Source of the DNA: a virus
Reading direction: 5' to 3' (one strand)
Length of the DNA: 64,000 bases
Virus record (IMG/VR): IMGVR_UViG_3300005264_000040
Location: 113,769 to 177,768 of that record
Shown here: positions 1-64,000 of the stretch, one piece after another
Layout of the letters: every line of letters starts with the position of its first letter
How positions within the stretch are numbered: the first letter of the stretch is position 1
The notes under the pieces: generated by a model
Told to the model about the DNA's origin: nothing
The model's input: the letters and a program-made list of their open reading frames with translations, nothing else
Database searches by the model: none
Translations under genes and position numbers: made by a program

Positions 1-574
1 CAAACAATTCTTTTAAGAATTTAGTTAATTCATTTAACGGGATTTCACCATTTCTGTTGAAAAAATCCAAAAGTTCAAGTACTATATAAGTTCCCGCTTC
101 TCGCCTTGTAGTAGTGAGCATAGCTTCATACATCGATGAATTTAAATTAATGACATCTGCACCATTATTTAAAATAGCATAAGGGATTCTAAACATTAAG
201 TTCGGAATCCCTTCTACATTTATCGAGACACTATGGGATATAGCAGTTTTATTATATGCATAACCAGATACTACTCCATCTGCAATAAGTACTTCTTTTC
301 CCGTTTCGTCTTCAAAAGTTACTTGTACCCATGACATTGGTGGAATTCTAGTCATCACCATATAAGGGGGAAATGAAATTTGAATGGTAATATTATTTTC
401 GCCTGCAACTATATTTATATTAGAAAAGTCAAATTCTATGCCTTCTATATAAACATGGAAGCGTTCTACTGGATTGGGAACCATTCTTATATCATATTTA
501 TTGTTTTCCTTTATTATTTTGTTGAATTTATCGAAATCGGTTAATTCGGTGAGTTGGTTGAATTTTTCATCCAT
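1..574 (-). CDS. Partial ORF running off the window edge; probable baseplate hub / tail-associated protein (N-terminal 191 aa)
   Basis: Translated by hand and absent from the ORF track: ATG at 574 with an AAGGGGG RBS, open to base 1 (MDEKFNQ...RFHVYIEGIEFDFSNINIVAGENNITIQISFPP...). The alternating beta-strand N-terminus resembles hub proteins of large myoviruses; function is inferred. Confidence 0.45.
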   Translation of the reverse strand, partial: MDEKFNQLTELTDFDKFNKIIKENNKYDIRMVPNPVERFHVYIEGIEFDFSNINIVAGENNITIQISFPPYMVMTRIPPMSWVQVTFEDETGKEVLIADGVVSGYAYNKTAISHSVSINVEGIPNLMFRIPYAILNNGADVINLNSSMYEAMLTTTRREAGTYIVLELLDFFNRNGEIPLNELTKFLKELF

Positions 575-586
575 TTAAAATCCCCC

Positions 587-1336
587 TTATTCCTCAAGTC
601 CAAAAAATTTTCTATATTTATAAGATGTTTTAGGCCCAAAAATGCCATCTGGCTGAGCTCCTACCATTTGTTGTATATTTTTTATCAAAGTTTTTAACGG
701 AGGATGTACGTTATATAATTTATAAACCTTATAACATTTTTTAGCGTAATCTGGATCAGTTGCATATCTATGTTCTTGTAGTTGCTGATAGAAATATTCT
801 ACTTTTAATTTTCTTCTATAAACAATAGTTGTCCAATCAAAATACCTTGAAATAAACTGTACATAAGTTTCAAAAAAATCTTCAGGATTTCTAAAAACTG
901 CAAAAGTTTCTAAGGACAACACTTTGTTTCTATATTTTGTTGATTTAGTACCACCTTTTATCAATTTGTATTGTTTTAACCTTGATAAATGTCTAGAACC
1001 ATAATACTCAACAACTTCCACTTCAACTTTTTCTGCTTTTTCCATCCAATCACGATACTTTAAATTACCGAAATTATATCCATAAACTCTTCCGTTTATA
1101 ACAGCGCTTTTGACATTAGTGAACCATTCAGTCTCCAAAGCAAACTGTCCTAATATTGCATCATGTACTAGTTTTCTTCTTTTGTTATTAACTTGGTCAA
1201 AAGTTTTTAACCATTCCATTATTATAGGTGACAAAATTCTTTCTGCCGTAAGTTTAGCAAGATATACTTTTTCGCTCAAATTTAAATCTTCGGTAATCAC
1301 TCCCGGTACAAGAAATCCTTCATACAAATTACTCAT
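587..1336 (-). CDS. GH73 (glucosaminidase/FlgJ-like) peptidoglycan hydrolase with C-terminal PG-binding motif; endolysin or virion lysin
   Basis: AILGQFALETEW (catalytic Glu), YNFGNLK, YATDPDY (GH73 YATD motif), and C-terminal IQQMVGAQPDGIFGPKT (PG_binding_1-like). Start moved to ATG 1336 behind an AAAGGAG RBS. Confidence 0.88.
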   Translation of the reverse strand: MSNLYEGFLVPGVITEDLNLSEKVYLAKLTAERILSPIIMEWLKTFDQVNNKRRKLVHDAILGQFALETEWFTNVKSAVINGRVYGYNFGNLKYRDWMEKAEKVEVEVVEYYGSRHLSRLKQYKLIKGGTKSTKYRNKVLSLETFAVFRNPEDFFETYVQFISRYFDWTTIVYRRKLKVEYFYQQLQEHRYATDPDYAKKCYKVYKLYNVHPPLKTLIKNIQQMVGAQPDGIFGPKTSYKYRKFFGLEE

Positions 1337-1883
1337 ATTGTTCAACTCCTTTCTTTTTAAAATATTCATCCAGCTGCACCTTTATATTTTCATATAAAAT
1401 TTGTTTAACTGTTTCCCTCAAAGTTTCGAATAATGGTTGCAATTTTTCATTTTCTTCATCAAATAAAACAATTTCTTTTTCGCTCATTTCTGTTGCTTTT
1501 AACCATACCGTCTCAAAAGCAATTCTATCTATTTTTATTCCTTTTTTTCTTATATCTATTTTATCCATAAGAAAATTAGATATAGAAAAATCATCCATAT
1601 AGTCTTGCGCCTCAATAAAAAGCGGGTCTGTTTTCAGCATTTCAAATTCTTTTTCAAATATTTTTTCTTCCGCCATTCTTTTAATAGCTTCTTCAAAAAA
1701 CTCTTTGTAATTAAACAACTTCAAACCAGCTTTTATTATTTTAGTATCTGATGTATTTTTTATCAAAAAATATACATATAATTCTTCTGACATATTTATA
1801 GGAGTTGTTATATCTACTTCTAAAATCTTTGTTGTATTAACAAATACACTATGATTAAATTCTTTAAAATGTATCCATCCCAT
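1329..1883 (-). CDS. Hypothetical protein (184 aa)
   Basis: ORF overlaps the portal stop and the lysin start, consistent with translational coupling; no recognised motif. Confidence 0.6.
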   Translation of the reverse strand: MGWIHFKEFNHSVFVNTTKILEVDITTPINMSEELYVYFLIKNTSDTKIIKAGLKLFNYKEFFEEAIKRMAEEKIFEKEFEMLKTDPLFIEAQDYMDDFSISNFLMDKIDIRKKGIKIDRIAFETVWLKATEMSEKEIVLFDEENEKLQPLFETLRETVKQILYENIKVQLDEYFKKKGVEQYE

Positions 1884-3804
1884 TGCAACCAGGACTTCTT
1901 GGCGGCCTTACTTCCGGATTAGATTTTATTTGCTGGGGATTCTGAGGCTGTTGCGGTTGTTGTGGTTGTTGTGGTTGTTGCCCCCCACTTGTATATTGCT
2001 GTAATGCGGCAATTACATCATCTGTTAAATAAGGCATAATTTGGTCTAAGAAACCTTGGTTAGATTGATCTAATTGTTGTAATTGGCTCAATATTTGTTG
2101 TAAATGAGCTGGAGGTTGTGGGCCTCCAGCCTGTTCGGGTGGTTGTTGAGGTGGTTGCACTTCTGCTGCATTTGGCAAACCATTAATAAGTAATTCTTTT
2201 ATCTCAAGAGGTGTATAGGTTTTATCTAGTGATATAGAAGGTGTAGCCTCAAATGCTTGAGCATTTGTTTGAGCTTCTTCTACAACCTTCTGTGCTCTAT
2301 ATTGTGATAAAGATTGTGTTTCTGCCATTGTTAATTCTTCCTGTTTTATGTTATTCATTTCTTCTTCGTAATCTAATCCAAAGTTTTCTAACAATGTCTT
2401 TCCAGAAACTAATTTCATCTGATTTAAATTCATCAATGATTGTTTAAACTGAACGTCATCTGCCATTTTAAATGGTGCAAAATCCACTTTTACTCGTGGT
2501 AATTTATGATAATTTGCAATATATTTTACTATTTTTCTTAAAACTTCTTTTATTCTATTTCTGTAGTTTATGTATTGATTTTCTAACATTCTCATTGAAA
2601 CAGAACTTCCACTCCAGGTTAAACCCCCATAAACAAATTCTCTTGGAACTCCCATCCCAGCTATAACTTCTTCAGCTAATTGTTGGATTTCAGGTTGCAA
2701 AAGATACATTTTACCGTCTCCTGCAAGTTTCCCTTGACCTACTGGAATAGGGAAAATTCCTACATAAGAAGGGTCTAATTCATATCTTTTTAATTGCATC
2801 CTAATTTTGCTTTCTAATTTTTGAAGATTCATATTATTCATATAAGGTGAAGTTGGATCCACGTTTTGTGGAAATAAATAATTCCTTGGAATTACCTGAT
2901 TAAAAGCAATGTATTCATTAGCTCTTCTTAACATTTGCATATAAAACAAAGTTTTCATTACAGGAGTTATTGCTGGTAATCCCCACCCATTCATATAGTC
3001 AGAAGCTGTTCTAGTCTCTTTTATATGAATGATTTCGTTAAATTCTACTGCAGGATACCCTTTTAATACTGCGTCTATAAAAGGTTTTGGTGTTGTATAA
3101 AGGTACCAGGGTTTTGTTAAAATATTATGTCTTAAAGAATTTTTTATAAAATACAAATATCGATAAGAATCTGAAGTTTCATTATGTTCTATCATCATAT
3201 TATTAGGTTGCCATGAAATTATCCTTAATTTCCCATCTCTTTTTATTTCATCTTTTGATTTCAATGGTTGCATTTTACCGCATTTGTCACAATATCCGTA
3301 TATTTTGTGATTTCTAATATACCAATTGGGTTTTGATTTATCTGAACCTGTATTATAAATTGTCTCATTTGTAGAATTAGTATTATCTTTTTTTAATGTA
3401 ATTTCATGGTCACATACACTACATTTATATGTTCTTGTAAATGGAGGTAATACAGTTAAAAATACATTTCCATACACTTTTAAATCAATCCCGATTTTTA
3501 TTAAAGTGTGTTTTATATTCATCTGTTCAAATATATCTTCATATGCTTCTTTTATCTTTTCATCAGTAGTATCAAGTTCTATTGTAGTAATAGGATATTC
3601 TGCTGATTTTGATATTATAGCATGTACTAACGGATTTGTTTCGTAAAAATATTCTGACCATGAAAACAATTCTTTTATATTTTTAGGAAAAAACAAACTT
3701 GAAACATCAAAGAAAGGAGAAATAGGTGCATACCAAAATAAACTAGCAGCAGTTCCTGTTTTCCTTGTTTCCTTTCTCATTTCTGGATTATTAGTTATAC
3801 CCAT
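1864..3804 (-). CDS. Portal protein with Zn-ribbon insertion and Q/P-rich C-terminal tail
   Basis: 646 aa. The FYETNPLVHAIISKSAEYPIT...IGIDLKVYGNVF N-terminus, GWGLPAI, and GMGVPREFVYGG...GSSVSMRMLEN segments match large-myovirus portals as I recall them. CxxC pairs CSVC and CDKC; PQQ repeats at the C-terminus. Confidence 0.72.
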   Translation of the reverse strand: MGITNNPEMRKETRKTGTAASLFWYAPISPFFDVSSLFFPKNIKELFSWSEYFYETNPLVHAIISKSAEYPITTIELDTTDEKIKEAYEDIFEQMNIKHTLIKIGIDLKVYGNVFLTVLPPFTRTYKCSVCDHEITLKKDNTNSTNETIYNTGSDKSKPNWYIRNHKIYGYCDKCGKMQPLKSKDEIKRDGKLRIISWQPNNMMIEHNETSDSYRYLYFIKNSLRHNILTKPWYLYTTPKPFIDAVLKGYPAVEFNEIIHIKETRTASDYMNGWGLPAITPVMKTLFYMQMLRRANEYIAFNQVIPRNYLFPQNVDPTSPYMNNMNLQKLESKIRMQLKRYELDPSYVGIFPIPVGQGKLAGDGKMYLLQPEIQQLAEEVIAGMGVPREFVYGGLTWSGSSVSMRMLENQYINYRNRIKEVLRKIVKYIANYHKLPRVKVDFAPFKMADDVQFKQSLMNLNQMKLVSGKTLLENFGLDYEEEMNNIKQEELTMAETQSLSQYRAQKVVEEAQTNAQAFEATPSISLDKTYTPLEIKELLINGLPNAAEVQPPQQPPEQAGGPQPPAHLQQILSQLQQLDQSNQGFLDQIMPYLTDDVIAALQQYTSGGQQPQQPQQPQQPQNPQQIKSNPEVRPPRSPGCNGMDTF

Positions 3805-3817
3805 ATTTACACCCCTT

Positions 3818-4504
3818 TTAAATGAAATCAGGTAATTCTTCAGCTTTTACAAAATGTTTGGTAGCCATATTAACATTTAATATTTTTTGTATTTGAACAT
3901 TTAAAACTGCATCTTCTTTTCCTAAAATAGAAGGTAAATCTTTTTTATCTAAAGTTGGTATAATTCGTTCCAATGCTTTAAAACGTTTCTTATTTTGATT
4001 GTCTAAGTTTTTATACAGTTTTTCTTTTGCGAATTCCAGATATGTTGGAGGATATAAAAAACCTCTTTCTAATAAAACACCTACTACAAAATCTATTACT
4101 TTTTCTTTTTTTACTTTATTATGAATAGTAGGAAATTCTTTCTTAAAAATACTTTCTGCACAAGTAAGTTCTAAAACTTGAGGTGGTATTATAACACCTT
4201 CCTCTGGACCTATGCCATCTATAATCACACTTACAACTTTATAATAAGCATACCAATTACCTAATATTAATTCCGGTTTTTTCAAAAAAGTTCTATAAGC
4301 GTTTATTTTTTCAAAATTTGAAGGATGTACTTTACTAGGCAATTTTGATGCAAGTATTTTTATTACTCCTATATCATCTTCTTTTGACCAAGTATATTTT
4401 GTATTTATATGAGTTCTAATTGCCTGTTGAATACTATTTATTACAACTGCAGGATGATATGTATTTACATCCGTTAATTTATCCAACTCAACTATTTTGC
4501 TCAT
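3818..4504 (-). CDS. Conserved portal-adjacent hypothetical (probable head/neck) protein
   Basis: 228 aa with an AGGGGTG RBS, co-transcribed with the portal; role inferred from position. Confidence 0.55.
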   Translation of the reverse strand: MSKIVELDKLTDVNTYHPAVVINSIQQAIRTHINTKYTWSKEDDIGVIKILASKLPSKVHPSNFEKINAYRTFLKKPELILGNWYAYYKVVSVIIDGIGPEEGVIIPPQVLELTCAESIFKKEFPTIHNKVKKEKVIDFVVGVLLERGFLYPPTYLEFAKEKLYKNLDNQNKKRFKALERIIPTLDKKDLPSILGKEDAVLNVQIQKILNVNMATKHFVKAEELPDFI

Positions 4505-5375
4505 TGTTTTTCATCTCCTCGTACAATTCACTTATATCTTTCTTCGTATGTTCAAACCATTGCAATTCATCTATATCTTTCGTGTCATTTATATTATAAC
4601 CCATTAACTCCACCGAAACGTTTAAATTTCCGTTAAATTTAAGTAACGGAGTATTATTAATATATAATGTTCCTAGTAAATCTTTGGCCATCATTTCTTT
4701 GATTAATTCCTTATCATAACCAATCAAAACAATTGGATCATCTTTTTCTACCTTATATTGTACATCGTTAAGTTCAAATGAATAGATTGTATCTTCGTCT
4801 ATGTCTTTTGCGTATATTCGCATTATGTCTAGGACCTTGTTGTATTGCAATAATTCTTTTGGATATACAAAACTCCACAATATAGCTTTTTTTGCAAGTG
4901 TGCTTTTTACTGTACCTTTTACAAATATACTTGCAAATCTGCTTCTTATTTTTGCTTCTATCGGCATTATGTGTAGAGAATATTGTAATACTCTTCTTAA
5001 ATATACACTGATGCTTCTTTTAATTATCCTGCATTCATGTATATCGAATGGTATTTCGTTGCTTATTTTTATTTGTTTCATTATAACTAATGCGATATAT
5101 TTGGATGTCTTGTAGTATTGTACAAAATCTAAATCAATCGGTATATCTTCTTCTAGTTTTGTATATTGCATAAAAATATTCATAGGTCGTGAAATGAAAA
5201 TATTTTGTTTTAAATAACCATTGTAAAAGAGCCAATCTTCACTATGATCTTTTGACATGTTTTCTATTTGTTTTTGGGTCTTTAAATTAATATGTTGAAT
5301 ATGGCAAAGCATTTCTTTCTTTTTGCATTGTTTTTGAATATTTATTCCATTGTAAATTAGAACTATATAATACAA
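4488..5375 (-). CDS. C-terminal part of a giant-fibre family member (repeat shaft plus IND-x-x-D-x-x-E anchor motif); probably the frameshifted continuation of 5287..7950
   Basis: No clear RBS; overlaps the upstream ORF by 89 nt in the +1 frame; continues the xQY repeats and ends with LNVSVELMGYNINDTKDIDEL. Confidence 0.55.
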   Translation of the reverse strand: MYYIVLIYNGINIQKQCKKKEMLCHIQHINLKTQKQIENMSKDHSEDWLFYNGYLKQNIFISRPMNIFMQYTKLEEDIPIDLDFVQYYKTSKYIALVIMKQIKISNEIPFDIHECRIIKRSISVYLRRVLQYSLHIMPIEAKIRSRFASIFVKGTVKSTLAKKAILWSFVYPKELLQYNKVLDIMRIYAKDIDEDTIYSFELNDVQYKVEKDDPIVLIGYDKELIKEMMAKDLLGTLYINNTPLLKFNGNLNVSVELMGYNINDTKDIDELQWFEHTKKDISELYEEMKNNEQNS

Positions 5376-7950
5376 GTTGTTGTATCCAATATTGCCACAT
5401 TTCTATGTAAATTCTTCTAATATGACTACTCCATTGCGAAACTTTAATATCAAACCACTTTTGAATTCTCCAAAATTGTAATACATCTATTTCTATTTCT
5501 TTGGCGTAAATCGAATACTGCAGCATATTAACATAAAACAATAAATTGTACTTGCTTTCTTGTTGGACTTTTGTATCTATATAATATTTTAATTTTGTAT
5601 ATTGTAATGCGTATATATCTAAATCATAAGGTAAATTTGTATGTTGCAACATATATCCATATACCCGATATTGAATAAATTGATGTTGTATCAATAATAA
5701 TTCTATAGGGTTTTGTAAAATTGTATGTTGTAGCATTTCAATATTCATTTCTTCTTTATATTTTGAATAAACAATGGCGGTTCCTGGTGTCAGAATTTCT
5801 ACTGTACTGCTTTGTAATACCATTGCATCAATCGTTATTTTTTTATGAGAACTCTGTAAAAGGTCTGATTTTACATCTGCTAAGTGCATTCCTATCTGCA
5901 ATACGATATTTGCTACATTTAATTCTAATATTGTATATTGACTGATATTTATATCTAATTCTTCTTCTTTTTTTCTTTGGATTTTATTATATGCTTCTAT
6001 TTGCTTTGATAACTCTGTTTCGTCCATTACAGAATTTTCTATAATCCTCTTTATAGTAATACCTCTATGGTACATTAATGATTTGAATTCTAAAAATAAT
6101 TTAGTAACTGCTAAAATTTCCGTTTCAAATATTGCCTTAGTTAATGAAAATTGAAGTGTTTTGTTATCTAAACTCTCGTACAAATTTGAATATTGTAGTA
6201 TTTCTTCTGTTATTATTGCTTTTTCTTCTACACTATGTTGGAAAACATAACATCCTATTTCAATTTTATTCTTAGCGTACTGAAGAATTTCATTTTTTAT
6301 ATCCTCAAAAAACACACTATATTGTAGGTTATTCGTATTTAAAACTTTGTTTATAAAAGTATGTTGATACATTTCAGCGTATATTCTTCTTTTATCTTTT
6401 TTCCATAATATTAATCTCACTATACCAAAAATTCTAAATAAAATTTTATACTGATATTCTTGCGCTATTACTTTAGCCTGCTTCTTACTTGTTTGTAAAA
6501 TTGAATTATCTAATAGAAGGAACAAAACATTACGTTGCAAATTATAAGTTTCAATATTTTGCGATAAAATATGATATTGTGAATTAGAACAAAAAATGCT
6601 TGTATTCCAATTTATATTTGCTATTTTATTTTGAGCATTAATAAATTGTCTAATATTATCTACTTCTAAAACATGAGCACTAATATCTTTTTTTTCGCGT
6701 AATTTGCTTATATATATTCTAGAAAACAGTTGATTATATATTTCATTATAGCTTTTGATTTCAGAATATAATTCAAATTCAAATGAATAAGTTTGTGCAT
6801 TATATATTTCAATTTCTAAAGTTTTTAAAGAATTTGACAAATTTATAGTATATAGCCATCTAACTAAACCTCTCCCATTATAGGAATGAGCAGTTATTTC
6901 TTTTTGCTCTTTATTTTTAAACTGTAATTTTAATGTTATCGGAGAGATTTTTTTTCTAACATGCAAAGTTTTGTTTTCTATATCTTTTTCTTGAGTTGAG
7001 AAATACGTTATTAAACTTTTTAAAGCAAAATTTATTCTATAATAGTATTCTATAAAAGTTCCAATATATTTATTTATTTCAGTTTCGCTTGTTACATGTG
7101 CAGTTATCTCATTTTGTTTATAAAAATATTGAAAAATACTTCCCCTTATATTTTGAAAGGAGTTTTGTATTAAGGTATTATATATATAAATGTTTCGTGC
7201 TTTCGTATTTATTAATAAGGAGTAATTTTGTATTTTGTTTTCTTTATAAAGTTCATGTTTTGTATATAAATTTAAAAATAATTGCAAGTTAGAATCCGAA
7301 ATCAAAGTTGTTTGTAAAAATCTGCATTTTCTTAATTTGGTATATTCAAAACTTTCAATAGTATTAATATCTAAAGCAATATTACTATTTTTCGAATACA
7401 AGGTATTAAAAATTGTGGATATTAATTGCAAATGCAAAGGCATAACTTTCACTTTTGGAAAATCATGTCTTTTCATTTTTATATCTAAACCTTTTCTTCT
7501 ACTGGAAATAATACTATTATAACTTTTAACAAATCTTCCCCATTTCACTCCTGTAATATTTAAATCAGAAGTTATTTCTATATTTTCTTTCGACCTCAAA
7601 GCATATATACTATCAAAATGTTTTGAAATTAAAATAGTTTGTTGTTCGAACGGCCTTATATAAGAAATAATAGGTAATCCTACTACTCTAAATACATGAT
7701 GAAAAAATTGATATTTCCTGTACCATTTTAAAATATCTTCACAGTAGGGAGTATTACCATAATAGTAATAATAAAACACAAAATGAAAATAAAACACAAC
7801 CCATGTATGATCATATCCTCTATATGGGTTTATTGTGATGCACTTTTTACAGTGCTTTTTCTTTTTCTTATCTACACATTTATTGTAATCCTCTATCGTC
7901 TCACAAATAATAACATCCGTATTCGTACCAGGACAACAACTTTTAGGCAT
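5287..7950 (-). CDS. Fibre-like virion protein with Cys-rich N-terminus and 14-residue [LM]Q-[YHW] repeat shaft
   Basis: 887 aa with a GGAGGG RBS and upstream TTAGCA-N16-TGTTATAAT promoter. Gln recurs every 14 residues across at least 9 repeats near the C-terminus. Confidence 0.6.
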   Translation of the reverse strand: MPKSCCPGTNTDVIICETIEDYNKCVDKKKKKHCKKCITINPYRGYDHTWVVFYFHFVFYYYYYGNTPYCEDILKWYRKYQFFHHVFRVVGLPIISYIRPFEQQTILISKHFDSIYALRSKENIEITSDLNITGVKWGRFVKSYNSIISSRRKGLDIKMKRHDFPKVKVMPLHLQLISTIFNTLYSKNSNIALDINTIESFEYTKLRKCRFLQTTLISDSNLQLFLNLYTKHELYKENKIQNYSLLINTKARNIYIYNTLIQNSFQNIRGSIFQYFYKQNEITAHVTSETEINKYIGTFIEYYYRINFALKSLITYFSTQEKDIENKTLHVRKKISPITLKLQFKNKEQKEITAHSYNGRGLVRWLYTINLSNSLKTLEIEIYNAQTYSFEFELYSEIKSYNEIYNQLFSRIYISKLREKKDISAHVLEVDNIRQFINAQNKIANINWNTSIFCSNSQYHILSQNIETYNLQRNVLFLLLDNSILQTSKKQAKVIAQEYQYKILFRIFGIVRLILWKKDKRRIYAEMYQHTFINKVLNTNNLQYSVFFEDIKNEILQYAKNKIEIGCYVFQHSVEEKAIITEEILQYSNLYESLDNKTLQFSLTKAIFETEILAVTKLFLEFKSLMYHRGITIKRIIENSVMDETELSKQIEAYNKIQRKKEEELDINISQYTILELNVANIVLQIGMHLADVKSDLLQSSHKKITIDAMVLQSSTVEILTPGTAIVYSKYKEEMNIEMLQHTILQNPIELLLIQHQFIQYRVYGYMLQHTNLPYDLDIYALQYTKLKYYIDTKVQQESKYNLLFYVNMLQYSIYAKEIEIDVLQFWRIQKWFDIKVSQWSSHIRRIYIEMWQYWIQQLVLYSSNLQWNKYSKTMQKERNALPYSTY

Positions 7951-7980
7951 ATTTGTTCCCTCCAGTTTAATTCTGCCTTA

Positions 7981-8011
7981 ATTATAACATAGTGTTTCTC
8001 TTAAATGCTAA
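7981..8011 (-). promoter_or_regulatory. TTAGCA-N16-TGTTATAAT promoter for the fibre/portal/lysin operon
   Basis: Reverse complements of attataaca (7981-7989) and tgctaa (8006-8011). Confidence 0.75.
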
Positions 8012-8073
8012 GATTATTTTGTCGAACTATTCGTTTTTGAAATTATAACTGATTAAAATAATCACGTAACTTA

Positions 8074-8342
8074 AGCATAATATGGCATACATATTTTAAG
8101 TGTGGTATCTCTGAAATGCACTATTTATAAGGTTTTGCTGCAATGTGCTTTCTCCGTTTTCTGGAATTTTTGGCTGAATTTCTAAAATCGTCCCATTTCG
8201 GAGTGCATTTCAGCACCCAAAAAGTACCTCAAACTCACTATTCATAGGGGTGCGTTTGACGTTCAACGGTCCTATTATATATATATAATAGAGTCGTTGC
8301 CCGTCATTTGCACCCCTTTGAATATGTACGCCATATTATGCT
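8074..8342. repeat. Nested inverted repeats: 22-bp IR (8074-8095/8321-8342, 1 mismatch) enclosing a 12-bp perfect IR (8111-8122/8202-8213) and the 81-bp palindromic element
   Basis: agcataatatggcatacatatt vs aatatgtacgccatattatgct; ctgaaatgcact vs agtgcatttcag. Confidence 0.85.
8244..8324. repeat. 81-bp pseudo-palindromic element, copy 1 (exact reverse complement of 42172-42252)
   Basis: Central perfect 20-bp palindrome CTATTATATATATATAATAG (8272-8291). The 30-nt arms flanking the (TA)6 core match at 22 of 30 positions. Confidence 0.95.
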
Positions 8343-8425
8343 GACATTACAAAGATATTACGAACGTAAGGGTTTTCTAAGGTATGAAAAAGAGGAGAAA
8401 TACCTTAATTTTCTGAAAAAAATTA

Positions 8426-8434
8426 TGGTATAAT
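8426..8434 (+). promoter_or_regulatory. Extended -10 promoter TGGTATAAT upstream of the baseplate/tail-fibre operon
   Basis: Perfect TGnTATAAT followed by an AAAGGAGGG RBS and ATG 8461; no TTAGCA box at the usual spacing. Confidence 0.65.
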
Positions 8435-8460
8435 AATATCGAGAAAAGGAGGGTATAAGT

Positions 8461-11400
8461 ATGGCTGATGACTATGTAAATCAAATTTTTGAAAAACGAA
8501 AGGAAAATATATTATTAGATTTGCAAAATAATATAAATAATGTATGTAATCAATATAGCCAAATGTTGGAAGAAACAGTCTCGGGGAATTTGAATATAAT
8601 AGAGGCTATGAAGAACAACGAAGACTTACAGACATTTTTTAGGCAAACTGCTGCTGATTTGTATCACGTAGCATATGCTGCTGCTTTCGAATCCGGAGCT
8701 ATTCCTTTCGTAGATAAAGTGAATCCTGAACCTGTAGGTGGAGCTTATAAATTATGGCAAGATTTTACTGCTAATTATGAAGTATTTAAAAGTCTTTGGG
8801 ATGAAGACCCTAATAATTTTATAGACCTTGTAAAAAGCACATACTTAACTCCTTTAGTTGATTTTTATAATGATTTTTCAAAAGATATAAAAACTTTATG
8901 GGATTTGACTTTATATATATTAGATTGGATAAACAAATTAAGTGATAAAATGCAAGCAGCTAATGATTTTGACCCTAAGGAAGTTAATAAAATTTTGAAT
9001 AAGCACAGAACTTTGTTTTATAATGCTGCTTATTATATGGATTATGGCGCAATTGATTTATATTATGGATTAAGCCCAAAAACATGGGAAGACTTTTTTA
9101 GTGAATTGAGAGAATATAATAATGAATTAAATGATTTTCTAGAGCCTTATTTTATATCAACCAAACTAACGATAGGAGTTATGAACATTCCAGGTGATTT
9201 TTGTAAAGGAGGAGCTAGTGCTTCTGATATAATTGGACTTTTGGAAGCAAAGACATCTTCTGTCAGCAATCTGACACAATATACTGCTGATGCTACAGGA
9301 TTAGCAGAAGCTAATTTTACACTGAACGATACTTTGTTTGGATTCCAATATTTTTTGTATTCAATGATGGATATGCTTTATAAAACAATAACAAATCAAC
9401 CTGGAGGAAAAGCTTTCTTTTACGAATTTGTAGAAAAATATGAAGCTAAACTTCAAAACTCATACTACGAAACTATTGCAGATGATTTTAAAAGCACTTT
9501 GGACAATCAGATAAAGATAGAAGAAACAAAAACACTTCCAGAAGATAATGAAAAACACTATTTTGAGCCTAATGAAGTACCAACAAGTAAAGTAAAAATA
9601 TTGGGATATTATGATGAATCAAATAATTTTCAAACTTATGTGCTTGAAATTATACCTGCCGGAAAAAAAGTATATTTAAAACAACAAGATTGGGATGTAT
9701 TAAAAGGAAGAACCATAAGTTATGTATATTCATCTGTAGCAGGTTTATCAAAAGTATTTGAATATTTGGATTTTATCATAAATGCAGTGGCATATGCTAC
9801 TGGCGATGAACAAACAAAATTAGATGTTGCTAGTACAAATGATTTTTTAGCAAAATGGTTAGAATATTCAGAAAAAAGGAAAGAAACATTCAATCAAAAA
9901 GGATTATCTGTTTTTAATACATTTGAATACAGGTTGCAATTTATGAATGAATTAGAAACATTAAAAAAAGAATTGAACGATTCTTATTACAAAGAAAACA
10001 AATATGAAAAATTTGATTCAGTTTTGCTTTTTTACAACGATTCTGTAGCTTTTTGGGAAGAGTGGAGTGCAAGGATAGAAGACCTTAGAGTTTTTTCTAT
10101 TCCTGAAATTGTTGATGCTAACTCTTTGAGTTTAGAAGAAAGAGTAAAAATTTTATATAATTTTTTATTAGAAATACCTTATGTCGGATTTGTTGTGTAT
10201 GTACTTGGAGTATCCACAACTTTTTATAAGGAGATGATGAAACAATTAAGGCAGGTTTTAACTCAATTTTGTAAAGATTTATTAAACCCAAGGATGTATG
10301 CATTTTTGGTAGAAAGAGCAGTACCTATACTCACTAATTTTAAACTAGCACTAGAAACTTTTGTTGATTTTTATGAGCAGATGATAAAACCAATAATAGA
10401 TTTTTTAACTAATATGGTTAATATGAATCTTTCTACAATGGAGAAAAAATTAAGAAGTTTTATTGATAACTTTCAAAAAAATGCTTTATATAGATTCGGC
10501 CTTGGAGAATATGTAGATAAATTACAAAATGTTCTAAAACTTGCAGACTGTGTTGTTAAAAATAAAGATTCAGAATTGGAATTGTTAAAAAAAGGATATG
10601 ATGCTCTTATAGGAAAAAAAGTAGAAATGGCACCTACACCTTTTTCAAATAGAGAAGAACCGGATAAAGTTGTAACTTCTAACAATAAAGTTTTAATGAG
10701 CAAAAAAGAGATAGAAACACGAACTCATATAAAGCCTCTTTCTATCACAGAAAAAGAAATGCAATTTTTATTTGGGACAGAAACAGAAGATGATTTTTTG
10801 CGTCAAATTTCAGAAATGAAAGAAATTAACAAAAAAACCACACAGAAGCAGAAACAATATGTGCCACCTGTAACGGTTTTATCTCCTGAAGTATATTTAA
10901 ATGGAGATGCTGAGGAATTGCTAAGAAAAATAGAAGAAATAGATAATAGAACCGGTAATCAAGCAAGCCTTATATTAATGCAAATTGCAGCTGAAGGTTT
11001 AGATAATATACCAGACGAACCTATTAAAGATATACCACCTGAAGCTTCTGAAGAAGAAAAACAACAAATAGAATTAGAAAATGCTAAAAGGGAATTAAAG
11101 AAAACAATAAAGAACTCACCTGATGCTGTAGATTTTTTTGAATTTGAAGAAGAAGATTTTGATTTAGCTGCTTATTATAAAGAACAAAAAGAAAAAACTT
11201 TAGAAGAACAAAGGCAAAAAATGAAAACAGAAATAGAAAAAGCAACCCTTCCTACAAATAAAAACGAAGTAAAAATAACAGCCGGAACTGTTATTGCTGC
11301 TAAATTAAAGAAATCAGAATTTAAACCCAAAACAAATGTTATCATAAATAATAACAATGTACCCAAAAATGAAAATACAGAAACAAACGCAAATGACGTG

Positions 11401-11784
11401 TTACCTTTGGATCCTCAAGAAGTTAATGCTATGGCTGGTATCAAAGAGAAGAAACAAGCTGAAGGCTTAGAATTTACTGAAGGAACTGATGAAGAATTAA
11501 CAAAGACCTCTTTAACCAATACAACATTGATTATCAATAATGTAAGTCCATCTGGTTATCCATCGCCTTCTATTGATGGAGCTACTCACCAAATGGAAGT
11601 ACATCCAGCTGTAGCCCAACTAGTTAATTCTTCTTTTAACGGATTAGAATTAACTTCAGGGGTAGCAGGACAGGTATTAAGTGAAAAAAATAAAGTAGCA
11701 GCTGAAATAGTGAAAAAGACTAAAGCAATAAAAAATAATGAAGTAATAGACGTATTGGCAGCAATGAACTATTTTACTAAGTAA
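8461..11784 (+). CDS. Large helical hypothetical protein (1107 aa), probably virion/baseplate associated
   Basis: Strong RBS and promoter; first gene of the operon containing the baseplate J-like gene; acidic low-complexity C-terminal third. Confidence 0.55.
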   Translation: MADDYVNQIFEKRKENILLDLQNNINNVCNQYSQMLEETVSGNLNIIEAMKNNEDLQTFFRQTAADLYHVAYAAAFESGAIPFVDKVNPEPVGGAYKLWQDFTANYEVFKSLWDEDPNNFIDLVKSTYLTPLVDFYNDFSKDIKTLWDLTLYILDWINKLSDKMQAANDFDPKEVNKILNKHRTLFYNAAYYMDYGAIDLYYGLSPKTWEDFFSELREYNNELNDFLEPYFISTKLTIGVMNIPGDFCKGGASASDIIGLLEAKTSSVSNLTQYTADATGLAEANFTLNDTLFGFQYFLYSMMDMLYKTITNQPGGKAFFYEFVEKYEAKLQNSYYETIADDFKSTLDNQIKIEETKTLPEDNEKHYFEPNEVPTSKVKILGYYDESNNFQTYVLEIIPAGKKVYLKQQDWDVLKGRTISYVYSSVAGLSKVFEYLDFIINAVAYATGDEQTKLDVASTNDFLAKWLEYSEKRKETFNQKGLSVFNTFEYRLQFMNELETLKKELNDSYYKENKYEKFDSVLLFYNDSVAFWEEWSARIEDLRVFSIPEIVDANSLSLEERVKILYNFLLEIPYVGFVVYVLGVSTTFYKEMMKQLRQVLTQFCKDLLNPRMYAFLVERAVPILTNFKLALETFVDFYEQMIKPIIDFLTNMVNMNLSTMEKKLRSFIDNFQKNALYRFGLGEYVDKLQNVLKLADCVVKNKDSELELLKKGYDALIGKKVEMAPTPFSNREEPDKVVTSNNKVLMSKKEIETRTHIKPLSITEKEMQFLFGTETEDDFLRQISEMKEINKKTTQKQKQYVPPVTVLSPEVYLNGDAEELLRKIEEIDNRTGNQASLILMQIAAEGLDNIPDEPIKDIPPEASEEEKQQIELENAKRELKKTIKNSPDAVDFFEFEEEDFDLAAYYKEQKEKTLEEQRQKMKTEIEKATLPTNKNEVKITAGTVIAAKLKKSEFKPKTNVIINNNNVPKNENTETNANDVLPLDPQEVNAMAGIKEKKQAEGLEFTEGTDEELTKTSLTNTTLIINNVSPSGYPSPSIDGATHQMEVHPAVAQLVNSSFNGLELTSGVAGQVLSEKNKVAAEIVKKTKAIKNNEVIDVLAAMNYFTK

Positions 11785-11801
11785 GAAAGGAGCGTAAAAT
11801 A

Positions 11802-13382
11802 ATGTATCCTGTAGATTTTGATGTTTTTAAAAAGAATTTCTTTAATCAATTGACAATGATGTATCCTAATATCAATTGGAATGACGAAACCAGTGTTGTT
11901 AAGAATCAAATTTTAAATCCTTTACTTTCAGAATTTGAAAAGGTTTATAAAGATTACACACAGATGTTTAATAATATAGAAAATTTGATGTATAACAATA
12001 ACGATTATGCTTCAGGAGAAACTTTGGATTTCATTGCTTCTTTATATGGATTAAAAAGAAATCCTGGTTCAAAAACCCGAGGCCTTTTAAGTGTATATAT
12101 TCCTTTTGAATTTTACCCTAAAATAGAGGCAGAAGGTTCTTTGATTTTTTCTGATATTATAATTAACATTGAAGGAAAACAATATATAATTCCAAAATTA
12201 CCTATGACAATATCTCATTTGAATACAGGTGTTGTACATGTTGAGTTTGAAGCTTTAGAAAACGGTTCTACAATTTTAGGAATAAACAAAAAAATAAAAT
12301 TTGCTTTAAACCCTGGAGGGGCATTTCAAAATACAATAGAAGTCAATGCCCAAATATTAGATGTGACTTCTGGTGAAGACGAAGAAACAGATGAGAATTT
12401 TAGAAAAAGAATAAACAACATAAAAAATAATATCTATTTAGTAAACAAGCATCAACTTATAGAATATTTTAAAGCAGAAGAGGCAATAAAAGCAGTAGAT
12501 TTTATAGATAATAACAATATTTGGAATTTAAAAGGTATAATTTCACAATATAAAATAGACAGTACAACAGGTGAAATTTTATCCGAATCTGAAATAGTGA
12601 AAGTACCATATGGATATGAATTAAAAATACAAGGTCCGGTTATTACAAAATCGGAAACTAAAACTTTATCTGCAATGACAGCATCTTATTCTATAGATAT
12701 AACTTCACGTTCAAAAACTGTAGTTTCTTACTTGAAAAACAATATCAGTAGATATACTAATTTTATAGATCCTTTTTATGCAGCAACATTTTTAGTATCT
12801 ACAGATACCACAGTGCCTGTATTAACAAATCTTAAATATGTAGAAATAGAAGGGCCATTATTATTTCCTTTGAAAGTATTAAGACTTTTTGATAATAAAG
12901 AATTAGAATATGGCAAAGATTTTATAACTGTAGTATATGAACCTGCAAATGCATTTACCAAGCTTCAAAAAACTATTTTTATATTCAGAGAATCATTACA
13001 ATCAGACATTCAAATAGAATATGTATCTGCAGATTTTAATCGAATTGAAGAACTTTTAAAAAAATTACCATTTGTTGCAAATGCTACCTTAAGTTATTTT
13101 AATCCTATAATGGTTCAATATACTTTTAATTCAGAAAACATTCCAGATTTTTCCGAATTCCAAAGACCAGATTATACATTAACTCCAGGTATAGATATAC
13201 CTTCTAATTACTTAGTACTACAAACAATGGTATCTGCAATGTTACCTACAGGAGGTATTACTCCATTTAAACCAATACCTAATACTACCACTATCTCAGA
13301 CGCTTTAAACACTTTAGGTATAGTAGATTATCCTCCTTATAAGTTTTACACCGTAGGGCAGCTTCTAGGAGGCGGAGAATGA
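11802..13382 (+). CDS. Baseplate wedge protein, Baseplate J-like
   Basis: ASGETLDFIASLYGLKRNPGSKTRG and SGEDEETDENFRKRI match the J/gp47 family motifs (A.G..LD.....G..R and G.D.E.D...R.R). Confidence 0.8.
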   Translation: MYPVDFDVFKKNFFNQLTMMYPNINWNDETSVVKNQILNPLLSEFEKVYKDYTQMFNNIENLMYNNNDYASGETLDFIASLYGLKRNPGSKTRGLLSVYIPFEFYPKIEAEGSLIFSDIIINIEGKQYIIPKLPMTISHLNTGVVHVEFEALENGSTILGINKKIKFALNPGGAFQNTIEVNAQILDVTSGEDEETDENFRKRINNIKNNIYLVNKHQLIEYFKAEEAIKAVDFIDNNNIWNLKGIISQYKIDSTTGEILSESEIVKVPYGYELKIQGPVITKSETKTLSAMTASYSIDITSRSKTVVSYLKNNISRYTNFIDPFYAATFLVSTDTTVPVLTNLKYVEIEGPLLFPLKVLRLFDNKELEYGKDFITVVYEPANAFTKLQKTIFIFRESLQSDIQIEYVSADFNRIEELLKKLPFVANATLSYFNPIMVQYTFNSENIPDFSEFQRPDYTLTPGIDIPSNYLVLQTMVSAMLPTGGITPFKPIPNTTTISDALNTLGIVDYPPYKFYTVGQLLGGGE

Positions 13383-13404
13383 TGTTTTTTGATGCTCACA
13401 AATT

Positions 13405-14193
13405 TTGGGAAAAGTTATGTCTTACAACATCCGAAATATAAAAGATATGACAGAAGAATTATTTGAATTTGGGATTAATGCAAATATTAAAGTTACATTA
13501 CCTGTATCTTTTTCTTATAATGCCGATACTAAAGAATATATTGGCATTGAATATGATAATGGAATAATAATTGAAAATGAAGATATTTTTGAAATTACTG
13601 AAGTTGATTTGTTTTTAGATGAGGAACTAGTACAATCTTTTACAGAAACAACTAAACTTCCAGATAATAAATTCAAGCTCAATTTTGACGTAGAAAGCTT
13701 ATTTGCTGAAGAAGAAAAAGGGATGAAATATTTTACTCTATTAGCAACAGGTCTTGTCTTTAATTTTGAAGGAGTAAAATCTTTATATGATGACTTGGAT
13801 TATGTAGGTGCTAAAATATTACAAATACATAATTTTGCTTCGATAGAAGAAGTAAGAAATGCACATCCTTTAAAAAGAGAAGATATAGCGTATAGACTTG
13901 CAACTGCAGCATTTGTGTTAAAAACAGGAATGTATTTTAAAAACAATTATTTAAATCTTTTGAGTATAATAAAAGGGATGCCTTATGCGCCAATAGGCGG
14001 AAAAATACTTGGTTATAAATATAACTCTTTATATGGATATACAGGAGTACAAATAGAAAGCAGAAATAATAAAAAATATTGGTTCTGGTTTTCGGGTGAT
14101 TTCAGAAATAATTTATGGTATAATATTGATGATGAAATAGAGAGGGGAGACCCACTTACTAATTTAATTGATATTGAAATTGTGAGGAGTTGA
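13405..14193 (+). CDS. Putative baseplate wedge subunit (262 aa)
   Basis: Lies between the J-like gene and the tail fibres; assignment is positional. Confidence 0.45.
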   Translation: MGKVMSYNIRNIKDMTEELFEFGINANIKVTLPVSFSYNADTKEYIGIEYDNGIIIENEDIFEITEVDLFLDEELVQSFTETTKLPDNKFKLNFDVESLFAEEEKGMKYFTLLATGLVFNFEGVKSLYDDLDYVGAKILQIHNFASIEEVRNAHPLKREDIAYRLATAAFVLKTGMYFKNNYLNLLSIIKGMPYAPIGGKILGYKYNSLYGYTGVQIESRNNKKYWFWFSGDFRNNLWYNIDDEIERGDPLTNLIDIEIVRS

Positions 14194-14198
14194 GGAAT

Positions 14199-16238
14199 AT
14201 GGATTTTTTTCCTTATGCAGTTACTTCAAATTCTACATTAAATAATTTGTTTTTGAAAGCTTATAAATATATAATGGTTCCAGCTAATTATAACGCAATA
14301 ACTTCTGTTTCAGAAGTTTCTTCTTATATAGATAAGATTTTTGATCAGAAACTTATAGTGTATAAAAATACTGAAACGCTTGATAATAAAGAAAAATTTT
14401 ATAAATTTTTAGAAGAAAGTCTAGACTTGAATATAACTACTCTTACAACAAATTATAATATCAACAATGATACAAATATAACGGAAAATGAATATATAAA
14501 CACTTTTATGAACACAGAAGAAAATAAAACTGTGTTAGGTATTTTAAGTTTAGTGTTATCAGAAGTTTCAATGTATCCGTGGTCTTATTATTCAAAAGTG
14601 GGAACAGTTTTGCTTTCGACTTATACAAATGTATTCCCACCCAATTCCGACAATAAACATATTCAATATTTTAATAGTATGGAAGAACCTTCATGGACTG
14701 TGTTTAGTGATTTTATAAGAATTGCAGGAAGGTATATATGGAAAGAAGATACAAATGCAAATCCTGATGTTTCTGAAATAGAAGATTTTTTGAGTATTTT
14801 TGACATTTCATATACAAATAATATGATGAATGATACTTATGAGGATGAAGGAGTATTAAATATTCTTGAGAATGCTTTGGATATCAGCAATAAAGAAATA
14901 ATAGGGTTTATAATAGGTTGGAACTGGTTTTATATGTATATATGGTGGCAGGGTTTAACTGCAATTGCAACTGCATACGGAAAAAGTCTTAACTCAACCG
15001 ATAATGTGGAATTTGTATTTGACAAATGGAAAGAAATGATATTGGATGAAAAAAAATTAATAACAGTGTTTAAAAACAATTCCGAACTTCAAAATTATGT
15101 ATATGTAGGAGGTTTTTTGCATAACTATGTTTTTAAAAGATTCGGAAAAATATACAAATTATACAAAAAATATTTTGATGAAAATGTAGAAGCTGAAATA
15201 TTTGATAGATATCAAATAGATCAACTATATCAAGAAGGCTCTGATTTTAATGATATTTATATGGTTTTATCCTCTTTTAGAAGTGATATAAATAATTTCG
15301 TGGATTATTTTAGAACTTTAAGAACTTCTACTAATGTATTCTTAACAGAAAAATTAGGTGGATTGACAATAGATGACTATGCTGATTTTGTGCATGAACA
15401 TCCAGAATATATGACAGCGCAAGATATAGCTCAAAATGCGTTATATCTTGTAGAAACTGATTCTGAAGGAAACATAAAGAAAATCTATACAAATACAGAT
15501 TTTGCTTCTAAAAACCATACTCATACAGAATTTTATACAAAAAGTGATACAGTTGCTGATACTGAATATTTAATAGAGACAAAACAAGTAGAACAAAATG
15601 GTCAATTAGTTGATATATATGTACCACATTCAATGTCAGAATTAGCTTTAGCTACACATACTCATCCTTATTTGCCAAAAGGGCAAGCAGCTTCAGGAAC
15701 TTATGGTTTAATTATAGGGGATAAAATATATAGAGCAGAAGATTTCGCTTTATCAGATCACAGTCACCCTGAACTATTAAGGAAAGATCAGCCTGCAAAA
15801 GCTTCTTTGCGATTGAATGGTGTCCCTACTGATAAATTCGCATTTTCAAATCACAACCATGATGATTTGTATTATACTAAAACAGAAGCATTAAATAATT
15901 TTTATGCTAAAAACACAACAATAAATAATTCAAATTACATTGCAGAAAATGCTGAAGGTATGAAAGGTGATTTTTATATCAACGATACATATCAAAAAGC
16001 AGAAAAAGTAAAATTTTTGTTTGGGACAGCAGCTTTAGCTGCAGGAGGCATAAATGAAATCAAAGTACCTAATCCTTTATTTTGTATCGTAAGTTTAGCC
16101 ACTTCCAGTATAAGTACTACTTATCCTTCGTATATGGTAGATAAATTTAATAATAAAATAGTACTCATGGAAGTAAGCGGAGTATCTCCAGTTGTTGTTA
16201 ATTATTTGGTAGGATATATTCCAGAAGAAGAGGTGTAG
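14199..16238 (+). CDS. Tail fibre / baseplate-attached fibre with HxH repeats
   Basis: NHTH, THTH, DHSH and NHNHDDLYY motifs after a helical N-terminal half. Start moved to ATG 14199 behind a GAGGAG RBS. Confidence 0.7.
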   Translation: MDFFPYAVTSNSTLNNLFLKAYKYIMVPANYNAITSVSEVSSYIDKIFDQKLIVYKNTETLDNKEKFYKFLEESLDLNITTLTTNYNINNDTNITENEYINTFMNTEENKTVLGILSLVLSEVSMYPWSYYSKVGTVLLSTYTNVFPPNSDNKHIQYFNSMEEPSWTVFSDFIRIAGRYIWKEDTNANPDVSEIEDFLSIFDISYTNNMMNDTYEDEGVLNILENALDISNKEIIGFIIGWNWFYMYIWWQGLTAIATAYGKSLNSTDNVEFVFDKWKEMILDEKKLITVFKNNSELQNYVYVGGFLHNYVFKRFGKIYKLYKKYFDENVEAEIFDRYQIDQLYQEGSDFNDIYMVLSSFRSDINNFVDYFRTLRTSTNVFLTEKLGGLTIDDYADFVHEHPEYMTAQDIAQNALYLVETDSEGNIKKIYTNTDFASKNHTHTEFYTKSDTVADTEYLIETKQVEQNGQLVDIYVPHSMSELALATHTHPYLPKGQAASGTYGLIIGDKIYRAEDFALSDHSHPELLRKDQPAKASLRLNGVPTDKFAFSNHNHDDLYYTKTEALNNFYAKNTTINNSNYIAENAEGMKGDFYINDTYQKAEKVKFLFGTAALAAGGINEIKVPNPLFCIVSLATSSISTTYPSYMVDKFNNKIVLMEVSGVSPVVVNYLVGYIPEEEV

Positions 16239-16242
16239 TTTT

Positions 16243-17472
16243 ATGATTTCTGAACCATTATCTGTAATAACAAGATTTTTCGTGAGATTTAAAAACAAAT
16301 ATATTTTAAAAACCATACCTTTTATTATAAAAAAAGCAAATTCTGTGTTTAAGACAGATAAAACGTTAGCTTCAAAACAGCATACTCATTCTCAATATAT
16401 AAAAAAAGATTCGATTATAGAAAAAACAAAAGCAATACAAGATGAAGCCGAAAATACTTTTTCAAAAAAAAATCATGTTCATGAAGAGTATATATTAAAA
16501 GATACAGATAATGAAATCGCTTTTGATTCTTTTAAATTAAACGGGTTAGGGGCCAGTCAATATTCTTTAAAAAATCATTTTCATATGGAATATTCTACAT
16601 ATTTAACTAATCCTAATTTTAATAATTTGAAGATTTTTGACAATTCTTTATTTTTAATAAATGCAGAACACAATTATATTTCTCCTTCTTTATTATCTTT
16701 AAAACAACATACTCATGAAGGATATTTAAGGATAGGGGAACAAGCTATGTATACTAATGCTCTTTCTGTATATATGAACGGAGAAGAACTTTTTACTTCA
16801 CCTTATGGCTTGAATATTGTTTTAGAAGAACATAACCATGATGACCGGTATTTAAATAAAGAAAATACAAATACTATAGTAAAAAAAAGTGATGTTGTGC
16901 CTAAAAGTATGAAAATTAATGGACTTAAAATAACATTGTTTAAAATAAAATATCCTTCTAATGATTTGAAGAAGTCCTTTACAGTTAATTTTTATCAACA
17001 ATATTTATTTACAAGATTAAAAACAACTTATGCAGATTATGTTGGAAAAATTTCTAAAAGAGTTTATTATCATTTGTACCCTCACCACAAATCTATTAAT
17101 ATTGTTGCAGGGGCTTCTAAAGGTTCTCCTGCATTATATGATTTGTATGATGATTTTAGTAATTATTGTGCGCCATCAGTAAAATTTGTAAAACCTAATA
17201 GTTTTGATAGCACTTCTGTAGTAATGGCTTTAGCAGTAATGGGACAAGAAAGCACTGCAACAAGTGCTGTTGGTATGTTTAATGAAATGAAAAATAATAG
17301 TGGGTATTTTAAAACTACAGAAGATTTTAAATATGCAAATATTCCTGCCTATAAAAGTATGTTGTTTCACAAGTGGTTAGGAGGGCCTGTATATCAGGGT
17401 ATTATTGATAATCATTATATAAAAATGAATACTGGATCAACTTCTAGTATTTTAATGCTTTTATCTGTATAA
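16243..17472 (+). CDS. Tail fibre paralogue with five HxH repeats
   Basis: QHTH, NHVH, NHFH, QHTH, EHNHDDRY; FKLNGLGASQYSLKNHFH repeat unit. Confidence 0.7.
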   Translation: MISEPLSVITRFFVRFKNKYILKTIPFIIKKANSVFKTDKTLASKQHTHSQYIKKDSIIEKTKAIQDEAENTFSKKNHVHEEYILKDTDNEIAFDSFKLNGLGASQYSLKNHFHMEYSTYLTNPNFNNLKIFDNSLFLINAEHNYISPSLLSLKQHTHEGYLRIGEQAMYTNALSVYMNGEELFTSPYGLNIVLEEHNHDDRYLNKENTNTIVKKSDVVPKSMKINGLKITLFKIKYPSNDLKKSFTVNFYQQYLFTRLKTTYADYVGKISKRVYYHLYPHHKSINIVAGASKGSPALYDLYDDFSNYCAPSVKFVKPNSFDSTSVVMALAVMGQESTATSAVGMFNEMKNNSGYFKTTEDFKYANIPAYKSMLFHKWLGGPVYQGIIDNHYIKMNTGSTSSILMLLSV

Positions 17473-17480
17473 AAAGGGGA

Positions 17481-19433
17481 GTGCGTGATGTGAATATCAT
17501 AAAAATTATTACTAATTTTTTTAAGAAAAGTCCATTACTGTCAAAAAAACACACAATACCGAAAACACAAAATGTCTCTGCTATTTACAAAACTTCCAGT
17601 ATATTTTTAAATACTTTGCCCTTAGAAAGTCATATACATTTGCAATATGTACCAAAACAAAGTATAGTAAAATACACTTTGCAACTTAACAAAAATAAAA
17701 CTGACAATTTTTCAAAACGAGAACATTCTCATTTAGAATATTTAGAAAAACCTACTACGCAAGTAGAAGATTTTTCAAATAGTATAGCATCAGATTCTTT
17801 TAAAATAAATAATTACGCAGCATCAATATTTGTAGATAAAACACATAATCATGATGCTCAATATCAAAAATACATACAAACTCCTTATAGCGATAAAGTT
17901 GTTGAAAACGCAAGTTTGTTTTATTCTTTAAATAATACAGTAGTTTTCTTAGCTTCCCAAAATCATTCCCACGGAACTGAGTATGTCAAAAAAGGTGAAA
18001 GAGCAAATTCTACAAATGCTCTTTATAGTGTAAAAGAAGATGACGAATTGTCTTTTGAACAAATGTCCCTCAAAGACCACAACCACAATGCTACATATTA
18101 TACAAAAAGTGGAGCTGAAAGTACTTTTGTTGAGAAAGAAGACACTGTAAAAAAAAGCAAAAAAATTCAATCTTTAGGAGTTACATTTGTAAAAAGTGTA
18201 TATAATCCCAGTAAAAACTATAAATTCAATCTAACTTTAACGGGAATAAGTATAGAGAATCAATTTGCTATTAATGACACTTCAGATGTTTATACAACTA
18301 TATTTAGCAATTACGCTTCTCATTGTTATATTTCAAGTTGGAATGGAGTTAGTGGAGCTTCTTATAGTGCTTCAGATGTAAAAGACACAGCTCCTAAATA
18401 TATAAAGTATCAAGCTTCATCTGACAAAATAGAAAAAATGATGAATCTATTAAAGTTACGATATGTCAAGACCACGCGAGAATATAAACATTCTTCAGGG
18501 GCAACAATGTTATACAAGACACAAGATCCAACAAGTGCAGGGACTACTTTTTATTCTCGTTATTTTTTAGCTAACCCTTCATATAAGCAACCTTCGATAT
18601 ACGAAGCTGGTTATTTTGTATATAAAGTAGCCAGTTCCAAGGATTCTAGTTTAATGGGAAAAACTGTAGGCTTTACTTTAAATTTATTGGATTTTATTTG
18701 GAATATTTCTGTAAATATTATAAATTCTATGTTTGCAACATATAATTCTTTTTTAGACAAAGTAGCTAGCGTAAGATTACCAGGAATTCCTTCGCTCAAA
18801 TGGTGTAGTATAACAATAGCATTTGTTACTTTCTCCTATCCATGCGGTCTTAAGGCTAATTGGTGGTATCCTTTTGAATTTGTAAAAAATTTCAAAGTAA
18901 AATATATGCAGAAATTTATGTATTCTTACGGTTCAGGAGAAGATTATATTATTTTCAAACAAGTTGATGGTAGTGACATTCCTTTAAGTGGTTATGCTGA
19001 TTCAAAACCAGGTTTATTGGATAAGTTTTTATTTTTATTAATAGATGAACCTATTTATAAATATGCAGTAGTAGATAATGCATATAATATTGTCCCTACT
19101 ACAAAAGTAAAAATTAATTCAACTTCAACCAATTTAGAAAAAACAGCTTTTGCTTTTTCTTCCCCAGGAATAGAGAGTGAAATTTCAGATTTAGTATATA
19201 CCCTTAAACAATTTAAAATACCTCAGGTTACACCACAGGCACAATGGGGCGTTATTATTTCAGCAAATTCTTCAGATTCAGAAGCGAAAAAATTCTATGC
19301 TAATACTTATTCTTTTATACATATGGGTATGCTGGGGTTTGGTTTTCAACGTGCATTTATTAATAATAATAAAACCGAAATAACAATAAGAACTGGAGGA
19401 CATCCTTTTGTTTGTTCTTTCTTCCATTTTTAA
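17481..19433 (+). CDS. Tail fibre paralogue with five HxH repeats and a large C-terminal domain
   Basis: SHIH, EHSH, THNH, NHSH, DHNH; GTG start with a GGGGA RBS. Confidence 0.7.
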   Translation: MRDVNIIKIITNFFKKSPLLSKKHTIPKTQNVSAIYKTSSIFLNTLPLESHIHLQYVPKQSIVKYTLQLNKNKTDNFSKREHSHLEYLEKPTTQVEDFSNSIASDSFKINNYAASIFVDKTHNHDAQYQKYIQTPYSDKVVENASLFYSLNNTVVFLASQNHSHGTEYVKKGERANSTNALYSVKEDDELSFEQMSLKDHNHNATYYTKSGAESTFVEKEDTVKKSKKIQSLGVTFVKSVYNPSKNYKFNLTLTGISIENQFAINDTSDVYTTIFSNYASHCYISSWNGVSGASYSASDVKDTAPKYIKYQASSDKIEKMMNLLKLRYVKTTREYKHSSGATMLYKTQDPTSAGTTFYSRYFLANPSYKQPSIYEAGYFVYKVASSKDSSLMGKTVGFTLNLLDFIWNISVNIINSMFATYNSFLDKVASVRLPGIPSLKWCSITIAFVTFSYPCGLKANWWYPFEFVKNFKVKYMQKFMYSYGSGEDYIIFKQVDGSDIPLSGYADSKPGLLDKFLFLLIDEPIYKYAVVDNAYNIVPTTKVKINSTSTNLEKTAFAFSSPGIESEISDLVYTLKQFKIPQVTPQAQWGVIISANSSDSEAKKFYANTYSFIHMGMLGFGFQRAFINNNKTEITIRTGGHPFVCSFFHF

Positions 19434-19453
19434 TAGAAAGGAGATTTGAAGTT

Positions 19454-20641
19454 ATGAAAAAACAAACAGTTATATTTTTGAATAAAATGAAGTCTATCAT
19501 GTATAGAGCTTTCAGAAGTTTAAAAAATATTTATAACATAGAAATCACTCAACTTCAAGAAATTCCTAAAGATGAATCAAGGGAATTTACAACTATTTAC
19601 AAATCAGAGGATGCTGAAAAACTTAATGGTACTCCTTACACAGAATTTGCCTTAAAAAATCATAATCATGATGATTTATACTATAAGAAAACAGATACAG
19701 TACAATATGCTAAATATTTGATAGACGAAAATGGGAATCCTATATCACCAACTTCTCTTGCTCCTGTTAATCATATTCACAATGAATATTATAAAAAAGG
19801 GGAAAAAGTAAAATTTTCTTTCAGATTAGGCGGGAAAAAGTTTGAAGATTATGCAACTGCAAGCCACGAACATGAAGGATATGTAGGAATGCAAGAAATA
19901 GTTGATGCTACTTATAAACTTGGAGGACAACCAGGAACAGATTTTGCATTAGCTGAACATTCTCATGCAGATATATATCATTCTGTAGATGACACGGTTA
20001 TGGATGCTGCTGTTCTTGTAGATGCAACAGGGAAGAAATATACTGCAGATTTGTTAGCAAAGAAAGATCATGAGCATGATGATTTATATTATAGAAAAGA
20101 AGAATTTGACAAAATATTTTTGAAGAAAGGAATGCCATTTGGATTCACAGAAAAAGTTAAAGTGACAGTATATGATGTAGATGTTTCTTCAGCATCTATA
20201 CAATTAGAATCAGGTTCTTATGGAACAGATTCTTTGTCACATACATTTTTACAAATACCATCTTTTGCTCCATATGTAAGGCCAGAAGCAACTGCTGTGA
20301 CATCTTCTGTTTCTGGTCCTCACACTTATGATGCGAAAGTTATGTATCTAAAAATGTCTGTCACAGTAGGTAGTTATTCTAGTATTAATCTTCCTTCTTA
20401 TGTATCTAAAATAGTAGGAATAATTGGTTCAAGACAAGGAGTTAATGTAGGTTCTAATAATATTACCGGGTTCCAAAATATAGATACAGGTTATACTCCA
20501 ACTTCAGGAGGATATCAAGCACCTTTATTTATTACATGGACAAATGTTTCTAACCCTAAAAAAGTATTAGTATATGCATATCCTTTTGGTTTAGATTCAG
20601 GTGGTGCATCCTTGGTAGATTTAATTATATTTTATATATAA
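19454..20641 (+). CDS. Tail fibre paralogue with five HxH repeats
   Basis: NHNHDDLYY, NHIH, SHEH, EHSH, DHEHDDLYY. Start moved to ATG 19454 behind an AAAGGAG RBS. Confidence 0.7.
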   Translation: MKKQTVIFLNKMKSIMYRAFRSLKNIYNIEITQLQEIPKDESREFTTIYKSEDAEKLNGTPYTEFALKNHNHDDLYYKKTDTVQYAKYLIDENGNPISPTSLAPVNHIHNEYYKKGEKVKFSFRLGGKKFEDYATASHEHEGYVGMQEIVDATYKLGGQPGTDFALAEHSHADIYHSVDDTVMDAAVLVDATGKKYTADLLAKKDHEHDDLYYRKEEFDKIFLKKGMPFGFTEKVKVTVYDVDVSSASIQLESGSYGTDSLSHTFLQIPSFAPYVRPEATAVTSSVSGPHTYDAKVMYLKMSVTVGSYSSINLPSYVSKIVGIIGSRQGVNVGSNNITGFQNIDTGYTPTSGGYQAPLFITWTNVSNPKKVLVYAYPFGLDSGGASLVDLIIFYI

Positions 20642-20642
20642 A

Positions 20643-20670
20643 GTCTCCCTTACAAAGGGAGACCTTTTTT
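20643..20670. terminator. Intrinsic terminator between convergent genes
   Basis: gtctccctt/aagggagac stem followed by a T-run. Confidence 0.75.
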
Positions 20671-21057
20671 TAATCTATTACAATATCTAAATAAAGAGGC
20701 TTCTGCTATATTTGAAGTTAAAAATAATGTTTCTTCAAAAGCTCCATTAATTTTATTTAATATATTATCCTTATCTTCTATGTAATAGTCATCTCCAAAA
20801 CTCTTTATATACTTTTCGTTTAATAAATCTAAAAATATCTTTTTTAAATCCGATTCGTATTTATCTATATCTTTATCTATTTTTTTTAATAATAATTCTT
20901 TTTCTTTTGCCGATAATTTAAAATGTTTTAATTCATAAGTACTTCTTTCTAAAAGAATTCTTTTTATTATAGGTAATAAAATATCAATTCTTAATTTTCT
21001 ATACGGGGTAGAAGAAAAACGAATAATATTTTTTCCAGCAAAAACTTGTTTCATCAT
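20650..21057 (-). CDS. Hypothetical protein (135 aa)
   Basis: GGAGGTG RBS; no recognised motif. Confidence 0.6.
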   Translation of the reverse strand: MMKQVFAGKNIIRFSSTPYRKLRIDILLPIIKRILLERSTYELKHFKLSAKEKELLLKKIDKDIDKYESDLKKIFLDLLNEKYIKSFGDDYYIEDKDNILNKINGAFEETLFLTSNIAEASLFRYCNRLKKGLPL

Positions 21058-21084
21058 ATTTAAAAGTCACCTCCATTAAAATAA

Positions 21085-21122
21085 AACATCCCGATAAGCT
21101 GGCAGGTACTTATCGGGATGTT
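21085..21122 (-). terminator. 14-bp perfect hairpin, probable terminator
   Basis: aacatcccgataag (21085-21098) / cttatcgggatgtt (21109-21122), T-rich downstream on the minus strand. Confidence 0.7.
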
Positions 21123-21166
21123 CTCACAAGAAAGGAGTGAATTAGGGGATAGGAAAAAGGCACATG

Positions 21167-21490
21167 CTATCTTCTAATTCCGTCACTGTTTTTGTCATTA
21201 ACTTTTATATAAGGTACTCTATCTCTCATTTTATCTTTTTGACTTTTACCTTTATTTCTTATAAACAAAGGTTTTTCAGTTGAATAGTTTTGGAAAGCGT
21301 GTGGTTGTACAATTGTTTTCTTTACAACATTCCCGAACCCAGGAGATGGTTTATCTTTGCCAGCTAATAAAGCTTCTGGTTTTTTCTTATCGTATGTTTG
21401 GCCATAATCATCGTTTAATTCTTCAGCTATTTTCATTAAAGGTGATTTTCTAGGAACAACCTTGCTAATTGCACTTGCTAATTTTTTCAT
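21167..21490 (-). CDS. Small basic protein (107 aa), possible internal head protein
   Basis: GGAGGTG RBS and its own TTAGCA-N16-TGATATAAT promoter; KLAS/KIAE motifs. Confidence 0.6.
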   Translation of the reverse strand: MKKLASAISKVVPRKSPLMKIAEELNDDYGQTYDKKKPEALLAGKDKPSPGFGNVVKKTIVQPHAFQNYSTEKPLFIRNKGKSQKDKMRDRVPYIKVNDKNSDGIRR

Positions 21491-21522
21491 ATGTTGAACA
21501 CCTCCATATTTTCTTTAATATT

Positions 21523-21553
21523 ATTATATCATAAAAAAGTATAAATCTGCTAA
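21523..21553 (-). promoter_or_regulatory. TTAGCA-N16-TGATATAAT promoter
   Basis: attatatca 21523-21531; tgctaa 21548-21553. Confidence 0.75.
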
Positions 21554-22677
21554 CGTTTTTTTGCTATTTTTAAAATCATACTTCTTGTATTATCATCAAG
21601 CGATTTAAACTTATCAAGAGTTAGCCTCTCGACAAATTCATCTCCCATAAGGTTATTTAATGCAGCTTTCTTTTTCATAATTGCATCTCTATTTTCGTAA
21701 TAAGCTCTTTCGATTGGATCAAATTGCCCTTCATACATTCCATATACAACAGTTTCAGGATCTTTTATCATTTCTTTAGCATAGAATGGGTCTAATCCGA
21801 ACTGTTGGTCAAGACTTGCTATTTTTACGACAACATCTTCTGGATGTACTAAATTTCTATTATATACATCTTGGATTACACTTTCATATGCTTTCCATCT
21901 TTCTGGCTCAACAAAATCTTTTCTATCCATAAGATTTCTTTCAAAAGACGGACTAATTCTGTTTAAGTCAGAAGCATATTTTCTTAAAGGATTATCTTCA
22001 GAAATTTCAATACCATATTGAGATGCTTTTTGTTTTATTTTCCTTGCTAATTGAGAACGATATTGTGGTGGTATTTTATTACTGAACTGGGAAAATCTTA
22101 CAATAGCGTTCCTAACATGAGCTTCGTCATTCAATGGGTATTTTCTTATTTTTGTTCCGTCTTTCTTTTTTATTACTAATCCGAATTCAGAATCTGGCAA
22201 AGCATTTCTTTGGTCTGTATTTAATACAGAAGCTGTCTTTTTGAAAGGTTCTAAATCCTCTTTTGTCAAATCTACAATAGGAGTTTCTAAAGGTGTTTCC
22301 TTTGCGTATTTATTAAAAAAACTTTTTATTACTTTTGTGTTTTTATATACATTAGAAGCATATTTTTTCAAAGCCCAACCTAATCTTAAAGCAGCTGATT
22401 TTATGAAATCTTTTGGTAATTTTTCATAAGTATTTTCAAAATAAAATGCAGATAATGATGCTGTATCAGCGTCATAAATAGGGAATCTTCCTACTACAGC
22501 TCCTTTCTCATCCATAAAGCCTATTGCGAAATCATTAATATCATGTTTTTCTACTTCGGATAAAGGTGGAACGTAAGAAGCTGTCTTCTCTAAACTATTT
22601 ACTCCTAATGCTGATTTTAATAATGTCAAACCTGGGTCATCATATTGATCTAAAATTAAGTTTGCTAATTTATACAT
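21550..22677 (-). CDS. Head-associated protein with tandem DUF6582-like domains
   Basis: LNTDQRNALPDSEFGLVIKKKDGTKIRKYPLNDEAHVRNAIVRFSQ matches the DUF6582-type motif as I recall it. A diverged N-terminal copy (NDFAIGF...GRFPIYDADTASLSAFYF) and several KTAS/KYAS motifs are present. Confidence 0.6.
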   Translation of the reverse strand: MYKLANLILDQYDDPGLTLLKSALGVNSLEKTASYVPPLSEVEKHDINDFAIGFMDEKGAVVGRFPIYDADTASLSAFYFENTYEKLPKDFIKSAALRLGWALKKYASNVYKNTKVIKSFFNKYAKETPLETPIVDLTKEDLEPFKKTASVLNTDQRNALPDSEFGLVIKKKDGTKIRKYPLNDEAHVRNAIVRFSQFSNKIPPQYRSQLARKIKQKASQYGIEISEDNPLRKYASDLNRISPSFERNLMDRKDFVEPERWKAYESVIQDVYNRNLVHPEDVVVKIASLDQQFGLDPFYAKEMIKDPETVVYGMYEGQFDPIERAYYENRDAIMKKKAALNNLMGDEFVERLTLDKFKSLDDNTRSMILKIAKKR

Positions 22678-22695
22678 AATATGTCAAACCTCCTC

Positions 22696-23352
22696 TTATA
22701 TTTTTAATGGGATTACTTTTTCAAATGAACCTGAAACTTGTTCTACTATCATTAATGCTCCTACATTATATCCTGTGCTTATTGATTTTATTATTGCATT
22801 TGTATATGAAAACATTGATAATGGTTGTATCTTTGCGTTCTCTATGTCGTAATCAAATTTGATTTGTACTATAGAAAATGGTTTTGTGAAGATAGGATTT
22901 GCAAAATTAAAGTAATCGTCACCAGAACCTGCTGGAATCGCTCCATCATGCAATTCGTCATTATAGTTAGATTCATCCCCGTATATAGCGTGTAATATAT
23001 TATAGGGTGTATATAATCTTGTCAATGAAAAAGAATTGTTTGTATATCCAAAAATTCTTTTTAATTTTGAACTTCCTAAACTTCTAAATTCTACAACATC
23101 TCTCATTTGAGGAGTGGAGAAACTCTGTACTAGACCCAAAAAATACAAATCAACATTTTCTGCTCCTGTATAATATTGTACTACTTTGTTATTATCAACA
23201 TCACGTGGAATAAATAATGCTGTCATATTAGGATTAGAAAGGAACAAATCACCTTTTACAGAACCAGTTAAGAATACCTGTTCAAAACTTTTAAGTTCAT
23301 TACTCCCTCCTTCACGTTTTTGCCATACAATAGGAGGCAATTTAGAAACCAT
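22696..23352 (-). CDS. Tail tube-like protein
   Basis: YFLGLVQSFSTPQMRDVVEFRSLGSS...SFSLTRLY and NAIIKSISTGYNVGALMIVEQVSGSFE give a tube-fold strand pattern as seen in large myoviruses; assignment by recognition only. Confidence 0.55.
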   Translation of the reverse strand: MVSKLPPIVWQKREGGSNELKSFEQVFLTGSVKGDLFLSNPNMTALFIPRDVDNNKVVQYYTGAENVDLYFLGLVQSFSTPQMRDVVEFRSLGSSKLKRIFGYTNNSFSLTRLYTPYNILHAIYGDESNYNDELHDGAIPAGSGDDYFNFANPIFTKPFSIVQIKFDYDIENAKIQPLSMFSYTNAIIKSISTGYNVGALMIVEQVSGSFEKVIPLKI

Positions 23353-23381
23353 CAAAGTCCTCCACCTCCTTCCTGTAATCT

Positions 23382-23412
23382 ATTATAACACAATTCTAAA
23401 AAAGTTTGCTAA
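23382..23412 (-). promoter_or_regulatory. TTAGCA-N16-TGTTATAAT promoter
   Basis: attataaca 23382-23390; tgctaa 23407-23412. Confidence 0.75.
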
Positions 23413-23500
23413 CAGTAAATCAAAAAAGCCTTCCATTTCTGGAAGGCAATGTAATAAGGGGAATGGAGATAAGGCAATGAAAAAGTCATTGGAATTGGTG

Positions 23501-23926
23501 TCAAATTTCATCTTTTAATGTTATTTGGATAAACCCATCTTCATAAGATAAAACTACTGATGTCTGTATATTAAGTTGTTTTGTTAAATCTTTTAATTCT
23601 TCAAGGTTTAAATTCCAACCATTCAATGTGATAGTTTGATTAGGTGGAACTACTATTTCTACGGTACCATCATTTAAAATTAAATTTTCATCAGTAAGAT
23701 TAGTAATATCTAATTTTGAAAAACCACTTTCTTGCCCCTTTAATATTTTTATTAAATGATTGTTTTCAACTACATTTTTTGCTTTCGTATTATCGTTTCC
23801 TATTCTGTTTATTGCATAATCAAGCCTATTTATAATTATATTGTTTTGTATAAGTTTTTCTTCTATGTTGATAGGTGGTTTTATTTTTACTACCTCTGTT
23901 TTTAATGTTTTTTCTGATAGTCCCAT
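23501..23926 (-). CDS. Hypothetical protein (about 141 aa)
   Basis: Start moved to ATG 23926 (AGGTGGAG RBS; TGTTATAAT at 23957-23965). Confidence 0.6.
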   Translation of the reverse strand: MGLSEKTLKTEVVKIKPPINIEEKLIQNNIIINRLDYAINRIGNDNTKAKNVVENNHLIKILKGQESGFSKLDITNLTDENLILNDGTVEIVVPPNQTITLNGWNLNLEELKDLTKQLNIQTSVVLSYEDGFIQITLKDEI

Positions 23927-23991
23927 AGAAGTACTCCACCTTTCTGCTTTTTTTTTATTATAACATATTTTGAATATAAAAATCAATATAA

Positions 23992-24012
23992 GAGGGGATT
24001 TTTCATCCCCTC
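23992..24012 (-). terminator. Intrinsic terminator after the 2.8-kaa fibre gene
   Basis: gaggggat/atcccctc stem. Confidence 0.7.
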
Positions 24013-24018
24013 GTGTTA

Positions 24019-27000
24019 TTATCCTCTGTAATAAGGAATAAGATTATCTCTCATATAAACAATTGTTTCGTTGTCAAAACTATCATTAATTGTTGTAAGG
24101 TCTTCTGTGAATTTAACTTCTAACCAACCAAAATCTGAATGGAATAAATGATTATCATTCATATGGACATCTGTAATGATTGTACTATAATTTGTCATAA
24201 CTTCTTTCCACCAACCATAAACTTTGACTGTTTGTCCAGCTTCTATAAGTAATTTTTTGCCATTGATTGTTAATTCCAATTGAGCGTTAGCGTTGTTCTT
24301 GAATATTGTAACAGATATTGCTGTGTTTGCACCAGAAAGAATACTATCAATTGGTTTATCTGCTTGCATTAATTGTCTTAAGTTTGACATAAATTTGGCA
24401 TTTGTATTTTGCTTATAGAATTGATTCATAAATGCATCTAATCTATTTATCTTTGTATCATTTGTTGCTATGTATGTATCAAGATCCACATCAATTGATT
24501 TTTCTGGTAATTGCTGACATGTAATAAGTTTTTGATGATCTATATCTGCTAATGAATAACCTTCAATTAAAAGTTGTTTAAAACTATTTATATTATTATA
24601 AATATCTAAATCTAAACTGTACTGGCTATAACTTAAAATATCTATGTCGAATATATTAGTATAAATAGAATTTTGTAAAGTTTTGTTGAGTATGATATTT
24701 TCTAATAATTCAAAAGAAAGATTATAAATATCTATATTTTGATGTTCTTCTAAGAAAATAGAATTAATAGAGCTGATAAATTTCGTTGATTCTTCTCCGA
24801 ATACAAATACTTGTGTATCTAAGTACCTGGAAGAAGCTATTGCCAAATTAAATACTATTGATTCTATGTATTTCATTAAAGTGCCATATGATAAGAAGTA
24901 ATTGAATATTGCTTTGTCATATACTGAAGTCTGCTTTATTATGTTGTCAATATCTATTTCCGATTTTAATCCTAAAATATAAGCAGTACTTTCTAATTCT
25001 ATTTGTTTTGTAATGTCAAGTATCATTCCATATACATCGAAATTATTGTTTATTGAAGATTTCTGGAACATTTCTGACACAATATCGGAAATTTTTGCTG
25101 GATTTATTACTATTATGTGAGATTCTATAATATTTTCTGTTTTAGAATATTGTGTATTTTCTGTTTCTACATTTATTGAACTACTTAAACCATAAATGTA
25201 ATTGAATACATCCAATGGATATTCAAGAACTTGTGTTGCTGCAACTATTTCAGCTTCAAATATGTTCGAAATTAATGTGTAATCTAATATATTTATATCA
25301 AATTGACTTTCTAATAAATGAGAAACATACATTTCAGCTTCAGTGCTTAATGTGTATTTGCTCCATTGTAATTCTATTGTGTCAATATCTTGCGTTGTTT
25401 GAATTCCGTAAATATAATGTACTGAATCAAATTCGATGTTTGTTCCCATAAGATGTACTGGTATTGCTTCTATATCAAATTTTTGTCCTATGTAACTGTA
25501 AAGCTCAGATGTTATATCTTGACTTTCTTTACTCCAAATAGAATTATAAATATCACCCGAAATAGAACTCAATATTCCTGCTTGTACTAATTGAAGATTA
25601 ATTCTTACACTTTCATTTGTTTCTGCTTCAATATTTGTATCAAATATTGTTGAATATAAGAGACTTGCATATTCAGTAGATTCAATTGAATTAGTTAATT
25701 CAGTAAATTGAAGCATTTCTGTCTCTATTGTTTTTTCCAAAAGTGAGAATACTGAGTTTGTAACTTCTAAATCCATAGCATCTAATGCTGTATGTATTAA
25801 ATTTTGTACATTAAAAGGAGTTTCTAAACTGTGGGATACATATTCCTTGGCAACTATATCTTTTATTGATGTAATAGCTTGCATGGTAGCATTTTCTATT
25901 TGATTTTTCAAGAGTGTGACATAATAGGATTCAATAAGATTTTGTTGTAATACATATCCATTTATAATAGATTCAAGAATATTGTCAGTATCAGAACTAA
26001 TAAGGTTATTAGCTATTAAATGAACACTTCTTCTAAGATTTTGATACATTTCCAATTCCATGATTTGTTCTGTAATTGTATATTGCAAGAAATCTACATA
26101 TATATCTTTAGTATCTGATAATCCTGTAATTTTAGATTTTGTATCGATAAAGAGATTAAATAATTCATATGAAGTAACTGTTGCATTAAAGAAAATACTA
26201 TATTCAATATTTTGATGCCACAAATCACTACTTTCTATATTTGTTTGTGCTAAAGAATGTTGCAATATTTCATTATCTAACAACAACGAACTGCTTAACC
26301 CAGATACCATTACTGAATTATCTATATTTATATCAGTGTGACTATAAGTTTTCATTTCCGAATATACGCTAAGCAAATATTCTGAGAATTGTTTTGTCAA
26401 AGATTCAAAGTCTAACTTTTCTAAAGTATGCTGCAAAGTTTCTGCTGCTACTTGTAAATCATAAATTGAATATTGTGAATTAAATACATCTACATCTATT
26501 TCAGAACTTAATCCTACATGTAATGTGTAATTTCCAATATAAAGAGAATATTGTTCTGTTGGCATCATCATTACATCAAAAAATTTCGTGTATTCAGAAC
26601 GTTGAAGTGTATTACTATCTTCAACAGTTAAAGGAACATGACCTACCTGCAATGAAATTGTGTCCAGATCATTTTTAAGCTGATTGTATTGGTTCATTAC
26701 CACATCAAAATCTACAAATTCTGAAGAATATAATTTAAGCAATAATGCTACTTCACTAGATTTCATCGAATGTTGTAAAGTATATTCCGTTAATTGATTT
26801 AAAATCTTGGTATATTGGAGCATATCTGCTAAATCTATATTTGAATTTAATAATGAATATTGCAAAGCATTAGTTTGTACTGCTTCTGATAATACTGTTG
26901 TTTGAAGAACTGCAGATTCTGCTAAATTATTAGTTGCGGAATATTGTAATAAAATAACATCTGTATTGAGTTCTTTTATTGATTTTAACCATGTATAATA

Positions 27001-30000
27001 TTCTGTTTCTTTTGTAAGCCATGTAGGATCTCCTACTATTTCTCCAGTAACATCATTTACACCGTCATAAACTTTATAACCATAACCTTCATTAAAGACA
27101 TACGATGCTATTAAGTTAGTTGCATCTGCTGAAGCTGGTTCTACATCTGCTTCCCAAATTTTTAAATCATAAATTTTATCTAAGAAATAGTTATCAGGCA
27201 CATATCCTATTAAGTTGATACTTACAGGTACATCTGTTTCTGCTGTTGTTATATCTATTTCTGTGCCATCAATATATAAATGATATTCTCCATTAATTCT
27301 TTTTACTACTATATCATGCAATCCTACAGCTGGTGCATCATTCAATTGAATAAAGTCATTTTCTTGTGATTGATACTCTTCAGAAGGTGCTGCAGCTTCA
27401 TTCTTTATAGATATTAAACCAGCAGCATTAGCCACAGAATTCCAATAAGCTTTTGCGTAAATTGTGTAATCTTTATTTGTTTTATCAATATTTTCTAAAG
27501 GAACTGTCAAAATATAATCAGAATTAAATTGAATACCTTTGAAAGGTTGGAATGCTTGTACATATGGTCTAATAGCAATTGGCCCGTTATCTGTTGTAGA
27601 ATAAACGGCGTTAATTATTTTAACTGCAGTTGCGTTTTGCGTAATTGCATCCGTTGTAAATATCAATTCATTATTTATATAAAAATTTGTTGAGCCATCA
27701 ATTCTTTGTATTTTAAAAGAAGCCGATTTGTTTATATTAATATCATCATCTGGGAATATATCTACATTTGCTACTACAACGCCATCTGGATTAGTTGAAG
27801 TTACTTTATATACTTTTAATGAATCATAATTTCCATCATTAGAAGCATTATCTTCTGCTACCAGCAAATATTCTGTTCCATCTTTTAGTACAACTCCCAA
27901 ACCTCTTACTGCATCAATTGAATCTGCCCATTCCATTTTAGGTAAATCTAATACAAAATCTTCAGTAAATTCATTGTCAAACTCATATATAATTCCTGCA
28001 TTTGATAAATCGTTATAAGAAGCAGGTTTTTCATCTATTTCTAAGAATGTATTATGATAAATAAGTTTTGCATTTGGCAATTCTTTGAAATATGTATTAA
28101 GAATAGTATCGTAAGCCCAATAATCAATATGCCTTTCATAAGTTGTAAAGGATTTATTTGTGTTAGGTTGAATCCAAAATTCATTTAATCCTGTTGTTAA
28201 ATTTACTGGTCCTATATAAGTAGCATTATCTGTTACAACAGCAGGTACTACTGAACCGTCTGGTTTGACAACTGATATATTTGTCATATCATTAAGATTA
28301 AACCCAAATCTTTCTACGAAGAATTGTTCCGGTATTTTCAACATAACGCTTTCTCTATTAACAGGTGATTCTATTAAATATTTAGCTTTTAAAGGAGTTT
28401 GGATATCTTTGATTTTTCTATCATATTTCAAAGGATAATTTAAAGATTGAACATAAGCATCAATTGGTATTTCTTTGTTGTTATATTGTTTTGTCTGTCC
28501 TTCAACAAAAATAGAGGTTCCTAAATCTGTTGTATTTACAACAATATCAAAGAACTGTCTTGCATTAACTAATGGATAATAGGATAAAGAAATATTATTT
28601 TCTCTAACAGGCATTTGTATTAAATCTGAGAAATCTGTACTGATTTCCAATGATACCGGAACATAAACCCTAACATCAAAAGGCTTTTTTGTATCTGTTG
28701 AAATATTAGTATCTATTCCGTTTAGTTTCATTTTATATTGAGAATAAGTACCATATGCATCATTTTCATAATACAACCAATCGAGAGTGTAATCTTTTGG
28801 ATTTGTTATTGTTTCACTTAAATCATATTTAAACACATATTCGTTGGTATCTGCATCTTTCATTACAAAATACAATATGCCATTTTCTTTTTCAAGACCC
28901 CATAGTAAATCAGTAGCAGTTTCAAATATTTCTATATTTACTGTATCCTCTATTATTTCATCGTTTAGATATATTACAGAAGTATCAATATTACCTCCAT
29001 GACCCGAAGCAAAAAACCATCTAAGACGTTTAGGACTTGCAACTATATTCGTATTTTCTTCATTAGAAAAGGCGAGACCCGCTGCTATACTTAAATATTT
29101 TAATTCAACTAAACTATCTGCTTTATGATGATGTTTGAAATAAAAATAATCTCCATTTTTAAAAGAAACTAAATTTAATTTATTTGAACCTTCGAATTTA
29201 AATGCAGCAGAAATATATTTATCTTCGTCAGAATATATATAATTATTCCATACTGGATGTTCCATTTCAAAAATAGGTTCGTTTTTCCCATTAAACCCTA
29301 TTTCAGTTATTAAAGGTTCAGCATTAGAATTGAAATCTGTTTTCCAATATCCTTCAGTGAAATTAACAAAAGTTTTGTTATGCACTAATAGTGGAGCAAC
29401 TTCCGAAATTTCTTTAGATGTTGATGAATACCCATTCACATTAACATCTAAATTTTGGGTTGTTTGCATTCCTAAAGTATTAATCATTATATCAAAATAT
29501 GGCTCACTTACATGTCTGGTAACTTTTAATGATTGTATTTGATATCTATATAAATAAAAACCATAAGCTAAACGATTAAATCTTAAACCAATATGAGTAA
29601 GTTCAGAAACGCCTTCTGGAATTGTTTGCGTGTGAATCAAAACATCATAAATATAATAATAAGCAATTCTGTTTTCTATTTTTATTTTGAGTTTTAAATG
29701 TTGCCCTGATGGTATTACCGGTAAAGGTTCTCCTGTTTCAGGATTATCTATTTGTCTAAAATCAATTGTTTTAACAACACTATTACCAACAAAAGCTGCA
29801 TAATCGAAACGTCCGTTATACATATAAGGTGAATAAATACCAACACCAATACTTTTATCAAAGTTAAAATTATGATCGTCAGTTTGGTCGAAATATAGCT
29901 GTAACCCATCTTTGAAATAATAAAGGTAGCAGTATGTTCCTTCGTTTTTGAATAAAAGATCTAATTCAATTTCAGTAGAACCATATCTTCTTAAAGATAT

Positions 30001-32457
30001 AGGTTCTTGAAGTTTAGTAATAGCAGCTTGTTCAGGCAAATCTCCTACTTGACTTATATTTTTCCCGGTTACATCATATTCTGTTTCGCCTACTTGTTCT
30101 ACAAGCAAATGTCCATCATATGAATACCAATCTTTAGAAGCTTCAAAAACTTCTACTGTTTCATTTATACAATGTTGGTACATATTTGCTATTTCAAATG
30201 ATTTATCAATTTCGCTTACAATTGAATTAATTGCATCTATGTTTATTTTCTTATTTATTCCGTAAATAGCTACAAAACACTCTATATTTTTAGTTTTTTC
30301 TGAAAATTGTGATAAATCATCCAATGATATAAACATTGTATTACCATCACAACTATTAATTTGAGTTTCAATATTTTGTTGTTTTTTCCATGTTCCTATA
30401 AATTCTGAATCTATAGAAATATTCGAAAAATGTTTTATATAAGATTCAAAAAATAAACTTGTTTCTGAATACATTATATTTGTCAAATTTATAGGCAATT
30501 CATAAAGACCTCGGACTGTATGTAAAAAAACATCTAATTCATTTTCTGTTTGACCTTTTTTTGTTGCAAAAGAATCAAGAGTTATATCCTGCACTGTAAC
30601 ACTTTTTATTGTTTCATATATATTTGTAGGATAAGTTAAAAAGTTTTCATCAAATTCTTTAATTTCAAATCCATATTCGGAAACGGTTATAGGATGAACA
30701 GATGCCCCTCTTCCAGTATAAACATTTCTTCCAAAAGAAATTGCTGCCAAAAATTGGGTATTAGCAACATACGAAGTTAAATCTAAATCAAACACATAAT
30801 CATCAACATACATTCTCCATTTATTTTCTTCATCTAATTTTAACCCTATTTCTAAAGTATCTCCTTCTTTTTTTGACAATAAATGATTTATCAAAGGATG
30901 CGGACCGGACGCGTGAGCATCATATCCATATATTTCATTGTTATTATAACTTACTCTAATTGAATCTAATTCATCACCATGTCCAGCCATCCACCAAAAA
31001 TAAAGTCTAGGATATCCTGCGTAATTTGTAGTTCCGTCTGGAGCATCAAATGAAAATCCTATTCTTTCTTGATTGTCAAAGAAATTGTCTCTTGAAAAAT
31101 CTTTATCTAAATATAATTTTACATAAACTTTCTTTAAATTAGAAACTAATAATTGATTATCGTTATGAGGACGAAAAGCAAAATTCCATCTTTCATCGTT
31201 CCACGCAAAATAAGTACTAGAAGCAAGTTGCAAATCTTCTTTTGCTAATTTGTTTTCTTTGAAAGTTTTTACAGTTCCAATAGTTGATTTAGTAAAAGTT
31301 GCTCCATTAAAAGTTTCAAGTTTATTTCTGAAGTCTGGCACTTTCTCTGTATGATGATAAATTTTCAAATAGCCATCTGAGTAAAATAATAATGTATCGT
31401 TATTTTCATCTATTGCTTGAAAATAAAAAGCTGAATTGTCCTCATTGCTATTAATAAAAGAAATATCCGAAAATGAAAATTCGGTAGGAGAAAACGTATT
31501 ATTTACAGCGTCATATTTGTAAAGAGTATTATCTAATCCGTAGTACAAAGTGTTATTTATAAAGGTTCCATGTTGAACTTCGCCAGTAAGGCTACGAGCC
31601 AACCAAACGCTTAAATCACTGTAATTAAGTATCAAATATCCTTCGTTTAATAGAATAACTATTCTGTCATTTACTGTTTCTTGAAAAAGAATTTTATATA
31701 CATAATTATTGCCTACAGTTTCTGTAGTAGGATTATATTTTATAACTGTTATTTTTTCGTCACTAGTATAATTTAAAATTATAAATTCTCCTGTTTTAGT
31801 TTTTATCAATTCTCTACGGGGACTAGTAACATTTGTAGAAGGATAATTTTGAGAAAATTTTTCTGTTACTGTCCCTGAACTATAATCAATTTTTAAAAGT
31901 TTTACACTCTTCGAAACTTCATCAGAAAAAGCAAAATAAGCTATATTGTTTTCTAAAACCGGAGTTCTATAAGATATACGATAAACTGAATTTATATTGT
32001 ATGGAACGGTAATCTTCGAACTTTCATCTATTGTATGGTCTGATAACAAATCATACAATTCAAATCCATTTTCAGTTATAGCAATACCTTTGTTATTTAA
32101 TTTGTCAATAGTAAAAAAAGTGGAAGAATTAAAACTCAAAGTTTGTATTACATTTACCTGAGAATTATTCCAGTCATACTCCAAAATAAATACTTCATAA
32201 AATTTATTAGAAGAATCATCTTTTTCATATACAAATGCTAAAAATCTTGAATCTCCTAAACTTATAGCGTTTTGAAGATATAAAGCAGTTAAATTAGTTG
32301 CTTGAAGCGGCAGAGAAAAGGTTATTTTATTGTTCGTTAAAGGATCTACTAAATAAAACTCATTTGTAGTTCCAAGGTAATTTCGAACTAATATATACGA
32401 ATCAATTTGGAAAATATAAGTGTTCGAAAGGTTCGAATCATAATATTTGGCAATCAT
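24019..32457 (-). CDS. Giant fibre/adhesin: beta-propeller-like N-terminus, several ConA/LamG-like modules, a DUF2341-like segment, 14-aa repeat shaft and IND anchor motif
   Basis: About 2812 aa. LamG signature KIYDLKIW...SYVFNEGYGYKVYD; repeated h-x-h-K/R...YVD/YID strands; LQYS repeats at 14-15-aa spacing; C-terminal LEVKFTEDLTTINDSFDNE. Confidence 0.65.
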   Translation of the reverse strand: MIAKYYDSNLSNTYIFQIDSYILVRNYLGTTNEFYLVDPLTNNKITFSLPLQATNLTALYLQNAISLGDSRFLAFVYEKDDSSNKFYEVFILEYDWNNSQVNVIQTLSFNSSTFFTIDKLNNKGIAITENGFELYDLLSDHTIDESSKITVPYNINSVYRISYRTPVLENNIAYFAFSDEVSKSVKLLKIDYSSGTVTEKFSQNYPSTNVTSPRRELIKTKTGEFIILNYTSDEKITVIKYNPTTETVGNNYVYKILFQETVNDRIVILLNEGYLILNYSDLSVWLARSLTGEVQHGTFINNTLYYGLDNTLYKYDAVNNTFSPTEFSFSDISFINSNEDNSAFYFQAIDENNDTLLFYSDGYLKIYHHTEKVPDFRNKLETFNGATFTKSTIGTVKTFKENKLAKEDLQLASSTYFAWNDERWNFAFRPHNDNQLLVSNLKKVYVKLYLDKDFSRDNFFDNQERIGFSFDAPDGTTNYAGYPRLYFWWMAGHGDELDSIRVSYNNNEIYGYDAHASGPHPLINHLLSKKEGDTLEIGLKLDEENKWRMYVDDYVFDLDLTSYVANTQFLAAISFGRNVYTGRGASVHPITVSEYGFEIKEFDENFLTYPTNIYETIKSVTVQDITLDSFATKKGQTENELDVFLHTVRGLYELPINLTNIMYSETSLFFESYIKHFSNISIDSEFIGTWKKQQNIETQINSCDGNTMFISLDDLSQFSEKTKNIECFVAIYGINKKINIDAINSIVSEIDKSFEIANMYQHCINETVEVFEASKDWYSYDGHLLVEQVGETEYDVTGKNISQVGDLPEQAAITKLQEPISLRRYGSTEIELDLLFKNEGTYCYLYYFKDGLQLYFDQTDDHNFNFDKSIGVGIYSPYMYNGRFDYAAFVGNSVVKTIDFRQIDNPETGEPLPVIPSGQHLKLKIKIENRIAYYYIYDVLIHTQTIPEGVSELTHIGLRFNRLAYGFYLYRYQIQSLKVTRHVSEPYFDIMINTLGMQTTQNLDVNVNGYSSTSKEISEVAPLLVHNKTFVNFTEGYWKTDFNSNAEPLITEIGFNGKNEPIFEMEHPVWNNYIYSDEDKYISAAFKFEGSNKLNLVSFKNGDYFYFKHHHKADSLVELKYLSIAAGLAFSNEENTNIVASPKRLRWFFASGHGGNIDTSVIYLNDEIIEDTVNIEIFETATDLLWGLEKENGILYFVMKDADTNEYVFKYDLSETITNPKDYTLDWLYYENDAYGTYSQYKMKLNGIDTNISTDTKKPFDVRVYVPVSLEISTDFSDLIQMPVRENNISLSYYPLVNARQFFDIVVNTTDLGTSIFVEGQTKQYNNKEIPIDAYVQSLNYPLKYDRKIKDIQTPLKAKYLIESPVNRESVMLKIPEQFFVERFGFNLNDMTNISVVKPDGSVVPAVVTDNATYIGPVNLTTGLNEFWIQPNTNKSFTTYERHIDYWAYDTILNTYFKELPNAKLIYHNTFLEIDEKPASYNDLSNAGIIYEFDNEFTEDFVLDLPKMEWADSIDAVRGLGVVLKDGTEYLLVAEDNASNDGNYDSLKVYKVTSTNPDGVVVANVDIFPDDDININKSASFKIQRIDGSTNFYINNELIFTTDAITQNATAVKIINAVYSTTDNGPIAIRPYVQAFQPFKGIQFNSDYILTVPLENIDKTNKDYTIYAKAYWNSVANAAGLISIKNEAAAPSEEYQSQENDFIQLNDAPAVGLHDIVVKRINGEYHLYIDGTEIDITTAETDVPVSINLIGYVPDNYFLDKIYDLKIWEADVEPASADATNLIASYVFNEGYGYKVYDGVNDVTGEIVGDPTWLTKETEYYTWLKSIKELNTDVILLQYSATNNLAESAVLQTTVLSEAVQTNALQYSLLNSNIDLADMLQYTKILNQLTEYTLQHSMKSSEVALLLKLYSSEFVDFDVVMNQYNQLKNDLDTISLQVGHVPLTVEDSNTLQRSEYTKFFDVMMMPTEQYSLYIGNYTLHVGLSSEIDVDVFNSQYSIYDLQVAAETLQHTLEKLDFESLTKQFSEYLLSVYSEMKTYSHTDINIDNSVMVSGLSSSLLLDNEILQHSLAQTNIESSDLWHQNIEYSIFFNATVTSYELFNLFIDTKSKITGLSDTKDIYVDFLQYTITEQIMELEMYQNLRRSVHLIANNLISSDTDNILESIINGYVLQQNLIESYYVTLLKNQIENATMQAITSIKDIVAKEYVSHSLETPFNVQNLIHTALDAMDLEVTNSVFSLLEKTIETEMLQFTELTNSIESTEYASLLYSTIFDTNIEAETNESVRINLQLVQAGILSSISGDIYNSIWSKESQDITSELYSYIGQKFDIEAIPVHLMGTNIEFDSVHYIYGIQTTQDIDTIELQWSKYTLSTEAEMYVSHLLESQFDINILDYTLISNIFEAEIVAATQVLEYPLDVFNYIYGLSSSINVETENTQYSKTENIIESHIIVINPAKISDIVSEMFQKSSINNNFDVYGMILDITKQIELESTAYILGLKSEIDIDNIIKQTSVYDKAIFNYFLSYGTLMKYIESIVFNLAIASSRYLDTQVFVFGEESTKFISSINSIFLEEHQNIDIYNLSFELLENIILNKTLQNSIYTNIFDIDILSYSQYSLDLDIYNNINSFKQLLIEGYSLADIDHQKLITCQQLPEKSIDVDLDTYIATNDTKINRLDAFMNQFYKQNTNAKFMSNLRQLMQADKPIDSILSGANTAISVTIFKNNANAQLELTINGKKLLIEAGQTVKVYGWWKEVMTNYSTIITDVHMNDNHLFHSDFGWLEVKFTEDLTTINDSFDNETIVYMRDNLIPYYRG

Positions 32458-32497
32458 ACACAAAACCCCCTTGTAGATTTTAATATTTCATATGGTT

Positions 32498-32528
32498 ATT
32501 ATATCATAAATCAAGTTATCGATGTTAA
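32498..32528 (-). promoter_or_regulatory. Variant promoter TTAACA-N16-TGATATAAT
   Basis: attatatca 32498-32506; tgttaa 32523-32528. Confidence 0.65.
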
Positions 32529-32532
32529 TAAC

Positions 32533-32559
32533 AAAAAACCGGGAGCATATCAGCTCCCG
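32533..32559 (-). terminator. Intrinsic terminator
   Basis: cgggagc/gctcccg stem followed by a T6 run on the minus strand. Confidence 0.75.
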
Positions 32560-32565
32560 AATATA

Positions 32566-35500
32566 TTACCACATAGTTCCTTCTTTTATTTCATTGATAT
32601 AATCAGAATAATCAAGTTCTCTTGTGTCTCTTTCATCGTTTATTATAGTTGTGACATACCCATAAATAACATCTATTTTCGCATATTTATTAATATAAAT
32701 TTCTTTTCCGTTATCTACATATTTTATTTTTCTTATATATTGTCTTACGTTAGGATATGCTAAGAAGAAATCTTCCCATTTCAACATAGAAGATACTCCC
32801 CAACGCGGAACTCCTATTACATATTTTCCAGCAACCATTCTTACATCTTTAGAACTGTGATTGAGGAATAGAGTAGCTTTTTTCTTTATAACTTTTACTA
32901 CAGTCACATTAATTCCTTTCATTATTCTATGGTGAGTTAAAATGTTTGCTAATTCCATTGGATGTTCTTTTTTACTATGATGCATTTCCATTCCTTCAAT
33001 GAGATTTTCGGTTTTTATACCACAATGCTTAGGAACACTTTCTATACTATTTTCAGAAACAGAAGTTTGGAAAATGCTATTTTCTAAAACATTAGAATGA
33101 GTTACAATTATCATTAATGGTGCATTTTCGCTTAATTCAATATTTTGTTTTACGTAGGCAGATATCAAAGAATATTCAATAGGATGTTTTGCATTCCTTA
33201 TTAACCATAATTGCCATTCAAAATCTTTTTCGTCTTCAGAGTGCTGTAATACATATCCATCAAAAGTTTTAGATAAATGTCCAGCCATTACAACTCTTGA
33301 ACTTAACCAATTTGCAGTTTGAATATCATCCCAAAGTACTACACTTTCAATGTTTCTTTCAGAAGAAATACCTTGCCAATACAATGGAGCATTTAGAATA
33401 TTCCTTTTTCTAATTGCATATTGAGTTGCAATAGGTAAATCTATATCTATTTGCGTACTGAAATGTGACCATATTATCATATCAATTGGAATGTCTGCTT
33501 TTATGTAAGTATTGAGGTTTGAAATAGTTAAATATGCATTATTAGGATTATTAGGCCCTGAATCGGTTATAGTTATTTCTACACCTTTTAAATCCATAAT
33601 TTTATATTCTGGTTTGTTGTATTCTATTAGTTGTGCATGCGTTATAGAATTACTATTTTCATCCCTTAAAGTGTAATTAAATATTACCCCATTGCTTAAA
33701 TGTTTCAAAGTTAGTTTTACATGTATGTTTTGAGAAGTGGAAGCAAATCCATTCAAATTAGTTGTAGTTCTGTTTTTGGATAATTGGTCGTATTCTAGGA
33801 TTGGTTTATAGGAAGTTCCAAAAGGAATAAAGTAACGCAAAATCCCATCAAACCAACTTATAATTTGATTTATACTATAATCAATATTTAAATCAGCACT
33901 TACAAGAGGAACTTCCTTATTCCAGGATAACCTTGTAATCATATGGAATGGAGCATCCAATTGTCCAAATGGCACTTCAGAATGTATATCAAATTCTAAT
34001 GTAAATTGCAAATTCTTTAATGGACCGCTTAATGGAGTTTCTTTATATAATGTCAAATCTTCTCTATCAGTAAAATCTAGAGAAATCGCATTTCCATTTA
34101 TTATTACAGGTCCAGTAGCATTCCAGTTTTCATAATCATTTAGTTTGTGTATTGTAAAATAATTGCAAACTACATGTTGATACAGATCAGCAAACTCAAA
34201 TGTGTTTTCTTTCGAAACAGGAATAACTCGTATTAAATCTAACCATGGTTGTGGTTCTGGTTTTATATCTGTAATCTTCACCATACAGTCAATCATATTT
34301 GCATTTGAAGAAACACGTTGGATTAAATTAGCAAACTCCATATTTTTTTCTTTATGTTGCAGCCAAGACACATGAGATATTATAGTAATTTCGTTCGATA
34401 ATCCAAAGTGTTTTGGAGTTGAATCAAGTTTTGTCATTTGGGTTGAACGTTGCAATTGATTAGCTAATATAACATATAAAAATCTTTCAACTAAATCAGC
34501 TGCATAAATATCCATATCTATTTTTCTTTCAATATTTGGCCACAAACGATTTGCTTCAAATGACAATTCTTTTTTGTGTAAGTGCCAAATATCCGAAGAA
34601 ACAATGTTTAAATCCCGTGTCATAAAGTATGTTCTAACAGCATCTATTATTGGTGGTTTATTATAACCTGCGTAAAAATTCATATTTTTTAAATAAATAG
34701 GTTGTAGGCTTGTTAGATTTTTTGCGTCAAATTCTATTCCAAATTCTACTATATCTATAAATTTCTTTTTAAAGAAATTATCAGTTGATAAATCGGTTCC
34801 TACACTGTTTGATGTATTTAAAGAATCATCAATTCTATATCTATAACCAACAATATTTTTTAATCTGAAATCAGTTTTTATACCTATAGTATGCGAATAA
34901 TTAGTAGTACCCCATGTTCTAATCCTATTACCATTAGGATCATCAATATACATACTTGCTCCATAATAAGTACTTAAACTGTTTATACCATATTTATAAA
35001 CATAACCTTCTGAATCTTTAAAATAAACATACATAGCTGAAGCGTCAGTAAAAGGCATATAATAAGTAACATCAAACATTATCCTGTGAAATTTAAGAAT
35101 AGAAAATCTTTTATACATAGGAAATTTGATATACCCTTTTGTAAAACCATTTTCCAAATCTACTTTTATTTCTAAACCATCTTCGGTATAATTATAAATT
35201 AATCCTTCAATTGTAGAACTGGAAGGTAGTTGTTGCTGTATCAAATCCAAATTCATTTCTTCGTAATCATTTGGTTTTACTGAATATAAAACCTCTAAAT
35301 AACAATCAATAGGTACCTGTTGTGTTAGTGCTTGGTATGTTTTTATTAGCCCCGTAGGGATATCAATAGAACGTATGATTGAAGGTCTTTGAATCATGAC
35401 ATCTATTGTGTTTGGGTTTTGGATTTGAATGGAAAATTCTTTTAACCATATAGTATCTCTATCAATATGACTAATCCAAATCTGTACATTTTTTAAATTC

Positions 35501-38500
35501 GCGCTTCCTATTACTTCATAAGGCATTTCTCCTATCTTTATTCCATTTACATATGCTTCATATATTTTGTTGGAATATTTTACTAAAAATACTAATTCCT
35601 CTGAATTTTGATCATTTATAACCATATCTAATTCTGGTAATTGTGTTGGGAGATTATAATCAGTTCTCCAACCTACAATACCAATTTCGTTAGGTGGATA
35701 ACTCCATTGAAATGATGTACGAGCAATATTTAACCCCATTTTTTTTATTGAAATATTATGTAGATCTGGTTCAAATCCAACATAGAAAGCTGTATCATTT
35801 GAAAAACCTAAGAAAACTCCAAATTCAAAATCAGGATTATTCATTAATTTCTCTTTATCGATTCTGAAAACAGTTACGTATTTTATTTCAGAATCAAAAT
35901 CATTCATTGGATTTATCTGTGCAGAAACTGGCAAGTTATATTTCCATGAACCTCTAAAATTAAAATAATACCAAACTAACATATAGTCCCCATGGGATAC
36001 ATGCTTTATTTTTTCAAAAGTATTTAATGTTGGATCTATATTAAAAATACAGATAGAACCATCACTTTCGTCCTTATAATAATTAATATTTGGAGTTAAT
36101 TTACTCCATGGATAAAAAGCAAATGAATCTATAGGAGTTCCAAAATATATTTCAGCATCAAAAAAAGGTGCCCCATTTACAATATTCAAATATATTGGAT
36201 GACAATAAAACATATCTAAAGAATGTGTTCCTACTTGGCTAACATAAGCTTCCATTACATTTTCAGTTTTAGAATATTGAGAAACATCTATATCAAGGAC
36301 TTCAAGGTTCAGCCATGCTACTATATTTTCCATAGTTTTTAAAATAATGCCTATAACAGCAAATGTAGATATGTAACCAGCAAAAGAGAAAGATTGAACT
36401 TTTATATTTGTAAGTTCATTAAATTGATAAAAACCATCAGTTAAATCTCCTTCAATTCTAAGATTATTTACATACATAAATATACGGCCATCTTCTTCTT
36501 TTTTTAAATGGAGATAAATAGAATCTCCGTCTTTTAAAAAATTTAAATAATCAAGCACATCTTGCGCATTCGTTATTTCAATGTCTGTATATACTCCATC
36601 TTTCCTATAATATAAACGTTGATTTACTATAAGAGGATTCCCATCTTGCACATTAGTAGTTTCAAAAGTATATACAATAATATTGTCATAATAAAGCATA
36701 TAAGTTCCATTAGGTTTCCAATTTGGATTATCAAATTCATATATTATACCTATTTTTTTTATATCGTTATTTTTATAATTTTTCAATTGATAAACAAAAC
36801 CGAATTCTTTGAATTTTTCAACTGTTAATTTTTTTGGCAATGTATAATTATTATTGCTATAATAATCGTATGTCCATGAAATAATATTTGGATACATATA
36901 AATCTTTTCGAATAAAGCATTTTCATTAAAATATGTTCCATAATAATGATTTTCAATTGGGGCATGACCCCACATAAAGAAATGAGTTTCATTTACTTTA
37001 GGGAATTCTGTTAATCTTTGTTTCAAATTAGAATTTTTTGTCTCGTTTTGTGTAAAATGCACTACTTTACAATCAATTGGTATTTCTTCTTTGTTTCCTG
37101 AAATCATTATCGAACTTTCAAAATATATATCGTTTATTTCAAGTTTAACTCCAAATTTATAATCGGCAGAACGTGAATACCTTACTGAAGTATATGCTAT
37201 ACCATAAATTCTATCTGTATCATCTACATAAGTAGTAATATCAAAAGATGCATACTCATTTTGTTCATCTATTGATAAAATTTTGAAATAATATTTTTCG
37301 TTTATTTTTGATATTTTCATTACTACTTGCTCGTCGTACAAAGGATCGAACCAAAAAGTTTCATCTCCTATTGATATAAATCTTCCCGAAAAATAAGGTT
37401 TGTTATAAGAATTTCCATTGTTCAATGTAAATGCAATGTGCTTTCCTTCCCATGGATTATCAAAATTATCACTTAGCAAAAACCATAACCTTATATAAGT
37501 ATATGTGTTTGAATTATAATTTTCATGATTGTAATAAATTTTAAAGTTTTCTAGTGGTATCAAAAAATTAAATTTATGGGCAAATATAATTTTATTTTTA
37601 GACCAAGAATAAGGCCATGCAGCTGGTCTTATATTTGAAAATTGGACTTCATATTCATTGTAATAATCAATGTAATTTTCATAATCACTCCTGTAATCGG
37701 TTTTTGGAGTAGCTGCCATTTTTCCTACAGTTGTTTGTTGGAACATTTCAGGTAATATAAATGTATTGCTCATCCTTGGCATAACGATACTTTTTAAGGA
37801 ACCTCTATCTTTAAATTTTACATACAATTTTGTTGTTTGTGCGGAAAAATCATAACGTGATTCATATCCTATTGTAGTTATGTAATTATATTGTTCTAAA
37901 GCATCATGAATTTCAAATTCTTTGAAAAATATTCCATCTACATGATAATACCATCTTTCATATTCATCTCTTTTTATACCTATTCTGAACGTATCCCCTG
38001 CATGCAATGACATTAAATGCTGATTAATAGGATGATCCGGATTATCATAAAAAATAGAATCAGTATAAACATTTCTAGTTGCAATTATCCTATCTACAGG
38101 TTTTTCCTGGTTGTTGTTTGTAGTACCAATTTCAAATTCAAAATATTGTGGTGGAACGCTATCTGTATATTTATTAAAATTATCGCAATCAAATGTAATT
38201 CCTAGCAAACTCATTTGCCAATTTTCATAAGTGAAATCTTCATTGATTTGAATTTCTAAACTTACTTCTTCTAAATCTTTTAATATTAATGGAGTATGAT
38301 TCCAACCATCTTGCCATGTTCTTAACATAAAATCATACCATGACCAAAGACTTCTATCCCCATCTTTTTCTATTATTAATGTTTGAACAAACTCCGAATT
38401 ACTTATTCTACTCCATGTAGGGGCTAACTCAAAATAATGCACTGTACCGTTATAATATCCTCCATAATCTCTATAATCTCCCGCAAAAAAACTTGTAGCT

Positions 38501-38532
38501 ATAGGAGTATATACATTAGCTAAATTTGGCAT
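32566..38532 (-). CDS. Giant fibre/adhesin paralogue with multiple lectin-like modules and IND anchor motif
   Basis: 1988 aa. HPINQHLMSLHAGDTFRIGIKRDEYERWYYHVDG aligns with HPLINHLLSKKEGDTLEIGLKLDEENKWRMYVDD of 24019..32457. C-terminal IDVIYGYVTTIINDERDTREL. Confidence 0.65.
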   Translation of the reverse strand: MPNLANVYTPIATSFFAGDYRDYGGYYNGTVHYFELAPTWSRISNSEFVQTLIIEKDGDRSLWSWYDFMLRTWQDGWNHTPLILKDLEEVSLEIQINEDFTYENWQMSLLGITFDCDNFNKYTDSVPPQYFEFEIGTTNNNQEKPVDRIIATRNVYTDSIFYDNPDHPINQHLMSLHAGDTFRIGIKRDEYERWYYHVDGIFFKEFEIHDALEQYNYITTIGYESRYDFSAQTTKLYVKFKDRGSLKSIVMPRMSNTFILPEMFQQTTVGKMAATPKTDYRSDYENYIDYYNEYEVQFSNIRPAAWPYSWSKNKIIFAHKFNFLIPLENFKIYYNHENYNSNTYTYIRLWFLLSDNFDNPWEGKHIAFTLNNGNSYNKPYFSGRFISIGDETFWFDPLYDEQVVMKISKINEKYYFKILSIDEQNEYASFDITTYVDDTDRIYGIAYTSVRYSRSADYKFGVKLEINDIYFESSIMISGNKEEIPIDCKVVHFTQNETKNSNLKQRLTEFPKVNETHFFMWGHAPIENHYYGTYFNENALFEKIYMYPNIISWTYDYYSNNNYTLPKKLTVEKFKEFGFVYQLKNYKNNDIKKIGIIYEFDNPNWKPNGTYMLYYDNIIVYTFETTNVQDGNPLIVNQRLYYRKDGVYTDIEITNAQDVLDYLNFLKDGDSIYLHLKKEEDGRIFMYVNNLRIEGDLTDGFYQFNELTNIKVQSFSFAGYISTFAVIGIILKTMENIVAWLNLEVLDIDVSQYSKTENVMEAYVSQVGTHSLDMFYCHPIYLNIVNGAPFFDAEIYFGTPIDSFAFYPWSKLTPNINYYKDESDGSICIFNIDPTLNTFEKIKHVSHGDYMLVWYYFNFRGSWKYNLPVSAQINPMNDFDSEIKYVTVFRIDKEKLMNNPDFEFGVFLGFSNDTAFYVGFEPDLHNISIKKMGLNIARTSFQWSYPPNEIGIVGWRTDYNLPTQLPELDMVINDQNSEELVFLVKYSNKIYEAYVNGIKIGEMPYEVIGSANLKNVQIWISHIDRDTIWLKEFSIQIQNPNTIDVMIQRPSIIRSIDIPTGLIKTYQALTQQVPIDCYLEVLYSVKPNDYEEMNLDLIQQQLPSSSTIEGLIYNYTEDGLEIKVDLENGFTKGYIKFPMYKRFSILKFHRIMFDVTYYMPFTDASAMYVYFKDSEGYVYKYGINSLSTYYGASMYIDDPNGNRIRTWGTTNYSHTIGIKTDFRLKNIVGYRYRIDDSLNTSNSVGTDLSTDNFFKKKFIDIVEFGIEFDAKNLTSLQPIYLKNMNFYAGYNKPPIIDAVRTYFMTRDLNIVSSDIWHLHKKELSFEANRLWPNIERKIDMDIYAADLVERFLYVILANQLQRSTQMTKLDSTPKHFGLSNEITIISHVSWLQHKEKNMEFANLIQRVSSNANMIDCMVKITDIKPEPQPWLDLIRVIPVSKENTFEFADLYQHVVCNYFTIHKLNDYENWNATGPVIINGNAISLDFTDREDLTLYKETPLSGPLKNLQFTLEFDIHSEVPFGQLDAPFHMITRLSWNKEVPLVSADLNIDYSINQIISWFDGILRYFIPFGTSYKPILEYDQLSKNRTTTNLNGFASTSQNIHVKLTLKHLSNGVIFNYTLRDENSNSITHAQLIEYNKPEYKIMDLKGVEITITDSGPNNPNNAYLTISNLNTYIKADIPIDMIIWSHFSTQIDIDLPIATQYAIRKRNILNAPLYWQGISSERNIESVVLWDDIQTANWLSSRVVMAGHLSKTFDGYVLQHSEDEKDFEWQLWLIRNAKHPIEYSLISAYVKQNIELSENAPLMIIVTHSNVLENSIFQTSVSENSIESVPKHCGIKTENLIEGMEMHHSKKEHPMELANILTHHRIMKGINVTVVKVIKKKATLFLNHSSKDVRMVAGKYVIGVPRWGVSSMLKWEDFFLAYPNVRQYIRKIKYVDNGKEIYINKYAKIDVIYGYVTTIINDERDTRELDYSDYINEIKEGTMW

Positions 38533-38538
38533 ATTCTA

Positions 38539-41500
38539 TCACTCCCAATGTAAAGAATTATCATTTTGAATTTCATCTAAATCTCTTGGATCATTAATTA
38601 CAACTTTTGCATAAGTATAATAAATATCTAATACACCTTCTGCGTTTTGATATGTTACATTGCCATTTTTAACAATACGTCTTACTATATCTTTATCTAA
38701 TAAATTTTGTACAAGTTTTTCATCTATTTTGTACAAATAAGCCATACTATAAGAATCTAAATTTTCTTCCATTCCAGGTAATGTAATGATTTTATCTGAA
38801 TAATTCACAAATTTTAAAGCTTCTACTTCTAATACCAAAACGACTTGTGAATCTATTTCATTTTTTTCTCTGTAGAAAATATGAACATCAGAATAAAGTT
38901 TCCTATAACTCATTGTAATTGGAATTGTTGTACTTATTATTTCATTTTGCAATTCTTTCTGAATCGCATATTTTGCATCTATAATTTGAGGTAATTTGTG
39001 ACTAAGTATAAGTTGTAATTCTACATTGTTTTGCAATATTCCATAATTACTGTTAAATGTGTTTATGTTTATATCATCAATTATCTGAGATTTAGAATAA
39101 ACACTTAATAATTTCATTTTTGGATTATCGTTTATAATCTGAGAATTTATTGTGATTGTTTTTTTGATTTCATATTGAAGTTCCATTAATATATTTTTAC
39201 TTTTGTTTATAGTTTTTAATATTGTTAAAGCTTTAATTTGGTTATTCCTAAACAAATGATAAATAGGTCTTTCTACAACTGTAGTATAAACATTTTTTTC
39301 TACGAGAGTTACTATTTTATTATGTGCTTCCAAAATTATACTTCTTAATTTTGAAGTTGCATATATTGCGTTTATTGTGTTTGATTTCATAATTTCTTTT
39401 AAATATAAATCCATTTGCAGATTGATCATCTTTCTCATATTCAAAATAATATCTGAGCAAAATTCAACTGCTGTTTTTGAATAAATAGAATTATTTGTTC
39501 CTATTCCTTTTGTGTCTAGGATTCCTAACAATTTAGAATAAGAACCAACTAACATTGTATCTTTCGCTATATATTGAGTTTCCAAATAAAGCTTTTTTCT
39601 TTCACTATGATAAATTGTGCATTCTATGTTTTTTTCATGTTTGACGATTTGTTTCACTCTGCTATTAAAACTTAAAAATTTGGTTTTTAAGAAGAATAGA
39701 TATAATTGATAATACTTAGGTAATTCCTTCAAAGGAGTTGTTCTTATTAAGAATTCCGGATAATCTCTAACATCGTTATAAATAGCCCACATTGAACCAT
39801 GTATAAAATAAATTTCCTTATTTGGATTATAACGAGAAAATTCAAACCAAGCTGGAGTTTCTACTCCATATACAAAAGAATTTGTTGTGTATTCTTGCTC
39901 AAAAAGCACATCAGTTCCTTCAAATTGCAAAACATGATAAGCTGGAATAGCAACTTTCTTTCCTCTTAAATTTACAGTTATCGTTGAAGAAGTTGGATTT
40001 ACAACGTTTGTTGAAGGAATATATTGAATTTCATAGGCTACAGCCCCTATTTCTATTTTATTCACAAAAGTAGATTTAGCTATTGCTTTTACATTTTTAT
40101 AACTAACAGTGTTAAATAGCAAATGTGTATTTAAATTATTATTTGATGAAAAGGTACCACACAAAATCCCATTAAGTTCTAAATTCCATTTTGCTGTAAT
40201 ATTTTCATATATATCCATGCCTAATTCTTGTGAAACTACTTTAAAAATATCAGCTAATATAGGAGCTTTTGGTCGTGGTAATATTATCATATCAGATTCA
40301 AAATAATTAGATATTTTAGATACTATAGAAGTATAGTAAATATCAATAAACGCTTTTTGTAAAGGTGAAACTTTTTTTAACCAAGAATAAATTCCTCTAT
40401 AATTATGATCGTCATAAAAAGCTACTTCAGATACTATCGTTTTCTTTTTTAAGAAAGTTAATGAAGTAGCAACATCCAAGTTGTTTTCTTGGGTTATTAT
40501 CCTTGCTATTTTAATATCTAAAAATTTCTGCATTCTATAAAACTTTGATATTATTGCTCCAATAAAAATAGAAACATCTTCTATTTTAGAAACTCCAACT
40601 TTTAAATCTTTTTTTGTTGATAAATTAGGCCACAAAACATATGCTGTGAAATCTATATTTGGTATGTATTTAGGAGCAAAAATATAAACACTAGCTGGAT
40701 GTGCTTTGTCTGTATCTGTTCCTACAGGTATGATTGCATTAGGATAGAAAATTTGATACCCTTTTAAAAATACAATATTTCCCCAAGTATCACCATGTCC
40801 TAAATAAATCAAACCTTCCATAAACTTGCTATATGAATGCAAAGAGTCATAAATTTCAAAAGAATCATACCCAGAAAAAGCTAATAATTTATAAGGATCA
40901 AACCATGTTCCGTAAAAATAAGAATAATTATATTTAAATGGTTCGGATATAGGAACTATTCTTTCTCCATCATCTGACGGTTTTACATATATTGTAGAAC
41001 GTCTTGTTCCGGATTTTGCAAAAACAGGCAGAAAATTCGGATTATATTGTACTATTGCTGGTTGTGGGAAAAAACCTTGCATGTAATCAGGCAAGAAACC
41101 AAATAAATCAGTCATTGATTTTTTATCTTTTACTGTTATTTCCTTTGTGCTTAAATCTATATTCAAAAGATATACAAATCTATCTGAAGTTAAAATTAAC
41201 CTTGTATTACCTACCCAAGCACCTACATAAGGTGTATTTAAAATTAAAGCAAAACCGTAATCATCTATTACGGTTGCAGGTCCCATATCATATCCAGTAA
41301 CATGCCAATCATTAAAGTCTTGCCCAAAACTTATATATCTTATTTCTTTTGAAGTATAGATAGAGTTAGATGTTGCATTTATAATCAACATCTTATTATT
41401 AGGAGAAAAAACTATAGGAGAACTTACCATGTAAGGTGGAAACCCACCTATTAACCTTACTTCTCCTGTTCCATTATTAATTTCTATCAAATAAGTTTCT

Positions 41501-41934
41501 GGAGCTAACCTGTTGAAAAAATACATATACCTTTCGTTAGAAAAGAAAGGCACAGGGATTAAACCATTTGGAATATCTATCTCAAATGGAAAGTCAAATC
41601 TGTAAGGAGTAAAAGATGTTAATGTTGGATCTTGAATTTCATCAAGTCTCAACAACGTAATATGATCAGAAGCTATTTCTAAAGTACCAGATACATTATT
41701 TCCTGAAACTTGTCCAGGAAAGTTTCCAATTCTATAAAAGTTTAAGTTCCTATCTTTTATGTAATCATATAATAAAGCATTAGGTTGTATCTCAATTTGG
41801 AATGTTCCAGTGCCAGCATATGGATACAACCACATTTTATTTAAATCATCACTGCTTCTAACTATACCTATATTTTCTTTCCCGGATACAAAATGGATAC
41901 GGTATCCACCAAAATTATATATCATATCCGCCAC
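38539..41934 (-). CDS. Fibre-family paralogue with beta-propeller-like N-terminus, repeat shaft and IND anchor motif
   Basis: 1131 aa; GAGGTGG RBS; C-terminal LDIYYTYAKVVINDPRDLDEI. Confidence 0.62.
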   Translation of the reverse strand: MADMIYNFGGYRIHFVSGKENIGIVRSSDDLNKMWLYPYAGTGTFQIEIQPNALLYDYIKDRNLNFYRIGNFPGQVSGNNVSGTLEIASDHITLLRLDEIQDPTLTSFTPYRFDFPFEIDIPNGLIPVPFFSNERYMYFFNRLAPETYLIEINNGTGEVRLIGGFPPYMVSSPIVFSPNNKMLIINATSNSIYTSKEIRYISFGQDFNDWHVTGYDMGPATVIDDYGFALILNTPYVGAWVGNTRLILTSDRFVYLLNIDLSTKEITVKDKKSMTDLFGFLPDYMQGFFPQPAIVQYNPNFLPVFAKSGTRRSTIYVKPSDDGERIVPISEPFKYNYSYFYGTWFDPYKLLAFSGYDSFEIYDSLHSYSKFMEGLIYLGHGDTWGNIVFLKGYQIFYPNAIIPVGTDTDKAHPASVYIFAPKYIPNIDFTAYVLWPNLSTKKDLKVGVSKIEDVSIFIGAIISKFYRMQKFLDIKIARIITQENNLDVATSLTFLKKKTIVSEVAFYDDHNYRGIYSWLKKVSPLQKAFIDIYYTSIVSKISNYFESDMIILPRPKAPILADIFKVVSQELGMDIYENITAKWNLELNGILCGTFSSNNNLNTHLLFNTVSYKNVKAIAKSTFVNKIEIGAVAYEIQYIPSTNVVNPTSSTITVNLRGKKVAIPAYHVLQFEGTDVLFEQEYTTNSFVYGVETPAWFEFSRYNPNKEIYFIHGSMWAIYNDVRDYPEFLIRTTPLKELPKYYQLYLFFLKTKFLSFNSRVKQIVKHEKNIECTIYHSERKKLYLETQYIAKDTMLVGSYSKLLGILDTKGIGTNNSIYSKTAVEFCSDIILNMRKMINLQMDLYLKEIMKSNTINAIYATSKLRSIILEAHNKIVTLVEKNVYTTVVERPIYHLFRNNQIKALTILKTINKSKNILMELQYEIKKTITINSQIINDNPKMKLLSVYSKSQIIDDININTFNSNYGILQNNVELQLILSHKLPQIIDAKYAIQKELQNEIISTTIPITMSYRKLYSDVHIFYREKNEIDSQVVLVLEVEALKFVNYSDKIITLPGMEENLDSYSMAYLYKIDEKLVQNLLDKDIVRRIVKNGNVTYQNAEGVLDIYYTYAKVVINDPRDLDEIQNDNSLHWE

Positions 41935-41956
41935 CTCGTTCTTTTCTTTTCACATT

Positions 41957-41987
41957 ATTATATCACACAAAAAAGTTAATATGCTAA
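41957..41987 (-). promoter_or_regulatory. TTAGCA-N16-TGATATAAT promoter
   Basis: attatatca 41957-41965; tgctaa 41982-41987. Confidence 0.75.
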
Positions 41988-42031
41988 TAACAGTTTTCGG
42001 ATACTTTCTTAACAAAGAGGACATATGTACT

Positions 42032-42049
42032 TAATATGGCGTACATATT
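42032..42049. repeat. Third copy of the taatatggcgtacatatt motif found at 8074-8095 and 8321-8342
   Basis: Exact reverse complement of 8321-8338. Confidence 0.85.
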
Positions 42050-42171
42050 TCAATGGAAATATCACTGTAATGTGCATAAACAGTACTTTTAAACGTATGG
42101 TCTTGACATTTACATACCACTCTTAGAAAGGCATTTCTATACTGTTTATTATACGATCGTCGCAAATCCGC

Positions 42172-42252
42172 TATTCAAAGGGGTGCAAATGACGGGCAAC
42201 GACTCTATTATATATATATAATAGGACCGTTGAACGTCAAACGCACCCCTAT
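42172..42252. repeat. 81-bp pseudo-palindromic element, copy 2 (inverted relative to 8244-8324)
   Basis: Base-for-base reverse complement of copy 1, including the (TA)6 core (palindrome 42205-42224). Confidence 0.95.
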
Positions 42253-42404
42253 TACGTGTTTATTAAACAGGGTAGATAAAGCAAAGATATGAATACGAAA
42301 AAAAATAACGTAAGCCTTATATTTATCGAATTTATGTTTGATTTTTGTTGTTAAATATGGTAAAATTAAAAAGAGAATTCATAAATAAGGAAGGAGAGGT
42401 AGCT

Positions 42405-43004
42405 GTGTTTGAGGAGACTATACGATTAGTAAATGTAAATATTCCAGATTATGAAATTGCAAAATTAGCAAGAATTAGCCATGGGGGGAATTTTTACGAA
42501 TTCAGTACAGAAGATGATGTGCAACTTTTAAAAAGGTTATGGAAAATGGGACACTATACGCCATTTGAATTCCAACAATTTATATTTTATGTGAAAGTAC
42601 CTATTTATACACAAAGGCAGCTTATGAGACATAGAACGTCTTCTTATATTGAACGTTCTTTGAGATATGTAAAATTAAACAAGAATAAAAATTATTTTTA
42701 TTTTGAACCTGAATGGGATGAAAGTGTAAAAGAATTTTACGAAGAAGCTTATAAAAAATATACTGAACTGTTAGAAAAAGGGTATAAAGCTGAAGAGGCA
42801 CGTGTAGTTTTACCACTAGGACTTATGACTGAATTTTATTGGAGAATTGATGCAAGAAACTTATTCAATTTTTTGAAACTCAGATTAGATAATCATGCTC
42901 AGAAAAATATAAGAGTAGTTGCTAATGAGATTATGGAGATTCTAAAAAACAATAAAAACACAAAAAATTTATATGAGATATATAAAGAAGCGTTAAAAAT
43001 CTGA
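42405..43004 (+). CDS. thyX: Flavin-dependent thymidylate synthase
   Basis: GHYTPFEF and RQLMRHRTSSYIERSLRY (RHRx7SxR motif), EEARVVLP, and NLFNFLKLRLDNHAQ. Start moved to GTG 42405 behind a GGAGAGGT RBS; TGGTAAAAT at 42358. Confidence 0.95.
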   Translation: MFEETIRLVNVNIPDYEIAKLARISHGGNFYEFSTEDDVQLLKRLWKMGHYTPFEFQQFIFYVKVPIYTQRQLMRHRTSSYIERSLRYVKLNKNKNYFYFEPEWDESVKEFYEEAYKKYTELLEKGYKAEEARVVLPLGLMTEFYWRIDARNLFNFLKLRLDNHAQKNIRVVANEIMEILKNNKNTKNLYEIYKEALKI

Positions 43005-43020
43005 AGGTGGTGAAACTATT

Positions 43021-43485
43021 GTGCTGAAATATACTATATTGTCTTTAAAGGTACAAGATATCAACGAGTTGTACATAGAAAACATTCTAGTGCAAAAATC
43101 AAGGATAGCGTACGCAAATATTAGAAAATATGATAATCTTTTAATACCTAAAAGTGCTCAATTTGTATCTACTCCAAATTGGGAAATAGGAACTGAAGTA
43201 AAAGCATTATATAAAATGAAAGTGTATAAATCATATCCCGCAGATAATTCAAAAGTTTCAGCAGGTGTAGTGATTGGAATGAGCCAATATTTTCCTTATT
43301 ATTTTGCAACAGTATATGTAGGAGAACAACCGTTTAATAAAGTAGAAAAGCATTTAGCTCAAAAAATAATATCTTTAAGTTTCGAAAAAAATATAGTAAT
43401 AAGCGAATTCGTTTCAAATTCAATTACAGCAAAAGGGCCAGATATGGTTGGACTAATGGCGGGGGTGTTTTTGTGGGAGGAATAA
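43021..43485 (+). CDS. Hypothetical protein (154 aa)
   Basis: GTG start with a GAAGGTGG RBS, in an operon with thyX. Confidence 0.6.
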   Translation: MLKYTILSLKVQDINELYIENILVQKSRIAYANIRKYDNLLIPKSAQFVSTPNWEIGTEVKALYKMKVYKSYPADNSKVSAGVVIGMSQYFPYYFATVYVGEQPFNKVEKHLAQKIISLSFEKNIVISEFVSNSITAKGPDMVGLMAGVFLWEE

Positions 43486-44069
43486 ATAAATTTTGGTCAG
43501 GTAATAAAAATTCAGTTTTTAAAACATTGGGAGCAAGTAATCATGTGGATGCTGAAAGAGAACAACATGATTATTACGCAACAGAACCACGAGCTACTGA
43601 ATTGTTGATGGAATTAGAAACGTTTAATGAAAATATAATGGAACCAGCGTGTGGTGAGGGGCATATGGCTGAAGTTTTAAAGAAACATGGATATAATGTA
43701 GTTGCTTTTGATTTAATAGATAGAGGATATGGAAAAGTAATGGATTTTTTTCAGGTCAAAGAATGGGAAGGAGATATTATAACAAATCCACCTTATAAAT
43801 ATGCACAAAAATTCGTAGAACATGCTCTAGAAATCATTCCTGAAGGAAATAAAATCGCATTCTTTTTAAAGATTTTATTTTTAGAAGGGAAAGCAAGAAG
43901 GAAGCTATTCGAAAAGAATCCTCCAAAATATGTATATGTTTCTTCATCACGATTAAAATGTGCTAAAAATGGAGATTTTGAAAACTTTGGTAGTAGTGCG
44001 GTTGCTTATGCATGGTTTGTATGGACAAAAGGATATAAAGGCGAAACCATTTTAAAATGGTTCAATTAA
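43473..44069 (+). CDS. Small orphan N6-adenine DNA methyltransferase
   Basis: SAM-binding MEPACGEG (motif I) followed by DIITNPPY (motif IV). Confidence 0.82.
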   Translation: MGGINKFWSGNKNSVFKTLGASNHVDAEREQHDYYATEPRATELLMELETFNENIMEPACGEGHMAEVLKKHGYNVVAFDLIDRGYGKVMDFFQVKEWEGDIITNPPYKYAQKFVEHALEIIPEGNKIAFFLKILFLEGKARRKLFEKNPPKYVYVSSSRLKCAKNGDFENFGSSAVAYAWFVWTKGYKGETILKWFN

Positions 44070-44083
44070 GGAGTTGAGAAAAT

Positions 44084-44875
44084 ATGAAGTTAATTGCAAA
44101 GTCTTTAGGAAAATTGCAAGAACCTACTGATAATGTTACAAGAATTTCGTTTAATACGGTTTCAGGAAAAATATATGCAGCATGGCCTATTGATGACGAA
44201 ATATCTGTAAAAACCACACCCGGAGATGATTCCGATTACTTAGATTTTGATATACCTTTTGAATTTTATTTGACAGAAGCAAATAGGGGTTTATATGTAA
44301 GAGACAATATATTAGCAAGAGGTTGGCCTCCTTCTTTGCAAAGTCTTTTTGATTATACAATAGGAGAAGAAAAAGAAATACACGCTGTAATACCAAGTGA
44401 TTCAAATTTGGAAAGCAAATATGCAGAAGTTAGATTATATAAAGTTGAGGATTTTGATGAAACGGGTACTTTAGTTAAAACGATAATGGAGGATTTAAAC
44501 GATAATACTTTTGATATTAAATTTCAAGATTTAATTGTAGAACCTGGGTTATACAAGCTTAGAATCTTTAATTACGACTTAGGAAAACTTACAATAGATA
44601 TTACTGCAAGAGAGAAAACAAAAGAAGAAGAAACAGAAGCTACTTTAGGGATGGGACAAAAATTAATGTCAGATGCAGATAATGCACAAAAAGTTATGGA
44701 ACTATTCAACAAAGCTGGATTAAACATGCAAGAAATAGGAGGCTTAACTCCTACACAAGCTGCAAAATTTGCTGACTGGATTAATCAAGTTAATAGTTTT
44801 TATAACGATACTACGAACTATAATCCGGAAGATGAATTAGATTTAATTAATAAATTAAAAAATATTATGAATTAA
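44084..44875 (+). CDS. Hypothetical protein (263 aa), beta-rich N-terminus
   Basis: AAGGAG RBS; no recognised family. Confidence 0.6.
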   Translation: MKLIAKSLGKLQEPTDNVTRISFNTVSGKIYAAWPIDDEISVKTTPGDDSDYLDFDIPFEFYLTEANRGLYVRDNILARGWPPSLQSLFDYTIGEEKEIHAVIPSDSNLESKYAEVRLYKVEDFDETGTLVKTIMEDLNDNTFDIKFQDLIVEPGLYKLRIFNYDLGKLTIDITAREKTKEEETEATLGMGQKLMSDADNAQKVMELFNKAGLNMQEIGGLTPTQAAKFADWINQVNSFYNDTTNYNPEDELDLINKLKNIMN

Positions 44876-44878
44876 GAC

Positions 44879-44908
44879 TTAGCATTTTATTTTTTGATAT
44901 GGTATAAT
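44879..44908 (+). promoter_or_regulatory. TTAGCA-N15-TGGTATAAT promoter
   Basis: ttagca 44879-44884; tggtataat 44900-44908. Confidence 0.7.
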
Positions 44909-44944
44909 AAATTAAGAAAAATATTTTATGGAGGTGTATGAAAT

Positions 44945-45424
44945 ATGTTATCATGGAAAGTAGTAGATATAGAAGGAAATGAATATGAAAATGTAACTCC
45001 AAGTACTTATTATTCAAAAACATCTTCACCTATATCTAAAATTATAATAGATTCAGGTGTTACTCCAGATGTTTTAGATCAAGTAGTTGTTGATTTAGAA
45101 AACAAAAATTATACAATAGGTGAAAAATTAGAAACAGTAGTAGGACCAGATTACACAGTATCTTTCTCACCTTCTGAACCAATAGAAATGGTATGGTTTG
45201 CCAAAAGTATTTTAGATATACCTACATTTTCAGCTGCTTCAACAACTGAAAAGAAAGGTTTATTCTTATGTGTAAGAAGTCAAAGCGAGCCTTCCAAGCA
45301 ATTAATTTTAGTTGTTAATGGAGCTGGATTTGTAATAGAAAACGTAGATTCTTCTATTTTAGGAATAGATTGGGATTCTAAGTTTTCAATGTTGCAATCA
45401 ATAAAAAGCAAATATTCAGGCTGA
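44945..45424 (+). CDS. Hypothetical, probably structural protein (159 aa)
   Basis: GGAGGTG RBS; structural-class promoter. Confidence 0.6.
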   Translation: MLSWKVVDIEGNEYENVTPSTYYSKTSSPISKIIIDSGVTPDVLDQVVVDLENKNYTIGEKLETVVGPDYTVSFSPSEPIEMVWFAKSILDIPTFSAASTTEKKGLFLCVRSQSEPSKQLILVVNGAGFVIENVDSSILGIDWDSKFSMLQSIKSKYSG

Positions 45425-45446
45425 GGGTTTTAAACCCTCGCTTTTT
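45423..45446 (+). terminator. Intrinsic terminator
   Basis: gagggtt/aaccctc stem plus gcttttt. Confidence 0.6.
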
Positions 45447-45469
45447 CCTTAAAGGAGAGTGATTAAGAA

Positions 45470-46324
45470 ATGACAAAGTTGCAATTTATAAAAAAATATG
45501 CGGCTGCAGGCACTATTCCTATAGATGATGATTTTGACTGGGATAATTTTAGTTGGAAGAAGAAAGACTCCAATAATTTTAATACAAAGGCCTGGAATTT
45601 AGCCGATGAATATAATCTCATAACAAAAGAAAAGAGCAAATCATTTAAAAGAGGATTAGGAATAGGAGCAGGAAGTACTGCAGCTTTAGGGTTAGGTGCT
45701 GCATATTTGTTATCGAAAAGCAAAAAGAAAAAGAAACAACAAGAATTGGTTACCGACGAAAAACAAAAAAACACACCTGCAGATTCGATTTTTGATTTTC
45801 AAATAGAACCTGAAAAAGAAAATAAGAAAATGGCTTCATTAATGGACTCAAATACAAAATTAGACAAAAAATTAGAAAAAGAGTTTGAAAAAACAGCGGG
45901 TATAACTACCGTTTTCAGACCTACTTTTTGGAAAAATCTGAAAAAACTCAAAACCATAAGAGGTGCTGCAGATGTAACAAAAGCCACAGTCAAAAGAAAA
46001 AAAGCAGATAAATTATTAAAGGTAATGCAAGAAAGGCTAAAACAAGATCCAGCAGATGAAGAAGCATTAAAATATTTGAATGCATACAAAAAACGTTTTA
46101 GACCAGAACCACCAGAACCGCCACGCGCACCGGAAACACCAGAAGTACCACAACAACCACAACAAAAGAATAATTATTCTCATAGAATAGCTGCGGGTTT
46201 AGGAGCAGCTGCAGGCTTTGCTGGAGGTACTTTCCTTCATTCTCAATATAGAAAAAAGATAGACGAAGAAGCAAGAAGAAGGGCTCAATCACAAAACCCT
46301 GGCATTCAAGTCTATCATTTATAA
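45470..46324 (+). CDS. Basic protein with two Gly/Ala-rich hydrophobic segments; possible internal virion/ejection protein
   Basis: GLGIGAGSTAALGLGAAYLL and IAAGLGAAAGFAGGTFL, each followed by a basic run; PEP/PQQ linker; KYAA/KMAS/KTAG motifs. Confidence 0.55.
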   Translation: MTKLQFIKKYAAAGTIPIDDDFDWDNFSWKKKDSNNFNTKAWNLADEYNLITKEKSKSFKRGLGIGAGSTAALGLGAAYLLSKSKKKKKQQELVTDEKQKNTPADSIFDFQIEPEKENKKMASLMDSNTKLDKKLEKEFEKTAGITTVFRPTFWKNLKKLKTIRGAADVTKATVKRKKADKLLKVMQERLKQDPADEEALKYLNAYKKRFRPEPPEPPRAPETPEVPQQPQQKNNYSHRIAAGLGAAAGFAGGTFLHSQYRKKIDEEARRRAQSQNPGIQVYHL

Positions 46325-46339
46325 GGTAGGTGTTAAAAT

Positions 46340-46783
46340 ATGAAAGGCCCTTATGAACCAGCAACAGATGAATTAGATAAATTAGTAGATAGTTATTTTA
46401 AAAGCAAAAGTAAAAGTGGTAGAACTCCTACTTTAGTAGAAAAACTCACTATAGGAACTACTGCTGAAAACTTTGTTAAAAGAATAGGGAAGGGAATGGC
46501 ATATACAACTGCTCCACAAAGAATTTGGGATTTTAGAGTAAAACCGTTTTTAAAAACTACGACAAAAGCTCCATTTTTATATAGTAAAGCCAAAAGAGGT
46601 ATAAGAGCAACAGCGGGTACTTTGCCTTATGTAGCTGCTGCAAGTTTAGGCCTTTACGGAGCCAATAAATTAATAAAAAAAATAAGATCAAAAAAAGAAG
46701 GAAGCGCATATACAGAAGAAAACATATTTAAAGGAGCAAGTTTAGCGAAAAGATTGGAATTAAAAGTCAAGGGGGAAAATTGA
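46340..46783 (+). CDS. Small basic paralogue-like protein with one Gly/Ala-rich hydrophobic segment
   Basis: AGTLPYVAAASLGLYGANKLIKKIRSKK resembles the segments in 45470..46324. Confidence 0.55.
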   Translation: MKGPYEPATDELDKLVDSYFKSKSKSGRTPTLVEKLTIGTTAENFVKRIGKGMAYTTAPQRIWDFRVKPFLKTTTKAPFLYSKAKRGIRATAGTLPYVAAASLGLYGANKLIKKIRSKKEGSAYTEENIFKGASLAKRLELKVKGEN

Positions 46784-46784
46784 G

Positions 46785-47450
46785 ATGCTAAAACTCCAAT
46801 ATAACAAAGAAGGAGTATGGACAGATATTCAATACATGGATATTACAAAATATGATAGTTCTAAGACAGAATGGCTTACACATATTGTGTATAATGCAAA
46901 TTGGTTATATAAAATGATATTAATAGATGGAGAAGACGCTGCTACTAAAGTAACGGATCCTGATAATTATAATATTGAAGATTATATAGAAAAAGATAAC
47001 ACTACCGGTTTTGCAATTGTCAAATGGGCAGATCTAATAGCTGCAGGAGTTTCTATGGATGCTAATACATATGTAGCTCTTGTAGGAACCACTAATACAT
47101 CTATCCCAGAGTTTCAAGTTACTATTAATACCGCTTTCCCAGAAAGCGAATACACATTAAGAGCTCCAATGAGAGTAAAAGCTGAAGGAAATAGTTATTC
47201 TAATGTTGCAATCGAATTGGTAGATATGAATCCAAATGGAGGGTTAGCAACTAGTACTAATGAAGATAATAGAGTATATTTAATTGATTCACAAAATACA
47301 GCTACATTACAAATTACTTTAGATGCAGGAACTGTTTTAAATGACGGTTCATCTATAGAATTTGATATGGTTGTCGCAGTAAAAGGAGATTTTGAAGCAG
47401 GATATTATAGAGATGTAGTTTTGACAGTGTCAGGAGAAGTAGTATCCTAA
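46785..47450 (+). CDS. Beta-rich (Ig-like?) putative virion protein
   Basis: 221 aa with an alternating beta-strand pattern; RBS AAGGGG. Confidence 0.5.
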   Translation: MLKLQYNKEGVWTDIQYMDITKYDSSKTEWLTHIVYNANWLYKMILIDGEDAATKVTDPDNYNIEDYIEKDNTTGFAIVKWADLIAAGVSMDANTYVALVGTTNTSIPEFQVTINTAFPESEYTLRAPMRVKAEGNSYSNVAIELVDMNPNGGLATSTNEDNRVYLIDSQNTATLQITLDAGTVLNDGSSIEFDMVVAVKGDFEAGYYRDVVLTVSGEVVS

Positions 47451-47464
47451 AATGAGGCGATAAA

Positions 47465-47677
47465 ATGTTGTTTGAAAATTCTGGAATTTATTCTTTTACG
47501 AAAAATTTCAACAATTTGAAAATAAAAATAAAATCAACAGTTCCAATAGATTTACAGTTGGAACTGTTTTCCTATTTCTTACCAGTTGTAGAGCTCGAAA
47601 CATATACACCAACTCCTATTAATAGAAGTATAGAAGAGGTTGAAGCTCCTTTACTTCATATAAGGAGTGATGGATGA
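47465..47677 (+). CDS. Small hypothetical protein (70 aa)
   Basis: GAGG RBS; fills the gap between two operon genes. Confidence 0.45.
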   Translation: MLFENSGIYSFTKNFNNLKIKIKSTVPIDLQLELFSYFLPVVELETYTPTPINRSIEEVEAPLLHIRSDG

Positions 47678-49424
47678 AATGGCTACTTATAATGTAAAAA
47701 AAATAACTATTAGAAATAATAGCACAGAAGCAATGAATCATCTTGTGTTAAAAAAAGTTCCACTTTTAGAAGAAAGCATTAAATACGCAATTCGAATATA
47801 TGCTTCTAATCAAAATTCTTTTGAAAACTTTGTTGAAACCTATTTTCGAAATGTAAAAAACCATATGAATTTAGGGAATAGTCCTTTAAATATAAACGAA
47901 ATGAAAATAGGAAAAGTTTTAGATACAGTTACTCATATAGATATAAATGGGACAACTACTACGTATTATCTAGAACGAAAATTTGCAATTATATTCGATC
48001 CTTTTATATTAGATGCTTCAACTTATTCATATTATGATGATGGAACTCAAAAATATTCTAATTATGGTACTGTTCATATACATCCAAATTTGTTGTTTAA
48101 AACATTAATGAATCCAAACGAGGAAAAAGAAATATATGCAATATATTCAAGTTATGATTTTAATGAACCTGATTTATATTCAATGAATGACAAATATAAC
48201 ACCTTTGTAGCAGGAGATGTTTCATTAGGTACTTTAGGTGATTTTGAGAGAAATGGCACAGTAGGGTATAAAGGGTTTTCCCAAAACAAAGAATATTCAC
48301 TTCAACATTTTTTCTATATTCCTGCGATACAGCAAGCTTATGTAGAAATGCGACTAACTATTACTTCATACGATTCTGCTAGTACGATGTATAAAGATCC
48401 ATCTGAGATGGAAATTTCTAATTTTTTGTTTCATAATACATTATTAAATGTGTCACATTCTCAAACTTCTGATTATAAAGATTTTACTAAATATGATACT
48501 AACCTTTTAGCTTATACTTTCCCTTTAAGGAAAATTATAGTATCTTATAATAGATATGATGAGGATTTTCTTGTATATAATGATACTGATGTAGGAGAAG
48601 ATACATCGCCTGTTTCAAAATACGGGGATTCTTTAAGAACTAACAAATACTATTTAAAAGTGGCTCAAGTAGTGGATGAAATTACTTTGGACAATTTTTA
48701 TATGTTAATAGGTAATTTAAAAATACCGTATAATCCAGATATGAGAGCAGAAAACGGAAAGATATTTTTTAGTTATTTTTATGCTACTTCACCTCAAACT
48801 CAAGATATTGAAATTGTCTCAAAAACCGACGATACCATATCCATAGATGATGATAAAATTGTAGATAGAATAGAAGAAAAAAATCATTTCTTCTTAAATA
48901 TACTAGTAAAACCTCCTTATTACACTAAGACTCCAACGTACAATTACTTGTGCCCAATTAGATATTCAAAATTAATGAAAGGTGCTTCATTGAGTAAAAT
49001 TAGAATAAAAGGTTTATGGAATAGCAAGCATTTTTTACAATTTAAAATAAACAGTATTTACGAACCTTATCCCATTGCATATCCTTTTACCATTCATGTA
49101 AAAGAAGTAAGACATTTCATGTTGTCTATTAAGATAAATTCAAAAAATATTCCTTTTAAAGCATTTTATTTGAATATAAAAATAGGTGGAAAAGAGATCT
49201 TTACTTATCCTTTTCCTACAGTATTAAAAATAAGAAATTCAACATTAGAAAAAAATATAAGTAGTTTTGTTAATATCGTTGGCAGTGAATATAGAGGATT
49301 TTTGATTCCTTTATTAATTTACAAATTAGAAGATTTGAGTAAATCTTTGAGACTTCACGTAATTTCGAAGAAACAACAAAAAATAAATTTACAAACACAT
49401 ATAATAATAAAAAAGCCCTCTTAA
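47667..49424 (+). CDS. Beta-rich putative virion protein (585 aa)
   Basis: AAGGAG RBS; Tyr/Asn-rich; ends in a bidirectional terminator. Confidence 0.55.
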   Translation: MMDEMATYNVKKITIRNNSTEAMNHLVLKKVPLLEESIKYAIRIYASNQNSFENFVETYFRNVKNHMNLGNSPLNINEMKIGKVLDTVTHIDINGTTTTYYLERKFAIIFDPFILDASTYSYYDDGTQKYSNYGTVHIHPNLLFKTLMNPNEEKEIYAIYSSYDFNEPDLYSMNDKYNTFVAGDVSLGTLGDFERNGTVGYKGFSQNKEYSLQHFFYIPAIQQAYVEMRLTITSYDSASTMYKDPSEMEISNFLFHNTLLNVSHSQTSDYKDFTKYDTNLLAYTFPLRKIIVSYNRYDEDFLVYNDTDVGEDTSPVSKYGDSLRTNKYYLKVAQVVDEITLDNFYMLIGNLKIPYNPDMRAENGKIFFSYFYATSPQTQDIEIVSKTDDTISIDDDKIVDRIEEKNHFFLNILVKPPYYTKTPTYNYLCPIRYSKLMKGASLSKIRIKGLWNSKHFLQFKINSIYEPYPIAYPFTIHVKEVRHFMLSIKINSKNIPFKAFYLNIKIGGKEIFTYPFPTVLKIRNSTLEKNISSFVNIVGSEYRGFLIPLLIYKLEDLSKSLRLHVISKKQQKINLQTHIIIKKPS

Positions 49425-49434
49425 CGAGGGCTTT
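49412..49434. terminator. Bidirectional intrinsic terminator
   Basis: aaagccctc/gagggcttt with A/T runs on both sides, between convergent genes. Confidence 0.8.
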
Positions 49435-49444
49435 AATTTTTGTA

Positions 49445-50008
49445 TTACATTTCGTCGTATTCAACAAAGATTGAAGGAGCTGTTCCAGCACCTGAAATTG
49501 AACCTGTCCAAGTTACTGAAGCATCAATTTTTGCTTGTAAAGCAATGAAATGTGATTTATATACATCATTAGCTGTATCTTCTACAAATGTTAAATCAAC
49601 TTTGTTTGAAGAATCAGCTGTTGTGATGTCAGCACCACCATTTGCACTTAAATCATATGTGTCATCTAAAACTCCGTCATAAGTTGAAGATACCTTGAAG
49701 AAAATGTGAGCTCCATTTCTTAAGTCTCCAGCTGCAAAATATAATTTTCCGTTAGATACGGCAGTATTTGCAGTTGTTGTAAGGTTCTTCAATAAGATTC
49801 TAATCCATCTTACATAAGAAAATCCGTCAGCACCTGCTGGTTTTCTTAAAGGATTTGAAACTGAATCTGTATAAACATCAGCACCACATAATGAAATAGA
49901 TGTTGCTGATTCGTCGCCTGATGGTGATTCTAAAGCCCAACCTTCTGCGTTACCTGTGTCTGATCCTGTATAAACTTTCCAAACTGCTGTCCTCAATGTA
50001 TCAGCCAT
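49445..50008 (-). CDS. Putative virion structural protein (Ala/Thr/Gly-rich, beta-sandwich type)
   Basis: Start moved to ATG 50008 (AGGAGG RBS); own promoter TAAGCA-N15-TGGTATAAT (50069-50098); PAGADGFSYVRWIR segment. Confidence 0.55.
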   Translation of the reverse strand: MADTLRTAVWKVYTGSDTGNAEGWALESPSGDESATSISLCGADVYTDSVSNPLRKPAGADGFSYVRWIRILLKNLTTTANTAVSNGKLYFAAGDLRNGAHIFFKVSSTYDGVLDDTYDLSANGGADITTADSSNKVDLTFVEDTANDVYKSHFIALQAKIDASVTWTGSISGAGTAPSIFVEYDEM

Positions 50009-50095
50009 AGTTCTCAACCTCCTGTAAGTTAATATTTAAGAAAATCGCATTTCGCGTTGTTCGATTTTATTATACCATATTTTTTAGTTTATTGC

Positions 50096-53000
50096 TTAAT
50101 CGGTGGGGGCCTTTTTTTTATTTTTTGAATTAGATGTAGTTTGTTCATTTATAAGTTTATCTACTTTGTCAGTGTATTCTTTTACTGCATTAATTAGTTG
50201 AGTTGTGACTTTTGTATTTTCATCCATGCTATTTAATAATTGAGTAGTAGAATCTAACATAGATTTATAGTCTGGTATTTCAGATTCAGCTACTTCGTTT
50301 TCTAATTGATTATCTCCATGAATTATCATACTTGCAACAGTTCCAGCATTAACTTGGCCTGTTTCCGCTGATTCTCCTATATATCCATTTCTTGCTACTT
50401 CATCCAATCTTGAACCATAAGCATTTGCAAATGCATTTTGAAGTAAAGTTGTAATGTCTTCTGAACTTGCATTCTTTTTTATTAGGTCTATATATTTTGC
50501 AGCCATTTCATCTACATTTTCAACACCGAGTTTTGCAAACAAAGCTTTTGCTTCTCCTAAATCGGTGATATTTCCTTCCCCTAACTTTTCTAAAGCAGAA
50601 TACATTTGTATTGGAAGATTTAATCCTCCTTTTTTATATACTTCTACTTCTGATTTTAAAAGATCTTGCAATTCCTGCAAATTCTCAACACTAAAAATAG
50701 AGGAAGGAGCAGCAGCAAAATGCTCAAATGCAATTCTTTTTTCAGGGGTTTCAATTGTTTCTGCAACATTTGATATTTGTCTCATCATTTCTACCATTTT
50801 ATATGAATCTTGTTTGGATAATAACTTTGATAATTTAGGACCAAGGGAAGTTGCCAATTCTGATGTTGCTAATAAATCTTTTGATACTTTTAAGTTTTCA
50901 TTTCCTTTAATTTTTATAGATTCTTGTTCTCCGGGATTAATTTTGGTAATTTCTTGTGCAGCTTCTCTTCCTAATGCTAATTTTGCTAATCCTCTAGCTA
51001 CTTCTTCATCTATCCCGAATGTTTCTTTTAATTTATTGATAAAATCACCATATGTCTCAGATTCACCATATGCTTTTGCTATAAGGTATGATATTCTATT
51101 AAAATCTTCTTCGTTTTCTTCTAAAAATTTTTGTAATCCACTAACTTGGATTGGATTAAAGACGTTTTTGCCCCAAAAATCAGAACCTTTTTTCAAGTCA
51201 ATCATGACATTTCTAAAAGCTTTGTTAGCATAATTTTCTGCTGTAGTTAAAAGTTTATTTGTTTTATTTTTTAAATCTTCCAAAATTTTCACTGAACCTC
51301 TAGATATGACAGGAGTTATTGCACCCTTTTCGGTTAAACCTTTAACACCACCAAAAATAGTTGCTGTCACTGTTTCAAATGAGGACATATCTAATCCTTT
51401 TTCTGCGAATATTGAACCTAATTCTTTTCCAGCGCCTTCTGTAAAATATTTATTCATGTTTTCATATGAAATACCCATATCTTTTAATGTTTTTTGAAGG
51501 CTTTCTACCGAGTTTATTTTTCCTGTTTGAATTTGTTCAATTACTTGTTTTCTTTGGTCTTCGCTCATAAAACCGAGCAATTTATTTAAAGTATCTTTGT
51601 TGCTGCTTGCATAAGCATCCCTTATATTTTCTTGGGCTTCCTGTACATCTTTTCGTTTTCTTCTCATTATAGTTTTCAATTCATCTTCTTTTGTAATATT
51701 TATTCCTATGATAGCTTTTAAATTATCAAGGAAACTTCCTTTTAAATTGCCTTTTTCATCGTATTCAGCATTTGCGACAATATATTCTGCCTCATTTTCG
51801 GATATATTAAATTTAGAAGCTAATTCTTTAATAATTTGAGGTGTAACTTCTTTTTCTGTAGTTTCTATGACTTCATTTTTTGCGACATATCGAGCAGCTT
51901 CTGCAGCTTGCTCCAATGCTCCAGTTTTATATTTTTGATAGTCTTTTACTGAAGATAAAGAAAAACTTTTGATCGATGTTTGTATTATATTGAATTCTTC
52001 TTTTATTTTATTGAATACTGCTTTTGCTTGTTCAGGAGTTTTTGCATTTTTATATTCTTCTTCATAGGAATCGAGTTTATCTAAATATCCTTCTAATTTT
52101 GACACAAATTCTTTTACACCTTTTTTGTTTTTATATTCATCTGAATTTAAAGTTTCAATTAATTTTTTTGCAGTTTTTTTAGTGTAGTTTATAACAGAAT
52201 CTAAATCGCCTTGTGCATAATTAACTTCTTTTATCAAATTAGTATCAACAGTAGCGAAACTGGTACTGATTTTTGCTAGTTTGTCCATCGCAGTTTGATC
52301 TATACTTTCAGCAATTTTTTGTACATCTTGTGATAATCCTTTTATTTCATTTATAGCAGTTTCTGTTGCATTAGAACCAAGTTGATTTATCAATCCGCTT
52401 TGTGTAATGGATCCTAATGCCATGAAATTCAATTTAGTATTTATGTATTGATTAGTTTTCTCTTTTTCTTCTTCTTTTAATTGAACTTTTGCAGTAGGTG
52501 ATAATGTTTCTGTCCAAGACACTTGTTGAGTTGAAATATTCGCAACATTTAAAGCAGCTTTTATAACGTCGTTTTCATATTTTTCTTCTGCCATGATAAA
52601 TTCTTTATTTGTTGTAACTATAGCTTGAGATGCTTGCTTTGACAATTTATCTGTTTGAGGTTTTAATTGTCCATTTTGATCATAGAATCTTTCATAAATA
52701 TTATTTATAATAGAAGTAATATTTTTTTGTAAAGAATCAAGTTTAGACTCTGCTTCTTTTATTTTTGCACTATCTCCAGTTGCAAGAAGCTTTTTTGCTA
52801 TTTCAATTTCTTTTTTGAAGTCTGACACATCTAGGCCTGGAATTGACATTCCCATAGCTTGGACTTCAGCTTCCAAAGCCATTAATTTATCAACTGCAGA
52901 AAGGTTTTTCTGTCCTGCTTCGTCATTCATTAGTTTAAGATTTTTTATAGCTTTAGGAATTTGAGATATTTTATTTGTAATTTCCATAATATCACTAACA

Positions 53001-56000
53001 GATTTAGTGCTATAATCAATTTGCAAATTCGGAATACCTTGTATAGTATCATTGTATGTTGCGACACTTCTTAATAATTCTGGTATAGCATTTGCATATA
53101 CATCTTTATATTTCATCATTAATTCGTCATTTAAACCTGTAACTGCGAATGTTTTTGTTCCAGATTGTTCATTGACAAAATAAGCTAAACCTGTATTTCC
53201 TAACATCATAATATTTACATCGTTCTTTTGTATTTTTGCATTGTAATCATTTAATTTTTCTACAAATTTTGACATTATAGTTCCTTCAACGCCTAAATTC
53301 TTATTGAAAGAATAAGCTTCTTTCATTGCTTCGTTTTGCCTATTTGCAATTTTTTCTGTCAAAGATTGGAATTCGTCTTTCAAAGATTTAAAGTCATCCA
53401 TTATACCTATTTTATTTGCTGCATTAAATGCTTTTCCTATGTCACCCATTATTTGAATTAATCTATTAAAATCTTCATCGCTTAATACATCTTTATTTAA
53501 AATTGCATAAGCTTCTTTAATATTGTTAGTGATACCTTCCTTCAATGGCTTTTCATATTGTTTTAATACTTCTTTTCGCGAATTTTCTTTTTCTTGTTTT
53601 TTAAATTCTGCAATTTTCTTTTCTGTTGCGGATACATCTATACCTGTTGTTTTTGCTGAAGATATCAAATCTTCTAAAGCACCTAATTCATAAGTTCTTA
53701 TAGCTTTGTTAGATTGTGATTGTACTTGATTAAATAAATCTTCTATTTTATTTTGTAAATCTTTTTTATCAGCAGGAGTTAAATTCCCTTCATTTATTTG
53801 TTTAGCTAAAGCTTGTATGCTTTTCATTTCTGGAGTACTTGGCGGTTGTTTCAATTTCTCTGCATTTTTAGAAGTGACATCTAAAGTTGTATCTACTTCT
53901 TCAAGTAATTTATCAAGCTCTTTATTAGTTTTTTTAGTAGAAATTATAACATTTATTTGCTGCTTTAATTTCTGGAGTTTTTGTTTAAATTCTGCAGTTT
54001 TATCTGTTTCTTCTAATTTATTTAGTATATTAATATCATTATCAATAGTATCTACAAATTTCAATAGGATTTCCTTATATTGTTCAGGGAAATTCTTAAG
54101 TCCTTCTGCATTATCAACAAAGAATTGGTTTATAGTTTGAATATCTAATCCTATTTGTTTTATAAGATTTTTCTTATCTTCATCGGATAAAGTGCCACTC
54201 CCTAAATTAGCAAGTTTTGCATCTATGTCTTTTACTAATTTAGAACTAGGACTAAATCCTTGTTCCAATAATTTTTTCTTTGCTGTCTTTAATAATTGTT
54301 TTATTTTCTCTTGTGTTTCAACATCTATTCCGGTTTCTTTTGATATATTTTCAAGATTTAACACAGACCCTAAAAGTTTAGCCGCTGATTTTTGTTTATC
54401 TTCATCAGAAATTGCTTTTACAAAAGTATCTAAATTTTTCTGTAATTGTTCAATTGTTTCTACAGTATATTCTGAAATATCAACAGGCTTAGATGCTTTC
54501 GCTATAGTTGTGTCTAATTCGTATATTTTATCTTTTAATGTTTCCGTTTGAGTGTCAAGACTTTTATCTATGACACTACCCATATCTTTAAGTCTTGACA
54601 AAATATCTTTTCTAACGCTTTCGTCTGTGATTTTAGCAGCCTTTTCGGTTGCAGTTTGTATAGTTTCAAATAATTCTTTTCCTGCTTTTTGTATTTCTTC
54701 TACGTTCCCTGTAGAGACTATTTCCTGGTATTTTTTTACTTCTTCTTTTATTTGTTCTAAGTCTATTGTTTTTGCGACTTTGTTTAAATCTTCTTGTTTT
54801 TTACTCAAATCCTCTTTGTTAGCGGATAAAAATTCAGTAAGTTCATCAATTTTTGATATCATTCCGTCAGGTGTAGAAATATTTTGTAATTGGGAAGATT
54901 CTGTTCCCAATAATTTTAAGTTAGCCTCTATCTCTTTCAATTTCTTTTGTGCTTCTTCTCTTTGTTTTTTATCTTCAATTTTTTGAGTATCAACAAAGTC
55001 TTCTTTTAACTTTGTCAAAGCCTCTTTTATTTCTTTGTTTAAAGTATCGTAATTTCCATTTTCAAGATATTCCTCTGCATGATTTATTAAATCTTCATAC
55101 GCTGATAGATCTAATTCTCCAGGATTTTTTATAATTTCTTTTACTCTGTTGATTGTTTTAGTAGCTATATTTTTTGCGTCTTTAGAATTGTCTTTTAAGA
55201 TATCTTTAGAAACTTCAGTGTATAATGATTCAAGTTGTTCAAGTTTATCTGCATAGTCTCCTAAACTCAAATTCCCTTTTTGAAGTTGAGTTGCTAAATC
55301 CTTTATCTTTGAAATTCTTTTATCTGTTTTGGTTAAATCATCTTTTCTTGTGTTCAAGACATCCTTTAAAGAATCAATAGTTCCAGATGAAATAATGTCA
55401 GATTTGACAGATTCCATTTCCTGATATTTTTTCATTATTTCTTCTTTTAATTTTTTCATGTCAATTTTGGAAGGATCTACTTTTAAAGTAGTTAGCATAT
55501 CAGATAATTTTTCTGTCATCAACTCATCAAATTCTTCTGTGCCTATCTCATCTTTATGCTTGTCCAGAAAATCCTGTATTTGATTAAATTCATCTTTTAT
55601 GATATTAAATTGACTTGTTTCATCTCTTCCTTTATATGTTTCATATTTTTCTTTGAATTCTTTAATGAGATTTTTCCCTGTTTCAGAGGACAATTTATAT
55701 TTGTTTTTTATGATTCTATCTACTTCATCTTGTAATTCCTTAGGTAATTGTCCTTTTATTTCCTGAAGAGTTTGAACGCCGTGGGTTATTCCACCACGTG
55801 TGCCTTTTTCTAAAGCACCAATAACGGAATCAATTTGTTTTTGTATATTTTCAGGAACTAAATTAGAATTCATTTGTTGATATGCAAAACTAGCAACATT
55901 AGCAAATTCTTCTAGACCGTTCGCTTTTAATTCTTTGTTTGCAACTAATAAAGTAGATTTATCTCTTATATTAAATAATGCATTAAAAGCAGCATATTTC

Positions 56001-59000
56001 TTACTTGTTTTTGCTTTTTGATTGTATATATCTTGATAAGGTTGAATTATGGATAATATTTCATCCTTTCTAGCAGTGTCTGACATTCCGGCTGCTATTT
56101 TCACTATTTCATTAATTGCTCCGGCTTTTTGTTCTACAGTGGCATTTTGATCTTCAAGAGTGGTTATTAAGTTTTCTATTTTAGCATATTTTTCTTTATC
56201 TTTATCAGTAATTAAATTCTTTTCAATATTTCTAAATTTGGAAGTAAATTCCTTTCCTACAGTTCCATATTCTGTAGCTAATTCTCTTCCAGCTTGTGAC
56301 ATTCCTGTTTGTTTTAAAGCATTATCTATGTTCTTATTTATTCCTTCAATTTGTTTATCTACAGTTTCTAAATCAGATTTCATAGAATCTATTTTATCGT
56401 GAATTTTAGAAATTACATCCTTTAATTTGTTTTTAGTTTCGGTAAGCTGAGTTTTGATTTTAGAAGTATCAAATCCAGAATCTTTTATTTTTTCTAATAA
56501 AGCTTCGTCTTTTGTCAATAAAGCAATAAATGAATTTGCTGTTTGAGCATCTTCTTTTTTAGGTATATAATTGTTTGCTGTAATTGTATTAACCCAATCA
56601 TTTACTTTAGAAATATCTTGTTTAATTTTATTTGTAATTGCATCAAACTCTTCTTTAGTTATTTTAGCACCAGCAAATATCTTCTGCTCAGTTACTTGCT
56701 CTTTTAAATCAGCTGGGAGTTCCATTTTTGATAATTGTTCAAGCGCTGTACCTACTAATTCTTTGTTAGAAGGTGCAATTAAATTCGATTGCTGAACTAT
56801 GGAATTACCTTGCTCAAGAATATTTTTAAGTTTTTTTGTATCTAATTGTTCGGCGCCTACAACTTCTGCAAGTTGTTGCTGGTATCTTTGTAGATTTTTA
56901 TTAAAAATTTGTTTGGATACAGGCTGCGATAAAGCAGATTTTGGTTGTACTATTTCAAAACCTGCAACTTTTTGTTTTACATCTTCTGTGTTTAATTTTA
57001 TATAATCTCTTATTTCTTTTGTAATTTTTATAATTGCTTGACGACCTTTCTCGTCAATCACATCTTCATTCGCAATATTAATTGCATTATTCAATTTTAC
57101 TGCAATTTGTTTAGATATTCTCGCAACTTCTTCAAAATCTCCATTTTTAGCAGCAGGTGTTAATTTGTTTTGCAAATCATCTATTATAGAATTGAAATTT
57201 TTAATAACTCTTGTTCCAAAAATTTCTGTATTAGAAGCTAAGAAACCTGGAATTTTATTTATATCATTAGGAACTGTTTCGATTGTTGCAGGTTGTGTCC
57301 CAGTTACAGTTTGCCCGGTTGCTATTTGTTTAATTATATCTTCTGCTTGTTTTAAATCCATTGAACTAGCTATATTATTCTGGGCCGCAACTAAAGCTGT
57401 TCCGTATTTTCCTGCTTCTAATATATTCCTTTTGTATTTGCTTAGAGTTAAAGTTGTATTATCTCCTACGAAAGTATTTCTCTTTGACACAGTTGCTTTA
57501 TATGCATTTATATAAGCATTAGTTTGCTTGTCAGAACTAGTTCCTATTTGTGCTATTGCTCTTGTTCTTGCATCGACCAAATTCATTAAATCTTCGCCAA
57601 CACCTGCAGCAATATCTGTGAAACGTTCTCCTAGAGTAACATTTCCTGTTTCACCAGGAATTATAACTTTTCCTTCCGGAGTTTTAAGTGATGTTCCTTG
57701 AGTATTTAATATTTTATCAATTTCCATAAAATTCATAGAACCGATTTCTTGCTTTAAAGCTTCTTTTTGTTCTGGAGTTAAAGTTTCATAACGTTCTAAA
57801 TCAGCGCCTCCACCAAAAATTGGTATTTTTCTAAAAATATCTGCCATATTTTCCCCTAATTTTAGGGAGCCTTGTCTGACTCCAGATTTTAAATCAGACC
57901 AGAATTTAGAGGCACTTGTTCCTAGTCTTCCCCAGAAACCATATTTTTTTAATAAGTATTGATATTGGTCAGCTTCTTTTCTCCTTTCACTTTGCATAAG
58001 TGTTCTATTAGCATTAATCATATTGCTTCTTGAAAGAGAAGAAGCCATCATAACTGCGGTTTCATAATCCATTCCATATTGATTCATCAAATAATTTACT
58101 GAGAAATCTTTAAAACTTAGTTTATCTTTATAAGGTAACCATGCTTGATAAATTTGGTCACGCATTCCGGCAGAAAGTACATTACTTACGATATCAGGAC
58201 TTGCGGTTTGTGTCAAGATAGAAGTCAAGGCTTGGTTTGATGTAATCCCCATAGAACTAGCATTCGCTGCACCTATAGCAGAATAATTTGTATATAGTTT
58301 CATTCTTTCTTCAGGTGTATTAGCTTGTTCTAATTGTTGATTGAATCGTGCAAAAGCTTGTTTGTTGAAAGAATATTTTCCTTTTTCTTTATCATACTCC
58401 AGGAAAGCAGCCATAGCAGATAATGGTAAAGAATTTGCACTGCCAACGTTTCCTTGAAGCATATTTGACATCATGCCGGTAAAACCTGACATGAATTTTT
58501 CAACTGCAATTTGTCTTCCACCAAGTTGCTCTATTATTTGATTTCCTTCTTGTGTCATTGCATAATTGGAGAACAGAGCTTGACCTAAAGCAGTAGTAGC
58601 TGCAGCAGATTTCCCAGACATACCAGTTTGCCTTAAAGCAGTTGCATATTGTACATTTTGTTGTGCCATTGCTTGAGGGTTCATTCCTACTTGTTCTCCA
58701 ATAAACTTTGTTCTATATGCCAAATCAGATGTAAAATTAATATCTGTAATTCCTAATTTTTTATATTCACCCATAAGTTTAGTGGCATCTTCCAATGACA
58801 TATGCAAAGCACCACCAACTTCTTTTACTGTTTCGACTAAATCTTTAAACTTTTTCTTAAATTCCTTTGTATCCCTAACCATACCAACTAAATCATATTG
58901 ATTTAATAAAGGCAGCAAGTCTTTTTTTACTACATCTTTTGGGATTATTTCAGCCATATCAGCAGCAACATCTTCTATTTGTTTATAATACCTTTCTAAA

Positions 59001-59704
59001 TCTTTTAATTTCATTATAGGGCCATTTTTATTTGGAGCAATAATAGAAGTAAGATAAGGACGCAAATCTTTTACATCTGACAAACCAGAAATAGCATCAG
59101 ATAATCTCACCATTCCCGTACCTATCGTACCGCCAAGAGTAGCACCTAAAAACTCTCCACCTAATGCTCCTACAGCTGTTCCTACTGGTCCTAATAAAGA
59201 GCCTAAAGCAGCTCCAGCATATCTACCTGCAAAGCCTCCTACTCCCATTCCAATAATAGATGCTCCTGCATCTCTTATGTTTTCATCTAATCTTAAATTA
59301 ATTGCTTTGTTATATTCGGTAGGAGTTATATTAAAAGCAGTTTTTGAATATAAAGGTGCATCATATAAACTGCCGTAATAACTTAAAGGATTATAAGGCC
59401 CTAAACCCATTCCTGCGTTTTGAGCATAGAAAGGATTAGCAGGAGTAAGAACACCAGAAACTGTTCCATAAGTGTTGCTCATAGACATAGTCATTACATT
59501 AACAAGTTTATCTAATTTAGAATTTAATTGTTGCATAGATTGATTTAAAGCTAAAGAATCAACTGAAGGCCCTATTTGAAGAGGTTGAGCGGCGGACGAC
59601 GCCATAGGTATAGAAGTAACCGGGGCTTGATATACAGGCCCCGTGGATGGTATGCTCATTTCTTGTGCTTGCTGCATCAATAATGGTTGGTTAGGATCTA
59701 TCAT
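50096..59704 (-). CDS. Tape measure protein
   Basis: 3202 aa, helical and K/E-rich, with a Gly-rich hydrophobic segment (GVGGFAGRYAGAALGSLLGPVGTAVGALGG); lies directly downstream of a chaperone-like frameshift pair. Confidence 0.8.
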   Translation of the reverse strand: MIDPNQPLLMQQAQEMSIPSTGPVYQAPVTSIPMASSAAQPLQIGPSVDSLALNQSMQQLNSKLDKLVNVMTMSMSNTYGTVSGVLTPANPFYAQNAGMGLGPYNPLSYYGSLYDAPLYSKTAFNITPTEYNKAINLRLDENIRDAGASIIGMGVGGFAGRYAGAALGSLLGPVGTAVGALGGEFLGATLGGTIGTGMVRLSDAISGLSDVKDLRPYLTSIIAPNKNGPIMKLKDLERYYKQIEDVAADMAEIIPKDVVKKDLLPLLNQYDLVGMVRDTKEFKKKFKDLVETVKEVGGALHMSLEDATKLMGEYKKLGITDINFTSDLAYRTKFIGEQVGMNPQAMAQQNVQYATALRQTGMSGKSAAATTALGQALFSNYAMTQEGNQIIEQLGGRQIAVEKFMSGFTGMMSNMLQGNVGSANSLPLSAMAAFLEYDKEKGKYSFNKQAFARFNQQLEQANTPEERMKLYTNYSAIGAANASSMGITSNQALTSILTQTASPDIVSNVLSAGMRDQIYQAWLPYKDKLSFKDFSVNYLMNQYGMDYETAVMMASSLSRSNMINANRTLMQSERRKEADQYQYLLKKYGFWGRLGTSASKFWSDLKSGVRQGSLKLGENMADIFRKIPIFGGGADLERYETLTPEQKEALKQEIGSMNFMEIDKILNTQGTSLKTPEGKVIIPGETGNVTLGERFTDIAAGVGEDLMNLVDARTRAIAQIGTSSDKQTNAYINAYKATVSKRNTFVGDNTTLTLSKYKRNILEAGKYGTALVAAQNNIASSMDLKQAEDIIKQIATGQTVTGTQPATIETVPNDINKIPGFLASNTEIFGTRVIKNFNSIIDDLQNKLTPAAKNGDFEEVARISKQIAVKLNNAINIANEDVIDEKGRQAIIKITKEIRDYIKLNTEDVKQKVAGFEIVQPKSALSQPVSKQIFNKNLQRYQQQLAEVVGAEQLDTKKLKNILEQGNSIVQQSNLIAPSNKELVGTALEQLSKMELPADLKEQVTEQKIFAGAKITKEEFDAITNKIKQDISKVNDWVNTITANNYIPKKEDAQTANSFIALLTKDEALLEKIKDSGFDTSKIKTQLTETKNKLKDVISKIHDKIDSMKSDLETVDKQIEGINKNIDNALKQTGMSQAGRELATEYGTVGKEFTSKFRNIEKNLITDKDKEKYAKIENLITTLEDQNATVEQKAGAINEIVKIAAGMSDTARKDEILSIIQPYQDIYNQKAKTSKKYAAFNALFNIRDKSTLLVANKELKANGLEEFANVASFAYQQMNSNLVPENIQKQIDSVIGALEKGTRGGITHGVQTLQEIKGQLPKELQDEVDRIIKNKYKLSSETGKNLIKEFKEKYETYKGRDETSQFNIIKDEFNQIQDFLDKHKDEIGTEEFDELMTEKLSDMLTTLKVDPSKIDMKKLKEEIMKKYQEMESVKSDIISSGTIDSLKDVLNTRKDDLTKTDKRISKIKDLATQLQKGNLSLGDYADKLEQLESLYTEVSKDILKDNSKDAKNIATKTINRVKEIIKNPGELDLSAYEDLINHAEEYLENGNYDTLNKEIKEALTKLKEDFVDTQKIEDKKQREEAQKKLKEIEANLKLLGTESSQLQNISTPDGMISKIDELTEFLSANKEDLSKKQEDLNKVAKTIDLEQIKEEVKKYQEIVSTGNVEEIQKAGKELFETIQTATEKAAKITDESVRKDILSRLKDMGSVIDKSLDTQTETLKDKIYELDTTIAKASKPVDISEYTVETIEQLQKNLDTFVKAISDEDKQKSAAKLLGSVLNLENISKETGIDVETQEKIKQLLKTAKKKLLEQGFSPSSKLVKDIDAKLANLGSGTLSDEDKKNLIKQIGLDIQTINQFFVDNAEGLKNFPEQYKEILLKFVDTIDNDINILNKLEETDKTAEFKQKLQKLKQQINVIISTKKTNKELDKLLEEVDTTLDVTSKNAEKLKQPPSTPEMKSIQALAKQINEGNLTPADKKDLQNKIEDLFNQVQSQSNKAIRTYELGALEDLISSAKTTGIDVSATEKKIAEFKKQEKENSRKEVLKQYEKPLKEGITNNIKEAYAILNKDVLSDEDFNRLIQIMGDIGKAFNAANKIGIMDDFKSLKDEFQSLTEKIANRQNEAMKEAYSFNKNLGVEGTIMSKFVEKLNDYNAKIQKNDVNIMMLGNTGLAYFVNEQSGTKTFAVTGLNDELMMKYKDVYANAIPELLRSVATYNDTIQGIPNLQIDYSTKSVSDIMEITNKISQIPKAIKNLKLMNDEAGQKNLSAVDKLMALEAEVQAMGMSIPGLDVSDFKKEIEIAKKLLATGDSAKIKEAESKLDSLQKNITSIINNIYERFYDQNGQLKPQTDKLSKQASQAIVTTNKEFIMAEEKYENDVIKAALNVANISTQQVSWTETLSPTAKVQLKEEEKEKTNQYINTKLNFMALGSITQSGLINQLGSNATETAINEIKGLSQDVQKIAESIDQTAMDKLAKISTSFATVDTNLIKEVNYAQGDLDSVINYTKKTAKKLIETLNSDEYKNKKGVKEFVSKLEGYLDKLDSYEEEYKNAKTPEQAKAVFNKIKEEFNIIQTSIKSFSLSSVKDYQKYKTGALEQAAEAARYVAKNEVIETTEKEVTPQIIKELASKFNISENEAEYIVANAEYDEKGNLKGSFLDNLKAIIGINITKEDELKTIMRRKRKDVQEAQENIRDAYASSNKDTLNKLLGFMSEDQRKQVIEQIQTGKINSVESLQKTLKDMGISYENMNKYFTEGAGKELGSIFAEKGLDMSSFETVTATIFGGVKGLTEKGAITPVISRGSVKILEDLKNKTNKLLTTAENYANKAFRNVMIDLKKGSDFWGKNVFNPIQVSGLQKFLEENEEDFNRISYLIAKAYGESETYGDFINKLKETFGIDEEVARGLAKLALGREAAQEITKINPGEQESIKIKGNENLKVSKDLLATSELATSLGPKLSKLLSKQDSYKMVEMMRQISNVAETIETPEKRIAFEHFAAAPSSIFSVENLQELQDLLKSEVEVYKKGGLNLPIQMYSALEKLGEGNITDLGEAKALFAKLGVENVDEMAAKYIDLIKKNASSEDITTLLQNAFANAYGSRLDEVARNGYIGESAETGQVNAGTVASMIIHGDNQLENEVAESEIPDYKSMLDSTTQLLNSMDENTKVTTQLINAVKEYTDKVDKLINEQTTSNSKNKKKAPTD

Positions 59705-59724
59705 GAATTAAACACCACCTATTG

Positions 59725-60054
59725 TTAATTTGTTCCTAGAGATTTTGAAAGTTGGTCAAAGAATTTTTTTACATCCATGGCTTTCTTTATGTTATTGGTT
59801 TTTTTAAGTTGTCCAAATAAAGATCTATCGAATTCTTTGTGTATTTCTTGCAACTTATTCGAAGCTTCTTGACTATTACCTACTGCAGCTATTATTGCAG
59901 TAACAATCATCATAACTCCATAATAAATGCTTCTTCTCTCTCTCATTATTTCGAAGAGCGCAAGATTTTCATCTATTTGGTCTTCAAGCGGAGGCTGACC
60001 CAGTTTCTTCAGATGCGCTGTCACTATCCCCTTCTGACTTTCGAAAAAAGTCTT
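59725..60054 (-). CDS. Tail assembly chaperone frameshift extension (T-like ORF)
   Basis: No RBS. The frame opens immediately after a TAA at 60055-60057, right at the TTT TTT CGA site of the upstream gene; lies between the G-like gene and the TMP. Confidence 0.65.
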   Translation of the reverse strand, partial: KTFFESQKGIVTAHLKKLGQPPLEDQIDENLALFEIMRERRSIYYGVMMIVTAIIAAVGNSQEASNKLQEIHKEFDRSLFGQLKKTNNIKKAMDVKKFFDQLSKSLGTN

Positions 60055-60553
60055 TTACACCTGAAACACCTGTTTCTGTACCTTCTAAATAATTATTCAA
60101 ATCATTAAGCATTTTGTTATAAGTTTCCATTAACTGTTGTAAATAATTTACTGGAAGATTATTTATAAATTCTAATCTTGGAAGAATAAACTCTTCATAA
60201 ATATCATCAGCTGTCATAGGTCTTCCTTCAAATAAAACTCTACCCTTAAGTTTTGCTTGCATATACAAATCTCCTACAAAGTCAGCGCCTTCTACTGGTT
60301 CTCCATTAACTTTAAAAAGAGAAACTGCTAAAACTGCTTGTGTGTTGTAAGATTGCAACCTTGTCAAACTTAAAGGTACATCTTCTGAAGATTTTAAACT
60401 TAACCTGTCAAGAATAGATTCAGCTAACATTCCGTCTTTTGTGTTTAAACTTCGTAATGTAATCTTTAATTCCTTACCTTCTTCGTTTGTTAAAATGACA
60501 TCCTCAGTTAAAAACTTTTTCTTAAAAAAATCTGTGTAATCTCTTAAACTCAT
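59984..60553 (-). CDS. Tail assembly chaperone (G-like)
   Basis: ITLRSLNT...LAVSLFKVNGEP...RLEFINNLP typical chaperone pattern and position upstream of the TMP. Start moved to ATG 60553 (GGGGGT RBS). Confidence 0.7.
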   Translation of the reverse strand: MSLRDYTDFFKKKFLTEDVILTNEEGKELKITLRSLNTKDGMLAESILDRLSLKSSEDVPLSLTRLQSYNTQAVLAVSLFKVNGEPVEGADFVGDLYMQAKLKGRVLFEGRPMTADDIYEEFILPRLEFINNLPVNYLQQLMETYNKMLNDLNNYLEGTETGVSGVKDFFRKSEGDSDSASEETGSASA

Positions 60554-60589
60554 ATAAGACACCCCCGTAATAAAATTTGTTTCTAAGTT

Positions 60590-60620
60590 ATTATATCATA
60601 GAATATATTAAAATTGCTAA
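60590..60620 (-). promoter_or_regulatory. TTAGCA-N16-TGATATAAT promoter for the chaperone/TMP operon
   Basis: attatatca 60590-60598; tgctaa 60615-60620. Confidence 0.75.
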
Positions 60621-60700
60621 TCTTTGAACGTTAGTATTGACTGGAAAAATATGTTATAATGAACATAAGAAAAAAAATTGAAAGGAGGCTTCCTTTTATT

Positions 60701-61216
60701 ATGAAGCGTGCAAAAAGAAGTATTATGAAAGCATATGTGGAAATCTTCAAAGAAGCTTTTCCAACTTTTTCTAAAAGATTTATTAATGGAATAGTGATTA
60801 ACGAACAACAAAAATCTATAAGTTTTGATGTTGAAGTGGATTCATTAAAATACAAAGCTGTTTTACGAATAGGTCTAGAAACCGAAATAATCACTATCTT
60901 TGAAACTATGGTCACTATTTTAGAAAACACTTCAACTAAAACATTGGAAGTGCCTTTGGGAGCAAGTAGAAGAAAATACAAATTACCTCCTAAATCACAG
61001 GTAGCTTGGGTTGGAGAACGTACTATCCTCGAAAAAACATTAAGAGATTATTTAAACAGAATTGAATATGAAAACAGAAAAGTAATGCTTAATCCAAAAA
61101 ACAAAGTAATATTACAATATAAGATGATTCCTTTTTCTAATAAATCAGCTGTTAAAAAATTTTTAAAAAGGAAAACACCAATTTTATATGTGGATTTAAT
61201 AGATGAGTTAAATTAA
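60701..61216 (+). CDS. Basic hypothetical protein (about 171 aa)
   Basis: Start moved to ATG 60701 behind AAAGGAGG. The track ATG at 60659 overlaps the TGTTATAAT promoter (TTAGTA-N15 variant, 60631-60660). Confidence 0.6.
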   Translation: MKRAKRSIMKAYVEIFKEAFPTFSKRFINGIVINEQQKSISFDVEVDSLKYKAVLRIGLETEIITIFETMVTILENTSTKTLEVPLGASRRKYKLPPKSQVAWVGERTILEKTLRDYLNRIEYENRKVMLNPKNKVILQYKMIPFSNKSAVKKFLKRKTPILYVDLIDELN

Positions 61217-61241
61217 ACGCCCTTTTTTAGGGCGTTTTTTT
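61215..61241 (+). terminator. Intrinsic terminator marking the boundary to the GC-richer region
   Basis: aaacgccct/agggcgttt followed by a T-run. Confidence 0.8.
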
Positions 61242-61243
61242 AT

Positions 61244-61278
61244 GCTTAAAAAACGAGAATATTTTTGGTATATATAAT
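61244..61278 (+). promoter_or_regulatory. Second promoter class GCTTAAAAA-N12-TTGGTATATATAA, copy 1
   Basis: The same motif recurs at 61720-61753 and 62617-62650, with a degenerate copy at 61613-61648. Confidence 0.65.
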
Positions 61279-61320
61279 ATGTTCAGTGACTTCTATAGGA
61301 AGTTCTTGAACAAAATTTAA

Positions 61321-61376
61321 GCCTGTAGGATTCTTTCCCACATTCCTGCAGGCGATATAACGGAGGTGGGAATATG
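61321..61376 (+). ncRNA. Translation-initiation hairpin/pseudoknot motif, copy A (cis-regulatory RNA candidate)
   Basis: 10-bp stem, 13-nt loop; loop TTCCCAC is complementary to GTGGGAA between the SD and ATG 61374. Confidence 0.7.
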
Positions 61377-61586
61377 TTGTTTAAGAAAAAAGAAGCCCCT
61401 AAAATGGGGCAAAAATTTGTGAAACTCTCGGTCGAAAAGGCCGAGGGTTTCGAGCTCGGCCTAAGAATGGCCGGTTTCGAGAAAAGCAGCACCCATAAAA
61501 AGGTGCTGCGTGAAATCCCCTGGGGGTACAGGGGATTTGTAGTAGATCTTGATGAAAAGATCTACTATATTGTAATAGGGGTGTGA
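61374..61586 (+). CDS. Small early-type hypothetical protein (70 aa)
   Basis: GGAGGTG RBS; followed by a terminator at 61577-61602. Confidence 0.7.
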   Translation: MLFKKKEAPKMGQKFVKLSVEKAEGFELGLRMAGFEKSSTHKKVLREIPWGYRGFVVDLDEKIYYIVIGV

Positions 61587-61602
61587 TACCCCTTTCTTTT
61601 TT
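61577..61602 (+). terminator. Intrinsic terminator
   Basis: aggggt/acccct stem plus ttctttttt. Confidence 0.7.
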
Positions 61603-61719
61603 ACAAATTGCATTGTAAAAAAATAAAAAAATATTGGTATATATATATAGGTAAAGGGCGCCGCCCTGAATATTTTATTATCCTGTGCATTTAAATGTCT
61701 AATAATAATTTGAAAAAAC

Positions 61720-61753
61720 GCTTAAAAATGCACAGGGTTTTGGTATATATAAA
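61720..61753 (+). promoter_or_regulatory. Second promoter class, copy 2
   Basis: GCTTAAAAA-N11-TTGGTATATATAAA. Confidence 0.65.
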
Positions 61754-61754
61754 T

Positions 61755-62069
61755 TGTGAGCAGGACTTCCTTTAGAGGTCCTGCATATCTCCCTGGAAGT
61801 CAGGGAGCGGAACTGCGAGACATCGCAGGCGGAAAACTCCTCTACTTTTTATAAGTAGGGCAAGGGAGGCTCTAATATTAGGGCTTCCCGGTAGCGAGTA
61901 CGCCGCAGCGCTCTGCCTCGTAGGGAAGCTGTACTGATTTTCAGGGAGAAGTCCTGGGCCACGGGACTATAAACAATGTGGAAGTGCCCGTATAAGGGCG
62001 CGTTAAACAAAAACCGGCCCCACAGGAATATTGCTCTCAGTCCTGTTGGGGTGACATGGAGGTGAGAGC
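61755..62069 (+). ncRNA. About 310-nt GC-rich structured leader / ncRNA candidate
   Basis: Hairpins at 61760-84, 61789-807, 61813-28, 61864-89, 61950-68, and 62018-51 (motif copy B); no convincing ORF. Confidence 0.65.
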
Positions 62070-62564
62070 ATGAAGTTATTTTTAAGGGTTCTGAACGAAC
62101 CCTCAAAATTCCCGGAGGAAGTTATTATAGCTTCCCTCCGGGAAGCTTTTAAGTACGGCCGTCGGTATGAGGCCGTCATAAAAAAAATGTTACAGGACCC
62201 GGAATTCCGGGTTCCTGTAACAATCAAAATCCCCTCAAGGATGAGGGGATTAGTCCGCAAGGATGCGGAAGAAAAAAAGGGCACAGGCAGGAGTGCCCGC
62301 CCTGGCTCAGCCAGGGTATTAAAGAGCACTGGAAGGTGCTCTATATACATCAAATCTTACGGGGTTGTTCCCGCGAGATTTGATGTAAGAGGCACTGTCG
62401 TAATGATAGAGCCTCTTAAAAAAGGAACCGCAGCATATGCGATTCCTACAGAATTTTTCTTCGGAGCTGTGCGCTCCGGAGAAAAATATCTAAACCTAGA
62501 TGAAGTACCTTTCAAAAGGTACTATCATCGAGGTAAAAGTATTGAAATCATAGCCGGTAAATAG
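62070..62564 (+). CDS. Basic hypothetical protein (164 aa)
   Basis: GGAGGTG RBS embedded in motif copy B; ends in a 14-bp terminator hairpin. Confidence 0.7.
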   Translation: MKLFLRVLNEPSKFPEEVIIASLREAFKYGRRYEAVIKKMLQDPEFRVPVTIKIPSRMRGLVRKDAEEKKGTGRSARPGSARVLKSTGRCSIYIKSYGVVPARFDVRGTVVMIEPLKKGTAAYAIPTEFFFGAVRSGEKYLNLDEVPFKRYYHRGKSIEIIAGK

Positions 62565-62593
62565 TCCTGCCTACCGGCTATGATTCTTTTTTT
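62546..62593 (+). terminator. Intrinsic terminator
   Basis: aatcatagccggta/taccggctatgatt perfect 14-bp stem plus a T-run. Confidence 0.85.
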
Positions 62594-62616
62594 ATATTGT
62601 GTATTATAATATTATC

Positions 62617-62650
62617 GCTTAAAAACACATCAAATCTTGGTATATATAAA
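62617..62650 (+). promoter_or_regulatory. Second promoter class, copy 3
   Basis: GCTTAAAAA-N11-TTGGTATATATAAA. Confidence 0.65.
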
Positions 62651-62654
62651 ATGC

Positions 62655-62861
62655 AAAGGGAGTTAAATACCCTGAGCAGACAGCCTCAGTATCGTCCGAC
62701 TGAGGTGGTGATGGTAAGGACGACAGGCTCAACTCTACTGGCCTGTATAAATATACGGTAGGGTAGCGGTTGCTCACGACCGCTATATAAATAAGTGAGG
62801 ATTGCGCGGACTGACCTCCGACAGTTCGCAATGCAATCAAATTTTAAAAGGAGGGGTTGTC
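62655..62861 (+). ncRNA. About 200-nt structured leader with an A-rich-loop pseudoknot and an anti-SD hairpin
   Basis: Stem 62764-70/62779-85 with loop CTCAC pairing GTGAG (62795-99). Hairpin 62800-38 has loop CCTCC complementary to SD GGAGG (62850-54). Confidence 0.6.
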
Positions 62862-63209
62862 TTGAAGAAGATCAAATGGATTTCAAGGCATCCTCTCCCA
62901 GCTGAAGCTCTTGAAGCTTTGGCTAAGGAATTAAATGTTTCTGCATCCGATATTGTTGTAGATGCAGAAAACATTTTATTCCCAGCCGATGCTGATGGAG
63001 CTTATGCAGCTTTAAAAGAAGCTGCAGCTGGATATGACGCTGTGGGTTTTGTTGCCCCAGCTCAATTGACAGCTGCTCTTCTTAGAGCTGCAGCAGCTGG
63101 GAGAGGCCTTGGAACCAAAGGGTTCTTTGTAATCTCTGTGCCAAAAATGGCACCTGATGGGATTACAAGAACCTTTGTATTCGATCACATAGAAGTATTT
63201 GATATGTGA
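62862..63209 (+). CDS. Small Rossmann-like protein with an N-terminal SRH motif; Csx16/Csx20-like ring nuclease candidate
   Basis: TTG start behind AAGGAGG; IKWISRHPL...YDAVGFVAPAQLTAALL...PDGITRTFVFDHIEVF. Similarity to Csx16/Csx20 is from motif recall only. Confidence 0.5.
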   Translation: MKKIKWISRHPLPAEALEALAKELNVSASDIVVDAENILFPADADGAYAALKEAAAGYDAVGFVAPAQLTAALLRAAAAGRGLGTKGFFVISVPKMAPDGITRTFVFDHIEVFDM

Positions 63210-63214
63210 TTGAA

Positions 63215-63541
63215 TACAGGTTCCTCGGAGGCGAGGTTGCTCAGAACCTCGATGCCGAAATCTGGGCTCTGGAGTAGGTCTCTCCAGAATAATATAAAAA
63301 GACAAGCATAATCCTATACGATGACGGTATAGGACTATGCTAGGGTGGCAGGTCTTTTTCGAGGCCTGTTTTCTTCTTGTCACCCGAAGGTCCGAAAAGG
63401 GCCTAACAGAAAACAGGTGGGCTTAACGCCCTTTCTTATTTGAGAAGGTTGTCATTGATAGCCTTCTGAAATAAGAAAAATAATTCCAACCTCACAGGAA
63501 TCTTACTCCCAGTTCTGTGAGGAGACATTGGAGGTGGGAGT
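63215..63541 (+). ncRNA. About 330-nt structured intergenic leader ending in motif copy C
   Basis: Hairpins at 63268-88, 63306-40 (14 bp, 1 mismatch), caggtct/aggcctg, aggtcc/gggcct, gggc/gccc, and 63490-63522. Confidence 0.6.
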
Positions 63542-63886
63542 ATGTTAAAAAAAATTTTTTTTATTTTAATCTTTGCAGCCGCAATTGCGGCTGCATTTGT
63601 CTTCGGCTATGCCTATGGCAAAGCCGAAGGCAGAGAGCAAACCGCAGCATACTTGCAGCTGCGGTTTGAAGATAAAATAAAAGAAACCGCATCCCAGGCA
63701 TGGGATGACGGTTTCGAAGAGGGTTCCATCGCAGGATGGAACCTTCTTTTGTCCTTCCTTGAATGGAAGGATATTACAAGCGTTGAAGAAATTCAACGCT
63801 TGGTTAATTCGGAAGCTGTAACTTTAACTTCCGAATTAAAAAATTTCCAGGAGCAGCAGAAAAAACTGTTTCTGGAATCTCACTAA
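63542..63886 (+). CDS. Small membrane-anchored hypothetical protein (114 aa)
   Basis: N-terminal hydrophobic helix IFFILIFAAAIAAAFVFGYAYG; GGAGGTG RBS within motif copy C. Confidence 0.7.
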   Translation: MLKKIFFILIFAAAIAAAFVFGYAYGKAEGREQTAAYLQLRFEDKIKETASQAWDDGFEEGSIAGWNLLLSFLEWKDITSVEEIQRLVNSEAVTLTSELKNFQEQQKKLFLESH

Positions 63887-64000
63887 ACAAAACCGCGCCG
63901 TAACTCCGAGGCGCTCCTAAATATCGGAGCTGTAATATGTAGGGGAGGTTCCTACACACGCAGCACACTACTGCGCGGACAATTAAAGTGTCGGAGTTTG

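Follow-up and report, generated by a model that had tools for sequence, protein, structure and literature searches.

The 64,000-nt window analysed here, part of the genome of an otherwise unknown marine-sediment jumbo phage of about 184 kb, contained two copies (c4 and c5) of a non-coding imperfect palindrome, each in a divergent intergenic region (7951-8460 and 41935-42404, respectively). To the left of c4, an 887-aa gene of no assigned function (5287..7950, minus strand) was the first of a leftward head/portal operon, and to its right a 1107-aa orphan gene (8461..11784, plus strand) opened a rightward baseplate/tail operon. At c5, a 1131-aa gene (38539..41934, minus strand) headed a leftward operon of giant proteins, and the thymidylate synthase gene (42405..43004, plus strand) lay on the other side, with GTG 42405 as its likely start because the promoter falls within the longest open reading frame.

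Palindrome c4 covered positions 8238..8325 (genome 122006-122093), with two outer GC-rich boxes of 8 bp (8246-8253 and 8310-8317), and c5 proper covered 42179-42250. Both were centred on a perfect 20-bp, TA-rich core (8272..8291 and 42205..42224), and neither palindromes nor cores are assigned a strand. The first-pass annotation had reported an identical inverted pair in divergent intergenic regions, and repeat search and direct reading bore this out: 8244-8324 and 42172-42252 are exact reverse complements of one another (81 nt, 100% complementary), the palindromes are imperfect (46-nt arms matching at 80%, 39-nt arms at 79%), and the site has the proposed dyad-symmetric architecture, GC-boxed and TA-centred. 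An exactly repeated 81-mer cannot be due to chance. The 81-nt unit was exact but too short, as ENA and Logan, two further assemblies of the sample behind the IMG/VR record, extended the exact block to 104 nt (contig positions L055:858-961, reverse complement of window 42149-42252, unstranded, i.e. the c5 palindrome and the first 30 nt of its flank). Both of these assemblies have 122 nt that the window contig lacks at 8324/8321. Past the 104-nt block, identity between c4 and c5 fell to about 84% over another 100 nt or so, as far as a shared motif described below. Each arm of c4 carried three dimorphic blocks of 2-3 nt, and the DNA fold of c4 was estimated at -25.2/-25.7 kcal/mol for the two strands (z about -7.8).

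The pair itself was real but not special, since a count of further copies yielded a family of five genome-wide, with c1, c2 and c3 upstream of the window. These imperfect palindromes of about 90-105 bp were the only long palindromes of the genome, shared the same 20-bp core (5/5 copies), and contained all ten occurrences of the outer 8-mer box, which was found nowhere outside their arms. All occupied intergenic gaps (five of the roughly twelve longest) and stood at the heads of the main transcription units of the genome. Seven of the ten copy sides faced a gene start within about 330 nt, and the remaining three abutted the upstream gene at its stop codon. Three copies lay between co-directional genes, and c4 and c5 between divergent ones. 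Copies c2 and c3 flanked the replication module (SNF2 helicase, PD-(D/E)XK nuclease and family A DNA polymerase). At c1 and c2 the element began directly after the upstream stop codon with no canonical terminator before it, and c3 had its own canonical terminator just upstream.

The palindromes belonged to a larger cassette, in which the palindrome was followed by a flank (type F1 or F2), then, after some 100 nt, by a 6-5-6 inverted-repeat motif and, after a further 90 nt or so, by a TGnTATAAT promoter and the gene. The flank of c4 facing the 887-aa gene (8224..8245, minus strand) was of F2 type (88% over 51 nt to the c2 flank facing the gene downstream of c2), and that of c5 facing the 1131-aa gene (42158..42178, minus strand) was of F1 type, which also adjoined c1, c2, c3 and c4 (the latter in ENA/Logan). 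The operator-like 6-5-6 motif (AATATG-N5-CATATT plus an asymmetric extension) occurred exactly five times in 178 kb, each time near a palindrome, outward-oriented, 163-188 nt from the palindrome centre and 79-125 nt ahead of a start codon; it was missing at c3 and on one side of c5. In the window it was found toward the 887-aa gene (8075..8094, minus strand, 187 nt from the c4 centre), toward the 1107-aa gene (8322..8341, plus strand, abutting the palindrome in this contig and 163 nt from the centre in ENA/Logan) and toward the 1131-aa gene (42029..42048, minus strand, 166 nt from the c5 centre).

The interval between motif and gene held either TGnTATAAT or a full sigma-70-type promoter, one of them a 12/12 match to consensus. 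Promoter-like extended -10 sites (TGnTATAAT) preceded the 887-aa gene (7976..7990, minus strand), the 1107-aa gene (8424..8443, plus strand, 27 nt upstream, of a 20-mer class that recurred upstream of the gene after c3) and the 1131-aa gene (41951..41966, minus strand, a member of direct-repeat family D1), and a sigma-70-type site (TTGATT-17-TAAAAT with TG; 42338..42366, plus strand) preceded the thymidylate synthase gene. No predicted promoter around c4 and c5 read into either element, which argues that the element works there as DNA. The genes downstream of different copies were mutually unrelated (the 1131-aa and 1107-aa genes, for instance, are not paralogues), so that the cassette has moved independently of its genes.

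Conservation differed along the palindrome. All arms (10/10) agreed at positions 1-10 (core) and 29-36 (outer box), and all six private substitutions fell between core and outer box, although this contrast of six against zero has weak statistical power, as some substitutions may represent one inherited event and five near-identical copies offer no covariation. The asymmetry between arms was retained in 20/20 block pairs. In two copies the inner arms were inverted relative to the flanks, over the whole inner part in c1 and over the inner 50 bp or so in c3; these two independent events had different breakpoints, which lay in conserved boxes, and Logan contigs confirmed the linkage of flank to arm in c1 and c2. 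An exact 104-nt block next to an 84% flank suggests gene conversion, selection or both. The earlier suggestion of selection or ongoing recombination thus holds, the identity of c4 and c5 far exceeding that of their flanks, and concerted evolution by itself could explain much of it. Stable hairpins were predicted on both strands, but the arm mismatches raised the estimated cost of a cruciform from about 10 kcal/mol for a perfect palindrome to about 52-59 kcal/mol (some 43 dearer), which makes recognition as duplex DNA likelier; the core by itself was cheap to open.

Taken with the coupling to motif and promoters, these features lead us to favour, tentatively, a cis-regulatory unit, hr- or operator-like, with predicted protein binding and regulatory output. 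Among the architectures initially listed, the dispersed origin/enhancer palindrome of the hr type fitted, and the protelomerase target and recombinase crossover site did not. Baculovirus hrs are discussed both as enhancers, through binding of IE-1 dimers, and as origins, and are bound as duplex or cruciform (PMC6669502). Like them, the phage elements are dispersed, intergenic, AT-rich imperfect palindromes with retained mismatches in a large dsDNA virus, and the association of the cassette with promoters parallels the tie of hrs to early promoters. Unlike the cassette, hrs of these insect viruses are built as tandem ~70-bp repeats containing ~30-bp palindromes, whereas the phage has a single ~100-bp palindrome per site and a separate 6-5-6 motif about 175 nt away, shows no sequence similarity to hrs and has no known IE-1-like binder. 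PeSL (promoter-early stem-loop) cassettes of T4-type phages combine a hairpin with a promoter and serve as substrates of homologous recombination in module shuffling (PMC2839356, PMC4122927). They resemble the present cassette as small composite regulatory units between genes, ahead of unrelated ones, but their stem-loop is an ordinary terminator, while the phage hairpin has about 40 bp per arm and no U-tract, is not the terminator of c3, and exists in five copies only.

The main rival to the regulatory cassette is a set of multiple replication origins, or bifunctional origin/enhancers, in which an initiator would bind the inverted GC-rich boxes and melt the TA core; we consider it a possible, if rather unlikely, account. 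GC-rich boxes around an AT-rich centre that is perfectly conserved are a classic layout of replication origins too, which counts against the regulatory reading. The oriS and oriL of herpes simplex virus have an A+T palindrome centre and inverted GC-rich initiator boxes, exist in more than one copy and lie between divergent promoters. The phage elements share the pure A+T centre, the flanking inverted boxes and the multiplicity, with c4 and c5 between divergent promoters, but the phage lacks a UL9-like initiator and three of its five copies lie between co-directional genes. The invariance of core and boxes, the low opening cost of the core alone, the bracketing of the replication module by c2 and c3 and the dual description of hr palindromes (PMC6669502) are all in keeping with origins. 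On the other side, no tailed phage is known to have five sequence-identical origins, neither an initiator nor a DnaA-box cluster near the copies was found, and an origin would not need the fixed coupling to outward motifs and promoters before unrelated genes. GC skew tracked gene strand only and was therefore uninformative on origins.

Functionless or selfish recombinogenic repeats, i.e. a hairpin-prone sequence duplicated with pieces of promoter regions, seem unlikely; in this reading break-induced gene conversion would keep the copies alike, and template switching would flip them. The 104-nt exact block, with its 30 nt of non-palindromic flank followed by decay, has the look of a conversion tract, and the inversions in c1 and c3 recall hairpin-associated small inversions, a process that accounts for isomers but not for the existence of the element or its tie to promoters. 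No carrier was found in the relatives and databases searched, which suits a selfish repeat and counts against the regulatory reading. Against this, no transposase or homing endonuclease was linked to the element, its five copies all sat at operon heads (none within genes or at random intergenic sites), the middle varied between an invariant core and boxes, and a partner motif co-occurred strictly at a fixed distance.

An RNA element, with the long imperfect hairpin as RNase III site, 3' stabiliser of mRNA or unconventional inter-operon terminator, is highly unlikely. It would suit the hairpins predicted on both strands and the position of c1 and c2 directly behind stop codons, but c4 and c5, between divergent promoters, are probably untranscribed, a canonical terminator already precedes c3 (a role that the palindrome therefore does not fill there), and neither a U-tract nor an Rfam match was found. 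Copies in identical contexts also differed in orientation, which would give their RNAs different internal loops.

Programmed inversion, with c4 and c5 as crossover sites and the 34-kb tail module flipping between two functional isomers, a possibility that the first-pass annotation had raised, is hardly credible. The exact inverted repeats, 81 nt in the window contig and 104 nt in ENA/Logan, and the promoters retained by the inner operons would permit it, and a precedent exists in the Campylobacter group II phages CP21, CP220 and CPt10 (~180 kb, AT-rich), whose 28-55-kb modules, inverted between relatives, are separated by four near-identical extragenic repeat regions at which recombination is held responsible (PMC4546147). 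Those regions, however, are 1-2.9-kb arrays of 72-86-bp units, unlike the phage palindromes, and those phages carry transposases and homing endonucleases, none of which was found here. No profile match to Phage_integrase, Resolvase, ResT/TelK or Y1 transposase was obtained in the record, leaving no encoded tyrosine or serine recombinase for the mechanism, and the additional 5.3 kb in the longer assembly held no Pfam-annotated gene and no gene above 416 aa. There are five quasi-symmetric copies, of which three separate co-directional genes, and any two form a direct as well as an inverted repeat; c4 was arranged alike in the two full-length assemblies (IMG/VR, ENA), counter to two isomers; and flipping would leave the linkage of promoters to genes unchanged, so that nothing would be switched. 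Rare unprogrammed isomers through homologous recombination are possible. Telomere resolution sites of protelomerase type, or relics of hairpin telomeres, are a negligible prospect: dyad symmetry and an alternating purine-pyrimidine TA centre loosely recall N15 telRL/telO, but the arms are imperfect, no ResT/TelK catalytic domain was found, five internal copies would split the genome into six pieces, contigs of two assemblies read through all of them, and the phage has a lambda GpA-type terminase.

For the favoured cis-regulatory cassette, the best functional model, by analogy, is the SPBRE of phage SPbeta, an element whose role long went unrecognised, present in about ten intergenic promoter regions and eventually identified by ChAP-seq and EMSA as the site of the master repressor MrpR (PMC10516654). 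It could apply to the palindrome and/or the 6-5-6 motif: in both large phages a conserved element is repeated in intergenic promoter regions. SPBRE is a 15-bp motif of a temperate phage, bound by a repressor with a tyrosine-recombinase fold, whereas the present element is about 100 bp long with a TA core, and no protein of Phage_integrase fold was detected. The outer GC-rich boxes and TA core of the duplex palindrome would be the target of a predicted DNA-binding protein, dimeric or multimeric and encoded by the phage; the 6-5-6 motif would be contacted by the same protein or by another, and jointly these factors may co-regulate promoters firing away from the element, as enhancer, silencer or insulator. 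The cassette would have been copied ahead of unrelated genes and its copies kept alike by gene conversion and by selection on core and outer boxes. The flip-flop of inner arms would be a by-product of homologous recombination or template switching, as would inversions of the intervening segments, if any, presumably with no dedicated recombinase involved. The element, which marks where the main transcription units of this phage begin, is thus most likely a protein-binding control site, or possibly one at which replication starts, and not a switch for flipping the tail segment.

The 81-nt inverted identity described by the first-pass annotation, between window positions 8244-8324 (c4) and 42172-42252 (c5), was 100% complementary both by repeat search and in the raw sequence. 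Each copy was, as had been stated, itself an imperfect palindrome (overlapping arms 79-80% alike in the repeat search) with a perfect 20-bp TA-rich core (8272-8291 and 42205-42224), and on the gene map both copies lay in divergent intergenic regions. Counted over the whole 177,768-bp record, the element was present five times, and the 20-bp core was identical throughout. Copies c1, c2 and c3, upstream of the window, were centred at genome positions 3333, 43524 and 62271, while c4 and c5 were centred at 122049 and 155982 (window 8281 and 42214). These were the sole long palindromes of the genome in a palindrome scan, and the outer 8-mer box AGGGGTGC had 10 genome occurrences, exclusively the ten arm ends. 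Every locus carried a single palindrome, tandem arrays being absent. Co-directional gene pairs surrounded c1, c2 and c3, and divergent pairs were restricted to c4 and c5.

Read outwards from the centre, each arm began with its 10 core bases, after which a 3-nt block, a 5-nt box and a second 3-nt block (first two bases variable) completed the inner half; the outer half held a 4-nt box and a third 3-nt block, then the 8-nt outer box, which is GC-rich, and finally an 8-nt, largely symmetric segment. Each of the three blocks, like the first flank base, existed in two versions, and the two arms of all five copies displayed opposite versions (20/20 block pairs differed). Core and outer box were invariant in 10/10 arms and all six private substitutions fell between them, although site-specific constraint statistics are weak with only five, near-identical copies.

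Folded as DNA, both strands of all copies adopted one common hairpin of four helices, interrupted by three small internal loops (-20 to -26 kcal/mol, z -5.4 to -7.9). The cost of converting duplex into two hairpins, from a rough nearest-neighbour estimate with DNA parameters and the junction term omitted, amounted to 52-59 kcal/mol for the native element (72-86 bp), against 9.7 kcal/mol for an arm-symmetrised control of equal length and the same value for the 20-bp core alone. In a simple model the supercoil energy released rose from 23-27 kcal/mol (sigma -0.03) to 50-59 kcal/mol (sigma -0.06), so that full extrusion would be break-even at best. The conserved arm asymmetry was estimated to cost ~43 kcal/mol, which argues against cruciform formation as the selected property. 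On these modelled energies, recognition of the element as duplex DNA is more likely, the boxes being symmetric and the TA centre easy to open or bend.

The surroundings of the palindrome were repeated along with it. One flank type, F1, was found at c1, c2, c3 and c5, plus c4 in other assemblies, and a second, F2, at c2 and c4. A 6-5-6 motif (AATATG-N5-CATATT with an asymmetric extension) occurred exactly five times in the genome, at c1, c2, c4 (twice) and c5, always pointing outwards, 163-188 nt from the palindrome centre and 79-125 nt ahead of a start codon. A predicted TGnTATAAT-type promoter sat between motif and gene, the one at c2 reaching 12/12 of the sigma-70 consensus with TG, and the sides devoid of the motif (c3 right, c5 right) displayed predicted TTGAnT-16/17-TAAAAT promoters. 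Motif and promoter positions thus define a cassette that starts with palindrome and flank, continues after ~100 nt with the motif and after another ~90 nt with the promoter, and ends with the gene. The genes behind the cassettes were mutually unrelated. An 887-aa gene headed the portal/head operon (with the portal itself at window 1864-3804), a 1107-aa gene the baseplate/tail operon and a 1131-aa gene the giant-protein operon; the other blocks were thymidylate synthase, a replication module (SNF2 helicase, PD-(D/E)XK nuclease and family A polymerase) and two blocks of unknown genes.

Judged on this anatomy, a cis-regulatory cassette is the best fit and is tentatively preferred, because the palindromes stand strictly at operon heads, are the exclusive partners of an outward, operator-like motif at fixed distance, were copied ahead of unrelated genes and have an invariant core and boxes. 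A dispersed phage operator set, with binding by its regulator demonstrated, has been described for SPbeta (SPBRE/MrpR, PMC10516654). In SPBRE-like sets a conserved element is repeated at the promoter regions of several operons, which the phage palindrome matches with its five operon heads, and the 6-5-6 motif also fits, standing before five start codons and nowhere else. The SPBRE/MrpR system relies on a recombinase-fold repressor, whereas no protein of the Phage_integrase fold was detected in the record.

Among possible DNA-binding candidates, the phage encoded an HTH protein of 406 aa as well as a sigma-like factor, together with many ORFans; beside the copies themselves, no DNA-binding candidate emerged when the flanking genes were scanned against Pfam and PHROG. 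The sigma-like factor (PHROG 351, Pfam Sigma70_r3) was located at genome 111197-111931 on the minus strand (genome stretch L049:3197-3931), and multisubunit-type RNA polymerase beta/beta' homologues at genome 91676-98030 (stretch L048); either could read the phage-specific motif. A 345-aa protein (genome 63684-64721, L046:9684-10721) gave ~20 weak, unrelated Pfam matches without any single significant stretch, and is probably repetitive or of low complexity.

Other features were recorded among the promoters and gene starts. A direct-repeat family, D1 (window 21508-21558, 41942-41992 and 60575-60625), was the reverse complement of a recurrent promoter class (TTAGCA, ~18 nt, TGnTATAAT) distributed before many operons on both strands. 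The longest ORF of thymidylate synthase, from TTG 42345, contained a predicted TTGATT-17-TAAAAT promoter, and the start is likely GTG 42405, behind a strong ribosome-binding site. To the right of c1 (genome ~3425-3440, stretch L043), between the palindrome and its 6-5-6 motif, a strong Shine-Dalgarno sequence was followed by a two-codon mini-ORF (ATG AAA TAG).

An origin, or a combined origin and enhancer, is possible with a lower probability. The AT centre between inverted GC boxes speaks for it, as do the two copies bracketing the replication genes. In HSV oriS and oriL, where DNA synthesis starts at the element with a cognate origin-binding protein, an A+T centre is flanked by inverted initiator boxes, and the phage element displayed the same layout with its invariant TA core and outer boxes. 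GC and AT skew followed gene strand only and were uninformative on origins, no DnaA-box cluster was found near the copies, and no initiator was recognised. The dispersed palindrome architecture of baculovirus hrs, suggested by the first-pass annotation, was retrieved here as multiple intergenic copies of an AT-rich imperfect palindrome; hrs consist of tandem repeat units at each locus and are discussed as enhancers and/or origins bound by a viral transactivator (PMC6669502), whereas each phage locus holds one palindrome.

Next in standing, and doubtful, is a neutral recombinogenic repeat, which lineage restriction, a conversion-like tract and arm flip-flop would favour. Regarding lineage, TerL alone retrieved no close relative in IMG/VR, while a TerL profile retrieved 80 loci and five whole related genomes, the best TerL relatives being 31-43% identical and located on 60-210-kb contigs. 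The five whole genomes shared 12-20 genes with the phage (terminase, portal, multisubunit-type RNA polymerase and sigma-like factor included) and harbored terminator-size hairpins only, with no comparable palindrome and no sequence match; nothing comparable was found in 1.23 Mb around TerL of the 80 relatives. Pattern scans with the core, arms plus core, and outer box plus core returned nothing in IMG/VR or JGI metagenomes, and in 185,579 GTDB species genomes only two non-palindromic matches, taken as chance. The 17-mer scan for the 6-5-6 motif gave 34 single matches in unrelated contigs, likewise taken as chance. A blastn search of the phage collection with the region gave no match, Rfam gave no family in the window, and the 1107-aa neighbour had no homologue among 5.8 billion proteins. 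The phage is an orphan.

Gene order also differed from that of distant relatives. Compared with three of them (G003-G005), a ~45-kb block (genome 77-122 kb) was inverted here and ended at c4; in these relatives the 367-aa to 257-aa block shared its strand with the genes for portal, RNA polymerase and terminase. In another relative (G001), the 375-aa, 228-aa and portal homologues were contiguous, while a 12-kb rightward tail operon and c4 intervened here.

The conversion-like tract appeared when assemblies of the same sample were compared. The ENA scaffold (184,070 bp) added 5.3 kb at the left end, with no additional copy, and had the same right end as the record. On the right side of c4, both this scaffold and a Logan contig from the same sequencing run contained 122 nt absent from the window between 8324 and 8321 (positions 939-1060 of L055, the sequence of those assemblies at c4), bounded by short AATA-type microhomologies. 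With the 122 nt restored, the exact c4/c5 block was 104 nt long (L055:858-961, reverse complement of window 42149-42252) and was followed by ~98 nt with 16 mismatches, then by the shared 6-5-6 motif; on the other side, homology ended two bases beyond the outer box. The probability of 104 unchanged positions at 16% divergence is ~1e-8, hence the block was recently homogenised, is under selection, or both. The selection or ongoing recombination proposed from perfect identity thus held for an exact block lying beside a diverged flank. Relative to ENA, the window contig was also short of ~160 nt and of 12 nt in coding sequence close to the left end of the genome (genome ~499 and ~976; L053:5776-5937 and L053:6414 in the ENA left-end DNA). 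Given these losses, the 122-nt gap is probably an assembly or variant deletion, and the several small deletions of the IMG/VR record may reflect either errors of assembly or variation in the population. At c4 the arrangement was the same in IMG/VR and ENA. Logan contigs broke at the repeats, and the c4-c5 segment formed a contig of its own (34,045 nt).

Taking the flank as reference, F1 adjoined the 'B' arm in c2, c4 and c5 and the 'A' arm in c1, while in c3 only the inner two blocks were exchanged and the outer block stayed with the flank. The arm patterns of c1 and c3 amount to two independent inner inversions, with breakpoints in different conserved boxes, and unitig-based Logan contigs confirmed the flank-to-arm linkage at c1 and c2. 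Imperfect palindromes are known to flip-flop through recombination or template switching between arms.

The assemblies displayed further differences and repeats. GC-rich repeats of ~115 nt, 78-80% alike, were found at the ends of both full-length assemblies (window 63886-64000; L053:116-229 and L053:4559-4627). This family, present at the right window end and in the additional DNA of the left end, probably causes assembly to stop in a genome that is circularly permuted or terminally redundant. On the minus strand of window 4488-7950 (L055:1-564), one 1191-aa product was called in ENA and overlapping 887-aa and 295-aa ORFs in the window, which suggests a frameshift or indel difference between assemblies. 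Roughly half of the sequence words from around c4 were present in the sequencing run of a second study (X2), and no RNA sequencing run was found that contained the region.

Two further phage systems combine some of these features. PeSLs of T4-type phages are a repeated, promoter-linked cassette as well as a recombination substrate (PMC2839356, PMC4122927); their stem-loop serves as an intrinsic terminator and precedes an early promoter, and close relatives differ by indels in the flanks or by gene swaps, whereas the phage displayed promoter-like sites and no terminator-like site at any palindrome. Genomes of Campylobacter group II phages are divided into invertible modules by repeat regions (PMC4546147), which are kilobase arrays, unlike the phage palindromes. 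By analogy, the element would work most like baculovirus hrs, herpesvirus oriS/oriL or SPBRE/MrpR operator sets; as it differs from each family in defining features, it is a member of none. A more speculative and unlikely reading is a tailed-phage counterpart of hrs and oriL, in which a phage protein would bind five identical TA-centred palindromes in duplex form. These would enhance or insulate the flanking operon promoters and at the same time provide a jumbo phage with multiple replication origins, arm asymmetry being selected against cruciform extrusion and host palindrome nucleases while the symmetric boxes are kept.

Several candidate identities were dropped. A sequencing or assembly artefact was discarded since the element was recovered with unique flanks by three assemblers, and a cos or pac site because of the five copies and their distance from the terminase. 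An intrinsic terminator did not fit, as the element has no U-tract and c3 has its own terminator. A REP/BIME, MITE or IS200/IS605-type element was rejected on the lack of a Y1 match, the number of copies (only five) and the lack of copies found in host genomes. An msd-like template for the orphan retron-type reverse transcriptase of the phage was set aside as well, only c4 having flanking inverted motifs and the reverse transcriptase being 6 kb from the nearest copy.

An RNA-level role for the element is improbable. No promoter was predicted to read into c4 or c5 and a canonical terminator of its own precedes c3, which indicates that the element acts as DNA and not simply as a terminator.

Programmed inversion of a 34-kb segment by a recombinase, one of the options raised by the first-pass annotation, is very improbable. 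Profiles for Phage_integrase (PF00589), Resolvase (PF00239), ResT/TelK (PF16684) and Y1 transposase (PF01797, RAYT/TnpA) had no match anywhere in the 177.8-kb record, while control genomes were positive, and thus no serine or tyrosine recombinase was detected. The extra 5.3 kb of the ENA contig encoded no gene >416 aa and gave no Pfam match, and RecA/UvsX and endonuclease VII families were also without match. All predicted promoters travel with their operons and there are five near-palindromic copies instead of two, so that inversion would switch nothing. Hin/Gin/Cin or tyrosine invertase segments, in contrast, possess two inverted sites, a flip-dependent promoter or fusion and a local recombinase, and occur in both orientations within the population. 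Rare, unprogrammed isomers may exist in the phage. Telomere resolution at a protelomerase (telRL/telO) target can be set aside, since such targets occur as one site per genome forming linear ends, with hairpins that give fold-back reads, whereas here ResT/TelK had no match in the record and contigs read through five internal copies.

In jumbo phages with their own RNA polymerase, cis-acting DNA is poorly understood and promoters are known for a few model phages; to our knowledge, origins are known for almost none. The palindrome represents a compact, well-delimited candidate control element, with five copies, invariant core and boxes and a strictly coupled partner motif, and the operons downstream of it are known ones (head, tail, replication and nucleotide metabolism). 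Three assemblies of one sample differed or broke at the palindromes. If only a recombinogenic repeat, it would illustrate concerted evolution and flip-flop cleanly in a phage and serve as a caution for assemblers; if an hr-like enhancer or origin, it would extend to tailed phages a design of insect and vertebrate DNA viruses.

Follow-up and report, generated by a model that had tools for sequence, protein, structure and literature searches.

Three small ORFs near the end of a 64-kb stretch of phage DNA (the window) are each immediately preceded by a hairpin whose loop is complementary to the spacer between SD and start codon. The initial annotation read these three copies (A, B and C) as a pseudoknot switch gating the translation of early genes. 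The locus therefore raises the question of whether loop and spacer form a genuine RNA element and, if so, whether this element is a switch of a known kind or another form of control over translation initiation.

Architecture of the leader motif

Direct reading recovered copies A, B and C at the coordinates first assigned to them, with their stems, 13-nt loops, GGAGG, 7-nt spacers and ATG codons. A search of the genome with a covariance model of the motif, which had been proposed as a check, returned five copies (E-values of 1e-21 to 1e-25), and everything else scored at most 15 bits. All five are located on one uncultured phage scaffold (ENA, 184,070 bp; locus L003), with the additional copies D and E at the end opposite to A, B and C (Table 1).

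The copies share a common geometry, in which a 10-bp stem (S1) closes a loop of 12–14 nt and part of this loop is complementary to the spacer over 6–8 bp (S2). The stem and the pairing segment of the loop are separated by 4 nt (L1) in five of five copies, 1–2 nt (L2) lead back to the stem, and a connector of 11–13 nt (L3) carries GGAGG at its end. The start codon follows after 7 nt in A–D (ATG) and 8 nt in E (TTG), and GGAGGTG is read in every copy. Some annotated details do not extend to all five copies, as the loop length varies, E departs from the 7-nt spacer with ATG, and the 5′ arm of D ends in AGGC in place of AGGA. The 10-bp stem is general, although that of B carries one bulged T in its 3′ arm. 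In A, B and C, S2 has the annotated lengths and is wholly Watson-Crick. Relative to GGAGG, S2 adopts one register in A, D and E and another in B and C, in which the A of ATG falls within the helix, and L1 is constant despite this shift. The strands of the two helices are interleaved in all five copies, and the connecting loops (L1 of 4 nt over 6–8 bp, L3 of 11–13 nt over 10 bp) are, by rule of thumb, long enough to cross the grooves of an H-type pseudoknot, the topology that had been proposed.

YAGGM/KYCUR in the upper part of the stem, A-U-N-U at the beginning of the loop and AGAC... in the connector have stayed similar from copy to copy, whereas compensated changes have accumulated in the lower stem and in S2. 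The mean pairwise identity is 71% within the motif and 52–55%, the random level, in the flanks. The 15–25 nt directly 3′ of each start are A/U-rich and unpaired. Two other pairings were considered and dropped, as a helix between the 3′ arm of S1 and the SD is present in B and C only and pairing of a 5′-flanking UCCAA with UUGGA is true of copy C only.

Table 1. Features of the motif copies and their surroundings (window positions unless L003 is indicated; lengths of L1–L3 in nt)
Feature	Position	Strand	Details
Structured block	61201–64000, continuing L003 1–1950	+	~5 kb
Promoter core P1	61265–61274	+	TTGGTATATA; ~45 nt 5′ of copy A
Copy A	61321–61376	+	S1 61321–61330 with 61344–61353 (10 bp, one G-U); loop 61331–61343; S2 61335–61341 with 61366–61372 (7 bp); GGAGG 61362–61366; ATG 61374; L1 4, L2 2, L3 12
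ORF A	61374–61586	+	70 aa, no family match
Terminator after ORF A	61577–61593 plus T-run	+	
Promoter core P2	61634–61643	+	possible source of a short hairpin transcript with its end near 61742
Promoter core P3	61740–61749	+	begins ~270-nt hairpin-rich leader of gene B
Copy B	62018–62072	+	S1 62018–62027 with 62041–62051; loop 62028–62040; S2 62032–62039 with 62063–62070 (8 bp); GGAGG 62058–62062; ATG 62070; L1 4, L2 1, L3 11
ORF B	62070–62564	+	164 aa, ORFan
Terminator hairpin of ORF B	62546–62585	+	14 bp
Promoter core P4	62637–62646	+	begins leader of 115-aa gene
Leader hairpin of 115-aa gene	62806–62829	+	8-nt loop with CCTCC
115-aa gene	62862–63209	+	TTG start, no motif copy
Copy C	63490–63544	+	S1 63490–63499 with 63513–63522; loop 63500–63512; S2 63504–63511 with 63535–63542 (8 bp); GGAGG 63530–63534; ATG 63542; L1 4, L2 1, L3 12
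ORF C	63542–63886	+	114 aa, hydrophobic N-terminus
Second structured element, cut copy	63887–64000	+	
Copy D	L003 279–336		5′ arm ends in AGGC
Copy E	L003 4073–4129		TTG start, 8-nt spacer

Covariation and loop–spacer complementarity

Both helices covary, as the proposed topology implied. Among these five paralogues of one metagenomic phage genome, which with no homologue elsewhere provide no independent-lineage test and leave a formal R-scape-type test powerless, 97.8% of the cells of S1 are paired, five of nine pairs show a double-sided change, and the covariation score of 0.622 (0.315 in shuffles) was reached in 0 of 500 cases. Copies B and C differ by one compensatory change in the stem and two in S2, in agreement with the annotation; two double changes in S2 separate A from E, and one (U-A versus C-G, judged by eye) separates D from E.

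The strict motif pattern matches B and C, with zero matches expected in shuffles. Pairing of the loops with their own spacers has a mean energy of −12.96 versus −9.36 kcal/mol and was equalled by 2 of 120 permutations. The own spacer is also the best partner of the loop in all five copies (~490 windows, −300 to +200), and a GC-rich match of at least 6 bp is confined to these five of the 65 GGAGG-led starts in the genome. Against a loop-shuffle null, the five copies together give a summed z of −5.15, and single-copy P values range from 0.002 to 0.16 (0.16 for A and 0.05 for C). A share of the complementarity is compositional, since a pyrimidine-rich loop faces a purine-rich ribosome site, and pairing energies of −6 to −9.6 kcal/mol persist when the loops are shuffled. 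Nested folds (ViennaRNA, no pseudoknot model) contain S1 or S2 singly, the two being near-equal alternatives in B and C.

The compositional share bears on a simpler explanation, according to which the hairpin alone matters, as a stabiliser or spacer by a strong ribosome site, and the S2 complementarity is a by-product of composition and shared ancestry that does not form in vivo. The energies of the shuffled loops and the individually weak A and C are in line with this, as are D and E, whose loops pair with each other's spacers as well as with their own. However, a by-product would hardly account for at least five compensated double changes in S2, for the preference of every loop for its own spacer, or for an L1 that is fixed while the register shifts. 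The loops are, in addition, large for the block in which the copies lie, where most other hairpins have loops of 3–8 nt. We consider this explanation quite improbable.

The properties of S2 also argue against the temperature trigger suggested initially. In an RNA thermometer the start site is freed at higher temperature, and the start region of the motif is base-paired as this would require. Thermometers typically show mismatches and G-U pairs, however, and in those of the ROSE and fourU type the SD lies in an imperfect helix of low stability. S2 contains no such irregularities, as it is a perfect, GC-rich Watson-Crick helix of 6–8 bp (duplex energy −11.8 to −14.5 kcal/mol), and GGAGG itself is mostly unpaired. 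A thermometer is therefore very unlikely.

Gene cassettes within a structured early-transcript block

The motif supplies the ribosome site in promoter–leader–gene–terminator cassettes that are located in a ~5-kb structured block. The early-gene setting assumed in the annotation is supported by the sigma-70-like core TTGGTATATA, which occurs as four exact copies in the window (0.53 expected), all on the + strand and within the block, and three further times in L003. The distance from promoter to motif ranges from ~45 to 270 nt. As described for the first three, the downstream ORFs are unrelated to one another; none of the five has a Pfam match or a functionally informative PHROG, the sole PHROG match being a weak one of ORF C to an Rz-like spanin (E = 0.0055). 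The ORF B mRNA is packed with stems of 7–15 bp. In the 115-aa gene, the CCTCC loop of the leader hairpin is complementary to the GGAGG of the gene (62850–62854), which constitutes a distinct loop-to-ribosome-site pairing. The element that is cut at the end of the window recurs in four copies with 47 invariant columns, and its paralogue at L003 118–240 lies ~45 nt 5′ of copy D. Since the window breaks off within this element, which in its L003 occurrence comes before copy D, another motif copy, the sixth, may lie just beyond; two independent assemblies end at identical bases.

Structure is not confined to the leaders. Every 150-nt window of the block has a fold z-score (MFE) between −2.5 and −11.6, compared with a genome background of −0.47 (sd 1.15), and the coding regions are structured as well. 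There are 32–38 hairpins per 2 kb (median ~6), the GC content is 44% versus 29%, and in 27 of 31 block windows the + strand exceeds the − strand in stability. This sense-strand hyperstructure was absent from the initial annotation. In the phage genome no tRNAs and no phage-encoded RNase III were found, and a RegB family search gave no match there, a negative that carries no weight because the control genomes were likewise silent.

The strand asymmetry of the block and the G-U pairs in S1 indicate an element that acts at the level of RNA and not of DNA. A 10-bp inverted repeat 3′ of promoters could also be an operator at which a dimeric repressor binds between promoter and gene, but its arms covary instead of holding one sequence, and G-T pairs, mismatched at the DNA level, occur between them. 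The loop–spacer complementarity would have no rationale in DNA, and the variable distance to the promoter and the greater stability of the sense strand throughout the block point the same way. We give such a DNA operator almost no credence.

Relatives of the motif were sought at several levels. No Rfam family matched anywhere in the 64-kb window at the gathering score, and E-value scans of positions 61000–64000 and L003 1–5600 gave nothing overlapping any copy. The motif thus matches no curated Rfam family (including the S15 leader, Alpha_RBS, preQ1, SAM-II and guanidine classes), in line with the annotation, which knew of no matching riboswitch consensus. The region had no relative among GenBank phages by blastn, and patterns of the motif, both specific and generic, run against viral, metagenome and genome contigs gave chance matches only, which scored below 19 bits by the covariance model or lacked the stem. 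Protein-led searches of IMG/VR with ORF B, the 115-aa gene, the tail chaperone, ORF 60659 and the large terminase found no relative, and terminases of Bacillus and Listeria phages share at most 31% identity with the large terminase. In a collection of 5.8 billion proteins, ORF B, ORF D and the DUF2201 neighbour returned the query itself or proteins of at most 29% identity (for ORF B, only itself), and ORF D had no usable match in a protein atlas. Related phage contigs, which had been proposed as a search target for the covariance model, were accordingly not recovered, and no second genome carrying the motif was present in any collection searched.

These results bear on a ligand trigger, in which the pseudoknot would close or open on a metabolite or nucleotide signal. 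Burial of the ribosome site in a small H-type pseudoknot is an established riboswitch design, as in preQ1, SAM-II and guanidine-III (PMC10622847), and in the compact preQ1-I/II, SAM-II and guanidine-III folds the second helix lies at or next to the SD (PMC10622847, PMC4735710). Riboswitches of this type have conserved ligand pockets, functionally coherent downstream genes and a wide taxonomic spread. The phage motif, however, has very few conserved unpaired bases from which to build a pocket, no Rfam match, and unrelated ORFans downstream that share no metabolic theme or function pointing to a metabolite, and it is seen in a single phage. Neither ligand-linked gene function nor spread across taxa was found, and there is little likelihood that the motif is a riboswitch.

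The same pseudoknot might instead be the operator of one trans-acting phage or host protein, which would stabilise the fold, trap or block the 30S and shut off early genes jointly; precedents are S15 on rpsO and RegA on T4 early mRNAs. The retention of the upper stem, first loop bases and connector beside compensated divergence elsewhere would suit protein recognition, and a single module before five unrelated genes resembles a regulon. Because the five products differ, this control could not be autogenous, which rules out simple schemes of the S15, S4 or gp32 type. No candidate RNA-binding repressor was identified, however, for this or for the protein trigger of the annotation, and tertiary contacts or recent duplication explain the conserved bases equally well. 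We regard an operator as unlikely.

A candidate lid on the ribosome site

The explanation that we favour, with about even confidence, is an H-type pseudoknot acting in cis, which would cover the spacer and start codon but leave GGAGG exposed, would lower or shield initiation and could be opened by the ribosome. S1 would fold first, and 6–8 nt of its 12–14-nt loop would then pair with the SD-to-start spacer, GGAGG remaining in the 11–13-nt connecting loop. S2 would bury the spacer and the last 0–2 bases of the SD and, in B and C, also the A of AUG. Entry of the start codon into the P site would require melting of S2, so that the module would lower initiation and cover an otherwise single-stranded stretch, matching the near-complete base-pairing of these transcripts. 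The 30S could dock on the exposed GGAGG; as all copies read GGAGGTG, pairing with the canonical 16S 3′ tail, which may not be that of the host, would run 2–4 nt into S2 and pry it open. A dedicated ligand would probably not be needed. The fold in vivo, the sign and size of the effect on translation and the opening by the ribosome are all predicted from sequence.

With regard to known systems, a close parallel is the E. coli rpsO (S15) translational operator, where the SD is still reachable in the entrapped state. In rpsO the initiation region lies in a pseudoknot that must unfold before the initiation complex forms (PMC7038950). In both rpsO and the phage motif a hairpin loop pairs with initiation-region sequence. 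The rpsO operator, however, is a single autogenous element that responds to the gene's own product and is unfolded with the aid of protein S1, whereas the motif precedes five unrelated genes and has no known protein partner and no sequence or Rfam match. The T4/T2 gene 32 pseudoknot, possibly the only viral pseudoknot in translation autoregulation (PMC3014915), is likewise encoded by a phage, has the H-type fold, lies in a 5′ leader and serves translational control. It differs in being single-copy and autogenous, and it lies upstream of the ribosome site, where it nucleates cooperative gp32 binding without pairing to a spacer. In IncI-alpha/IncB repZ/repA, a hairpin loop pairs with sequence adjacent to the downstream gene's ribosome site, and the resulting pseudoknot activates translation and is blocked by antisense RNA. 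In the phage motif, by contrast, it is the spacer and start codon that S2 would cover, and the assembled genome contains no antisense partner of at least 14 nt elsewhere (the longest, 13 nt, is at chance level), which speaks against the antisense trigger proposed at first. In T4 early mRNAs, secondary structure shields GGAG sites from RegB (PMC3014915). Control by RegB and RegA is similarly post-transcriptional and acts at GGAG ribosome sites of early phage genes, but it relies on protein factors and unstructured sites.

The initial interpretation as a whole is partly supported. As the motif is one feature of a ~5-kb hyperstructured block, constitutive masking or shielding is at least as likely as gating, and the motif looks like a new built-in lid on the translation start rather than a known riboswitch. 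A broader reading, which we find unlikely and decidedly speculative, is that the five pseudoknots form a regulon-wide switch for one phage or host factor inside ~5 kb of early mRNAs that evolved near-total pairing of the sense strand, also within coding regions, and so evade RNA-targeting defence systems and RNases. Pairing would then hide the mRNAs from Cas13, type III CRISPR and toxin endoribonucleases, and since the ribosome site alone would have to open, a purpose-built lid would be placed there.

To our knowledge, burial of a ribosome site in a pseudoknot occurs in riboswitches and in a small number of ribosomal-protein operators, in each case as one specialised element. One compact module before five unrelated early genes, with both helices compensated, suggests a 'lidded' ribosome site that is portable and needs no ligand, and that could serve directly as a synthetic-biology part. 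The structured block may matter more than the motif, as it comprises ~5 kb of early mRNA, coding sequence included, with z-scores down to −11.6. RNA-level selection this strong on phage coding sequence is, as far as we know, unusual, and the block raises the testable question of how the earliest transcripts of phages are protected or timed.

Copies of the motif and their geometry

Direct inspection of the window confirmed the three structured leaders described in the initial annotation, at exactly the positions and with the architecture claimed. Copies A, B and C each comprise a 10-bp stem (S1), a 13-nt loop, a 6-8-nt linker, GGAGG, 7 nt and ATG, and the helix between the loop and the spacer that separates GGAGG (SD) from the start codon (S2) contains 7, 8 and 8 Watson-Crick pairs, respectively. 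A strict pattern search matches copies B and C (0 expected by chance). When a covariance model was made from these three and copies D and E, which lie in L003, the opposite end of the phage's ENA scaffold, the genome search proposed in that annotation recovered all five (E 1e-21 to 1e-25) and nothing else above 15 bits, either in the rest of the genome or in the additional sequence at the scaffold end. The evidence base is five paralogues within one genome. The downstream ORFs are unrelated to each other, as had been stated for A, B and C: the five proteins have no detectable kinship (best pair A/E, E 0.015 in a 13-protein database), and no Pfam family or functionally informative PHROG family was found for them. 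A pattern match in a Ruminococcus MAG contig (CACZSM010000224.1; L015 76-143), with a weak stem (6/7 pairs), loop/spacer complementarity of 8/9 and GGAGGTG, was judged a chance occurrence because it scored only 18.7 bits with the model.

Positions of the motif copies and of other elements in the early block (L003, opposite end of the ENA scaffold)
Feature	Position	Strand	Remarks
Copy A	window 61321-61376		
Copy B	window 62018-62072		one bulged T in stem
Copy C	window 63490-63544		
Copy D	L003 279-336		upstream of 416-aa ORF; found by reading scaffold end
Copy E	L003 4073-4129		upstream of 132-aa ORF; 8-nt spacer, TTG start; found by reading scaffold end
Second recurring structured element	window 63887-64000; L003 118-240, 2752-2870, 4528-4640		~105 nt, 4 copies
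Repeated promoter-like box	window 61265, 61634, 61740, 62637; L003 1648, 2397, 4016	+	TTAAAAA, ~10-12 nt, TTGGTATATA
TTACAAT(G/A) box	window 61597-61622; L003 ~95-110, 1618-1626, 3598-3608, 4695-4705		right after terminator T-runs
Leader hairpin of 115-aa gene	window 62806-62854		no motif

Across the five copies, S1 is 10 bp, the hairpin loop 12-14 nt and S2 6-8 bp. Of the connecting loops, L1 is 4 nt in 5/5 copies, L2 is 1-2 nt and L3 is 11-13 nt, with GGAG(G) at its 3' end; loops of this size are compatible with an H-type fold under the usual rules. S2 does not keep one register with respect to GGAGG: in copies A, D and E it includes the SD's final 1-2 G, whereas in copies B and C the helix begins one base past GGAGG and takes in the A of ATG, and L1 and L2 keep their lengths despite this difference. 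Mean pairwise identity is 71% in the motif versus 52-55% (the random level) in the 60 nt on either side, so that, judged by sequence, the motif is an island of similarity.

The virus record in IMG/VR is linear, with a length of 177,768 bp and a CheckV completeness of 83%, and the window is its final 64 kb. The ENA scaffold of 184,070 bp is the same phage and carries, at L003, 5,274 nt that are absent from the record. The two part ways at position ~498 of the record (L003 ~5772), within an AAA_5 ATPase gene that is split there in the record; ~850 bp of the scaffold are missing from the record. The phage is AT-rich (~29% GC) and has no close relative: identity of its large terminase to those of Bacillus and Listeria phages does not exceed 31%, and all protein-led and pattern-led searches for relatives were negative.

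Covariation of the stem and the loop/spacer helix

In the alignment of S1, 97.8% of cells are paired and both-sided changes occur in 5/9 pairs. The covariation score is 0.622 versus 0.315 for shuffled alignments (0/500 shuffles as high), and the signal is lost when the 3' partner is slid. The sequence of S2 differs among the five copies. The two compensatory changes between B and C noted earlier in this helix are present as double changes; A and E also differ by two, and D and E by one (U-A versus C-G). The pairing energy of a loop with its own spacer is on average -12.96 kcal/mol, compared with -9.36 kcal/mol with the spacers of the other copies (2/120 permutations as good), and in 5/5 copies the loop's own spacer is its best partner among ~490 windows from -300 to +200. 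Of the 65 gene starts in the genome that are led by GGAGG, these five alone show a GC-rich match of at least 6 bp, the remaining matches being AT-only low-complexity runs. Since the loops are pyrimidine-rich and their targets purine-rich, pairing energies of -6 to -9.6 kcal/mol persist even for shuffled loops, and single-copy P values from loop shuffling range from 0.002 (B) to 0.16 (A). Summed over the five copies, z is -5.15, a sum that 0/5000 shuffles reach. S2 is probably a selected pairing, and the predicted pseudoknot is well supported by within-genome covariation.

Proposed mode of action and related systems

S1 would fold during transcription, and S2 would follow once the spacer emerges. 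The folded state would leave GGAGG in the connector and bury the spacer; in B and C, the A of ATG would be buried as well. Past the start codon, a stretch of 15-25 nt is A/U-rich and unpaired. The 30S subunit could then dock on the SD, with placement of the start codon blocked until S2 melts. Duplex energies are about -12 to -14.5 kcal/mol for S2 and -13.7 to -18.3 kcal/mol for S1, and by a rough estimate the pseudoknot would exceed S1 alone in stability by several kcal/mol. The anti-SD in the canonical 16S 3' tail pairs with the SD. As GGAGGTG is present in all copies, pairing with this tail would, in a host that has it, run 2-4 nt into S2 and could serve the ribosome as a toehold for opening the lid.

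The initial annotation had proposed a dedicated switch, for which no supporting evidence was found with a ligand, an antisense RNA or temperature as the trigger. Nothing calls for a thermometer, as S2 is perfect and GC-rich, unlike a thermometer helix. Nor does anything call for a ligand: the suggested comparison with Rfam matched no family, and the downstream genes have no functional theme. The same holds for control by antisense RNA, with no antisense match longer than 13 nt elsewhere in the assembled genome. The strongest rival is a module bound by a shared protein repressor, which would fit conservation of the upper stem, the first loop bases and the connector beyond the structure's own needs. 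In our reading, the module is a constitutive lid, which would lower initiation and cover the ribosome site in otherwise fully paired transcripts.

The nearest counterpart in terms of logic is the rpsO (S15) operator, whose initiation region is enclosed in a pseudoknot that has to be unfolded (PMC7038950); the element also resembles riboswitches whose pseudoknot buries the SD (PMC10622847, PMC4735710). Among phages, the T4 gene 32 leader pseudoknot has been described as possibly the sole viral one employed in translational autoregulation (PMC3014915). The T4 pseudoknot is situated 5' of the ribosome site, where it provides a nucleation point for protein binding. In contrast to all of these, the element described here is multi-copy, precedes unrelated genes and has its loop paired with the SD-to-start spacer; neither sequence nor model score places it in any of the three families.

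Cassettes and the hyperstructured early block

The motif serves as the ribosome-site module in cassettes that run from a promoter through a structured leader and a small gene to a terminator. The TTGGTATATA core of the promoter-like box occurs four times in the window, always on the + strand and in the last 2.8 kb (0.53 expected), and three more times in L003. The box is confined to the early block, on the + strand throughout, and is missed by a generic sigma-70 scan because its -35 element is weak. Terminators lie downstream of ORFs A and B. The TTACAAT(G/A) box may mark promoters of a second class, transcribed perhaps by a phage-encoded RNA polymerase. The segment 61634-61745 of the window contains, in this order, the promoter core P2, a GC hairpin and a long hairpin, CCTGTGCATTT...AAATGCACAGG, that ends in a T-run overlapping the core P3, and may encode a ~100-nt non-coding transcript.

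The leader of the 115-aa gene is a different loop-to-ribosome-site pairing within the same block: its 8-nt hairpin loop contains CCTCC, a mimic of the 16S anti-SD with complementarity to the gene's own GGAGG 30 nt downstream. In the second recurring element, three hairpins accompany a conserved CAATTAAAG box; the loop of the first hairpin has its complement a few bases further 3', and covariation is seen in this pairing among copies (CUCCGA/UCGGAG versus CCAC/GUGG). One copy is cut by the window end and its paralogue lies ~45 nt upstream of copy D, so a sixth copy of the motif may sit just outside the contig. Both the ENA scaffold and a Logan contig (run SRR6301447) start at the identical base, 333 nt upstream of gene D, and the scaffold's other end is exactly the window's last base (64000). 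Ends at the same base in two independent assemblies point to true genome termini or a sequencing-resistant region, and one or more cassettes are apparently missing between the scaffold's ends.

The block contains 32-38 hairpins per 2 kb (median ~6) and has a GC content of 44% versus 29%. In every 150-nt segment of 61201-64000 and L003 1-1950, coding regions included, the fold z is -2.5 to -11.6 against a background of -0.47 (sd 1.15); L003 2401-2850 and 4051-4650 are also hyperstructured. These early transcripts total ~5 kb, with intra-ORF stems of up to 15 bp. Folding favours the sense strand over its complement in 27/31 segments, with a mean advantage of 7.4 kcal/mol per 150 nt, and the sense strand has 161 G-U pairs versus 85 (Wilcoxon p 9e-6), which argues that structure is selected in the transcripts and not in the DNA. 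RNA-level selection thus acts on whole mRNAs of the block, and the hyperstructured block may be a larger finding than the motif.
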